From positions 840,001 to 872,000 of the forward strand of contig NZ_CP180230.1 in the NCBI RefSeq assembly GCF_047555085.1: a DNA stretch of 32,000 bases, written 5' to 3'. Of this stretch, positions 1-32,000 are shown piece by piece; the stretch's first letter is position 1, and each line of letters begins with the position of its first letter. This stretch comes from Candidatus Saccharimonadota bacterium (lineage in GTDB: Archaea; Nanohalarchaeota; Nanosalinia; Nanosalinales; Nanosalinaceae). Both the position numbers and the translations under genes were made by a program. The notes under the pieces were generated by a model. That model saw only the letters and a list, made by a program, of their open reading frames with translations, had not been told where the DNA came from and made no database searches.

Positions 1-3000
1 AAAGCCTAAGCATCTCAGGCAATCTTTCATCAGGAAGCTACAGTCCATTCGGCGCAAGCATCAATGATAGTTCAGATACATTGAGCACTCTTGATGTTGA
101 AAGATGGTTCACTACAAAGTATGCTAGCTCAGAGCCTACGGTAAGAAGTATCAATACTGAGAAACTATGGGAACTATCCCTGAACGGATCAAGCAGGGAT
201 GTAAACGTTCCTCTTGACTCTGTTGTAAATATTGAGCTAAACTCAAGCGATTACAAGTCACCAGTAATCATCTACAAGAATGATTCAGTCATCGCTGAGT
301 CTGATGGTGGTGTAGAGGGAATATTCTACAGAGAAAGTAATCTAAACGAGAGAGCATCCTATCCTATCAGAGCTGAGATCGATGAGTTCAACGAAACAAT
401 TATCTACGATATTACAGTTGGACAGGACGACCTATCACCTAATGTATCCCTTCAGAACCAGGAACGAATAGGCACCAACAAGATGAACTTCAGCTATGAG
501 GTTAAAGATAACTATCAGGGTTCCGTAGAGTGTTCACTGGCCATTGATGGAGATGTTAAGGCCCAGTCCCGTGTAGATCTGGATCTAGATAAGACATGGT
601 ACAGTAGTTCATTCTATACTGAAGATGCTCCTCATGGTGCAAACAGTTACAATATCAGCTGTACAGATAACTCAAACAATACAGCAAGCTACATCGGGCA
701 GTACGATCAGGATTTCAAGGCCCCTGAAATAGAGTTCACCAATCTTGAAGATGGACAGGATATATGGCAGTACAAGCCTCAGGTCAAGCTGAATATTGTG
801 GATACTCACAGCGAGGAAATTGACTACAATGTATACTACGCATATGACGAAGACATGAACACAGCTAACACAACTAGTAACAACACTGTGGAGACAGTAA
901 GGTTGCCAACTACCACTCGCTGGGGACTGGTAGACTTTGTAGTAGAGGCTGAAGACGACAAGAATCAGTCCAGAACAAAGTCAATTACTGTAGATCTCAA
1001 CGAGCCTTACGTTGATCTAATCAGTCCTGCAGAAGGGAACGATGAAAAGCGAGTACAGCACAATCCTAGCGAGCCAGGTAACAGAGAAGTACTACCAGAA
1101 ACCAGAGTTCAGAGACAGGATCCAAATGTTGTATTTGAGTTCAATTACACGGATCAGATACAGGACTCCACACAGTGTAGACTAATGGTTGACGGAACAG
1201 AGAAGGCAAATGGAACATACGCAACAAATACACCAGGAACATTCGATGTAACACTTGATCAGGGAATAAATCAGGAAGCTCACGTTGAATGTGAGAACGA
1301 AGTAGGCAACTACATCTCAAGCACCACAAGACATCTAGATATTGATTCAAATGATCCTTCAGTTGAAGCCGTAATATTTGAACAGGGCAACAACACCGCA
1401 TACACAGAGACAAAGGAGCATGAAGTCGATATAAGAATCTCCGATAATCTCATGGCTCCTGCGACATCACAGTCATTCTCAGGGAGAAGCAGATATGGTT
1501 CCTGTAATAAGGGCACAAGTACAGAACAGTATCCATTCCTTGAGATAAACGGCACTGACAACGCAATTAGTATGAGCCATAACTTTGACGGAGCAACAAA
1601 GAACGAGACTGTCCAGTTAGAAAGAGAAAGTTATGTATACGGTATAGCATCACTCCCTACACTTTTCAGCGGATGTAGCTACAACACCGCTACAGAACCT
1701 CTTGACTATGTTACAGAGAACTTCGGAAATCTCGGTGCTGGAGAGTACAACTTTGAGATGTGGGTACAGGATGAAACGGGTAACAGCATCAGCACAAAAC
1801 AGTATACTTACACAGTAGCTAAAGGAGATCCTGGAATATCTCTGTCCTCAGATAATGATAGAGCAAGCAACAATGAGATTATCAGAGACTCAAGCCCTGA
1901 GATCAGATGTTCAGCCTCTACAGATCAAGTAAGCACCACACTACTGAGAAACGGTCTTGAAGTAGACTCAGCGACAAACGGCGAGGATGTCCTTCAAGAC
2001 AACACCAACCTACCTGAAGGAACTTACACGTACAAATGTGAAACAGCAGGTAACGAAAACTTCAGCCAAAGTTCATCAACGAGAACCATAGATGTAGTGA
2101 AATACCTGCCTGATGAAGTAAAGATCTCGATGAACGGAGAGTTCGTCAACAAGACTGTAGAGTACGGTACACCTGTTGAACTAGATATAACATCCCGTTC
2201 AGGCAACGACAACAGCGAGCTAGTTGTAGATGGACAGACAGTTACAGCACCTCATACTGTAAACTATGAGACAGGAAACTACACAGTATTCGGAAACGCA
2301 TCAGGTTCATACCGTTTCAACGCATCCAATACAACAAGAGAACTAGAGGTAATAAGAACAAGCAACAACGTAAACCTTACCTCCAACGAGACAATCAATA
2401 CTGTAGAGAAGGAAAGCCTCTCACAGTTCAGTTATGGAAATTATGACGTCAGAATAATGAATATCGTAGAGGGACAAACACCTCAGATAACCTGTGAGTC
2501 AGATACAGCAAGCTCTACTACAAATATCACACGCTATGGAACAGTAGTATACGAAGGAACAGGTACAGACTCTAACATACTAGATGCCGCAGACGTAGGT
2601 GCAGGATTCTACAGGTACTCCTGTAAGACCAGTACAACAAAGAATTACAACAGTGCATCAGACGGAATATATGTAGATATACAGGAAGCACCAGAACCAG
2701 ACTACGTAACAGGTACAGATGGATCAGATGGATTCGACTTTACAAGTGGCGAAACAGAGAAGAATATTGAGATAGGTACAACAGTGGATGTAACATGTGA
2801 TACAGAACAGGATGTACCAACCACGCTATACTATGAAGGAGACGTAGTCAGTTCACCGGATACAAGGACATTCGACCAGACAGGAAACTACAACTACACA
2901 TGTGCCACAGAAAGCACTGATAACTTCAGGGCATCACAGAGAACCATAATCTACGATGTGATGAACAGAACCAGTACAGATCTGTACCTAAACGGAGGCC

Positions 3001-5840
3001 AAACCGACATAACCGTAGATCAAAATGAAGAAGTAGAAATAATTGGAGAGGTCAATGTAAGTGGTACTGAAGTTGAACTAAGGGATGGAAGAACTAGAGA
3101 CACAAGATTCTGGGTAGGAACAGATGGTAGAGCAGAGAAGAATCATACATTTAGCATCCCTGGAGAACATAAGATAACCGCACTACATCCAGAAGAGGAT
3201 GATTACTTCAGATCATCTGATTCGGCAACGGTCACCGTAAACGATGTCACGGCACCAGAGATAAGTCTAGACTCTCCTGCAGATGAATCAATCACAAGAG
3301 ACAACGACATCAACATCATCTACAATGCTAGAGATTACTCACAGTTCACCTGCAGCCTAGAGATAAACGATACTGTAGTAGATGAAAGAACAAACAGTGG
3401 CGGAGACAGATACAGATGGGAACGTGCAGTTATCGATATAAATAGGCCTAGTGGCGTATACGATTACCAGGTTAACTGTAAAGACGAGCATGGAAATACA
3501 AGAAGCTCCGATACTCGAGAGTTCAGACTCGATACAGAAGATCCAAACATCCAGATCAATGAAGATGCACTGGTTGAAACAGGAGATCCTTCACCAAGCA
3601 TCAACGTAACAACTTCAGATGTATCAAGCAGAGAAGTAAACGTAGAATTCTACGCAAATGCTACCGTAGACGATGAAAACCTGAATTACTGGGAAGAACC
3701 TCATCTTGAAGGCGGACAGAAGATAGCTGACTCCACAGGCCCAGCAGATACAACAAGACAAATAGAAACAGATCAGCTTGAACCAGGCCTGTACAAGATA
3801 AGTGCAAGAGTAGTAGATGAAGTAGGAAATGATTACTACATAGCAAATGATACAGATCTCAGGGTATTCGACAACATTACAATAATGGAGCCTGGAAATA
3901 ACGAGGGAGAAGAGTATGTGAACACGACAGATCCAGAGCTATCATTCAAGTATTATTCAGACGATGCCCCACTAACATGTGAAGTTGCAATAGATGGAAC
4001 AACATACGATAGCTTCACAGAGGGAGAAGACACCTGGATTAATAACACAGCTACAGAACTAGGCGTAGACACCGGTCTATCACAGGGATCCCACACTTGG
4101 GCAGTAACTTGTGGTACAAGCAACAGTGATACATTCACATTCGACAAGAACTTCTACGTGGATGTACAGGAACCTGAAATCGAATGGACACACGTCAGCC
4201 AACCTAGTGGTAGCTCATACACAGGAGACAGCATAACATACTCAACTGAAGTATCCGATAACTTTGAGATCGATACTGTAACAGTAGAAGCCGCATCAGA
4301 TTACCAGAAAGTACAGATGTACTGTGGAAACGACAACGTATGTACTGCTGATCTAAACCTTGAGCCAGGTCAGCACCACTACAACTACACTGTATGCGAT
4401 AAGGCTGGAAACTGCTTCAGCACAGATACAACAGAGTACACAATCGTTGACGAATCAGAGAGTATGAACCTGTACCTGAACGGCCAGCAGGACAACATCA
4501 CGATTACAGAAGATCCTGTAGTAAACATGACAGGAGAGTTCGTCCAGCCTAAGGAAGGAACAGTATACTTCTACGTAAACGACAGCCTAGAAGCAAGATG
4601 TGACCGAGGTACAGGATGTACAGCTGAAGAAAACTTCCTGACACCTAACGGAACATATGAGATAACAGCAGAGTTCTACAGCTTCACAGACTCAACGACA
4701 AACATCGAAACATACTACGTAAACGCACAGGTACCAGAATCAGAATTCGAAGGATACAAGCTAAGAAATCTTGCTCCCGGTAAAGAAGCCAGTCTAGATA
4801 ATAACCCTGTACAGAGCATCCTAGGCCTAGGCCTGCAGAACAACAAGAATGTATTACTGGGTAATGATGTAGGTCAGGATCTGGCTGCACAGCTAAATAT
4901 TGACTTCTCATCCAACATTGATGCAGCCGACATGATATTCGATACAGATAGATCTGCTGGAAAATCCTTCATCCACCTAGAAAGAGATTACAGCCGCGTG
5001 GTCAGGAAGGATCTACTTGTACCTCGAATAGAGGACACAGGTAAAGTAAGAGTCTGTCCAGGAGCACAGAGCCTAGCAGCAGTCACTCCAACCTGTAACA
5101 ATGGATACAACATTTCAACAGGAGAAACAGTAGGATCAGTAACGATGAGTGAAGTGACAATTAACGGACAGGACTACTACGAAGTCAGAGGGATTACAGG
5201 AACAGGAGGAGAAGAGATAGGAACAACAAGCACAGATGACTCCCTCAACGAACCTGCAGAGGCAGAAGTAACAAACTCAGAGACACTCGATGAATGGGGA
5301 CCATACACACCTACGGAATCAAGCATTGACCTAGACGGAGGTAACGTGACAAGCGGCAACCTAAGCAGCAAACAGTCAACAGATAACTGGGCAGGACTAT
5401 ACGGTAACGCAACCGGAGACCTAGTCCTAGGAGGAGAAAGCACACTGTACAGATGGGATGCCGAACCTAGTGTTGTGCTTGCAGCAAATGCAACTGTAAC
5501 ATGGAGCAACCTGACAGAGGCAACAGCTACAGAAATCGATGAATACTACGACATCGGAGACGGATCAGACAACACCGAAGCAACCATGGACACTGCAACA
5601 ACAATAACAATCGGCAACACGACATTTGACCCAGTAAGATCCGTGAAGACATTCAACGGATCCGGCGTACCTACATGGACAACAGGAGCATTATCAGATG
5701 GAGAAGTACCAGTCTTCGCTGGAAAGGCCAGAACGAATCAGACAACAGCATTCAATGGAGAGATAGCAAACTACCAGATGATGATCCCAACAGGCGGAGA
5801 CCGAATACTGGGATACTCCATGTACATGGACATCAAGTAA
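1..5840 (+). CDS. Giant secreted/cell-surface repeat protein, 5'-truncated by the window edge (at least 1945 aa visible)
   Basis: The frame is open from nt 3: nt 3-80 read SLSISGNLSSGSYSPFGASINDSSDT with no stop, so the TTG at 81 in the ORF track is not the real start. Stop is TAA at 5838-5840. The protein is made of tandem beta-sandwich/Ig-like modules bounded by D-x-x-x-P-x-I/V junctions (DFKAPEIEF, DVTAPEISL, DTEDPNIQI, DVQEPEIEW). There are recurrent paired-Cys motifs (SVECSLAIDGD...NISCTDNSNN; STQCRLMVDGT...HVECENEVGN; FTCSLEINDT...YQVNCKDEHGN; LTCEVAIDGT...WAVTCGTSNS) and dozens of N-x-S/T sequons. No C-terminal TM segment is visible. Confidence 0.85.
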   Translation, partial: SLSISGNLSSGSYSPFGASINDSSDTLSTLDVERWFTTKYASSEPTVRSINTEKLWELSLNGSSRDVNVPLDSVVNIELNSSDYKSPVIIYKNDSVIAESDGGVEGIFYRESNLNERASYPIRAEIDEFNETIIYDITVGQDDLSPNVSLQNQERIGTNKMNFSYEVKDNYQGSVECSLAIDGDVKAQSRVDLDLDKTWYSSSFYTEDAPHGANSYNISCTDNSNNTASYIGQYDQDFKAPEIEFTNLEDGQDIWQYKPQVKLNIVDTHSEEIDYNVYYAYDEDMNTANTTSNNTVETVRLPTTTRWGLVDFVVEAEDDKNQSRTKSITVDLNEPYVDLISPAEGNDEKRVQHNPSEPGNREVLPETRVQRQDPNVVFEFNYTDQIQDSTQCRLMVDGTEKANGTYATNTPGTFDVTLDQGINQEAHVECENEVGNYISSTTRHLDIDSNDPSVEAVIFEQGNNTAYTETKEHEVDIRISDNLMAPATSQSFSGRSRYGSCNKGTSTEQYPFLEINGTDNAISMSHNFDGATKNETVQLERESYVYGIASLPTLFSGCSYNTATEPLDYVTENFGNLGAGEYNFEMWVQDETGNSISTKQYTYTVAKGDPGISLSSDNDRASNNEIIRDSSPEIRCSASTDQVSTTLLRNGLEVDSATNGEDVLQDNTNLPEGTYTYKCETAGNENFSQSSSTRTIDVVKYLPDEVKISMNGEFVNKTVEYGTPVELDITSRSGNDNSELVVDGQTVTAPHTVNYETGNYTVFGNASGSYRFNASNTTRELEVIRTSNNVNLTSNETINTVEKESLSQFSYGNYDVRIMNIVEGQTPQITCESDTASSTTNITRYGTVVYEGTGTDSNILDAADVGAGFYRYSCKTSTTKNYNSASDGIYVDIQEAPEPDYVTGTDGSDGFDFTSGETEKNIEIGTTVDVTCDTEQDVPTTLYYEGDVVSSPDTRTFDQTGNYNYTCATESTDNFRASQRTIIYDVMNRTSTDLYLNGGQTDITVDQNEEVEIIGEVNVSGTEVELRDGRTRDTRFWVGTDGRAEKNHTFSIPGEHKITALHPEEDDYFRSSDSATVTVNDVTAPEISLDSPADESITRDNDINIIYNARDYSQFTCSLEINDTVVDERTNSGGDRYRWERAVIDINRPSGVYDYQVNCKDEHGNTRSSDTREFRLDTEDPNIQINEDALVETGDPSPSINVTTSDVSSREVNVEFYANATVDDENLNYWEEPHLEGGQKIADSTGPADTTRQIETDQLEPGLYKISARVVDEVGNDYYIANDTDLRVFDNITIMEPGNNEGEEYVNTTDPELSFKYYSDDAPLTCEVAIDGTTYDSFTEGEDTWINNTATELGVDTGLSQGSHTWAVTCGTSNSDTFTFDKNFYVDVQEPEIEWTHVSQPSGSSYTGDSITYSTEVSDNFEIDTVTVEAASDYQKVQMYCGNDNVCTADLNLEPGQHHYNYTVCDKAGNCFSTDTTEYTIVDESESMNLYLNGQQDNITITEDPVVNMTGEFVQPKEGTVYFYVNDSLEARCDRGTGCTAEENFLTPNGTYEITAEFYSFTDSTTNIETYYVNAQVPESEFEGYKLRNLAPGKEASLDNNPVQSILGLGLQNNKNVLLGNDVGQDLAAQLNIDFSSNIDAADMIFDTDRSAGKSFIHLERDYSRVVRKDLLVPRIEDTGKVRVCPGAQSLAAVTPTCNNGYNISTGETVGSVTMSEVTINGQDYYEVRGITGTGGEEIGTTSTDDSLNEPAEAEVTNSETLDEWGPYTPTESSIDLDGGNVTSGNLSSKQSTDNWAGLYGNATGDLVLGGESTLYRWDAEPSVVLAANATVTWSNLTEATATEIDEYYDIGDGSDNTEATMDTATTITIGNTTFDPVRSVKTFNGSGVPTWTTGALSDGEVPVFAGKARTNQTTAFNGEIANYQMMIPTGGDRILGYSMYMDIK

Positions 5841-5861
5841 AAGACACCAACATTTCTCAAT

Positions 5862-5876
5862 CTTTTTCTTCATTTA
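5862..5876 (+). terminator. Oligo-T tract downstream of the giant gene (candidate archaeal terminator)
   Basis: The sequence ctttttcttcattt begins about 22 nt after the TAA stop. Archaeal RNAP terminates at T-runs. This call rests on sequence context only. Confidence 0.35.
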
Positions 5877-5952
5877 TACAATGAGTGTTCATCCAGAAAG
5901 AACAGAGACTGAATTTAAACTATAAAACTTCACAGCGAATTCAAGAATACTG

Positions 5953-5975
5953 GAGGCCTTGAAAAGTAAGGCCTC
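5953..5975. promoter_or_regulatory. Perfect 8-bp inverted repeat (GAGGCCTT-7 nt-AAGGCCTC) 9 nt upstream of tRNA-Leu
   Basis: gaggcctt (5953-5960) and aaggcctc (5968-5975) are exact reverse complements separated by gaaaagt. Each arm carries one AGGCCT site. Confidence 0.5.
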
Positions 5976-5983
5976 TATACCTA

Positions 5984-6066
5984 GCCGGGGTAGCCAAGTG
6001 GCCAAAGGCGACGGACTTAAGATCCGTTCCCGCAGGGGTTCCGGAGTTCAAATCTCCGCCCCGGCA
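5984..6066 (+). tRNA. tRNA-Leu (anticodon UAA), class II with long variable arm, no encoded CCA
   Basis: The cloverleaf folds by hand. Acceptor is GCCGGGG/CCCCGGC with discriminator A. D stem is GCC/GGC with an 11-nt loop. Anticodon stem is ACGGA/TCCGT with loop CTTAAGA, giving anticodon TAA and G37. The variable arm is 14 nt (tCCCgcaGGGttc). T stem is CGGAG/CTCCG with loop TTCAAAT. Total length is 83 nt. Confidence 0.88.
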
Positions 6067-6125
6067 TATACTATATAAATTTGAGCGGGATTTGATGGCA
6101 GAAGCTCCAGTAATATGCGAGCTTT

Positions 6126-6148
6126 GAGTTCAAATCTCCGCCCCGGCA
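6126..6148 (+). repeat. 23-nt exact direct repeat of the tRNA-Leu 3' end (T-arm 3' part plus acceptor 3' strand plus discriminator); orphan tRNA fragment or att-like scar
   Basis: gagttcaaatctccgccccggca at 6044-6066 is repeated exactly at 6126-6148. The second copy has no matching GCCGGGG 5' acceptor strand upstream, and its T-stem 5' strand is degenerate (ttgag instead of cggag), so it is not a functional tRNA. Confidence 0.8.
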
Positions 6149-6238
6149 AACTTCTACTCTAACTGAATCTGAAGAGAAAAATATTTACGATAGAAATATC
6201 GATAGCCAGTGCCTGACAAAAAATCTAGAAGAACTATA

Positions 6239-6586
6239 TTAGTTTCCTAACTGGGAGAGCTCCTTCTGAAGATTCTGAAGCTCGTTATGTATTTCATCTA
6301 CAGAACTGTCCGTTTCAATCTCTATATCAGAGGACTGAGGAATAGATGCAGATTCCTGTCCTTCAATCTCTGGCATCTCCATATCTATATTCTCCAGATT
6401 CTCATTCAGTTCCTGAACATTACTGTACATCATATCAAGGGCCTGTTCTTTGATTTCTCTGACTTCCTTAAGCACCTTTGAGGCCTCATTGATGTTGTTG
6501 ATTACTCTTTCGATAGATGAAAGATTATTGAGTATCTCTTCGTGGCCATCCACCCTTACGTACATCTGGTCTTCTTCAGGTGCCAT
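6239..6586 (-). CDS. Small acidic coiled-coil protein, function unknown (115 aa)
   Basis: ATG-initiated ORF with the acidic composition typical of the window and heptad-like stretches (NINEASKVLKEVREIKEQALD; DEIHNELQNLQKELSQL). An A/T box (ttatttttaa on the minus strand, nt 6611-6620) lies about 25 nt upstream of the ATG, consistent with a leaderless transcript. I recognise no family. Confidence 0.55.
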   Translation of the reverse strand: MAPEEDQMYVRVDGHEEILNNLSSIERVINNINEASKVLKEVREIKEQALDMMYSNVQELNENLENIDMEMPEIEGQESASIPQSSDIEIETDSSVDEIHNELQNLQKELSQLGN

Positions 6587-6653
6587 ACAGAGAAATTGTT
6601 TTGAGGCCTATTAAAAATAACGAGTGAGAACGACGTTAGTTGGACAAACTGAT

Positions 6654-7166
6654 CTACTTTTCCTGATAACGCCCCTCGTAGGCCTGATCTGTCTCCTCAA
6701 TTTTCTCGAATACGATGTGATTAACTCTAGCGTTCTCCTTTATCTCCACGCCTTCGCTGTTCTCAACTATCAGAAGGAATTCGCTTGTACCACGGAAGCC
6801 CGCATCCCATACACCGTTCTCGATTGTACACCCCATTCTAAGCAGGGAGCTACGCGGATATGCAAATCCGATGATATCTTCCGGCAAGTCGACTATCTCA
6901 TTTGTCTTTATCTTGTAGGCGCCTGGCTCCAGATTCCACCAGCCGTAATCATCTTCTTCATCTTTCTTAGAGGCCTCTACTTTCTCTGTCTCCGGAATCT
7001 CTCTTTCGCTGTTGGAGAAATCCAGCTTCCCTGACTCCTTGAACCTGTGGATCTCCTTAGCTGTCAGATCAAAACCGTTAGGTGTCAACTGCTTATCAAG
7101 ATCGATAAAATTTTCCACAAGGCCTTCCTCTACGGCCTCTTCCAGCTGCTCATTATTCAGTTTCAT
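6654..7166 (-). CDS. dut: dUTP diphosphatase / dCTP deaminase-superfamily protein (archaeal short form, 170 aa)
   Basis: Core motif is FAYPRSSLLRMGCTIENGVWDAGFRGTSEFLLIVEN, followed by ARVNHIVF and a C-terminal YEGRYQEK. This matches the PRSS..R.G....g.wDaGf.G pattern of the dCTP deaminase/dUTPase family. The short length fits the archaeal dUTPase type better than a bifunctional DCD-DUT. Confidence 0.7.
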   Translation of the reverse strand: MKLNNEQLEEAVEEGLVENFIDLDKQLTPNGFDLTAKEIHRFKESGKLDFSNSEREIPETEKVEASKKDEEDDYGWWNLEPGAYKIKTNEIVDLPEDIIGFAYPRSSLLRMGCTIENGVWDAGFRGTSEFLLIVENSEGVEIKENARVNHIVFEKIEETDQAYEGRYQEK

Positions 7167-7199
7167 ATAACGGTAAAATAGTGATACAGAGATAAAAAA

Positions 7200-7799
7200 T
7201 TGAATGGAAAGATCTGTAGATTAAAAACAGATGAAGTAGAAAAATATAGCGTGAAACTTGAGGAAGCTGTTTCCGATGTATTCAATCCTCTTCTTGTAGT
7301 TCCCTCAGCTGCATTGATCTTTCTCAATTCTCAACTAGGACTTTTCGAGGCCTTCTACTGGACTTCTCTGGGAGTCATGACAAGTCTGACACCTACACTG
7401 ATTGCAGTATACTTTACAGAAAATAGAGGCCTCAGAATAGATTCAAGAGATAAACGTCCAAAGGCCTACATGGTTGGACTGGTTTCAATGGCGGGAACAC
7501 TGGCTATCTTCCAGTTGATATCTGCCCCGTCTGTAATAGTTTCAGCTGGTATAGGCGGAATCCTGAGTATAGTGGCTTTCGCTGCAGCCAACTACTTCAG
7601 CAAGGTAAGCATACATACCGGAGCTATGACTTTATCAGCTGCTGTACTGTATCAAGTAACGCCCCTAATATCATTTACTGGATTTGTATTGGCAGTGCTG
7701 ACAGGGTGGAGCCGGGTAAAGCTGGAGAGACATACATTGATGCAGGTGATCTACGGTGCTGTTCTAGGCCTGACATGCGGACTTCTGCTGGTGCTGTGA
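7200..7799 (+). CDS. Multi-pass membrane protein, probable PAP2-superfamily phosphatase
   Basis: About 5 hydrophobic segments. PAP2-like motifs are present: RIDSRDKRP (C1-like), SIHTGAM (C2, S-x-H) and SRVKLERHTLMQV (C3, SR-x5-H, with the final D replaced by Q). The start is uncertain: TTG at 7200 leaves only 33 nt to the divergent dut start, and an in-frame GTG at about 7249 is an alternative. Confidence 0.5.
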   Translation: MNGKICRLKTDEVEKYSVKLEEAVSDVFNPLLVVPSAALIFLNSQLGLFEAFYWTSLGVMTSLTPTLIAVYFTENRGLRIDSRDKRPKAYMVGLVSMAGTLAIFQLISAPSVIVSAGIGGILSIVAFAAANYFSKVSIHTGAMTLSAAVLYQVTPLISFTGFVLAVLTGWSRVKLERHTLMQVIYGAVLGLTCGLLLVL

Positions 7800-7846
7800 G
7801 ATGAGAAATAAAAACTTGTATACCGGAGTTTCTACTGTGAATCATA

Positions 7847-9157
7847 ATGATTGATAGAAAATACACTGCAGAGGTTACTTCTGATGATGACGGTGAGACT
7901 GTCTCAGTTGCGGGATGGGCTCATGAGATCCGTGATCTCGGAGGACTTACATTTGTTATCGTCAGAGATAGAGAAGGACAGGTTCAGGTCACTTTCAAAG
8001 AAGACGACAACGAGGAGCTTTTCGAAAAAGCCCAGGAGATTGGAAAAGAAGACATAATTCATGTTACTGGAGAAGTCGAAGAGACTGATCAGGCGCCTGG
8101 AGACAGAGAGATAAAGCCGACAAGTCTTGAAGTTATATCCAACGCAAGCTCTCCTCTCCCAATGGATATATCGAAGAACATCGACTCTGATCTATCCACA
8201 CGACTGGATAACAGATTCATGGATCTTCGACAGCCGAAGACACATGCAATCTTCTCACTTAGAAGCAAAGCAATGCAAGCAATGGAGGAATGGTTCGAGG
8301 AAGATGGCTACATCAACATCGATACACCTCTGATCTCCAAAGGAGGAGCGGAGGGAGGAGCAGAACTCTTCCCTGTAATCTACTACGAGGAAGAGGCCTT
8401 CCTTTCACAGAGCCCACAGCTTTACAAGCAGATGCTTATGGCTGCCGGCTTCGACAAAGTCTATGAGACCGGTACCGCCTTCCGTGCAGAAGAGTTCGCA
8501 ACCTCTCGACACGTCTCAGAGATCTCCATGTTCGACGTAGAGCTCGCCTTCATCGAAGACCACCATGACGTCATGGATGTGCAGGAGGAAAGCCTAAGAT
8601 ACACCCTGAAACAGGTCAGGAAAAAGGCTTCTAGAGAGCTGGATCTTCTCGACGTCGAGTTAGATGTTCCTGAGGAAGATTTCCCAAGAATCACCTTCGA
8701 TAGAGCTAGAGAAATCCTTAAGGAAGAATACGGCCACGTTCCAGAAGATCTTGGCGACCTGGACACGAAAGGAGAAAAACTTCTCGGAGAGCACTTCGAG
8801 GAGAAAGGCCATCCAGCGATTTTTGTAGTCGGCTACCCTGGAGAAAAGTTCTACTACATGCAGGAAGTCGAAGGCGACGAAGTAGCAAGCCGAAAATTCG
8901 ACCTGATCTACAAAGGCCAAGAACTTTCCTCAGGAGGACAGAGACAGCACGACCTCGATACGCTTGAAGAATGGATGGAGCGACAGGACGTGGACAAGTC
9001 CAACTTCAGCTTCTATCTGGAGGCCTTCAAGTTCGGGATGCCTCCACACGGAGGATACGGCCTGGGAATTGACAGGATGATCCAGAAGATAGCCGAACTT
9101 GACAACATCAAGGAAGCAATCCTGTTCCCAAGAGATCCTGACAGACTTACACCGTAA
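7847..9157 (+). CDS. aspS: Aspartyl-tRNA synthetase, archaeal type (class IIb), 436 aa
   Basis: The N-terminal OB fold ([30 protein letters not shown]) is present. Class II motifs are [24 protein letters not shown] and [35 protein letters not shown]. Confidence 0.9.
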
Positions 9158-9162
9158 AAAAT

Positions 9163-9184
9163 CTTTCAGAGGCCTTTCAGAGGC
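9163..9184. repeat. Perfect tandem duplication of an 11-mer (ctttcagaggc x2) in the convergent spacer between aspS and the next gene
   Basis: ctttcagaggc occupies 9163-9173 and again 9174-9184. One AGGCCT site spans the junction between the two copies, and an AGGCCC near-site follows the second copy. The two halves can also form an imperfect hairpin (agaggcc / ggcccct). Confidence 0.7.
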
Positions 9185-9208
9185 CCCTACATATCTTCTT
9201 ATTATTTC

Positions 9209-9631
9209 TCAGTTTCCGGATGTGAAAGTTTTTCTGTAGTAATGAGTTGCCAGAGATACTGCGAATATGGCATACGGGACTACGGCAGCCGCTATAGCTG
9301 AATAGATTAAAGCTAGCAGTATAGCTAATCCTCCTGCCCTTGAAGGAAGATAAAGCAGTGCCATACCTCCTATGATTATTACAGGAAGAGCTACGATAGA
9401 CAGTACAGCGGCGAGGCCTGTCCTCCTGAAATCTCTGTAATATGCCAGCGTTGAGAACAGAGGCACCAGCAATATAGCTGATACCGGAAGGATGAAAAAC
9501 TCCAGACTTGCATCCCCAGTCGCCAGATATACATAAACGGCTATACAGAAAAGTGCCAGAAAAAGTTCAAGGCCTAGAACACGTTTCTGACCAAGTTTGG
9601 AAATTATTTCTCTCATTGATGCAATTTTCAT
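9209..9631 (-). CDS. Small 4-TM membrane protein, function unknown (140 aa); paralogue of the upstream gene
   Basis: Hydrophobic ORF. It shares the YYRDFRRTGLAAVLSIVALPV and C-terminal HYYRKT signatures with the adjacent ORF (YYKGFRRTAVLSLVSAFIAPV, HYYITER). Confidence 0.6.
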   Translation of the reverse strand: MKIASMREIISKLGQKRVLGLELFLALFCIAVYVYLATGDASLEFFILPVSAILLVPLFSTLAYYRDFRRTGLAAVLSIVALPVIIIGGMALLYLPSRAGGLAILLALIYSAIAAAVVPYAIFAVSLATHYYRKTFTSGN

Positions 9632-10089
9632 CTCCTCTCAGTGATATAATAATGTAGCAAAACTGCTACCGGCGCCAGATATCCTATTACAACGGAAACC
9701 AGAACCATTGCTAAAAAGAGGAATAGATAGAGAAATGCAGCTTCAGTTCCTCCAGGCGATAAAATAATTAATAACAAGCTAAATACAGGAGCTATAAAAG
9801 CAGAAACTAATGACAAGACGGCCGTCCTGCGAAATCCTTTGTAGTAAGCATAAGTGTCGATAGGAATAAGAGCCAAAGCCATGGATGCAAATATGAAAAG
9901 AGGCCCTAAACTGCGTTCACCTGTATAGAAAAACAGATAAAACATCACTAGAAGAGCAAGTATAGATGCAACTTCTATATAGAGAAATTTCTTCTGCCTG
10001 GAACTTAGCTCCTGCTTAATACTTGAGGCCTGTCCCATAATTTCAAACATCAGAACGTTTACACCTCCATCGATAAAAAAACAGGCCAT
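9628..10089 (-). CDS. Small 4-TM membrane protein, function unknown (about 154 aa after start trimming); paralogue of 9209..9631
   Basis: The ORF track extends this to 10221, which overlaps the hydrolase gene by 92 nt with a non-hydrophobic, non-acidic extension. The internal ATG at 10087-10089 (MACFFIDGG...) gives a length comparable to the paralogue. Its stop overlaps the downstream gene's start by 4 nt, suggesting an operon. Confidence 0.55.
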   Translation of the reverse strand: MACFFIDGGVNVLMFEIMGQASSIKQELSSRQKKFLYIEVASILALLVMFYLFFYTGERSLGPLFIFASMALALIPIDTYAYYKGFRRTAVLSLVSAFIAPVFSLLLIILSPGGTEAAFLYLFLFLAMVLVSVVIGYLAPVAVLLHYYITERR

Positions 10090-10129
10090 AAGCGCGATAG
10101 CTGGCAAAATTTTCAAACCTGTGCTTTTT

Positions 10130-10684
10130 CTAGATAAATCTCTGCAGTTCTCTCCACAGTTCCGGGAAATCTGTGTAGCCAGATTCTGTGTTGAAGTGGC
10201 CTGCTCCTGCAATGAGTTCAAGATTGGCGCTTAAGTCTGAGGCGAGTTGTGCTCCTTTCTCCAGCGGGACGTAGGGATCTGATTCGGAGTGGAATACGAA
10301 GAACTCTTTGGAAGAGGCCTTTATTTTCTCGAAGTCAAACTCTTTCTCTGCGAAAGTTTCGTTTAATTCGTCGAACTCTATCCCTAGTTTTCCTGTGAAT
10401 CCTGAGATCAGGAAAGAGGCCTCTACAGTTGTATCGATTTCTTCTAGCACGCTGAGTATGAAGACTGCTCCGGTGCTGTGGCCGATAAGGACTGTTTCTT
10501 CGTCTATCTCTTTGTCCTGTTCGTCGAGTACTTTTTTCCAGTTCTCGAGTGTTTGGCCTTCAGGTGTCGGGAACTCGGGCCTAATTACTTCTATGCCCTC
10601 TTGCTCCAGTTTCTTCTTTATTTCAGGGAACCAGTGGTCGTATTTTCCGGCTCCGGTGCCGTGGAATATGAAGGCCTTTTTCAT
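10130..10684 (-). CDS. Alpha/beta-fold serine hydrolase (YdeN/RBBP9-like family), 184 aa
   Basis: N-terminal FIFHGTGAGKYDHWF, nucleophile elbow LIGHSTGA, acid FHSESDPYVP and histidine GAGHFN. This order and size are typical of the small Ser_hydrolase family. Confidence 0.7.
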   Translation of the reverse strand: MKKAFIFHGTGAGKYDHWFPEIKKKLEQEGIEVIRPEFPTPEGQTLENWKKVLDEQDKEIDEETVLIGHSTGAVFILSVLEEIDTTVEASFLISGFTGKLGIEFDELNETFAEKEFDFEKIKASSKEFFVFHSESDPYVPLEKGAQLASDLSANLELIAGAGHFNTESGYTDFPELWRELQRFI

Positions 10685-10721
10685 TCCTGATGCCTCTTAC
10701 AGGGGAAAAATTGGTTCCCTG

Positions 10722-10733
10722 TGTTTTTTAACC
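10722..10733. promoter_or_regulatory. Shared A/T box in the divergent hydrolase/smc spacer (candidate TATA element)
   Basis: tgttttttaacc ends about 26 nt upstream of the smc ATG (10757), which is the spacing expected for a leaderless archaeal transcript. The same tract read on the minus strand lies 40-49 nt upstream of the hydrolase ATG. Confidence 0.35.
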
Positions 10734-10756
10734 TGAGCCACACCATTTAGTTACAT

Positions 10757-13309
10757 ATGCCGGAGCAGGAGCTGGAACAGAAGGAAGAAGTAGATGAGGC
10801 CTCAGGAGCTAGTACGAAGATTACAAAGGTTAGCTGCAAAGGATTCAAGAGTTTCCAGCGTAGAACTTCTATCCCTTTCTATGAAGGCCTGACAGCTATC
10901 GTCGGTGAGAACGGGAACGGTAAATCAAATATACTTGATGCCTTAAGCTTTGTTTTTGGGAGAAGATCTTCTCGTTTGAGGGCTGAAAAGCTTGAGCAGC
11001 TTATTTTCAACGGAGGGGACTCAAGAAAAGCAGCGGATTACGCCCACTGTACAGTTCATCTTGACAACAGCGAGGGTATATTCGACGAGTTCCTTGAGGA
11101 GAAAGACGAAGAGGAGACAGATGAGATTACTCTTGGAAGGAAGATTACACGTGCCGGATCATCAATGTACAAGTTCATGGGGACGAACTGCAAACGTTCA
11201 TTCCTTGAAAGAGTAGCTGAGAAGGCTAATATCGATCCTGAAGGATACCACTTCGTCAGACAGGGAAAAGTTACTGAGATTGTCGAGCAGAGTGATGTAG
11301 AAAGGAGAAAAGTTATCGATGAGCTCTCCGGCGTCAAAGAGTTCGACGAGAAAAAAGATGAGGCCTTGAAGGAGCTAGATGAAGTTGAAGAAAAGCTTAA
11401 AGAACAGCAGATACTTCTGGACGAGAAGAAAGAGTACCTGGATAAACTGAAGGAAGAGAAGGAAATCGCACTGAAGTACAGAGAGCTTGAGGAAAGGAAA
11501 AAGAAGATAGAGGCCTCTGTGCTTGAGGTCAGGAAGCGGGCCTTGTCAAATAGACTTGCGAATATAAATACTGATACAGCTGAGAAAGAGGATCGTGTTG
11601 AGGAGCTTGAAGAGAAGCTTGAAGAGATTGATGAAGGGATAGATGATAAGCAGGATCGTATAGAGGAGATTGAAGATGAACAGAGTCAGGGGGATACTGA
11701 CGTTCAGCATCTGGAGAATCGTATAGATAAGAAGCGTGGCCAGATAGAGAACAAGCGTGACAAGCTGGAAGATCTTGAGGAGACTATTGAAGAGCTGGAG
11801 AAGATGAAGAACCGGCAGAATACTGGTTCTCGTGCTGTTGATGCCGTTTTATCGCTTGACAACGGCAAGATTGAGGGTGCCTTTCAGGATCTGATTTCTA
11901 CTGAAAATCGTTTTGCGGTAGCTATTGACACTGCTGCAGGAGGCCACATGAATGATGTTGTTGTAGAGGATAAGCAGACGGCTGTAGATGCCATTAACTA
12001 TCTGAAGAGGGAGAATATCGGAAGAGCGCGGATGCTACCTCTTGACAAGATCAAGGATCGTGATAAAAGTGCGAAGAGCCAGATGGCTTTGAAGAAGAAA
12101 GGTGTTATCGACTATGCATCGAATCTGATCGAGTACGATGACAAGTATGAGAGAGCTATCAATAATGTTTTCTCCGATACCTTGATCGCTGAAGATCTGG
12201 ATTCTGTAAAGGATGTTAACGGTGTTCGTGTCGTGACTCTTGACGGCGATGTTATGAGCCGCGGAGGATCGATGACAGGGGGAAAGAAGAAATCCAGAAA
12301 GAGCGGCAAGAACAAGAACCTGTCAAACAATCTTAATCCTGACAAGAAGAGAGAGGAGAAAAAGGAAGTGGAGGGAGAGATAGAGGAGCTTCAGAGAGAT
12401 ATCGCCGAGCTGAAGCAGATGAAGGAGAGAAAAGAGAACGAGCAGCAGACTGATGATGAGCTACGTGAAGAGAAACAGGAGATACGTGATGATTTAAGTG
12501 ATCTGCGTGAGGAAAGGCAGGAGCTTTACTCTGAGAAAGAGAAGTTGAAGTCCAAAATTAATGATGTTGGAAGCAAGAAAGCCAAGGCAAAGGCCGAACT
12601 GGAGAACGTCAAGCAGGACCTTGAGGAGTATGATTATGATGAAGATGAGCTTATAGGCCTGGATTCGACACCTGAAGATCTGAAGACTAAGAAGCGGAAA
12701 GTTTTGAAGAAGCAGAATTCTATGGGGCCTGTGAATATGCGTGCTATTGAGGAGTACAAGGAGAAGAAGGAGGAGTTTGACGAGTTCAAGGAGCAGGTGT
12801 CTGAGATCAGGCAGGAGAAGCTTGAGATCGAGGATTTGATCGATGAGATTGATCAGAAGCGGCGTGAAAGATTTATGGAGACTCTGAACAAGATAAACGA
12901 TGATTTCTCACGTATATTCACCCAGTTGTTCGATGGAGGGAATGGAGAGCTTGTTCTGGAAGATGATAACATAGACAAAGGCCTGAAGATCCGTGCAGCA
13001 CCTCCAGGGAAAGATCCCCACATTATTCAGGCCCTGAGTGGAGGGGAAAAGACTATGACAGCTATCGCATTTGTTTTCGCGATACTGGAGTACGAGGAAT
13101 CTCCTTTCTACATTATGGATGAGATAGATGCAGCACTGGACAAGCAGAACTCGAAGAGGCTTTCAGAGCTGCTGAAAGATTACTCTGACGGCAATCAGTT
13201 CATCGTGATTTCTCACAACGATATCACTGTGAGACATGCTGAGCGGGCCTACGGAGTGACTATGAAGGACGGTGTGACGAAGATGCGGAGTATAGAGTTA
13301 GATGTCTAG
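10757..13309 (+). CDS. smc: SMC chromosome-segregation ATPase, unusually short (850 aa)
   Basis: Walker A is GENGNGKSN. The hinge reads IEGAFQDLISTENRFAVAIDTAAGGHMNDVVVEDKQTAVDAINYLKRENIGRARMLPLDKI...GGSMTGG. Signature is LSGGEKTMTAIAFVFA and Walker B is FYIMDEIDAALD. Charged heptad-rich arms lie between head and hinge. scpA and scpB are nearby. Confidence 0.88.
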   Translation: MPEQELEQKEEVDEASGASTKITKVSCKGFKSFQRRTSIPFYEGLTAIVGENGNGKSNILDALSFVFGRRSSRLRAEKLEQLIFNGGDSRKAADYAHCTVHLDNSEGIFDEFLEEKDEEETDEITLGRKITRAGSSMYKFMGTNCKRSFLERVAEKANIDPEGYHFVRQGKVTEIVEQSDVERRKVIDELSGVKEFDEKKDEALKELDEVEEKLKEQQILLDEKKEYLDKLKEEKEIALKYRELEERKKKIEASVLEVRKRALSNRLANINTDTAEKEDRVEELEEKLEEIDEGIDDKQDRIEEIEDEQSQGDTDVQHLENRIDKKRGQIENKRDKLEDLEETIEELEKMKNRQNTGSRAVDAVLSLDNGKIEGAFQDLISTENRFAVAIDTAAGGHMNDVVVEDKQTAVDAINYLKRENIGRARMLPLDKIKDRDKSAKSQMALKKKGVIDYASNLIEYDDKYERAINNVFSDTLIAEDLDSVKDVNGVRVVTLDGDVMSRGGSMTGGKKKSRKSGKNKNLSNNLNPDKKREEKKEVEGEIEELQRDIAELKQMKERKENEQQTDDELREEKQEIRDDLSDLREERQELYSEKEKLKSKINDVGSKKAKAKAELENVKQDLEEYDYDEDELIGLDSTPEDLKTKKRKVLKKQNSMGPVNMRAIEEYKEKKEEFDEFKEQVSEIRQEKLEIEDLIDEIDQKRRERFMETLNKINDDFSRIFTQLFDGGNGELVLEDDNIDKGLKIRAAPPGKDPHIIQALSGGEKTMTAIAFVFAILEYEESPFYIMDEIDAALDKQNSKRLSELLKDYSDGNQFIVISHNDITVRHAERAYGVTMKDGVTKMRSIELDV

Positions 13310-13735
13310 GAATCCGTATCTATCCGCAGTATACAGGCCTATTCCCATTACAATGAGCAATATTGCGTAAGCTGAAATCCCTGCAAAAGAGTCCAGTATA
13401 TTTTCAGATAGTCTGGTGTTAACGAGAATATTGGTTATAGTCCCTACGATTGCTATAGTGAATATCGTCTTCATCCTGTCTCTCTCTGTGAAATTAATTA
13501 CTGAGAGTTTGAAGGCGTCTGCGATTAGTTTTAATGATAGAAAAGAGGCCATGAAAACAACTATGGCTCTAGAAGAGTAGAATCGGGAGGCCTGGGAAAA
13601 ATTTAGTAGATCTGTTACAATTGCAATAACGACCATGGAAAAGGATAAGACTAGGAGAGATGCAAATATAATTTCAAGAAAATTTTCATATTTATCCAGT
13701 TTTCTGGCGACCTTCCTGAAAAGGTCTGAACTCAT
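13298..13735 (-). CDS. Membrane protein, function unknown (145 aa)
   Basis: About 4 hydrophobic segments. The ATG overlaps the upstream gene's TAA by 1 nt (TAATG), suggesting translational coupling. Its 3' end overlaps the 3' end of smc by 12 nt (convergent). Confidence 0.55.
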   Translation of the reverse strand: MSSDLFRKVARKLDKYENFLEIIFASLLVLSFSMVVIAIVTDLLNFSQASRFYSSRAIVVFMASFLSLKLIADAFKLSVINFTERDRMKTIFTIAIVGTITNILVNTRLSENILDSFAGISAYAILLIVMGIGLYTADRYGFLDI

Positions 13736-14262
13736 TAATTATCTACCTTGCGAAAATGCTTTTCAGGACTCTTTCTCTGTTGCCTGTGAACGATAAAGAA
13801 TGAGGCTATTAGTACTGAAAGAATGATAGCATATGCAAGTGATGCCAGGACTGCATCAGTCATGGTCTGGAAGTCATCTAACCTGAACGTAATGATGCTT
13901 CTGACAATACCTATGATCGCTACGTCAACAACTAATGGAAGAACTTTTAACCCTTCCAAATGGGCAACAGACGTCCTAAACACCTCTACTATCAAGAAAA
14001 GTAACAGAGCTGTTTCAAGTATCCCAATCAAGCTTATAGGATCATAAAACTGTCCTGTAATGATCAATTCATATAGTTCTAGCCCCAGATCATAGACAGC
14101 TATACCAAAGAGAATGACAAGTATGACAACTACCGCCAACTGTAGGTAGTCCATGACCCTCTCCATCTTCTTAGCCAGTGTTGCTTCTAATCCACTCCTA
14201 TCTCTAGATACGTCCTTGACTAACTCCTCATAATTCTCTCTGGAATCTGATTCCTCTGCCAC
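13735..14262 (-). CDS. Membrane protein, possibly PsiE-like (175 aa)
   Basis: An acidic N-terminus is followed by 4 TM segments. LETALLLFLIVEVFRTSVAHLEGLKVLPLVVDVAIIGIVRSIITF resembles the PsiE-family pattern. This assignment is from memory and is not verified. Confidence 0.5.
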   Translation of the reverse strand: MAEESDSRENYEELVKDVSRDRSGLEATLAKKMERVMDYLQLAVVVILVILFGIAVYDLGLELYELIITGQFYDPISLIGILETALLLFLIVEVFRTSVAHLEGLKVLPLVVDVAIIGIVRSIITFRLDDFQTMTDAVLASLAYAIILSVLIASFFIVHRQQRKSPEKHFRKVDN

Positions 14263-14393
14263 GTTGTTAAATCACTCGTATCGCATTATAAATTTGATTA
14301 AAAATGGGCCTAGATTAACAGCAAAACCTAACAAGTTAAATAAAACAAGGATTAAAGGTGTTATACGGGGGAAACGGAAGTTTCAGTGAGAGG

Positions 14394-14412
14394 GGGATCA
14401 TGAGATGATCCC
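14394..14412 (+). promoter_or_regulatory. 8-bp stem / 3-nt loop hairpin whose 3' arm is an SD-like GATGATCC, 5 nt upstream of the scpA ATG
   Basis: gggatcat (14394-14401) and atgatccc (14405-14412) are exact reverse complements. gatgatcc is one mismatch from GGTGATCC, the complement of the conserved archaeal 16S 3' end. The scpA ATG is at 14417. Confidence 0.45.
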
Positions 14413-14416
14413 TTGA

Positions 14417-15130
14417 ATGGAAGATTACAACGTTAATATGGTGGCGGAGCAGCCGTGGGAGGAGACTCTGGAGTTTTTAACTTCAGATATGGATCCCGAG
14501 AGTATTGATATCTGTGTTCTTACTGATCGTTACAGGACTTACATCAAGGAGCTTCAGAAGAATGATCTTGAAGTTTCTGCCAAGGCGATCCGTGTCTGCG
14601 CTGCGTTACTTAATATGAAGGCTCAGGCCTTGCAGCTGGAAGAAGAGGAAGAGCCTGAAGAGGAGAATCCTATGGATTTCGAGGAGGAAGAATTAATTGA
14701 AGAGGAGGAGATGATAGAGGATGATGAGCCGGATCTTGTTGTCGGCCCCGATCTTGAGATGCCTGTGAAGCAGAAGCCACGCAGAAGAGTTCAGCTGGAT
14801 GAGCTGAAGGCCTCTCTTAAGGATGCTATGGATGTGAAGGAGCAGAGGGAGCAGAGGGAGCAGGAGCGTATGGAGATGGATCAGCAGTTTGAAGTTGAGG
14901 AGGAAGATCTCCAGTCCAAACTTAACTCTCTGTACGGACGGATCAAGAACTTTGTTTCTTCACCTACTGACAATGTTGACTTCACAGAGATAGTGGAGCA
15001 GGATGACAGTCAGGAAAGGATTGAGAAGTTCAAGCATGTACTGAATCTTGAAAATGATGAGAAAGTTGATCTTATACAGGAGGAGTTCCTTGGAAACCTG
15101 AGAATTAAACCTAAAGAACAGCCAAGTTAG
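14417..15130 (+). CDS. scpA: Segregation and condensation protein A (kleisin ScpA), with a long poly-acidic insert
   Basis: The N-terminal region reads WEETLEFLTSDMDPESIDICVLTDRYRTYIKELQKNDLEVSAKAIRVCAALLNMKAQAL. The C-terminal winged-helix-like region reads FTEIVEQDDSQERIEKFKHVLNLENDEKVDLIQEE. It sits next to scpB and near smc. The acidic insert is EEEEEPEEENPMDFEEEELIEEEEMIEDDEPD. Confidence 0.75.
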   Translation: MEDYNVNMVAEQPWEETLEFLTSDMDPESIDICVLTDRYRTYIKELQKNDLEVSAKAIRVCAALLNMKAQALQLEEEEEPEEENPMDFEEEELIEEEEMIEDDEPDLVVGPDLEMPVKQKPRRRVQLDELKASLKDAMDVKEQREQREQERMEMDQQFEVEEEDLQSKLNSLYGRIKNFVSSPTDNVDFTEIVEQDDSQERIEKFKHVLNLENDEKVDLIQEEFLGNLRIKPKEQPS

Positions 15131-15151
15131 ATATGAGGCCTGATATGATAA

Positions 15152-15694
15152 ATGGATGAAAAGAAGTCACGTATGGAAGCTGCTTTTTTCCTTGCTGAAG
15201 AGCCTCTTGAGAAGGATGAGATCTCTGATGTACTGAATCTTGGAAGCATGGGATTTGTGGAGGAGTTGATCGAGGATTACCAAGAGGATCTCGAGGAAAG
15301 TCACAGGGGCCTTGAACTGATAAGGACTGAGAACGGATACGAGTTGAAGGTGAAGAAGGATCACCTCGAGCATGTATCCCATCTTGCCCCTCACCAAGAT
15401 CTGAATGAAGGCCAGCTGCGTACCTTGAGCTTGATCGCATACAACGCACCGCTTGAACAGGCCGATCTTGTTGAGATCAGAGGCAATAGAGCGTATCAGC
15501 ACGTTAAGGAGCTTGTTAACCGTGGCTTTGTCGACAAGGAGAAGGATGGGCGTACCGCCGTACTTGATGTCACTGATTTTTTCCTTGAGTACTTTGATAT
15601 CGATTCAGTGGATGAATTCAAACGTATGGCGGACAGCGATGATGAAGAGGCCTCTGAAGAAGATGAAGAGTCTCATCCACGGGAGTTGCTTTAG
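15152..15694 (+). CDS. scpB: Segregation and condensation protein B (ScpB)
   Basis: MEAAFFLAEEPLEKDEISDVL...GLELIRTENGYELKVKKD...QLRTLSLIAYNAPLEQADLVEIRGNRAYQHVKELVNRGFV gives the tandem winged-helix pattern of ScpB. It lies directly downstream of scpA. Confidence 0.8.
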   Translation: MDEKKSRMEAAFFLAEEPLEKDEISDVLNLGSMGFVEELIEDYQEDLEESHRGLELIRTENGYELKVKKDHLEHVSHLAPHQDLNEGQLRTLSLIAYNAPLEQADLVEIRGNRAYQHVKELVNRGFVDKEKDGRTAVLDVTDFFLEYFDIDSVDEFKRMADSDDEEASEEDEESHPRELL

Positions 15695-15731
15695 GCCCGG
15701 CTTTTTGTAACTTGACTTCCTGATTTACTTC

Positions 15732-17627
15732 ATGGAGCTAACCAGTCTTGACCTCTCTATCCTTATGGATGAGTTCCAGGAGCTTGAGGACGGCCATGTC
15801 CAGAAAGTTTATCAGAGAGGTCAGGAGTTTACTATAGAAGTCTATGTGGCTGGAGAAGGGAAGAAAAGACTTATTCTAGGTCCTGACAGAGCTTTTGTTT
15901 CAAAGTACAAGAGAGATAATCCGACAAGGCCTCCAGGTTTCTGTATGGAGCTCAGGAAGCATCTGGGGAAAATTGATTCAATCAATCAGAGAGGATTTGA
16001 CAGAATACTTGAAATAAAGAGCGGAGATCATACACTGATATGTGAACTGTTCGGCAAGGGCAACTTCATCCTTCTTGACGAAGAAAAGATCATCGGCGCA
16101 CTGAGGCAGGAAGAGTGGGCCGACAGAATCATCCATACCGGTGAGAAGTACGTCTACCCGGAGCCGACGACTGATCCCAGAGATTCAGATGATTACTTTG
16201 AACTGATTGAAGATGGAGAGATAGTGAAGGAGATCGCATCAAAGCTCAGTTTCGGAGGAACGTACGCGGAAGAAGTTCTTGCACGCGCCAATATAGAAAA
16301 AGATAGAGAAGTAAAGAAACTGGGCGACAGAGAGAAAGAAGAGATCAAATCAAAGATCGATGAGATGATCGATCCCGAAGTAAGACCTAAACTTTACCTT
16401 GAAGATGAGATACCTACAAGAGCCGCACCTTTCACGCTGGAGAAGTATGCAGACTGCAGCGAGAGAGACCTGGATACATTTTCAGAAGCTATAGACGAAT
16501 ACTACTACATAAGAAAAAAGACCGAAGAAAAGCGGAAGAAGAGAGAGGCCTACGAAGAGAAGGTAGGTACGCTTGAAAGGAAGAAGGAGCAGCAGGAGAG
16601 GAAGATTGAAGGCCTGAAGACGTCGGCCAGAGAGAAGCGCAAGAACGCAGAGAAGATTTACGAGAACTACAGAGTTCTCAGACAGCTTAAAGACAGTATA
16701 GAAGATTCCATCGAGGAAGATGGATGGGACAAGACACAGGACAAGCTGAAAGAAGCTGAGACAGAGGCCTCAGAGATGATCAATACTTTGAACGAGCAGG
16801 ACGAGTTCATCTCTGTTGATCTGGATGGAGAAAGTCTGAAGATTTATCTCTTCCAGGATCTTGAGGCCACTGCATCCCAGTACTACGATAAAGCGAAGGA
16901 ATCTGAGGAAAAGATTGAAAGCGCTGAAAAAGCTCTTGAGAACACCAGAAAAGAGCTTGAAAGTCTGGAGGAAGAGGATATTGAAGTTGAGGAAGTTATG
17001 GAAGATAAGAGTGAGAAACGGAGCAAGAAATGGTTCGAGAAGTATCGCTGGTTCTACTCTTCAGAAGACTTTCTTGTACTTGTAGGCAGAGATGCTCAAA
17101 CAAATGATATGCTTGTGAAAAAGCACATGGACTCCAGTGATCTCTACTTCCATGCTGATTTTGACGGCGCACCAAGTGTTGTAGTAAAAGATGGACAGGA
17201 TGCTGGAGAGAAAACCAGAAAGGAAGCTGCTACCGCCGCTGTAACTTTCGCAAAGACATGGAAAGCCGGCATCGGAGCGGATACAGTATACTACGTAGAT
17301 CCCGAGCAAGTGACACAGAATCCGGAGTCAGGAGAATACCTCGAGAAAGGAGCTTTTGTAATCAGAGGGGATAGAGATTACATGAGAAACGTCTCCGTTG
17401 AGGCCTTTATCGGACCTTACGAGATAGAAGAAGACGTGTACGTTCCTATGGCCGGGCCTGAAGAAGCAGTAAATAAGCACTGTGAGGCCTCTGTAGAACT
17501 GAGTCCAGGGCATACAAAGAAGTCTGATATCGCGAAGAACATACAGGACAGATTCCAGGAGTACGAACTGGATCTGGACTACATTATACGCGCTATGCCT
17601 CCAGGAGAGTCCAGCCTGGAGTCCTGA
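15732..17627 (+). CDS. NFACT-family protein (archaeal Rqc2/RqcH/FbpA homologue; ribosome quality control), 631 aa
   Basis: The NFACT-N region (LDLSILMDEFQELEDGHVQKVYQ...FTIEVY...LFGKGNFILLDEE) is followed by a central coiled coil. The NFACT-R/DUF814 region reads FEKYRWFYSSEDFLVLVGRDAQTNDMLVKKHMDSSDLYFHADFDGAPSVVVKDG. Confidence 0.82.
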   Translation: MELTSLDLSILMDEFQELEDGHVQKVYQRGQEFTIEVYVAGEGKKRLILGPDRAFVSKYKRDNPTRPPGFCMELRKHLGKIDSINQRGFDRILEIKSGDHTLICELFGKGNFILLDEEKIIGALRQEEWADRIIHTGEKYVYPEPTTDPRDSDDYFELIEDGEIVKEIASKLSFGGTYAEEVLARANIEKDREVKKLGDREKEEIKSKIDEMIDPEVRPKLYLEDEIPTRAAPFTLEKYADCSERDLDTFSEAIDEYYYIRKKTEEKRKKREAYEEKVGTLERKKEQQERKIEGLKTSAREKRKNAEKIYENYRVLRQLKDSIEDSIEEDGWDKTQDKLKEAETEASEMINTLNEQDEFISVDLDGESLKIYLFQDLEATASQYYDKAKESEEKIESAEKALENTRKELESLEEEDIEVEEVMEDKSEKRSKKWFEKYRWFYSSEDFLVLVGRDAQTNDMLVKKHMDSSDLYFHADFDGAPSVVVKDGQDAGEKTRKEAATAAVTFAKTWKAGIGADTVYYVDPEQVTQNPESGEYLEKGAFVIRGDRDYMRNVSVEAFIGPYEIEEDVYVPMAGPEEAVNKHCEASVELSPGHTKKSDIAKNIQDRFQEYELDLDYIIRAMPPGESSLES

Positions 17628-17630
17628 GGC

Positions 17631-18062
17631 CTATAGTTCTATATCCAGGCCTTCATTTTCATATAGAGCCCTGTTTCTGAACAGAAATCCTGCATAACCT
17701 GTGTATACTCCTATAGCTGCTGCTGAAGCTACAGGTACAGGAAGTATCAGGCCTTGAGATAACAGATAATACATTATTACTGTCGCTGGCGTCATAGCCG
17801 AGACTAGAACAAGTAATATATCAATTAATAGGCCCGTCCATCCTCTTGCATCCATGTATTTATCTAAAGGAATACTTCCTTCTGGAACATTCAGGAAGTA
17901 CCATGTAAGCGGCACAGTAATGACTGTTGCCGTGAATGCTGCGACAGACCACGGCATAAGCCTTGCGGCAACAAGAGGAAGAAGAAGGAAAGATGCTGTG
18001 CCCGCCATCAGGCCTATGAAAATCATCTCCAGAGCCCTTTTGATATCAAAAACAATATTCAT
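17631..18062 (-). CDS. Membrane protein, function unknown (143 aa)
   Basis: Four hydrophobic segments and an ATG start. Its stop is only 3 nt from the convergent NFACT stop. Confidence 0.5.
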   Translation of the reverse strand: MNIVFDIKRALEMIFIGLMAGTASFLLLPLVAARLMPWSVAAFTATVITVPLTWYFLNVPEGSIPLDKYMDARGWTGLLIDILLVLVSAMTPATVIMYYLLSQGLILPVPVASAAAIGVYTGYAGFLFRNRALYENEGLDIEL

Positions 18063-18101
18063 GAGAAGTTATTGAGACTCCAGGAATAAAAAGACAGGAA
18101 G

Positions 18102-19043
18102 CTACAGTCCCAGAATCAGAAATCCAGCTCCCGCTGTCAACGCCATAGAGAGGAAAAACGCACCTGTCCACGCCAGAACAGTCCTGGAAATCTTTCCTGT
18201 ATCAGCGTTGGACTTCCCCTCTACAAGGCCCGAACCTATCACAGAAGCAATAACAGCCTCATTGAACGATATAGGTATGCCAAAAAATATACCGATCTGA
18301 GCCAGTATAGCCGCAGTTCCAAGCGCTGCAACAGATCTCCTAGGCCCAATATTCGAGTAATCAAAACTTATAGCTCTAATAATCCTCGGCGAGTACAGCC
18401 AGGCCCCCATAAGAATCGAGAGGCCTCCCATCAACAGTAAAGCTCCTGTAGATGGAATTAGGCCTGTCAAAGGTCCTACAGCAAGGCCTACTGCAGAAGC
18501 TCCTGCTGAGTACGCAACGTAACATCCTGTTACAAGTAGTAGTATCTTTATCTTTCTCTCAGAGTTTTCCTTTGAAACATACCGTCTCAAGAGTTTTGCT
18601 ATTGCAAAGCTGAGGCCTACAGCTAGGAAAGGTATCAGTATCCAGTATCCTATCACCTTGAATATTCCCTGATACCTCAGAGGATTTCCGAAGGCGATCC
18701 CACTTCCTATAACAGCCCCTATAACTGTGAAAGCTGTTGGCATCGGATAATCTCCCAGCACACTGACGATAACGAGCAAGGCCGCTATGAAAAGTATCAA
18801 TGCCGCCTGTACAGTCGCAATCTCACCACCGATTATGCCCGAACCGACTGTCTCTGTAACTTTGGCTCCCTGAGTGAGTGCACCTATGAAAGCGAAGAAC
18901 CCAGCCAGGAATGCCGCCCTGAGTACGTTAGCCGACCTTGCGCTGTTAACAGGGCCGAAAGCAGAGGCCACAGTAGATGCACCTATCGATATACCCATGA
19001 AAACCGAGGCCGCCAGCGCTGAAACGTAAAGTAGCTCCTGCAT
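18102..19043 (-). CDS. pit: Inorganic phosphate transporter, PiT (PHO4) family, 313 aa
   Basis: Polytopic protein with the duplicated PiT signature: an N-terminal GASTVASAFGPVNSARS (GANDvAN-like) and a C-terminal ISFNEAVIASVIGSGLVEG. Confidence 0.72.
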   Translation of the reverse strand: MQELLYVSALAASVFMGISIGASTVASAFGPVNSARSANVLRAAFLAGFFAFIGALTQGAKVTETVGSGIIGGEIATVQAALILFIAALLVIVSVLGDYPMPTAFTVIGAVIGSGIAFGNPLRYQGIFKVIGYWILIPFLAVGLSFAIAKLLRRYVSKENSERKIKILLLVTGCYVAYSAGASAVGLAVGPLTGLIPSTGALLLMGGLSILMGAWLYSPRIIRAISFDYSNIGPRRSVAALGTAAILAQIGIFFGIPISFNEAVIASVIGSGLVEGKSNADTGKISRTVLAWTGAFFLSMALTAGAGFLILGL

Positions 19044-19621
19044 CAGTTATCCTCTCTGAAATTATCCTGTAACTGCTCTCTTTTCTCCTCTTCCAGAACA
19101 GAGACATCCATCTCGAACTTTCCACCTTTTCTGTCCCGTATATCTACAGAGAAATCCTCAGTATCCAGATAATACGGATTAAACCTCAGAGTAACCCAGG
19201 AATAAATCGCCTGCTCAATCCTCCTGATCAGGCCTACCACACGACTGTAAAAAGGTCTTGCAGCCTCCTCAGAGGGCTCTATAATTTCTTTATCCGGGAG
19301 TTCTTTCATAGTAGCTTTTTTGCCGGCCTCCGCCATCTTGTCCGAGGCCTGTTTAAGATCTTCTTTCACTCCGTTGGTCTTTTCCTCAAGTTTTTTCTCG
19401 TGAGAAACTGCTTCATCGACAGTCTTCCTCTTGACATCACTCTCAGATTCCTCCAGTTTAGGCCTCCAGTCTCCGAATTTTTCGATAGAATCTTCTGCGG
19501 TATCTTCCAGGGCCTCTTCGACCTGTTCACCGAACTCTGCGATCTCCTTCCAGTTACCTTCTTTCTTTACACCAGAGTTAGTCTGTTCTACTTCTTTGTC
19601 CTGTTCAGTTTTATCCGGCAT
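19043..19621 (-). CDS. Acidic soluble protein of unknown function (192 aa), translationally coupled to pit
   Basis: Its TGA overlaps the pit ATG (TGATG at 19041-19045). The N-terminal half is highly charged. The C-terminal region is more ordered (RPFYSRVVGLIRRIEQAIYSWVTLRFNPYYLDTEDFSVDIRDRKGGKFEMDVSVL). A TTTTTAAA box (minus strand, about nt 19655-19663) lies about 35-42 nt upstream of the ATG. Confidence 0.55.
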   Translation of the reverse strand: MPDKTEQDKEVEQTNSGVKKEGNWKEIAEFGEQVEEALEDTAEDSIEKFGDWRPKLEESESDVKRKTVDEAVSHEKKLEEKTNGVKEDLKQASDKMAEAGKKATMKELPDKEIIEPSEEAARPFYSRVVGLIRRIEQAIYSWVTLRFNPYYLDTEDFSVDIRDRKGGKFEMDVSVLEEEKREQLQDNFREDN

Positions 19622-19695
19622 GGCGCGCCCTATACTGTTTCAAGGAGGTAGATGGTTTAAAAAGGGTTACGTTGTCCAGGCCTCCTGAAAAAATC

Positions 19696-20442
19696 TTACA
19701 GGCCTGTAACAATACGTGAAACTCTTTCACGGAGATCTTTTTCCACTTCTTCAGGCGTTCTTTCGCCGTCGATAACACTCCAGTCCTCGTGTTCAGCTAC
19801 TTTCCGACCGTTAAGATTCGAGGCCTTCATGTACTCATCGTCAAGCTCGTGGATATCCTTTTCCTTCTCAGACATCCGTTGACGGGCCTCTTCAGGCGAA
19901 ATATCAAGGTAGAAAACTTCGTCGGCATCAGGAAGATCGCTGTCAACAGATTTTATCTCCTCAAGTTTCTCGTTCCAGGCCTCTCCCTCGAATCCTACAA
20001 GCTGATGTATCAGATTGGCCTCCCTGTAGCGGTCACAGACTATGATGCCGCCTCGAGAGATATACTGCTCCATCAGTGTCTTGAACTGCTTCCTGTCAGC
20101 AGCATAGATATCAACTTTTTCCTGTAAAGAAAGATTCTCCCTGTCGCCAAGACGGCCTTTCAGGTAAGAATCCACTACACGGCCTCCCGGAGTCTGGCCG
20201 TAAGTCGGGAACGATAGATGCCATACACCGTCTTCTATACTGTCATCCACTCTCTGTTCGCCTTCTGGATCAGGATAGTTCCCCGGCATACTTCTGATTA
20301 ACCTCTCCTCTTCCCTGGGATCTATATTATCTATTTCATTCGATCTCAGCCACTCAACCAGCCTCTTTGTCTGAGTCTGTTTTCCTGAGGCATCAGGGCC
20401 TTCTATAACGATAAAACTTCCTGCACGATTTTCCTGTTTCAC
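19696..20442 (-). CDS. tmk: Thymidylate (dTMP) kinase, long form with acidic inserts (248 aa)
   Basis: P-loop is FIVIEGPDASGKQTQTKRL and the DRY-type motif is IVCDRYREANLIHQ. A lid-like region follows. The start codon is GTG. Confidence 0.8.
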   Translation of the reverse strand: MKQENRAGSFIVIEGPDASGKQTQTKRLVEWLRSNEIDNIDPREEERLIRSMPGNYPDPEGEQRVDDSIEDGVWHLSFPTYGQTPGGRVVDSYLKGRLGDRENLSLQEKVDIYAADRKQFKTLMEQYISRGGIIVCDRYREANLIHQLVGFEGEAWNEKLEEIKSVDSDLPDADEVFYLDISPEEARQRMSEKEKDIHELDDEYMKASNLNGRKVAEHEDWSVIDGERTPEEVEKDLRERVSRIVTGL

Positions 20443-20520
20443 AGCTAGAACCTCGAAGAGAAAGGTTTTGAATCTTGCCTAAAAGGCCTCACCACGGAAC
20501 TTTTAACCTTCCATCATGAA

Positions 20521-21180
20521 GTGTGGAACATGTTCCAGGAAGGAGAGCTGAAAAGTCTAGGCATTGCAACAGGCCTCATCATTCTAAATATTGCAGTAAT
20601 GTGGATTTTTGCTTTTACACCGCTTGCAACGATAAATAATCTACTTTTCAACACATTTTTCCTGCTTGGAGTTATAGTGTACGGGCTGTTGCTTTCCGGA
20701 GGCCTCTACATCGCCAGAAAAGGAATAAGAAGTGAAAATACTGTTCTGGCAGTTGCAGGAACAGGCCTGATACAGGTAGCTTACGGGATTTTCGGAGCAG
20801 GAATCCTGGGAATGGTGGCTCCGGGAGTACAGGCTATAGCGATCGCTATAACAGGAGTGATCTCAGTGATTATCGCATTACTGGCAGGCCTTCTGGTATA
20901 CGGTACAGGCCACGATTTCTCAAGCTGGGGCAGATACGCCAACTATATTTTCCTCGGAGTACTTGGATTTTCACTTATAGGAAGCTTCAGTCCAACAGTA
21001 ATTATTGTAGCATTTACTCTGGCCTTGATCGGCTTCATTGTATACCTCATCCATGAAATCTACATGGTGAAGACACAGCCCGGAAAGCCTTTCCTCAACG
21101 GTATCGGAGTCTACACAGCTTTCATGGGAGTTTTCGTTGAGATACTTCAGCTTGTAGTGCAGATGATCGCCGAGGAGTAA
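20521..21180 (+). CDS. Seven-TM membrane protein, possibly BAX-inhibitor-1/YccA family
   Basis: About 7 hydrophobic segments in 219 aa. The C-terminal pattern IVYLIHEIYMVKTQ...FLNGIGVYTAFMGVFVEILQLV resembles the BI-1 C-terminus. This was recalled, not searched. The start is GTG at 20521 or ATG at 20530. Confidence 0.45.
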   Translation: MWNMFQEGELKSLGIATGLIILNIAVMWIFAFTPLATINNLLFNTFFLLGVIVYGLLLSGGLYIARKGIRSENTVLAVAGTGLIQVAYGIFGAGILGMVAPGVQAIAIAITGVISVIIALLAGLLVYGTGHDFSSWGRYANYIFLGVLGFSLIGSFSPTVIIVAFTLALIGFIVYLIHEIYMVKTQPGKPFLNGIGVYTAFMGVFVEILQLVVQMIAEE

Positions 21181-21183
21181 AAA

Positions 21184-21597
21184 ATGAGTGAAAAATTAGT
21201 TCCTGCCGTCAAGGCACTGATAGAAAGAGACGGAAAACTGCTCGTTCTGAAGACAGAGGCCTCTGGAGAAACTTACTACGTTCTTCCCGGCGGAAAAATC
21301 GAGTACGGTGAGTCATCTGAAGAGGCCTTGCAGCGGGAGATCAAAGAGGAGTTATCCTGCAGTATTGAAATCGGAGATTCTGTCGGAAACTATCATTTCT
21401 TTACAGGGCCTGAAGGAGATGGAAGACAGGTAGTTTTGACTGTCTTCAGAGGATCAATCGGCGATCAGGATATAGATATATCCGGAAATCCTGCGGATGA
21501 AGGAATAATCGAGTATCTGTGGATGAGGCCTGAAGAACTGATTGAGGAAAGCAGTAACGATTCTCTGAAAGAACTGATCAGAAACTACTCTGACTGA
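21184..21597 (+). CDS. NUDIX hydrolase (137 aa)
   Basis: The Nudix box is GGKIEYGESSEEALQREIKEELS (G-x5-E-x7-REUxEExGU). A GGAGGAG SD-like element lies 6 nt upstream of the ATG. Confidence 0.85.
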   Translation: MSEKLVPAVKALIERDGKLLVLKTEASGETYYVLPGGKIEYGESSEEALQREIKEELSCSIEIGDSVGNYHFFTGPEGDGRQVVLTVFRGSIGDQDIDISGNPADEGIIEYLWMRPEELIEESSNDSLKELIRNYSD

Positions 21598-21637
21598 ATG
21601 AAAAGATATACTAGAGTTGTCAGCAAAGTTTTTCTCG

Positions 21638-22900
21638 ATGAATCACAAGGATCTTTCTGAAGCAGACCCTGAAGTATACGAGGCCTTGAAAAACGAAATT
21701 GATAGACAGGAAAGCGAAAGCCTGGAGATGATAGCATCTGAAAACTTTGTACCTAGACAGATTCTACAGGCCCAGGGCTCAGTTTTGACGAACAAGTACG
21801 CAGAAGGATATCCCGGGAAAAGATACTACGCCGGATGCGAATACCACGACAAAGTAGAGAACCTGGCCCGTGAACGCGCATGTGAAATCTTCGATGCAGA
21901 TCATGCAAATGTTCAGCCACATTCAGGCTCTCAGGCCAACTTTGCGGCCTATTTCTCACAGCTAGATGCCGGAGATAAAATCCTGGGGCCTGTACTTTCC
22001 CACGGAGGCCACCTGACACACGGACACGGAGTAAATTTCTCCGGAGATCTATTCGACTTCGCTACGTACGGCCTCAACAGGGAGACAGAAAGATTCGAAA
22101 AAGAAGACGTGATGGAAGCAGCAAAAGAACACAATCCTGATCTGATAGTCTGTGGATACAGCGCCTATCCGCGGGAGATAGACTTTGAAATGTTCAGAGA
22201 AGTTGCGGACGAAGTCGATGCATTACTGATGTGTGATATAGCCCATATTTCAGGCCTCGTGGCAACAGGAGAACATCCAAGTCCTTTCCCACAGTGTGAT
22301 ATCGTTACAACCACCACGCACAAGTCAATCCGTGGCGCACGCGGCGGCATGATCCTCTGCAAACAAGAATACGCCGACGACGTTGATTCAGCAGTATTCC
22401 CATACAGCCAGGGAGGCCCGCTGATGCATCAGATCGCAGGCAAAGCAGTCTGCTTCAAAGAGGCCCAGAAAGAGAGTTTCAAAGACTACACCCAGCAGAT
22501 CAAGAAAAACACGAAAGCTCTGGCAGAAGGCCTCAGAGATAAAGGCCTGAGAATGGTTTCAGGAGGTACAGACAATCACCTGGTGCTCGTTGATCTCCAG
22601 GACGAAGATGTTACAGGTAAAGAGGCTGAAAAAGCTCTTGAAGATTCAAATATAGTTGTTAACAAAAATTCTGTACCTTATGATCCTGAGCCGCCGACAG
22701 TGACTTCCGGGATCCGGATCGGGACTCCTGCATTGACAACTAGAGGCCTTGAAGAGGAAGAGTTACGTAGTATAGGTGAGATGATCGGAGAAGTCGTGAA
22801 AAATCCGGATGATGAGGAAGTTCGTTCCGAGGTCAGGGAGAAAGTTTCAGGCCTCCTGGATGAGTTCCCGCTGTACGAGGATTCTGAGGTGGATCTCTAG
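21638..22900 (+). CDS. glyA: Serine hydroxymethyltransferase
   Basis: Motifs are [41 protein letters not shown] and the PLP-lysine motif [15 protein letters not shown] start at ATG 21638 ([17 protein letters not shown] aligns with canonical SHMT N-termini, and an A/T box lies about 30 nt upstream) rather than the track's TTG at 21617. Confidence 0.9.
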
Positions 22901-23130
22901 CGGTACATCTCATCGAAGTCGAATTCATCCCATTCCATTTCTCCTCTTTCAAGGCAGTGTTCGTAGTGGCTGTCGGTAAGAAGGGCTGTCATAACGTACT
23001 CGAAGTCGTACATTGAACTCAGAGGCCTTGACATATGGATGGATTCAGTCTCTTTTTCCCCTGTAATCCTCTGATCTACTGAGAGGTCTCCTAGCCGTTC
23101 CTCATTAAGGTATAGCGTGTTTTCTTCCAC
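22897..23130 (-). CDS. Small acidic hypothetical protein (77 aa, GTG start)
   Basis: This is the only ORF filling an otherwise 297-nt gap in a very compact region. Its composition is acidic like the rest of the proteome. I recognise no family. Its 3' end overlaps the glyA stop by 4 nt. Confidence 0.35.
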
Positions 23131-23153
23131 TCGGAGTGTTTGGTTCTCAAAGT

Positions 23154-23189
23154 ATAAAATAACTGATATCGAAGTCAGTGTTGGAGGGG
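23154..23189 (+). promoter_or_regulatory. Candidate thyA promoter (TATAAAATAA) plus Shine-Dalgarno-like GGAGGGG
   Basis: tataaaataa is at 23154-23163. ggagggg is at 23183-23189, 8 nt before the TTG start at 23198, which supports that non-ATG start. Confidence 0.4.
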
Positions 23190-23197
23190 ACTAATTC

Positions 23198-24286
23198 TTG
23201 AAACAGTACCATGATCTGGTAAAGAATATTCTTGAAAACGCAAATTACAGGCCTAACAGGACAGGAGTCGATACTTTATCCACTTTCTCACAGCATTACA
23301 AGATCGACCTACAGGAAGGTTTTCCGCTGCTAACAACTAAAGACATGTCTGGTTACCGCTGGAACTCGCTTATCCATGAACTTCTGTGGTACTTCTCAGG
23401 AGAAGAGCATATCAAGAACCTGAGAGAGCATACAAAGATCTGGGATGCCTGGGCGGACGAAGAAGGCCTTCTGCCGACAGCTTACGGCCGTTTCTGGAGG
23501 CGCTACCCGATCCCAGAAGACGAAGACTTGCTTGAAGGAGAGTGGTGGCCGACAAATACAGATGAATGGATCGAGAAAGCAAAAGAACAGTACAGCCTAT
23601 CCGAAGAGGAGATCAGAGATGGCATCAGTCAGTGGATCAACGAGGAGGAAGACGGTAGAAAAACTTTTGACCAGATCCAGTATGTGATAGATACTTTGAA
23701 CGGAGAGCACCCTTACAGATCCAAAAACTCGAGACGTTTGATCATCAACGCATGGCATCCTGCCAACGCAGCTGTTTCAAAACTGCCGCCGTGCCACTTC
23801 ACCTGGGTGCTGAACGTACAGGATGGAAAACTCAATACACACCTGACGCAGCGTTCAGGAGACACCGCACTCGGAATACCGTTCAACATCGCGGCCTACG
23901 CATTAATCACGAAGATTATAGCGAAACAGACAGATCTTGAACCCGGAGAGTTCTCCCACACGATTGTAGACTCCCACATCTACTGCGGGAAAGGCGAAAG
24001 AGGAGAGTGGTACAGCGAAAATCTTGAAGATCTGAAGGAAAAGATTTCTGAGGCCTCGGAAAGACAGGACTACCTCGAAATCAAGGAATGGATCGATGAA
24101 TCTGCTCCAGAACAGGAGGAAAACTATGATCATGTGCCAGGCCTTCTGGAACAGGTTTCGCGCGAACCAAAAGAAAGGCCTTCTATGAATCTCCCTGAGA
24201 AATCGATCGAGGATCTGGAGTATGAGGACTTCGAGCTGGAAGGTTATACTCCGCATGATGGTCTGAAGTTTTCTGTTGCGGAGTGA
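23198..24286 (+). CDS. thyA: Thymidylate synthase ThyA (362 aa, with two acidic insertions)
   Basis: Motifs are NRTGVDTLSTF, FPLLTTKDMSGYRWNSLIHELLWYFSG, the catalytic-Cys region RRLIINAWHPANAAVSKLPPCHFTWVLNV, LTQRSGDTALGIPFNIAAYALIT and VDSHIYC...LLEQVSREPKERP. Confidence 0.9.
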   Translation: MKQYHDLVKNILENANYRPNRTGVDTLSTFSQHYKIDLQEGFPLLTTKDMSGYRWNSLIHELLWYFSGEEHIKNLREHTKIWDAWADEEGLLPTAYGRFWRRYPIPEDEDLLEGEWWPTNTDEWIEKAKEQYSLSEEEIRDGISQWINEEEDGRKTFDQIQYVIDTLNGEHPYRSKNSRRLIINAWHPANAAVSKLPPCHFTWVLNVQDGKLNTHLTQRSGDTALGIPFNIAAYALITKIIAKQTDLEPGEFSHTIVDSHIYCGKGERGEWYSENLEDLKEKISEASERQDYLEIKEWIDESAPEQEENYDHVPGLLEQVSREPKERPSMNLPEKSIEDLEYEDFELEGYTPHDGLKFSVAE

Positions 24287-24292
24287 TTTTTT

Positions 24293-24766
24293 GTGGAGAA
24301 AATTATTATAGTTGCGTTCGATGAGGAAAGAGCTATAGGGAAGGACGGAGAAATTCCTTGGCATTATTCGAGCGACATGAAGCATTTCAGGGAGAAGACA
24401 ACAGGAAATACAGTTTTGATGGGGCGTAAGACTTACGAGTCTCTTCCTGAAGATTTCAGGCCTCTGCCGGATAGGAAAAATATAGTGTTGACGAGATCGG
24501 AGTTCGATGCCGATGAGAGTGTGTCTGTAGCGAACAGTCTTGATGAGGCCTATAGTATTGCGGAGGACCAGGAAGGAGATCTGTTTATCGCCGGAGGTTC
24601 CTCGATATACCGTCAGACTCTGGATGATGCTGATAGAGCCATTATAACGCGCATACCCGGAAAACATGATGGAGATACGTTCTTCCCTGAGCTTGGTGAA
24701 GACTGGATTAAATCTTCAGAGAGGGAGGAAAAAGGACTCCAGTTCCAGGAGTTTACCAGAAGTTAA
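24293..24766 (+). CDS. folA: Dihydrofolate reductase
   Basis: IIIVAFDEERAIGKDGEIPWHYSSDMKHFREKTTGNTVLMGRKTYESLPEDFRPLPDRKNIVLTR...LFIAGGSSIYRQ. The start is GTG with a GGAGTGA SD-like element 7 nt upstream, inside the end of thyA. Confidence 0.88.
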   Translation: MEKIIIVAFDEERAIGKDGEIPWHYSSDMKHFREKTTGNTVLMGRKTYESLPEDFRPLPDRKNIVLTRSEFDADESVSVANSLDEAYSIAEDQEGDLFIAGGSSIYRQTLDDADRAIITRIPGKHDGDTFFPELGEDWIKSSEREEKGLQFQEFTRS

Positions 24767-27700
24767 TTTCCAATGCTTCTCTCAAAGTGTCTGTGAACTT
24801 TCTTGATCTTATCCTCTATATCTTCAACTCCTTTGCGCGACAGGAAGTCAGAATCCCTGACTTCAGCAAGCTTTTTCTCAGCTCCTGAAAGATCTCCCTG
24901 ACTCATCCTGTCAGAGGCCTCTTCAGAGGCCTGGACTATCTCTTCATCCTCGAACATGTTGTCCAGTTTCTCCAGTTTATCCTCCGTAGACTCTTCCATG
25001 GAACTATCTTCGACAGCAGAAGGTTCTGAGGTATTTGAAACGCTTTCTCTCCTCCGGAATCCTTGTGCTCCTGAACCTGATGTCTTGAAAGAACTACCTT
25101 TATTCCCTGCTCCACTATGCCGAGCAACATATACTGCCAGGCCTGCTATAAGAGTCATAACTGTGGCTATCAGTGTATAAGGCGTCTCTTTTTCCTGCTC
25201 AGGGATACTAAACGTCTTTCTTCCAGTATAGATTTGCTCGCCGTTTTTGAGAGTTGTTTCAAGAGTATACTCTCCTGGACTTATTCCTTCTAGACTTATT
25301 GAACCGTTGTATTCTTCTCCATTGATAATCTGTACGTTCTCCACTGTTCGCACTTTATTACCCCGTACATCGTAGATAACTGTTTCAACTGTCGATTCTC
25401 CCTGTATATCTTTATTTACATCTGAGCTGTATGTGGCAGAATCATTTTGTACATCTACCTCGACTTCAGTCTCCTCTGATTCAGAGGCCAGTATTTCAAC
25501 GTTGAGAGTTGATGTAGTTGATTTAGATCCTGCTGATGCGACTACTGTTCCCGTGTATTCTCCTGGCGCAGATTGACCTGAAACAGGTATCTGTACATCT
25601 CTAGAGGCCTCTACGTCGAATGTCTCCGAGTACGAAGCGACACTGTCTAAACCTTCCGTAGATATCGAAACTTCAGCAGGTTCGGAAACAGAAAGCTCGA
25701 ATGTATAAGACGATGAGGCCTCTCTTTCAACCTGTATCTGTGCTTCCGCAGGTGATAGCTGGATATCAACCCCTCCTACAGGATCAAGTGTACCTGAGCC
25801 GTTGTTCTTTTCTGATTCATTCTCTGTGCCTTCACCGGATTCATTTCCTTCATCCGTGTCATCAGGCGGGAGGAAGCCTCCACCTCCACTTGATCCACCA
25901 CCCGAAGATCCTCCCGACCCGGATCCAGAATCCGAATCTTCATTTTCACCGGTTTCATCTTGAGTTGTGGAATCCACAGCAAGAGTATTCGTTGAGGCAT
26001 GTACAGTATTTCCTGCATAGTCCCTGATCTTGATTTCAGGCCTGTAATCCTCCAGATCTACGGATCTATTTACAGTGAAAGTCCTGGAAAAAACAACTTC
26101 ATCAACTTCCACCGGCGCTGAAATCTCAGAAACTGTTGAAACGTTTATACTGACAGATTCGATCCCTGTAGTATTGTCCGAAACATTAATATTTACTTCA
26201 AGCTTATCTCCAAGGCCTAGAGGCTCTTCAGCTCCCTCGGTAGCATTTATATAGGCCTTGTTTACTTCTGGCAGAGTATTGTCAATAGTTACGTTTTCCT
26301 CTACGGTTCCTGTATTACCAGCATCATCAGAGGCATTCAATCTGACTTTTGTTTTTCCATCATCTATTTCTGTTGTGTTCCAGGCCTCTTCATCGATTAT
26401 TTCGTTCCAGGTTTCATTTCCATACCTGTAATCTATAGAGGATATATCCTGAGAGGCCTCAAGTTTATCAGATATGTTTATGATGCCTGATAGGTTTTCT
26501 CCAAGTGCACTGATATCGAGTTCTGGAGAAGAGAGATCTATCTGGAACTCGCCTATATCGTTACGGACTATATCATTGCCATCGTAATCCTCAACATTTG
26601 ATACATGTACAGTAACGTTTTCCTCTTGAGACCGGTTAATTACCTGGAATTCTCCGGACCAGTATGTCTCGTTATCGTATGACCCCGATACATCATAATC
26701 CGGGCCTCCCTGTATATCGACATAGGCCCGTCTTGAATTGTTGACCGGCTTGCTGAAGTTTATGGTGATGCCCACGGTTCTATCTGCATCGTCTATGTTT
26801 AGCGGAGTTGAAACATTCAAGCTGTAATCTGCCTTTGGCCCTTCTGCATATGGATCTGTAGCCTGAACAGTATTGTCTACAGCGTTACCAGCTCTATCAA
26901 CCACAGTCTCTGAATCCTTGATGGCAAACTCCGCAGTATAGCTTGGATCCTCCAGAGAGACGTTAACAGTACATCTCTTCGATCCCTGACTGCATGGAAG
27001 TATATCGAAGCTTGAGGCCTGAACTGATTCCGTGATTATTTCGAAGTCAGAGGCCTCCAGTGTGGAACTATCAAGGCCTGTCTCATTATCAAATACCTGG
27101 AAGGACATCCTGGTATCGTTAAAGTATGTGCCGTTAACTAGGACAGGTCTATCTGCATCCAGATGGACTATCTCAGCCGTCTGCAGATCTGTTTGGAGGC
27201 CCGCTTTATCAAGCGCCGAGATCTCTATACTGTAGTTTCCGGATTCCAGGCCTGAGGTCTCTAGATCTACAGATCTATCCGGATTCTCTGATGTCTCCGA
27301 TACTGTTTTATCGAGTACAACGGTGCCGTCTTCTACCAGTTTTATCGTGGTTTGATTCTGATTTTTCTCTACGTAACTGTATTCAATACCTAGATTTCCA
27401 GGCTGAGTGAAGATATCCTGAGCAGGACTTTCCACGGATAAGTCCGATGGAGCAGTATTGTCTATTTCTGAAGCATAATTCTTGCTTCTGAAGTTTCCTG
27501 CATCATCTGTTGCATTCACACGGAAATCAACAGATCCCTCTGAGGCCTGAGTTGAATCCCATGATGAAGGATTGTCTACTTCAGTCCATTCAGAGCCATC
27601 ATTGAACTCATAACTCGATGAAACAGCGTCTTCTCCTATCTGTATCTCCGAAGCCAGATCTATACTGCCGGATATGTAATCAGGTAAGCTCCCCTGTATA

Positions 27701-30700
27701 CTTGGATCTACGTTATCTACTTCTATGCTTACAGAGTCTGTTCCGCTGTTTTCTACATCGTCAGTATATGTGAGCCATAGCTGTGTCTGGAATTCTGATA
27801 GAGGCGTGCTCCACTCTGTCTCGTTCTGTATGCTTGAAAGCTCTGCTATCGTCTGATTGTTTCCAGTCTGATCCTCGAAAACCCATACCACGTTTTCGAC
27901 ATCATCTTTATTGTCTCCTGAACTGTTGAGCAGCAAAGTTCCGGAAACAACTTCTCCTTCGGACAGACCTTCTACGACAGGCTGCGGCACCACAGTATCA
28001 ATCTTGAAATCCGTGGATTTGGAGGAGGCCTGGATATTTCCGGAGTCATCTGATGCGTTACCTACAGTTACTTGAGCGACTACGCCATCACTGTTGCCGA
28101 AAGTATACTCTCTGGAGAAAGTTGTGGAATTAACCCATGTGCCGGAACCGGAAGACTTTACAGAGGCCTCTTCAGAGAACTCTGCATCCGGTATTACGGA
28201 AGTTTCCATTCCCTCCGTGTAAGTCACGCTTAATTTAGCTTCCCCATCTTCAGCCACATCCTCCATACTCAACGATTTAATCTCTGGTGGCACACCATCT
28301 TCCGTAGATACACCGTACAGATCACGAGAGTTTCCTAGAGAATCTCTAGTACTGAGAACTAAATCCGGAGTATCACCTGTAGAGAACTCACTCGATTCTA
28401 TGGCCAGGCCCGAAATTTGTTCAGCATCCTGGTCAAAGCCTTCAGCATCTGCATCCAGGAAGCTAACGTAAGATGCATCCACTAGATTAAGTTCATCGCT
28501 TAATGTAACGTTTATAGCAGTAGTATTATACGTTACAGCCGAATCAACTACTGGAGGAGTGCCGTCCGGTACTGCAGAAGTATTGGATGAGTTAGGGCCT
28601 TGATTCAGGGCTATGTCGACGGCTGCAACTTTGTAACTGTAGTTAACGCCTTCTGAAGGAGGATTGTCAGTGTAAACCGAAGAATCTGTACGTCCAATCT
28701 CGGAGTAACTGCTTGAATCGTTCCTGTACACGACGTACTCATTTAGATCTCCTGTCAGAACATCGTCCCAGCTTAGATCTATAGCGCCTCCTTCTACTGC
28801 AGAGGCCTCTAAGGATGTTGGTGCATCAGGAATATCATTGTTTATCTCAACGCCATCATCATCTGTTTCAGTGTCTGACTGCCCTGAAACTGTATTTACC
28901 GTCACATTTCCACTGTATGTAACACCGTGGCTATCTCCCTCTGAGATCTGAAGAGTAGTACTGTATACTCCATCGCCTGAAGTGTCTGAGGCCTCTTTCA
29001 CTCCTCCAAATTCTCCAAAGTCAACTGTAACATTCTTTATATCGTCTATACCATTTTCTGTACTGTTCCAGGACACATTTATCACATCTCCAGGATTTGC
29101 AATTTCGTTTTCATACTTATCCTGTTCAAGGAAGGTGTATATCGCAGTAGGTTCAATTTCTACTGGAGCACTATCAACAGAGACGCTGTTATCAGTAGAG
29201 GTCTCTACAGAGTTACTTTCGATATCTGTAGCTCTCACTGCTGGACTGTAGCTCTCGATAGTTGCTGACTCATTTATCTCAAAAATACCTGTAAAGTTCC
29301 CATCGGGCTGCTCTTCCAGTTCTACGAAACCTTGAAGAGTTGTAACTTCCGAAACATTGACCTTAACGGTTTCAACCATCGTGGCATCATCAGTAGCATT
29401 CACTTCTACAGAGAAATTGTCTCCTTCATTCAGTACACCTTGTTCAGCTGCATCGTCTTCTATACGTATAACTGCTTCTTCAACAACAGGTGGCGTATTG
29501 TCAACAGTTGAAGTGACAATCAGAGAATCACTGTTTCCTGTATCATCTGTCGCATTTACTCTGAAGTCTACTTCTCCACTTGAGGCCTCTGATGAATCCC
29601 AGGAAGTCGGTATTCCTATATCAATCCATCCTGATCCATCATTGAATTCATAGTTCACTATACTTCCGTCGCCAGTGTTTTCAGCGAAATATGTGGAAAG
29701 ATCTACTGTATCTGATAGATTCTGAGCTGTAAATTCGTTTAGTGTTACTATTTCAGGCTCCTCTGTATCAACGAGGAATGAATCGCTGTCGTTCTCTAAC
29801 TGAATGCTGTTTCCGTAGTCATCGGTGACTCCAGTGATATTTACGTAGGCCTTGCGGTCTTCATCCTCATCTTTTATCTGGAACTCGCCGCTCCAGTGAG
29901 TTGAATTTAGATAGTCTCCCGAAGCAGTGTATGCTGTTTTCAGGTTGTTTATCTCTATCGATGGAGTCTTGGATGTGTTCAGTGACTCATTAAATCCAAG
30001 AGTGATGTTGACAGCGCCAGGAGAGTAAGAGTTGTTTACTGGAGTTGAAACGTTCAGTTTCATCGATTCAAGTGCGGGGCCTATAGAGTCAGTTTCTTCA
30101 AGTATGACCTCTCCATCGTTTCTGGTATTCCCAGCCAGATCTGAGATAGATGATCCTGATTTAAGGCCTGCTGTAAGCTGATCAAGATCTGTCTGTCTGT
30201 CGAGACTGACATCTACCGTACAGTTCAAGTTACCGTCACCACATCCTCCGACGGAGAAAACTGCTGAGATATCCTCTTTTATCTCGAAATCGCTGCCGTC
30301 GAAGCTGTACTCAATCCCTGCCTCATCATATACATCAAATCTGTAATCAGTAGCACCCAGTTTCCGGGAGTTATTGAGCACAGGCGCGGTATTATCTACA
30401 ACGAGAAGATTCTCCGCTGAAGTTGAGGCCTGTCTCTGAACCTTATCACTAACTTCAACCTCAACAGTATAGTTCACGCCTCCAACAAGATTTTCAAGCT
30501 GTGTGAACTTCACACCACCATCAGGATTAGATTCTGATTCCGAGATATTTCTCTTTAGACCTACCTGGCCAGAGCTATTCACAAGACGCACTACCGTCCA
30601 GTCAGGATTAACTTCCTGATAACTGTAGTTAACAGAAAAGTTCTCTGAACTCTGAAGATAATTTTTAGATACAGGAACATCAATTGAAAGATCTGAAGGC

Positions 30701-32000
30701 GAGTATCCATCTACTATAACAGCAGAGGCCTCTGAATCATTTCCTTTCTGGCCGATAGTATTCGTAAGATTCAACTCAAGATCATAGGTGCCATTAGACG
30801 GCATTTTAGACGATGAAAAAGTTCTGGAGGCCTCTGTATTTTCACCTGAAGTTAGATCACTGAAGATCTGGCTTTGAGATCCTACAGTGATATTCAGCTG
30901 ATCAGGATCATCCTCCGTGTAATTGAATAAGACTTCAAGGCTTTCTGTAGGCCTGACATATGCAGGATTTTCTCCCGTTGGCGACTTGATGTCTATCTGT
31001 GGAGGTTGCTTGACTACTTCTACAGCACCAAACTGTTCTGTAGTATTGGAGTTGCTGTTTGAAGATGTATCTGTGGCAGTGGCAGTTGCTGACTGTACGC
31101 CCGATGTCGCTGAGCTTTGTACAGTAGCATTCGTTCCATAAACGTTGCTTTCCAGCGTTCCATCCTGATCCCAGTCGTAGTTAGAAGCCTGTTCAGAAGT
31201 CATTGAGACAGATCCAAGCGAATCACCGAATCCGGAGAGGTTTGTCTCCACAGATGCAACTCCAGTTCCATCAGTCACTTTTGCAGAAACACGTACTTTC
31301 TCTCCTTCCTCCACGACGTCATCACCATCAAAATCTGTAAGGTTCTTCTCTGTTACTTCGGGCGGAACGTGATCCATATTCTGAATTATGACCCACCCCG
31401 AATCCTGAATATTTCCAGCTACATCTCTTATACTTCCTGTTATGCTGAAGTTCAGCTCCTCTGAATCAATCTTGTCTGAAAGAACTACCGTCGCATTCTC
31501 TTCATTCTCTCCTGTAGAAATACTGCTGGAGTTAACAGAGTTAATCTGGCCATAATCAACGCTGAAGGCCTCTGCTGTTATGGTAGAAGGATCAAGGCCT
31601 GTAGTATCATCCAGGAAAGATGCATTGAATGATGTGCTATTCACCTTGAATCCCTGATCAAGCGAGGGAGCTACTGTATCTTTTGTAGGTGTTTTAGATA
31701 CTGTGGAGCCCGTGTTACCTGCCTGATCTGTTGGAGTAACTTCAACTGTTATGGCTCCTTCATCAAGTCCAGAAACATCCAGACTGCCGCTGAATGTTCC
31801 TCCAGAGAACGTGAAAGTATCTGAAACAGTATTTCCGAGATCTGAAACACTGATCTGGACTTCACCGCTGTCATCATTTGTGACTGTGCCGTTTACTTTG
31901 AAATCAAGCTGTTCGCTCGAGTTAACTATGCCGTCCTCAGCAAGCGGCGTGTATATAGAGGCCTCAGGTGCAACAGTATCAACTTTGATCGTCTGTGATG
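24763..32000 (-). CDS. Giant type-I membrane-anchored cell-surface repeat protein, 5'-truncated by the window edge (at least 2411 aa visible)
   Basis: The frame stays open upstream of the track's GTG at 31644. I read every codon from 31645 to 31998 and found no stop (...VTPTDQAGNTGSTVSKTPTKDTVAPSLDQGFK-VNSTSF...). The body is made of tandem Ig-like modules bounded by VDNTAPV / VDNTPPVV / IDNTAPSD / IDNTLPEV / VDTEEPEI / IDLSSPEL / VDNVDPSI junctions. One FN3-like domain lies at about 28563-28830 (LSWDDVLTGDLNEYVVYRND...YSYKVAAVDIALNQGPNS). A Gly/Ser linker is at 25876-25935 and a single TM helix (YTLIATVMTLIAGLAVYVA) at 25123-25179. A 118-aa charged cytoplasmic tail follows, ending at the stop at 24763-24765. 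Confidence 0.88.
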   Translation of the reverse strand, partial: SQTIKVDTVAPEASIYTPLAEDGIVNSSEQLDFKVNGTVTNDDSGEVQISVSDLGNTVSDTFTFSGGTFSGSLDVSGLDEGAITVEVTPTDQAGNTGSTVSKTPTKDTVAPSLDQGFKVNSTSFNASFLDDTTGLDPSTITAEAFSVDYGQINSVNSSSISTGENEENATVVLSDKIDSEELNFSITGSIRDVAGNIQDSGWVIIQNMDHVPPEVTEKNLTDFDGDDVVEEGEKVRVSAKVTDGTGVASVETNLSGFGDSLGSVSMTSEQASNYDWDQDGTLESNVYGTNATVQSSATSGVQSATATATDTSSNSNSNTTEQFGAVEVVKQPPQIDIKSPTGENPAYVRPTESLEVLFNYTEDDPDQLNITVGSQSQIFSDLTSGENTEASRTFSSSKMPSNGTYDLELNLTNTIGQKGNDSEASAVIVDGYSPSDLSIDVPVSKNYLQSSENFSVNYSYQEVNPDWTVVRLVNSSGQVGLKRNISESESNPDGGVKFTQLENLVGGVNYTVEVEVSDKVQRQASTSAENLLVVDNTAPVLNNSRKLGATDYRFDVYDEAGIEYSFDGSDFEIKEDISAVFSVGGCGDGNLNCTVDVSLDRQTDLDQLTAGLKSGSSISDLAGNTRNDGEVILEETDSIGPALESMKLNVSTPVNNSYSPGAVNITLGFNESLNTSKTPSIEINNLKTAYTASGDYLNSTHWSGEFQIKDEDEDRKAYVNITGVTDDYGNSIQLENDSDSFLVDTEEPEIVTLNEFTAQNLSDTVDLSTYFAENTGDGSIVNYEFNDGSGWIDIGIPTSWDSSEASSGEVDFRVNATDDTGNSDSLIVTSTVDNTPPVVEEAVIRIEDDAAEQGVLNEGDNFSVEVNATDDATMVETVKVNVSEVTTLQGFVELEEQPDGNFTGIFEINESATIESYSPAVRATDIESNSVETSTDNSVSVDSAPVEIEPTAIYTFLEQDKYENEIANPGDVINVSWNSTENGIDDIKNVTVDFGEFGGVKEASDTSGDGVYSTTLQISEGDSHGVTYSGNVTVNTVSGQSDTETDDDGVEINNDIPDAPTSLEASAVEGGAIDLSWDDVLTGDLNEYVVYRNDSSSYSEIGRTDSSVYTDNPPSEGVNYSYKVAAVDIALNQGPNSSNTSAVPDGTPPVVDSAVTYNTTAINVTLSDELNLVDASYVSFLDADAEGFDQDAEQISGLAIESSEFSTGDTPDLVLSTRDSLGNSRDLYGVSTEDGVPPEIKSLSMEDVAEDGEAKLSVTYTEGMETSVIPDAEFSEEASVKSSGSGTWVNSTTFSREYTFGNSDGVVAQVTVGNASDDSGNIQASSKSTDFKIDTVVPQPVVEGLSEGEVVSGTLLLNSSGDNKDDVENVVWVFEDQTGNNQTIAELSSIQNETEWSTPLSEFQTQLWLTYTDDVENSGTDSVSIEVDNVDPSIQGSLPDYISGSIDLASEIQIGEDAVSSSYEFNDGSEWTEVDNPSSWDSTQASEGSVDFRVNATDDAGNFRSKNYASEIDNTAPSDLSVESPAQDIFTQPGNLGIEYSYVEKNQNQTTIKLVEDGTVVLDKTVSETSENPDRSVDLETSGLESGNYSIEISALDKAGLQTDLQTAEIVHLDADRPVLVNGTYFNDTRMSFQVFDNETGLDSSTLEASDFEIITESVQASSFDILPCSQGSKRCTVNVSLEDPSYTAEFAIKDSETVVDRAGNAVDNTVQATDPYAEGPKADYSLNVSTPLNIDDADRTVGITINFSKPVNNSRRAYVDIQGGPDYDVSGSYDNETYWSGEFQVINRSQEENVTVHVSNVEDYDGNDIVRNDIGEFQIDLSSPELDISALGENLSGIINISDKLEASQDISSIDYRYGNETWNEIIDEEAWNTTEIDDGKTKVRLNASDDAGNTGTVEENVTIDNTLPEVNKAYINATEGAEEPLGLGDKLEVNINVSDNTTGIESVSINVSTVSEISAPVEVDEVVFSRTFTVNRSVDLEDYRPEIKIRDYAGNTVHASTNTLAVDSTTQDETGENEDSDSGSGSGGSSGGGSSGGGGFLPPDDTDEGNESGEGTENESEKNNGSGTLDPVGGVDIQLSPAEAQIQVEREASSSYTFELSVSEPAEVSISTEGLDSVASYSETFDVEASRDVQIPVSGQSAPGEYTGTVVASAGSKSTTSTLNVEILASESEETEVEVDVQNDSATYSSDVNKDIQGESTVETVIYDVRGNKVRTVENVQIINGEEYNGSISLEGISPGEYTLETTLKNGEQIYTGRKTFSIPEQEKETPYTLIATVMTLIAGLAVYVARHSGAGNKGSSFKTSGSGAQGFRRRESVSNTSEPSAVEDSSMEESTEDKLEKLDNMFEDEEIVQASEEASDRMSQGDLSGAEKKLAEVRDSDFLSRKGVEDIEDKIKKVHRHFERSIGN

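Follow-up and report, generated by a model that had tools for sequence, protein, structure and literature searches.

A giant gene for a predicted surface glycoprotein, very probably a replacement cassette between rpoD and tRNA-Leu, is a compositional outlier in a nanohaloarchaeal genome

Replacement-type flexible (metagenomic) islands encode surface structures, as in the O-antigen and capsule loci and in the glycoprotein islands of Haloquadratum walsbyi and of marine bacteria. Hyper-abundant short palindromes or uptake motifs, such as HIP1 in cyanobacteria and DUS/USS in Neisseria and Haemophilus, mark resident DNA. Nanohaloarchaea are obligate ectosymbionts. From cultivated nanohaloarchaea, strain-specific LamG/concanavalin-A-like surface proteins and giant 'SPEARE' proteins were described (Reva et al. 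2023, PMC10266531; Hamm et al. 2019, PMC6642349); the giant proteins are presented there as organism-specific genome features and as proposed mediators of host attachment. In Methanococcus maripaludis, the efficiency of transcription termination is set by the number of U4-tracts via aCPSF1 (Li et al. 2021, PMC8716108).

The locus analysed here lies at the left end of a stretch of 32,000 nucleotides, which we call the window (W; G1 denotes its left giant gene, L0xx contigs of relatives, and P0001-P0003 proteins of the family). G1 encodes a product that matches P0001, a 3075-aa DUF2341 protein from Ca. Nanosalina sp. VS9-1, at 100% identity, and the source organism of the window is this nanohaloarchaeon; no publication on VS9-1 was found in a literature search. 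The reading frame is open at the left edge, so that the gene begins further left; the full gene is 9.2 kb long, the window holds its 3' two-thirds, and its first 3.4 kb was examined as protein only. The features referred to below are as follows.

1-5840, plus strand: giant surface-glycoprotein gene (predicted), last 1945 codons; frame from nt 3, stop codon TAA at 5838-5840; the compositional outlier
3444-3449, no strand: AGGCCT read as AGG-CCT (Arg-Pro); lineage-specific, arisen by amino-acid change
3785-3790, no strand: AGGCCT within CCA-GGC-CTG (Pro-Gly-Leu); the sole site of the giant gene in common with the L033 allele
4823-4834, no strand: tandem AGGCCTAGGCCT, coding for Leu-Gly-Leu-Gly-Leu; lineage-specific
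5863-5867, plus strand: first T5 tract of the visible gene region, 23 nt past the stop codon
5953-5975, no strand: AGGCCT pair in a hairpin, GAGGCCT-N9-AGGCCTC; motif density of the host type restarts here
5984-6066, plus strand: tRNA-Leu(TAA) (ARAGORN, Rfam), the conserved right neighbour of every allele
6126-6148, plus strand: perfect 23-nt duplicate of the 3' end of tRNA-Leu, lying 59 nt downstream of it
6239-6586, minus strand: orf115, which opens the conserved right flank (94% identity to L033)
24763-32000, minus strand: second giant surface-protein gene, 3545 aa, running off the right edge of the window

The giant protein of the left gene is predicted to begin with a signal peptide and to carry Ig-like domains and a single DUF2341 domain; its C-terminal region is conserved. 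DUF2341 (PF10102) is matched in P0001 at aa 940-1015 with 56 bits (Pfam cut-off, 23.4), and all three proteins P0001-P0003 exceed this gathering score (56-70 bits, aa ~935-1015); the domain is encoded ~350 nt left of the window edge, outside the window. The Ig-like Pfam matches all fell under their cut-offs. A single hydrophobic segment was found, which is N-terminal and signal-like, and the C-terminus (...ANYQMMIPTGGDRILGYSMYMDIK) has no hydrophobic stretch that would correspond to the anchor of haloarchaeal S-layer (PGF-CTERM-type) proteins. The protein has a pI of 4.1 and 86 N-x-S/T sequons where 51 are expected; across the family proteins examined there are 76-86 sequons (1.6-2 times the expectation) and 30-34 Cys. 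From these features we infer a secreted, acidic, N-glycosylated surface protein, for which surface exposure and a role in interaction with hosts or viruses are predicted. A PDB sequence search gave no match, the structure predicted for the conserved C-terminal 375 aa from an alignment of three rows was unusable (pLDDT 30), and no tandem or dispersed repeats at the DNA level account for the composition.

The initial annotation had described a break in composition and codon usage in the spacer before tRNA-Leu, and this was borne out by measurement. Left of position 5940, AGGCCT occurs at 3444, 3785, 4823 and 4829 only, exactly as had been listed; the claimed densities of ~0.7/kb on the left and ~4/kb on the right were measured as 0.69/kb (nt 3-5840) and 3.9/kb, and the first sites right of the giant gene (5954 and 5969) are just 5' of tRNA-Leu. 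The whole window contains 108 AGGCCT sites, compared with 7.1 +/- 2.4 in dinucleotide-preserving shuffles, at 3.7/kb in 22 ordinary genes and ~5/kb in intergenic DNA. The second giant gene, which had been noted as rich in the motif, indeed has 29 sites in 7.2 kb (4.0/kb), together with host-like codon usage and no gradient. Tetranucleotide observed/expected profiles of 2-kb windows were correlated with that of the right-hand region, and the discontinuity at ~5.9 kb, for which such a check had been proposed, is present: r is 0.55-0.65 inside the gene and 0.81-0.92 in all windows to the right (0.60-0.67 and 0.78-0.90, respectively, with AGGCCT masked). Codon usage switches at ~5.9 kb as well. 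The coding strand of the giant gene is A-rich and T-poor (A, 36.4%; T, 20.0%), and CTAG is common in it (4.45/kb vs 1.3-1.6/kb elsewhere), both as seen by eye. The codon preferences that had been named for the giant gene were found: the fractions in the gene and in its neighbours are 0.44 vs 0.08 for CTA, 0.62 vs 0.29 for GTA, 0.60 vs 0.30 for GCA, 0.65 vs 0.43 for ACA, 0.69 vs 0.44 for AGA, 0.66 vs 0.50 for AAC and 0.79 vs 0.67 for TAC. The supposed preference of the neighbours for AAT was not seen (0.49-0.50), nor does GAT distinguish the two, being preferred in both (0.64 vs 0.68). Strand skew of replication or transcription was rejected as the cause of the composition, with same-strand neighbours lacking the bias; transcription-linked deamination would increase, not decrease, T on the coding strand.

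Six alleles in all were found among 5.8 billion proteins searched, all of them in the same chromosomal slot and colinear, with lengths that differ little (3075-3103 aa). The gene order S13-S4-S11-rpoD / giant gene / tRNA-Leu / orf115-dcd-aspRS-smc is present in L033, L041/L042 and L043 and in part in L045 and L035, and tRNA-Leu lies 3' of the giant gene in L033, L035, L041, L043 and L045. The alleles are 34-58% identical to each other, as against 91-97% in the flanks; for W and L033, the values are 56-58% for the giant protein and 91-95% for the flanks, and for L033 and L043, 38% for the giant protein, 97% for AspRS and 96% for S4, S11 and RpoD together. According to identity matrices of the six alleles, as distinct from a formal phylogeny, allele and host relationships are incongruent: the L033 allele resembles the L041 allele (46%; host AspRS, 76%) more than it does the one in the sister L043. 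At the DNA level, L033 and L043 match at 72-98% from rpoD across the spacer until ~350 nt into the ORF, beyond which identity falls to 32-50%. At four-fold sites, W and L033 are identical at 0.36-0.64 in the flanks (chance, ~0.28) and at 0.45 in the giant gene (chance, 0.39), in which the first 1200 aligned codons are at chance. Because alleles and hosts contradict each other and identity breaks off sharply, the giant gene is very probably a hypervariable replacement cassette in a fixed rpoD-tRNA-Leu slot, rather than an island that inserted at the tRNA. Deeply divergent alleles would circulate among close and more distant lineages, and homologous recombination, acting in the conserved flanks and the opening ~350 nt of the ORF, would be the process that swaps them. 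The initial suggestion of a recently acquired or hypervariable, unameliorated island thus stands strongly as to hypervariability, and a partial AGGCCT imprint (see below) also agrees with it; a foreign island at tRNA-Leu does not. A profile of three alleles retrieved only remote DUF2341 matches from metagenome contigs and no homologue from viral contigs. A diversity-generating retroelement was rejected by inference: no reverse transcriptase was found among the ORFs examined, and the bias extends over 6-9 kb, far more than the variable regions of such elements.

As for AGGCCT, the gene is depleted relative to host genes, yet the motif is not absent: its four sites are ~8-fold over the expectation from its own codon usage (0.51, synonymous shuffles). 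Tripeptides that permit the motif occur at 1.2/kb in the gene (0.68 times the expectation from amino-acid shuffles); both the ordinary genes and the other giant gene of the window have 5.1-5.2/kb (1.6-2.6 times). Of its permissive sites, the gene has realised a fraction of 0.57. The alleles carried by AGGCCT-rich hosts range from 0.36 to 0.79 and resident genes from 0.71 to 0.78, whereas alleles whose hosts are free of AGGCCT stay at 0.00-0.07. The motif is therefore scarce in the gene mainly because the protein offers few tripeptides able to encode it. W and L033 have 18 of 22 sites in common in flank genes and one of four in the giant gene; the L043 and L045 alleles, which are 80% identical, have two of nine in common. 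At the shared site (3785), Pro-Gly-Leu is encoded by CCA GGC CTC in L033 and by CCA GGA CTA in the AGGCCT-free L035; at 3444, the residues are NRPSG in the window, YKSSG in L033 and NKESG in L035. We read the lack of an ancestral shared stock of sites, together with partial conversion, as partial amelioration. The density across alleles in AGGCCT-rich hosts, computed from counts that are all small (4-15), is 0.66-0.98/kb, with the exception of the N-terminal third of the L033 allele (3.4/kb). AGGCCT abundance is confined to one nanohaloarchaeal clade and is absent in a relative with 88% AspRS identity; a literature search for AGGCCT in nanohaloarchaea found no publication.

The process that generates AGGCCT in the host clade has converted ~75% of the sites permitted by amino-acid sequence in resident genes, and resident proteins have been enriched in permissive tripeptides; in the cassette, synonymous conversion is partial and there is no enrichment at the protein level. 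We propose that the cassette is incompletely imprinted because its sequence has not stayed long enough without interruption in genomes that drive AGGCCT, and on balance residence time appears the somewhat better supposition for what limits the motif than constraint, although the uniform density across alleles could instead reflect a plateau set by constraint. A rival explanation does without exchange: the gene would evolve extremely fast in place under diversifying selection, and its AGGCCT level would be a steady state in which rapid turnover of amino acids and nucleotide constraints of the gene itself fix the plateau. The similar density in most alleles agrees with this explanation, as do the colinearity and near-equal lengths of the alleles and the lineage-specific AGGCCT gains, some of them non-synonymous, that arise in place. 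We nevertheless consider it unlikely, since hosts with flanks as similar as those of L033 and L043 (96-97%) carry two allele classes at 38% identity, the L033 allele is nearer to alleles of more distant hosts, identity falls abruptly ~350 nt into the ORF, and synonymous sites are at chance where those of the flank genes exceed it. The second giant gene also argues against it: with 58% identity to its homologue in L039 (from a more distant host) it is equally divergent, yet fully AGGCCT-imprinted.

The gene also has a T-avoiding codon bias that is intrinsic to its family. Along the window stretch, A3 rises from 0.47 to 0.66 and T3 falls from 0.32 to 0.14 (5' to 3'); T-ending codons give way to A-ending ones in four-fold boxes and to C-ending ones in two-fold boxes. 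When the second gene half is compared with the first, the odds ratio of A3 over T3 in five of the six alleles is 1.5-2.3 (z, 3.2-6.1); for the other giant-gene family, three alleles gave 1.0-1.1. The L041 allele (51% GC host) has no gradient and still avoids T-runs. The codon fractions of the window gene correlate with those of the C-terminal part of the L033 allele at r = 0.97 despite saturated synonymous sites. Codon bias as a simple donor signature is thereby contradicted, synonymously saturated alleles having the same bias and gradient in any host. Runs of T>=4 number 36 in the family, compared with 100.3 in synonymous shuffles (z = -8.6); the observed and expected numbers are 84 and 86 in the other giant family and 122 and 89 in ordinary genes. 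Runs of T>=5 occur at 1.02/kb in ordinary CDS, once in 47.2 kb of giant genes past the first kb, and nowhere in nt 3-5840. A general avoidance of homopolymers (slippage) was discarded as the principal cause, since the depletion of A-runs in the family is only mild (ratio, 0.72) and that of G/C-runs does not differ between gene classes. A T5-T6 tract lies 18-23 nt past the stop codon in W, L033, L043 and L045, and T>=5 follows ~45% of stops against a background of 5-8% (about 7-fold enrichment); the T5 at 5863-5867 is a probable oligo-T transcription terminator.

We therefore tentatively suggest, as a possibility at somewhat less than even weight, that selection against U-tract terminator signals (termination-proofing) lies behind the bias. 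The avoidance of T on the coding strand, the replacement of T-ending codons mostly by A-ending ones, the near-elimination of T4+ runs and the increase from 5' to 3' would reflect selection against U-tract termination in an exceptionally long transcript. A point against this suggestion is that the other giant family is longer (~3500 aa) and shows neither T-run avoidance nor the gradient; length alone is therefore not the cause, and another difference between the two giant families, e.g. expression level, has to be invoked.

High expression has also been put forward in its own right: in the initial annotation the codon usage was alternatively ascribed to translational selection on a very highly expressed envelope or S-layer protein. 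Here, A- and C-ending codons decoded by Watson-Crick pairing would be selected in a major envelope protein, the cost of ribosome drop-off would rise along a message of 3075 codons, and AGGCCT, which contains GCC/GGC, would be excluded as a side effect. The replacement of T-ending codons by A-ending (four-fold) and C-ending (two-fold) codons, the maintenance of the bias across alleles with saturated synonymous sites and the predicted secretion and 76-86 sequons of the protein are in its favour, as is the rise from 5' to 3', which matches the nonsense-error cost model; that model predicts codon bias rising in this direction. However, ribosomal-protein and rpoD genes, taken as proxies from three relatives of VS9-1 (91-92% identical in AspRS, ~2 kb per genome) rather than from VS9-1 itself, have T3 of 0.44-0.45 and A3 of 0.26-0.31, keep AGGCCT at 2.0-3.1/kb with host-like log-odds, and show ribosomal-protein codon fractions that correlate with those of the window gene at r = 0.59 only. 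In an Akashi-type test, conserved residues showed no excess of A3 (Mantel-Haenszel odds ratios 1.11, 1.10 and 0.90, none significant). Translational selection is therefore unsupported, and the claim made for it fails on the proxy genes. Moreover, T-run depletion beyond codon choice is an effect of context and not of codons, AGGCCT scarcity comes mostly from absent permissive tripeptides and not from codon choice at permissive sites, and the haloarchaeal S-layer-type C-terminal anchor is missing. We regard this explanation as distinctly unlikely, although nucleotide-level selection specific to the gene does seem to act and resembles T-tract avoidance.

The account that we favour, and hold to be reasonably probable, is thus composite: a replaceable surface-gene cassette, T avoidance intrinsic to its family, and incomplete AGGCCT imprinting. 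Two layers would make the gene an outlier, namely the nucleotide bias of the family and the incomplete imprinting by the host clade. Its stronger form, in which selection against U4+-tracts rises with the distance transcribed and AGGCCT serves as a two-speed residence clock, in which synonymous conversion precedes amino-acid remodelling and which exposes cassette swapping, is rather doubtful.

The surroundings of tRNA-Leu, the sole match of the Rfam scan, bear on the remaining explanation. Relatives without the giant gene have the order rpoD-tRNA-Leu(CAA)-orf115. The orthologous tRNA of L033 has a ~124-nt insertion, and the window spacer aligns to the 3' part of this insertion; the repeat at 6126-6148 is a putative scar of recombination or intron loss. 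The slot holds the giant gene and one 34-aa ORF call in L041/L042 and the giant gene alone in the other contigs, and no tRNA fragment was found in the spacer between rpoD and the giant gene. That a foreign island was recently acquired, integrated at tRNA-Leu by a mobile element and retained its donor composition can hardly be maintained: the change of composition falls in the spacer before a tRNA, the 23-nt duplicate of the tRNA 3' end is close by and a family member occurs in L035, a contig of 38% GC that is AGGCCT-free, but the present data already contradict the idea, in that the gene is 5' of the tRNA and the repeat downstream of the tRNA does not flank the gene, among the called genes and Pfam hits of five contigs, none in the slot is an integrase or mobile-element gene, every known allele is in one slot with the same promoter region, none is among the viral contigs scanned, AGGCCT is already 8-fold over the gene's own codon-usage expectation, and the tRNA-orf115 adjacency exists also in relatives without the giant gene.

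Under the composite account, the locus is a concrete candidate for what decides which haloarchaeal host or virus nanohaloarchaea engage: a single giant glycoprotein gene whose alleles differ by ~40-65% though flanks are 96-97% identical. A compositional outlier can combine gene-intrinsic nucleotide selection and incomplete amelioration, which are usually treated as alternatives. If the stronger form is true, a giant archaeal gene would be 'termination-proofed' by its codon usage, and the AGGCCT clock would expose cassette swapping of a protein for interaction with hosts or viruses. Two ideas can be tested: avoidance of U-tracts may be a force behind codon usage in very long genes of archaea, and a hyper-abundant palindrome may be usable to time the residence of DNA in a lineage.

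When compared with the systems mentioned at the outset, the window product resembles the SPEARE proteins in being nanohaloarchaeal, giant and, by prediction, secreted, acidic and rich in Ig-like domains. SPEARE proteins have 5000-9400 aa, a VirB4/TraG-like ATPase and a C-terminal membrane anchor, whereas the window protein has 3075 aa and DUF2341 and, by Pfam and hydrophobicity, neither of the latter two; the passages of the nanohaloarchaeal giant-protein paper retrieved by a term search do not mention a codon gradient, T-run avoidance or AGGCCT status. The T5-6 tract past the stop codon and the enrichment of T>=5 after stops are like U-tract termination by aCPSF1 (FttA), in which T4+ on the coding strand is the signal; the situation inside this one gene family is the inverse, with tracts nearly eliminated, and we know of no description of selection against premature termination shaping such a loss. 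AGGCCT, like HIP1 and DUS/USS, is many-fold over-represented genome-wide, in several reading frames and also between genes, and motif-poor regions stand out as atypical or recently exchanged; unlike these, it is a 6-mer at ~4/kb in one nanohaloarchaeal clade. With replacement-type islands the locus has in common a fixed position, conserved flanks, a divergence between alleles that far exceeds that of the remaining genome, allele-host incongruence and atypical composition; its product is predicted to be an exposed glycoprotein, as theirs are. It differs from them in being a single 9.2-kb gene and not a gene cluster, in having one breakpoint inside the ORF, so that the signal-peptide end follows the host lineage, and in an odd composition that is largely intrinsic to the gene family and not a donor signature.

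The left giant gene of the window (G1) is a compositional outlier. Its coding strand contains 36.4% A and 20.0% T, and the tetranucleotide profiles (2-kb windows), compared with the right-hand region, gave r = 0.55-0.65 inside G1 versus 0.81-0.92 elsewhere; the gap was still present with AGGCCT masked. This break supports the discontinuity noted in the initial annotation, and the codon preferences listed there are real by codon counts. In total, 108 AGGCCT sites were found in the 32-kb window (7.1 ± 2.4 in dinucleotide-preserving shuffles), of which nt 1-5940 contain only four (3444, 3785, 4823 and 4829); the following pair (5954 and 5969) is located directly 5' of tRNA-Leu(TAA) (5984-6066). 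The reported drop in density is likewise borne out, as 0.69 per kb against 3.7-4.0 per kb in the other genes.

AGGCCT density by feature
3-5840, + strand: G1, 0.69 per kb
24763-32000, - strand: second giant gene, 4.0 per kb
22 ordinary genes of the window: 3.7 per kb
Intergenic DNA of the window: about 5 per kb

The palindrome is hyper-abundant (~4/kb, 15-fold over shuffles) in the whole window and in five contigs of relatives (L002, L003, L033, L039 and L043). The abundance is restricted to one nanohaloarchaeal clade and was absent from the other nanohaloarchaea compared, including the contig L001 with 88% AspRS identity; a literature search found no publication on it. L001 (JBLGBK010000002.1), which has the closest AspRS among GTDB representatives, is labelled 'MAG: Colwellia polaris', and its bin or label is probably wrong, because its gene order and content are nanohaloarchaeal. 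In resident genes, AGGCCT occurs chiefly in the frames xAG-GCC-Txx and xxA-GGC-CTx, besides between genes. The sites in the genes flanking G1 are old, since 18 of 22 (82%) are common to the window and L033, where four-fold sites are only ~48% identical, and 7 of 14 to the window and strain SG9. Two copies form a hairpin (GAGGCCT-N9-AGGCCTC, 5953-5975) directly upstream of tRNA-Leu, and in L033, L043 and L045 (another relative) the giant gene and rpoD each have an AGGCCT on or right next to the stop codon.

The G1 ORF runs off the left edge of the window; its product matches, at 100% identity, the C-terminal 1945 of the 3075 residues of a 'DUF2341 domain-containing protein' from Candidatus Nanosalina sp. 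VS9-1. The nanohaloarchaeal origin is confirmed by the neighbouring genes, whose products are strongly acidic and include an AspRS with 75-88% identity to those of nanohaloarchaeal genomes. Among 5.8 billion proteins, only five other full-length family members were found, and all five share one slot with G1: S13-S4-S11-rpoD / giant / tRNA-Leu / orf115-dcd-(membrane gene)-aspRS-smc. More distant relatives without the giant gene have rpoD-tRNA-Leu(CAA)-orf115. Between the window and L033, the flank proteins are 91-95% identical and the giant proteins 56-58%; between L033 and L043, AspRS and S4+S11+RpoD are 96-97% identical and the giant proteins 38%. The L033 allele is 58% identical to the window allele, 55% to that of L035 and 46% to that of L041, whose host shares only 76% AspRS identity with L033. 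By these comparisons, there are at least two deep allele classes, with a distribution that contradicts host relatedness. The DNA identity of L033 and L043 is 72-98% from rpoD across the promoter spacer to nt ~350 of the giant ORF, and then falls sharply to 32-50%. Four-fold sites of the window and L033 are 36-64% identical in flank genes (chance, about 28%) and at chance level in the giant gene for the first 1200 codons of the alignment. From the constant slot, the incongruence of alleles and hosts, the sharp break and the chance-level four-fold sites, we read these variants as the result of allele replacement, probably via homologous recombination through the conserved flanks. The facts could alternatively reflect balanced alleles maintained over long times; they agree poorly with simple rapid evolution in situ.

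The initial proposal of a hypervariable island holds in essence; the conserved slot houses a replacement cassette rather than a foreign island integrated at the tRNA. tRNA-Leu was rejected as an attachment site and is a conserved neighbour, since the giant gene is on its 5' side, the slot contains no integrase, and the sole tRNA-derived repeat (6126-6148, an exact 23-nt copy of the tRNA 3' end) lies 59 nt 3' of it. The orthologous tRNA of L033 (18728-18983) carries a ~124-nt insertion after the anticodon loop, apparently an intron missed by ARAGORN, and a partial 5' copy lies 54 nt upstream; similar partial copies are found in L006 and L008. Together these suggest intron loss, gene conversion or recombination scars at the tRNA. 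Between dcd and aspRS, a PAP2-family membrane protein gene (7200-7799, +) is 43-47% identical to its L033 orthologue, with four-fold sites below chance identity and neighbours 91-95% identical; here a further, smaller gene may have been replaced. Two adjoining small membrane-protein genes (9209-10221, -; 140 and 197 aa) are poorly conserved (54% and 29% in L033), with one 146-aa gene in their place in relatives; given its 92-nt overlap with the hydrolase gene, the 197-aa ORF probably has a wrongly placed TTG start.

Resident genes use AGGCCT at 71-80% of the protein-permitted sites, and in these genes the tripeptides able to encode it (permissive tripeptides) are 1.6-3.2 times the amino-acid-shuffle expectation; the AGGCCT generator has thus remodelled both synonymous sites and proteins.

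Permissive tripeptides (relative to amino-acid shuffles) and fraction realised as AGGCCT
G1: 7 observed, 0.68 times; realised 4/7 = 0.57
Alleles in AGGCCT-rich hosts, G1 included: 0.7-1.4 times; realised 0.36-0.79
Alleles in AGGCCT-free hosts: 0.8-1.0 times; realised 0.00-0.07
Resident genes and second giant family (window, L039, L043): 1.7-3.2 times; realised 0.71-0.78

By this accounting, the depletion in G1 is for the most part explained by a shortage of permissive amino-acid contexts together with synonymous conversion that is incomplete. The four sites are 8-fold the expectation from its own codon usage (0.51 in synonymous shuffles); one is common to the L033 allele and three are lineage-specific, some via amino-acid changes. 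The L043 and L045 alleles (80% identical) have only 2 of 9 sites in common. The second giant gene is fully imprinted and shares 11 of 29 sites with its closest homologue (58% identical), whose host is more distant (DHFR 69%). The G1 pattern is as expected of DNA whose unbroken stay in AGGCCT-driving genomes has been limited. Alternatively, a plateau set by constraint is possible given the fairly uniform density across alleles (0.66-0.98/kb), although the N-terminal third of the L033 allele, with 3.4/kb, is an exception.

A gene-intrinsic nucleotide-level bias does exist in G1. Its codon fractions correlate with those of the C-terminal part of the L033 allele at r = 0.97 despite saturated synonymous sites, so that a donor signature was rejected; r was 0.81 with window genes and 0.59 with the ribosomal-protein and rpoD genes of L033. 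Translational selection, the other initial proposal, fails the check set for it, because ribosomal-protein genes of relatives share neither the codon preferences nor the AGGCCT depletion: with rpoD, they prefer T-ending four-fold codons (T3 0.44-0.45 in L033 and L043, 0.42 in L045) and have 2.0-3.1 AGGCCT/kb in L033 and L043 (L045, 1.3/kb, 2 sites in 1.5 kb). From 5' to 3', third-position A (A3) rises and T (T3) falls in five of six giant alleles of both classes (L033, A3 0.34 to 0.63 and T3 0.39 to 0.15), with odds ratios stratified by codon family of 1.5-2.3 (z 3.2-6.1); the gradient is absent from the L041 allele, and three alleles of the other giant family gave 1.0-1.1. A3 is no commoner at conserved residues of the giant-gene alleles, which argues against selection for translational accuracy.

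Runs of T>=4, observed versus synonymous shuffle
DUF2341 giants, six alleles pooled: 36 versus 100.3 (z = -8.6)
Other giant family: 84 versus 86
Ordinary genes: 122 versus 89

A-runs are just mildly depleted in the DUF2341 giants, and G- and C-runs show the same depletion in every gene class. Ordinary coding sequence has 1.02 T>=5 tracts per kb, these giants just one in 47 kb beyond the first kb; the first T5-T6 tract comes 18-23 nt past the giant-gene stop codon, and about 45% of stop codons have a T>=5 tract after them (background, 5-8%). In Methanococcus maripaludis, termination efficiency is set jointly by U4-tract number and aCPSF1 (PMC8716108). Taken together, these data suggest that T-avoidance may guard the 9.2-kb transcript from premature termination, the cost of which would rise with the length already transcribed. 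The second giant family is longer yet has no T-avoidance, which requires a further contributing factor, for example the level of expression. The second giant gene has host-like codon usage and runs off the window; its product (3545 aa in full) has a PQQ beta-propeller, Ig-like domains and a C-terminal membrane anchor, and its orthologues, at a conserved DHFR-thyA locus, are only 44-58% identical.

In the 3075-aa protein (pI 4.1, 32 cysteines), the only hydrophobic segment is N-terminal and signal-like, and the C-terminus lacks an anchor. DUF2341 scores 56 bits at aa 940-1015 (cut-off, 23.4), Ig-like matches are weak along the whole length and all under their cut-offs, and there are 86 N-x-S/T sequons (51 expected). 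No DNA-level repeats were found in G1, and the predicted structure of the conserved C-terminal part had pLDDT 30, too low to be usable. The protein has neither the ATPase domain nor the size of the 'SPEARE' giants. It fits the strain-specific lectin-domain surface proteins known from cultivated nanohaloarchaea (PMC10266531). The locus, whose product is a predicted surface protein, belongs to a known kind, the hypervariable surface-protein loci, to which it adds an avoidance of T-tracts that is peculiar to the family and graded from 5' to 3', and a partial imprinting by a hyper-abundant palindrome specific to the clade.

Follow-up and report, generated by a model that had tools for sequence, protein, structure and literature searches.

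The DNA analysed here, referred to as the window, is a stretch of 32,000 nt from the genome of Candidatus Nanosalina sp. VS9-1 (Nanohaloarchaeota, DPANN). Its features, among which copies of the palindrome AGGCCT prevail, are listed below.

1–5840, plus strand: motif-poor island made up of the last (3') 5.8 kb of a giant surface-protein gene, frame open to the window edge
5941–32000: motif-saturated segment with 104 AGGCCT, comprising 23 ORFs on both strands and spacers
5954–5959 and 5969–5974: two intergenic AGGCCT, 30 and 15 nt upstream of tRNA-Leu
6604–6609: intergenic AGGCCT between the minus-strand ORFs 6239–6586 and 6654–7166
9170–9175: intergenic AGGCCT between ORF 9209–9631 and the aspartyl/asparaginyl-tRNA synthetase gene convergent to it
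15136–15141: intergenic AGGCCT between scpA and scpB
17627–17632: AGGCCT across the 3-nt spacer that separates the stop codons of the NFACT gene and ORF 17631–18062
19678–19683: intergenic AGGCCT
20484–20489: intergenic AGGCCT in the divergent spacer 20443–20520
21254–21265: 12-bp palindrome CAGAGGCCTCTG, exact match
23023–23028: intergenic AGGCCT between the SHMT and thymidylate synthase genes
24763–31644, minus strand: second giant surface-protein gene, motif-saturated (28 sites, 4.07 per kb)
30723–30734: 12-bp palindrome CAGAGGCCTCTG, exact match
31959–31964: intergenic AGGCCT upstream of the giant gene 24763–31644

The 104 copies of AGGCCT in the saturated segment begin at the following positions:

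5954, 5969, 6481, 6604, 6680, 6971, 7120, 7348, 7427, 7462, 7766, 8394, 9021, 9170, 9414, 9570, 10026, 10315, 10417, 10672, 10797, 10885, 11361, 11511, 12655, 12979, 13335, 13588, 14625, 14808, 15136, 15648, 15927, 16546, 16610, 16765, 17401, 17485, 17627, 17647, 17749, 18010, 18421, 18460, 18484, 18613, 19230, 19345, 19460, 19678, 19700, 19821, 19977, 20484, 20571, 20700, 20763, 20886, 21257, 21323, 21526, 21681, 22252, 22528, 22543, 22744, 22849, 23023, 23249, 23464, 24051, 24139, 24176, 24458, 24546, 24915, 24927, 25139, 25605, 25716, 26038, 26213, 26253, 26382, 26454, 27015, 27051, 27074, 27248, 27543, 28026, 28164, 28803, 28989, 29583, 29847, 30164, 30426, 30726, 30828, 30949, 31566, 31595, 31959

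Excess of AGGCCT and its independence from coding

By exact count the window contains 108 copies of AGGCCT. The segment 5941–32000 accounts for 104 and 1–5940 for four, with none before the first site at 3444. The density in the saturated segment is 3.99 per kb with a mean spacing of 252 bp, in agreement with the preliminary description (about 104 sites, one about every 250 bp). Dinucleotide-preserving shuffles (n = 100) contained 7.12 ± 2.41 sites (largest value 14) compared to the 108 observed. The expectation was 6.1 from base composition and 7.1, 20.6 and 48 from first-, second- and third-order Markov models, respectively; the maximal-order expectation of 100 is uninformative because the pentamers AGGCC and GGCCT themselves hold the excess. 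AGGCCT is the commonest hexamer and the sole outlying palindrome. These counts confirm that the excess is real and stronger than had been claimed. The earlier figures for the flank variants in 5941–32000 were also right (GGGCCT plus AGGCCC 30, TGGCCT plus AGGCCA 16, CGGCCT plus AGGCCG 12), whereas the share of GGCC flanked by A and T, given as two thirds, is 57% (104 of 183).

The spacing of the sites is random (exponential fit, KS p = 0.24, CV 0.85), and no preference for a position relative to genes was found among the sites of the window. A G precedes 43% of the sites at position −1, and beyond ±1 the flanks hold less than 0.1 bit per position; extension past the hexamer is weak overall. 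The full 12-mer CAGAGGCCTCTG is present at both places where it had been reported.

Synonymous-codon shuffling within each of the 24 ORFs (n = 500) left 14.7 ± 3.4 sites (largest value 25) and shuffling of the codon order 7.3 ± 2.7, compared to 98 observed. Genic sites occupy all three frames, as previously described, with 9, 50 and 39 sites in frames 0, 1 and 2. Of all sites, ten fall entirely or in part outside ORFs, where non-coding DNA totals 1,836 nt; their density of about 5 per kb is at least that in genes. Nine of them are fully intergenic (about 0.4 expected) and outnumber the six one-mismatch words found in the same DNA. The intergenic positions 5954, 5969, 6604 and 15136 had been given correctly, while 19679 and 20475 have to be replaced by 19678 and 20484.

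In the ORFs of 5941–32000, AGGCCT is realised at 94 of the 126 peptide positions (75%) at which codon choice permits it, and in 21 of 21 cases of Glu-Ala-Ser. The odds ratio of this filling of synonymously reachable positions is about 40 over relatives without the process. In addition, the protein sequences are pushed toward motif-compatible tripeptides: 126 permissive tripeptides compare with 70.3 ± 7.8 expected, a 1.8-fold excess in the window. The corresponding ratio was 1.4 to 2.2 in six of seven enriched loci, 1.2 and not significant in the shortest one, and 0.96 to 1.23 in ten non-enriched loci. Compared to non-enriched orthologues, 249 positions are permissive in the window only and 140 in the relative only; for enriched orthologues these numbers are 194 and 227.

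The codon shuffles, which the preliminary description had proposed as a refuting control, did not reproduce the count, and its claim that the excess arises at the DNA level and not from peptides or codons is borne out by the shuffles, the permissive-position counts and the intergenic sites. Half of the genic sites lie in frame 1 as Glu/Gln/Lys-Ala-x (21 in Glu-Ala-Ser alone), but an origin from biases in amino acids, codons or codon pairs (Glu-Ala-Ser, x-Gly-Leu, Arg-Pro) or from a small dispersed repeat is practically untenable: it is refuted by the synonymous shuffle, which preserves peptides and codon usage, by the equal density in non-coding DNA including the intergenic sites, by the orthologous proteins of relatives, which have the same peptides without AGGCCT, and by flanks without information, so that AGGCCT is not part of a repeat unit.

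Distribution among relatives and motif-free islands

In the orthologous segments, saturation amounts to 51–71% in enriched relatives and 0–12% in the others. Over all loci except the mosaic ones (L155, L172, L173) and the fragment L033 of 1.8 kb, it is 40–78% in three clades and 2–14% in the clades interleaved with them. Over 191 kb of non-enriched relatives, AGGCCT is raised 16-, 20- and 8.9-fold in the three clades; no other palindromic hexamer is above 3.5-fold. Only AGGCCT is raised in clades A and B, together with AGGCCC/GGGCCT at 3- to 4.7-fold, while every GGCC is raised in clade C (M3_22 and the cultivated Nanohalovita BNXNv; 8 per kb). GGCC is avoided in one relative (O/E 0.16), and the enrichment is missing from close relatives whose gene order is the same. 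One-mismatch variants of AGGCCT are favoured at the outer and disfavoured at the inner positions. The distribution is patchy yet clade-coherent, and the trait is evidently on or off among relatives, with variants in specificity. In its recognition the process resembles a type II restriction-modification module: the word, a 6-bp palindrome, coincides with the site of StuI and contains the HaeIII core GGCC.

Between any two of the genomes, four-fold degenerate positions have reached saturation (identity 0.33–0.40), and 37–54% of the AGGCCT sites of the window are conserved at the same position in enriched relatives (0–10% in the others). For the reading favoured below, the sites appear to be actively maintained despite this saturation.

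Giant surface-protein genes occur as islands of opposite state and thereby mark transfer between lineages. The island 1–5840 has only four sites (3444, 3785, 4823, 4829; 0.69 per kb versus 4 per kb elsewhere), which realise four of seven permissive positions (10 expected from composition), and its codons depart from the usual pattern, with many that end in A. Its orthologue in NHA29 (53% identity) has no AGGCCT in 9.3 kb (0 of 18 permissive positions), in a genome that is otherwise saturated around it. The second giant gene (24763–31644) shows the codon usage typical of the genome and 35 permissive positions compared to about 14 from amino-acid shuffles. A motif-rich gene (9 of 14 permissive positions) was detected inside the motif-poor genome of L172; in its orthologue in L001, which has decayed from the motif-rich state, 3 of 12 are left, with AGGCTT or AGGTCT at former sites. 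A motif-free gene in a saturated genome and a motif-rich gene in a motif-poor genome argue that transfer is not gated by AGGCCT.

Candidate mechanisms

The reading that we favour, to which we assign an about even chance, is that AGGCCT reflects a HIP-like, lineage-specific and genome-wide drive, probably based on a StuI/HaeIII-type DNA methyltransferase with biased repair. A lineage-specific process would act on the whole chromosome as DNA, whatever the strand, frame or coding status, and single-base substitutions would convert near-matches into AGGCCT, which would then be retained. A solitary sequence-specific DNA cytosine methyltransferase may mark AGGCCT, and mismatch repair in or beside the site may favour the strand bearing the methylated or cognate site, possibly through the type of ratchet that Elhai suggested for HIP sequences or, alternatively, by correction of T:G to C:G in the site context. 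The enrichment as such may be a side effect that serves no function. The drive would work slowly compared to the rate at which giant surface-protein genes are exchanged, and recently imported DNA would therefore stand out as a motif-free island.

No ORF of the 32-kb window or of the syntenic stretches of relatives has methyltransferase motifs, and no methyltransferase, Vsr or glycosylase gene was seen in this DNA. For the enriched M3_22, a REBASE-based survey lists one orphan type II methyltransferase, predicted as m4C, and no m5C enzyme, restriction enzyme or Vsr (PMC10609329, Tables 1–2), which counts against the deamination-repair variant. The orphan methyltransferase as such speaks for the favoured reading, as does the AGGCCT-specific enzyme documented in Alcanivorax (PMC12128166). 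The sole published nanohaloarchaeal methylome, that of SVXNc, which may or may not be an enriched strain, shows GDGCHC only, and the description of BNXNv mentions a type III system only, which counts against the methyltransferase reading. In Elhai's mismatch-repair model the ceiling is roughly 1 per kb (PMC4390886), and the 4 per kb found here are four times that value, which counts against the favoured reading. At equilibrium, moreover, a mutational or repair bias and weak selection acting at each site cannot be told apart by the word spectrum.

It is possible, although unlikely, that an abundant, sequence-specific dimeric DNA-binding protein (nucleoid, segregation, replication or global regulation) binds or loads at AGGCCT, with weak selection per site. 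A palindromic hexamer suits a dimeric binder, sites are kept in place across lineages with otherwise randomised synonymous sites, and the non-coding density (about 5 per kb) does not fall below that in genes. The graded word spectrum also resembles a binding-energy landscape. However, the spacing is random without a favoured position relative to genes, each of about 4,000 sites per Mb would, in an obligate symbiont, have to be held by a scaled selection coefficient near 3.7, at the cost of altered protein sequences, NHA29 tolerates 9.3 kb without any site, and close relatives with the same gene order manage without the motif. We know of no candidate AGGCCT-binding protein, which also counts against this explanation.

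It is improbable that AGGCCT serves as a self-recognition or uptake tag with molecular drive, like USS or DUS, whereby DNA with AGGCCT would be preferentially taken up, spared or recombined. A symbiont sharing the host cytoplasm could in this way tell its own DNA from that of the host, and 4 sites per kb versus an estimated 0.3 per kb in host DNA (65% G+C) would discriminate kilobase fragments; gene exchange between nanohaloarchaeal lineages is evident. The uptake sequences of Haemophilus and Neisseria occur in all frames, leave an imprint on peptide composition and have a low density in imported islands, and AGGCCT shows these signs. Known uptake sequences are, however, 9–12 nt long, not palindromic and present at about 1 per kb, a site-less 9.3-kb gene entered and persisted in a saturated genome and a motif-rich gene entered a motif-poor one, and in clade C the enrichment extends to GGCC in general, whose 4 bp are too few for a tag. 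To our knowledge, no competence system is known in DPANN archaea, which is a further argument against a tag. Both possibilities, the nucleoid site and the uptake tag, which the preliminary description had also raised, gained no support.

Similarly improbable is a sub-case of the favoured drive, the leading proposal of the preliminary description, in which a C5-methyltransferase (GGCC or AGGCCT) is paired with very-short-patch repair of the Vsr kind, T:G in site context being over-corrected to C:G. GGTC/GACC (0.63-fold) and GGCT/AGCC (0.74-fold) rank 4 and 12 in depletion among 136 tetramers in clades A and B. The transition neighbours AGGTCT/AGACCT and AGGCTT/AAGCCT are at 0.6- to 0.7-fold, variants at outer positions are enriched, which is comparable to the tolerance of Vsr at outer bases, and decay after transfer into a motif-poor genome yields AGGCTT and AGGTCT. 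The annotation of another nanohaloarchaeon, SVXNc, includes a Vsr-like endonuclease and Dcm-type enzymes. An archaeal precedent is the restriction-modification plasmid pFV1 of Methanothermobacter thermoformicicum with M.MthTI (GGCC, m5C) and the T/G mismatch glycosylase Mig.MthI, a coupling of GGCC cytosine methylation to the repair of the deamination product; we know of no genome-wide GGCC excess for this system. Against the Vsr variant stands M3_22, listed without an m5C methyltransferase or Vsr (PMC10609329). Moreover, all words containing GGT/ACC are low in these lineages, and the depletion of the transition neighbours is therefore not site-specific; the transversion neighbour AGGGCT is equally low, while AGGACT is not depleted. 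The effect of Vsr in E. coli is less than two-fold, compared to the 16–20-fold enrichment here.

Relation to known systems

The likeness to cyanobacterial HIP1 pointed out in the preliminary description is supported (Elhai 2015, PMC4390886). HIP1 (GCGATCGC) and the 'alternate HIPs' (GGCGCC, GCCGGC, GCsGC) are likewise short G+C-rich palindromes, over-represented by an order of magnitude, dispersed in all gene frames and spacers without a longer repeat, and sporadic among relatives, with alternates of hexamer length (PMC4390886). One-mismatch variants of HIP1 also concentrate at the outermost positions (PMC4390886), and in both cases a cognate orphan methyltransferase is suspected, the mechanism being unproven. 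The 'alternate HIPs' track particular methyltransferases (PMC4390886), to which the patchy, clade-coherent distribution of AGGCCT is similar. In contrast to HIP1, the host is a DPANN archaeon with a genome of roughly 1 Mb and not a cyanobacterium, the word is another one (the StuI site) at about 4 instead of about 1 per kb, one nanohaloarchaeal clade enriches the 4-bp core in all contexts, and no methyltransferase was identified in the DNA covered here.

The Dcm/Vsr system of E. coli, with its CCWGG-related word biases, represents the sole experimentally grounded route known to over-representation of restriction-type words, a repair bias toward a methyltransferase site; such a bias should leave the outer positions tolerant and deplete T-variants, a depletion that is confounded in nanohaloarchaea. 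USS of Pasteurellaceae and DUS of Neisseriaceae resemble AGGCCT in density (about one to several per kb), occurrence in all frames, peptide imprint, scarcity in imported islands and dependence on molecular drive instead of individual-site function. They are 9–12 nt long and asymmetric and have a known uptake receptor, whereas AGGCCT is a 6-bp palindrome and the nanohaloarchaeal transfers happened irrespective of motif content.

In Alcanivorax borkumensis SK2, almost every one of the 1,674 AGGCCT sites is modified on both strands (AgGCcT) by the methyltransferase AboORF2079P; this StuI-type word occurs there at about 0.5 sites per kb beside an active nuclease (PMC12128166). With 4 AGGCCT per kb, an active cognate nuclease would be difficult to accommodate. 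CCGG of Helicobacter pylori is over-represented although the cognate system is encoded, which is unexplained, with a ratio of about 1.4–1.5 (PMC4687349) versus 15–20 for AGGCCT.

As the preliminary description had assumed, no earlier report of an AGGCCT excess in this kind of organism was found in the searchable literature. The saturation of a tiny salt-lake archaeon with AGGCCT, absent from its sister lineages, would represent an archaeal counterpart of the unexplained HIP1, in a system small enough to trace its cause.

Abundance and placement of AGGCCT

The hexamer AGGCCT was found 108 times in the 32-kb window, with 104 copies between positions 5941 and 32000 and four between 1 and 5940 (the first at 3444), and is the top-ranked hexamer by count. 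Base composition predicts 6.1 copies, Markov models of first, second and third order predict 7.1, 20.6 and 48 copies, respectively, and dinucleotide-preserving shuffles (n = 100) contained 7.12 ± 2.41 copies with a maximum of 14. The excess noticed in the preliminary description is therefore real. A maximal-order Markov model expects 100 copies (O/E near 1), because the pentamers AGGCC and GGCCT themselves consist of the motif; lower-order models, shuffles and the comparison with relatives were used in its place. Of all 64 palindromic hexamers, only AGGCCT is an outlier (15-fold in comparison to non-enriched relatives; runner-up 3.5-fold on 18 copies). On recount, the earlier numbers of flank variants, the examples and the 12-mers were correct; the share of GGCC flanked by A and T is 57% instead of the reported two thirds, and two of the intergenic coordinates were wrong, by 1 and 9 nt.

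Twenty-four ORFs were delimited on the basis of an ORF list and of matches to Pfam. Their annotated products include aspartyl/asparaginyl-tRNA synthetase, SMC, ScpA, ScpB, NFACT, PHO4, thymidylate kinase, NUDIX, SHMT, ThyA, DHFR and dCTP deaminase, as well as two giant surface proteins. The ORFs contain 98 of the copies. When synonymous codons were shuffled within each ORF, so that proteins and codon usage were preserved, 14.7 ± 3.4 sites were obtained (maximum 25 in 500 runs), and shuffling of the codon order yielded 7.3 ± 2.7 sites. Codon shuffling had been named beforehand as the test that could refute an enrichment at the DNA level; with 14.7 versus 98 sites it spoke against a by-product, and an origin from codon or peptide preferences is ruled out by both shuffles. 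The genic copies are distributed over frames 0, 1 and 2 in numbers of 9, 50 and 39, and the fully non-coding hexamer windows (n = 1,656) comprise 9 exact, 6 one-mismatch and 34 two-mismatch words, compared to a chance ratio of 1:18:135. It follows that the excess resides in the DNA itself.

The spacing of the sites (mean 252 bp, CV 0.85, KS p = 0.24) matches random placement, and a regular arrangement was rejected. Regarding the flanks, only G at position -1 stands out (43% of the sites); all other flank positions hold less than 0.1 bit, and the candidate longer consensus GAGGCCTC, present at 25 of the 108 sites, occurs about as often as the product of the flank frequencies predicts. Thus, there is neither a longer repeat unit nor a phasing. 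An origin from small dispersed repeats (REP, MITE) is refuted, as the flanks are unconserved and 98 of the 108 copies lie inside ORFs.

Distribution, saturation and specificity among relatives

Relatives retrieved through SHMT were Nanohaloarchaeota sharing the gene order of the window, and the trait is nearly bimodal among them. As permissive positions, at which AGGCCT can be encoded by codon choice, the peptides Arg-Pro, [Glu/Lys/Gln]-Ala-[Ser/Phe/Leu/Tyr/Trp/Cys] and [any codon ending in A]-Gly-Leu were counted; saturation is the fraction realised.

AGGCCT density and saturation in the window and in loci of relatives
Clade A: the window, L007 and L155 (NHA29, Nanosalinaceae, PMC9765267), L016; 2.4-4.3 per kb (L155 1.2); saturation 0.57-0.73 (L155 0.38)
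Clade B: L021 (= L031), L023, L024; 4.4-5.1 per kb; saturation 0.77-0.78
Clade C: L004 (M3_22, CP046106), L025, L169 (BNXNv, CP107255); 1.8-2.6 per kb; saturation 0.40-0.59
Short enriched loci outside the tree: L009, L020; 2.45-3.75 per kb; saturation 0.44-0.61
Fourteen non-enriched loci of other lineages, including Nanosalina J07AB43 and Nanohalobium constans LC1Nh: 0.07-0.33 per kb; saturation 0.02-0.14

The low density of L155 is due to its giant gene, which is free of the motif. Strain BNXNv of clade C is cultivated (Ca. Nanohalovita haloferacivicina). In three clades, saturation ranges from 0.40 to 0.78, and in the clades interleaved with them from 0.02 to 0.14; the fragment L033 (1.8 kb) and the mosaic loci L155, L172 and L173 were not counted here. 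A neighbour-joining tree built from four proteins in concatenation joins clade B with clade C and places clade A amid non-enriched clades, which means that the trait was gained at least twice, or gained once and lost several times.

Four-fold degenerate sites are saturated in every genome pair (identity 0.33-0.40), and a three-way alignment of the window, L016 and L007 for the direction of substitutions was dropped since synonymous sites were saturated in all pairs. Orthologous positions in relatives differ from AGGCCT by substitutions. The sites of the window are AGGCCT at the same position in 37-54% of the cases in enriched relatives and in 0-10% in non-enriched ones. As positions are shared despite synonymous saturation, the shared sites are continually maintained in each lineage rather than inherited.

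With the first gene left out, 94 of the 126 permissive positions of the window (75%) are realised, among them all 21 Glu-Ala-Ser, compared to 0-12% in the orthologous segments of relatives without the trait; by our own calculation, the odds ratio is near 40. The permissive tripeptides are themselves too frequent (126 versus 70.3 ± 7.8 in amino-acid shuffles). Such an excess was detected in six of seven enriched loci (1.4-2.2-fold, z 3.5-10; 1.2-fold and not significant in the shortest) and is absent from ten non-enriched loci (0.96-1.23-fold). In alignments with non-enriched orthologues, 249 positions are permissive in the window alone and 140 in the relative alone; with enriched orthologues, the numbers are 194 and 227. 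The force is therefore strong enough to alter proteins.

Fold changes of related words were computed against 191 kb of non-enriched relatives. In clades A and B, AGGCCT is raised 16-20-fold, AGGCCC/GGGCCT 3-4.7-fold and the remaining one-flank variants 1.1-1.9-fold, and GGCC without either flank is at about 1. In clade C, all GGCC are raised (about 8 per kb; one-flank words 3-7.5-fold, no-flank words 1-5-fold), and the preference for A/T flanks is moderate. One-mismatch variants thus concentrate at the first and last positions (outer words 1.1-4.7-fold in clades A and B and 3-7.5-fold in C; inner words 0.4-1.2-fold, or 0.4-1.1-fold in clades A and B), and the same outer bias was reported by Elhai for HIP1, a highly iterated palindrome (HIP) of cyanobacteria (PMC4390886). 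Further words deviate in clades A and B (window, L007, L016, L021, L023, L024) in comparison to non-enriched relatives: words with GGT/ACC (GGGT, GGTT, TGGT, GGTC) as well as CTAG, CGCG and GCGC are found at 0.5-0.7-fold and GATC at 1.5-fold.

The nanohaloarchaeal relative L170 (Logan SRR16248206) contains only 9 GGCC in 21 kb at 49% G+C (O/E 0.16). Such a shortage is the classical mark of restriction avoidance, and a restriction system that targets GGCC would be expected to leave it. Avoidance thus holds for GGCC in L170 and has the opposite sign in the window, where AGGCCT is over-represented. The word is the StuI site with a HaeIII core, and since both specificity and sign vary from one sister lineage to the next, enzymes akin to those of restriction-modification are probably involved.

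Surface-protein genes and other exchanged regions

The genes considered here occupy the following regions.

Giant surface-protein genes and the tRNA gene of the window
Window 1-5840 (frame open to the window edge): first gene, giant surface protein, 4 sites
Window 5984-6066: tRNA-Leu(TAA)
L155:1974-11285: orthologue of the first gene in NHA29 (53% identity), also adjoining tRNA-Leu
L172:4921-11472 and L173:7375-11352: motif-rich surface-protein gene in a motif-poor genome
L001:15216-21281: orthologue of the L172 gene (78% identical)

In the first gene of the window, 4 of the 7 permissive positions are realised; the reading that the gene (81-5840) lacks the drive was therefore rejected, and it is the permissive peptides that are scarce. 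The orthologue in NHA29 has no AGGCCT in 9.3 kb and none of its 18 permissive positions realised, and the surrounding 2.5 kb contain 14 sites (5.6 per kb). Both giant genes show an atypical codon usage with abundant A-ending codons. The mirror case was found in L172/L173, where 3 of 35 permissive positions are realised in the core genes and 9 of 14 in the gene of a 4,065-aa surface protein. In the L001 orthologue, 3 of 12 are realised, and at the sites of L172 it reads AGGCTT twice and AGGTCT once, which suggests that this gene came from a motif-rich donor and then decayed. With a motif-free gene in a rich genome and a motif-rich gene in a poor one, giant surface-protein genes therefore cross between lineages rich and poor in the motif. 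Judging from these sequences, the motif accumulates slowly in resident DNA and decays after export, in part by C-to-T changes, and transfers in both directions took place regardless of motif content.

Further observations concern the window and L001. The last 22 nt of the tRNA-Leu(TAA) gene recur exactly at 6127-6148, 61 nt downstream of the gene, and look like the attachment-site scar of an integrative element. A PHO4 transporter and its DUF5828 neighbour (window 18102-19621) are 84% and 71% identical to M3_22 and only 63% and 41% to NHA29, otherwise the closest relative; this pair is probably a horizontally exchanged cassette. According to its title, the L001 record (JBLGBK010000002.1) belongs to a MAG of Colwellia polaris, a bacterium; its nanohaloarchaeal gene order and proteins of 61-86% identity make a binning or labelling error probable.

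Possible causes of the excess

The AGGCCT sites behave like cyanobacterial HIP sequences, as every defining feature tested was found. HIP sequences show a roughly ten-fold or greater excess of a short palindrome (here 108 versus 7.1 ± 2.4, and 16-20-fold in comparison to relatives), occur in all frames and in non-coding DNA, arise by point substitution without a longer repeat, have one-mismatch variants at the outer positions and are sporadically distributed. HIP1 proper is GCGATCGC of cyanobacteria; the present case differs in the word, in the domain of life and in density. According to large surveys, excesses of restriction-type words are rare and small; CCGG in H. pylori, for example, reaches a ratio of about 1.4-1.5 (PMC4687349). 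A literature search revealed no paper connecting AGGCCT with nanohaloarchaea. Viral contigs scanned for clusters of three AGGCCT contained tandem repeats, polyomavirus T-antigen sites (GAGGC) and an unrelated AT-rich phage repeat; in the polyomavirus-like L118 and L062 (IMG/VR), GAGGCCTC stems from T-antigen GAGGC repeats at the origin and is likewise unrelated. Neither the thymidylate synthase gene of the window nor its dCTP deaminase gene showed a close relative among viruses.

The data require a heritable, lineage-specific and genome-wide force with restriction-enzyme-like recognition, working via point substitutions with a roughly 40-fold bias at accessible positions. The most likely cause, to which we give about an even chance, is a repair bias linked to DNA modification. 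A solitary methyltransferase would mark the AGGCCT site and mismatch repair would then favour the marked or cognate strand, either by a ratchet as in Elhai's model or by T:G-to-C:G correction. This is favoured because the word is of the restriction-modification type, its specificity varies between clades, one-mismatch variants lean to the outer positions, the distribution is sporadic and GGCC is avoided in a sister lineage; moreover, such a bias does not depend on population size and would fit a symbiont in this respect. Against it stands the density of AGGCCT, at four times what Elhai's model allows. The word spectrum at equilibrium fits bias and selection alike and cannot separate the two.

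A search of all ORFs of the window and of 33 loci (syntenic pieces of about 20 kb) for the methyltransferase motifs PCQxFS and [DNS]PP[YFW] yielded no genuine match, which likewise counts against this model; the single hit, DPPY in a 2,630-aa surface protein, is due to chance. For HIP sequences, a methyltransferase that recognises the word or its core is expected wherever the word abounds, and a hint in this direction comes from the literature, where one orphan type II enzyme is listed for M3_22 (PMC10609329). The ORF 6239-6586 (minus strand) was considered as an endonuclease of the HpaII family, but the weak, sub-threshold Pfam hit (RE_HpaII) is spurious and the ORF encodes a conserved 115-aa protein. 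Relatives of this protein carry the JGI annotations 'prefoldin subunit' or 'chromosome segregation ATPase'.

The mechanism first proposed, an m5C methyltransferase with over-correction of T:G by a Vsr-type enzyme, is weakened. The T-variants are truly depleted (0.6-0.7-fold), but this is confounded by a general shortage of GGT/ACC: AGGTCT (0.60-1.0-fold) and AGGCTT (0.42-0.68-fold) are accompanied by an equally low transversion product, AGGGCT (0.42-0.60-fold), and all GGT words are low. In addition, a REBASE-based survey lists for M3_22 a single orphan type II methyltransferase, predicted to be m4C, and neither an m5C enzyme nor Vsr (PMC10609329), which weakens this version in particular. In SVXNc, an m5C methyltransferase and a Vsr-family endonuclease are both annotated; the published nanohaloarchaeal methylome, from this strain, comprises GDGCHC only (PMC11001535, PMC10266531).

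If AGGCCT were selected because an abundant protein binds it, a reading that we regard as unlikely, the palindrome and the maintenance of sites would be accounted for, but the random spacing and the cost to proteins would stay unexplained, as would the 9.3-kb gap tolerated in NHA29 and the fact that close relatives lack the motif. Even less probable is an uptake or self tag. Many secondary signs are common to AGGCCT and USS/DUS; however, DNA uptake sequences are asymmetric words of 9-12 nt with an uptake receptor, whereas AGGCCT is a short palindrome of 6 bp that has no informative extension. In clade C, moreover, it is a 4-mer that is enriched, and the transfers ignored motif content.

Nanohaloarchaea lack nucleotide synthesis and maintain open cytoplasmic bridges to their haloarchaeal host. 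It is very improbable, though conceivable, that AGGCCT (modified or not) is a positive mark of self, with host DNA imported and degraded for nucleotides and DNA with dense arrays spared; a density-reading nuclease or defence system would then select for more sites everywhere. In lineages that rely on another kind of salvage or defence system, the mark would be missing, or GGCC even be avoided.

Since the description of HIP1 in the 1990s, the origin of HIP sequences has lacked an explanation. Comparative analysis has been blunted, since the cyanobacterial genomes concerned are, to our knowledge, large and almost without exception carry HIP1. The AGGCCT case is a new archaeal variant of this known but mechanistically unsolved kind, found in genomes of roughly 1 Mb with few repair genes. 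Within one family, there are clades with and without the excess, with a changed specificity (AGGCCT versus all GGCC) and with the opposite sign (GGCC avoidance), and at least one enriched strain (Nanohalovita haloferacivicina BNXNv) is cultivated and thus open to experiment. With small genomes, contrasting clades and a cultured strain, the responsible enzyme could therefore be named or methylation excluded. Beside the strength of the effect and these on, off, changed and inverted states, the interest of the motif lies in its use as a sharp marker of residence time, which reveals that nanohaloarchaeal lineages have exchanged giant surface-protein genes and could help binning and island detection in hypersaline metagenomes. 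In this genome-reduced symbiont, a drive at the DNA level has measurably reshaped the proteome.
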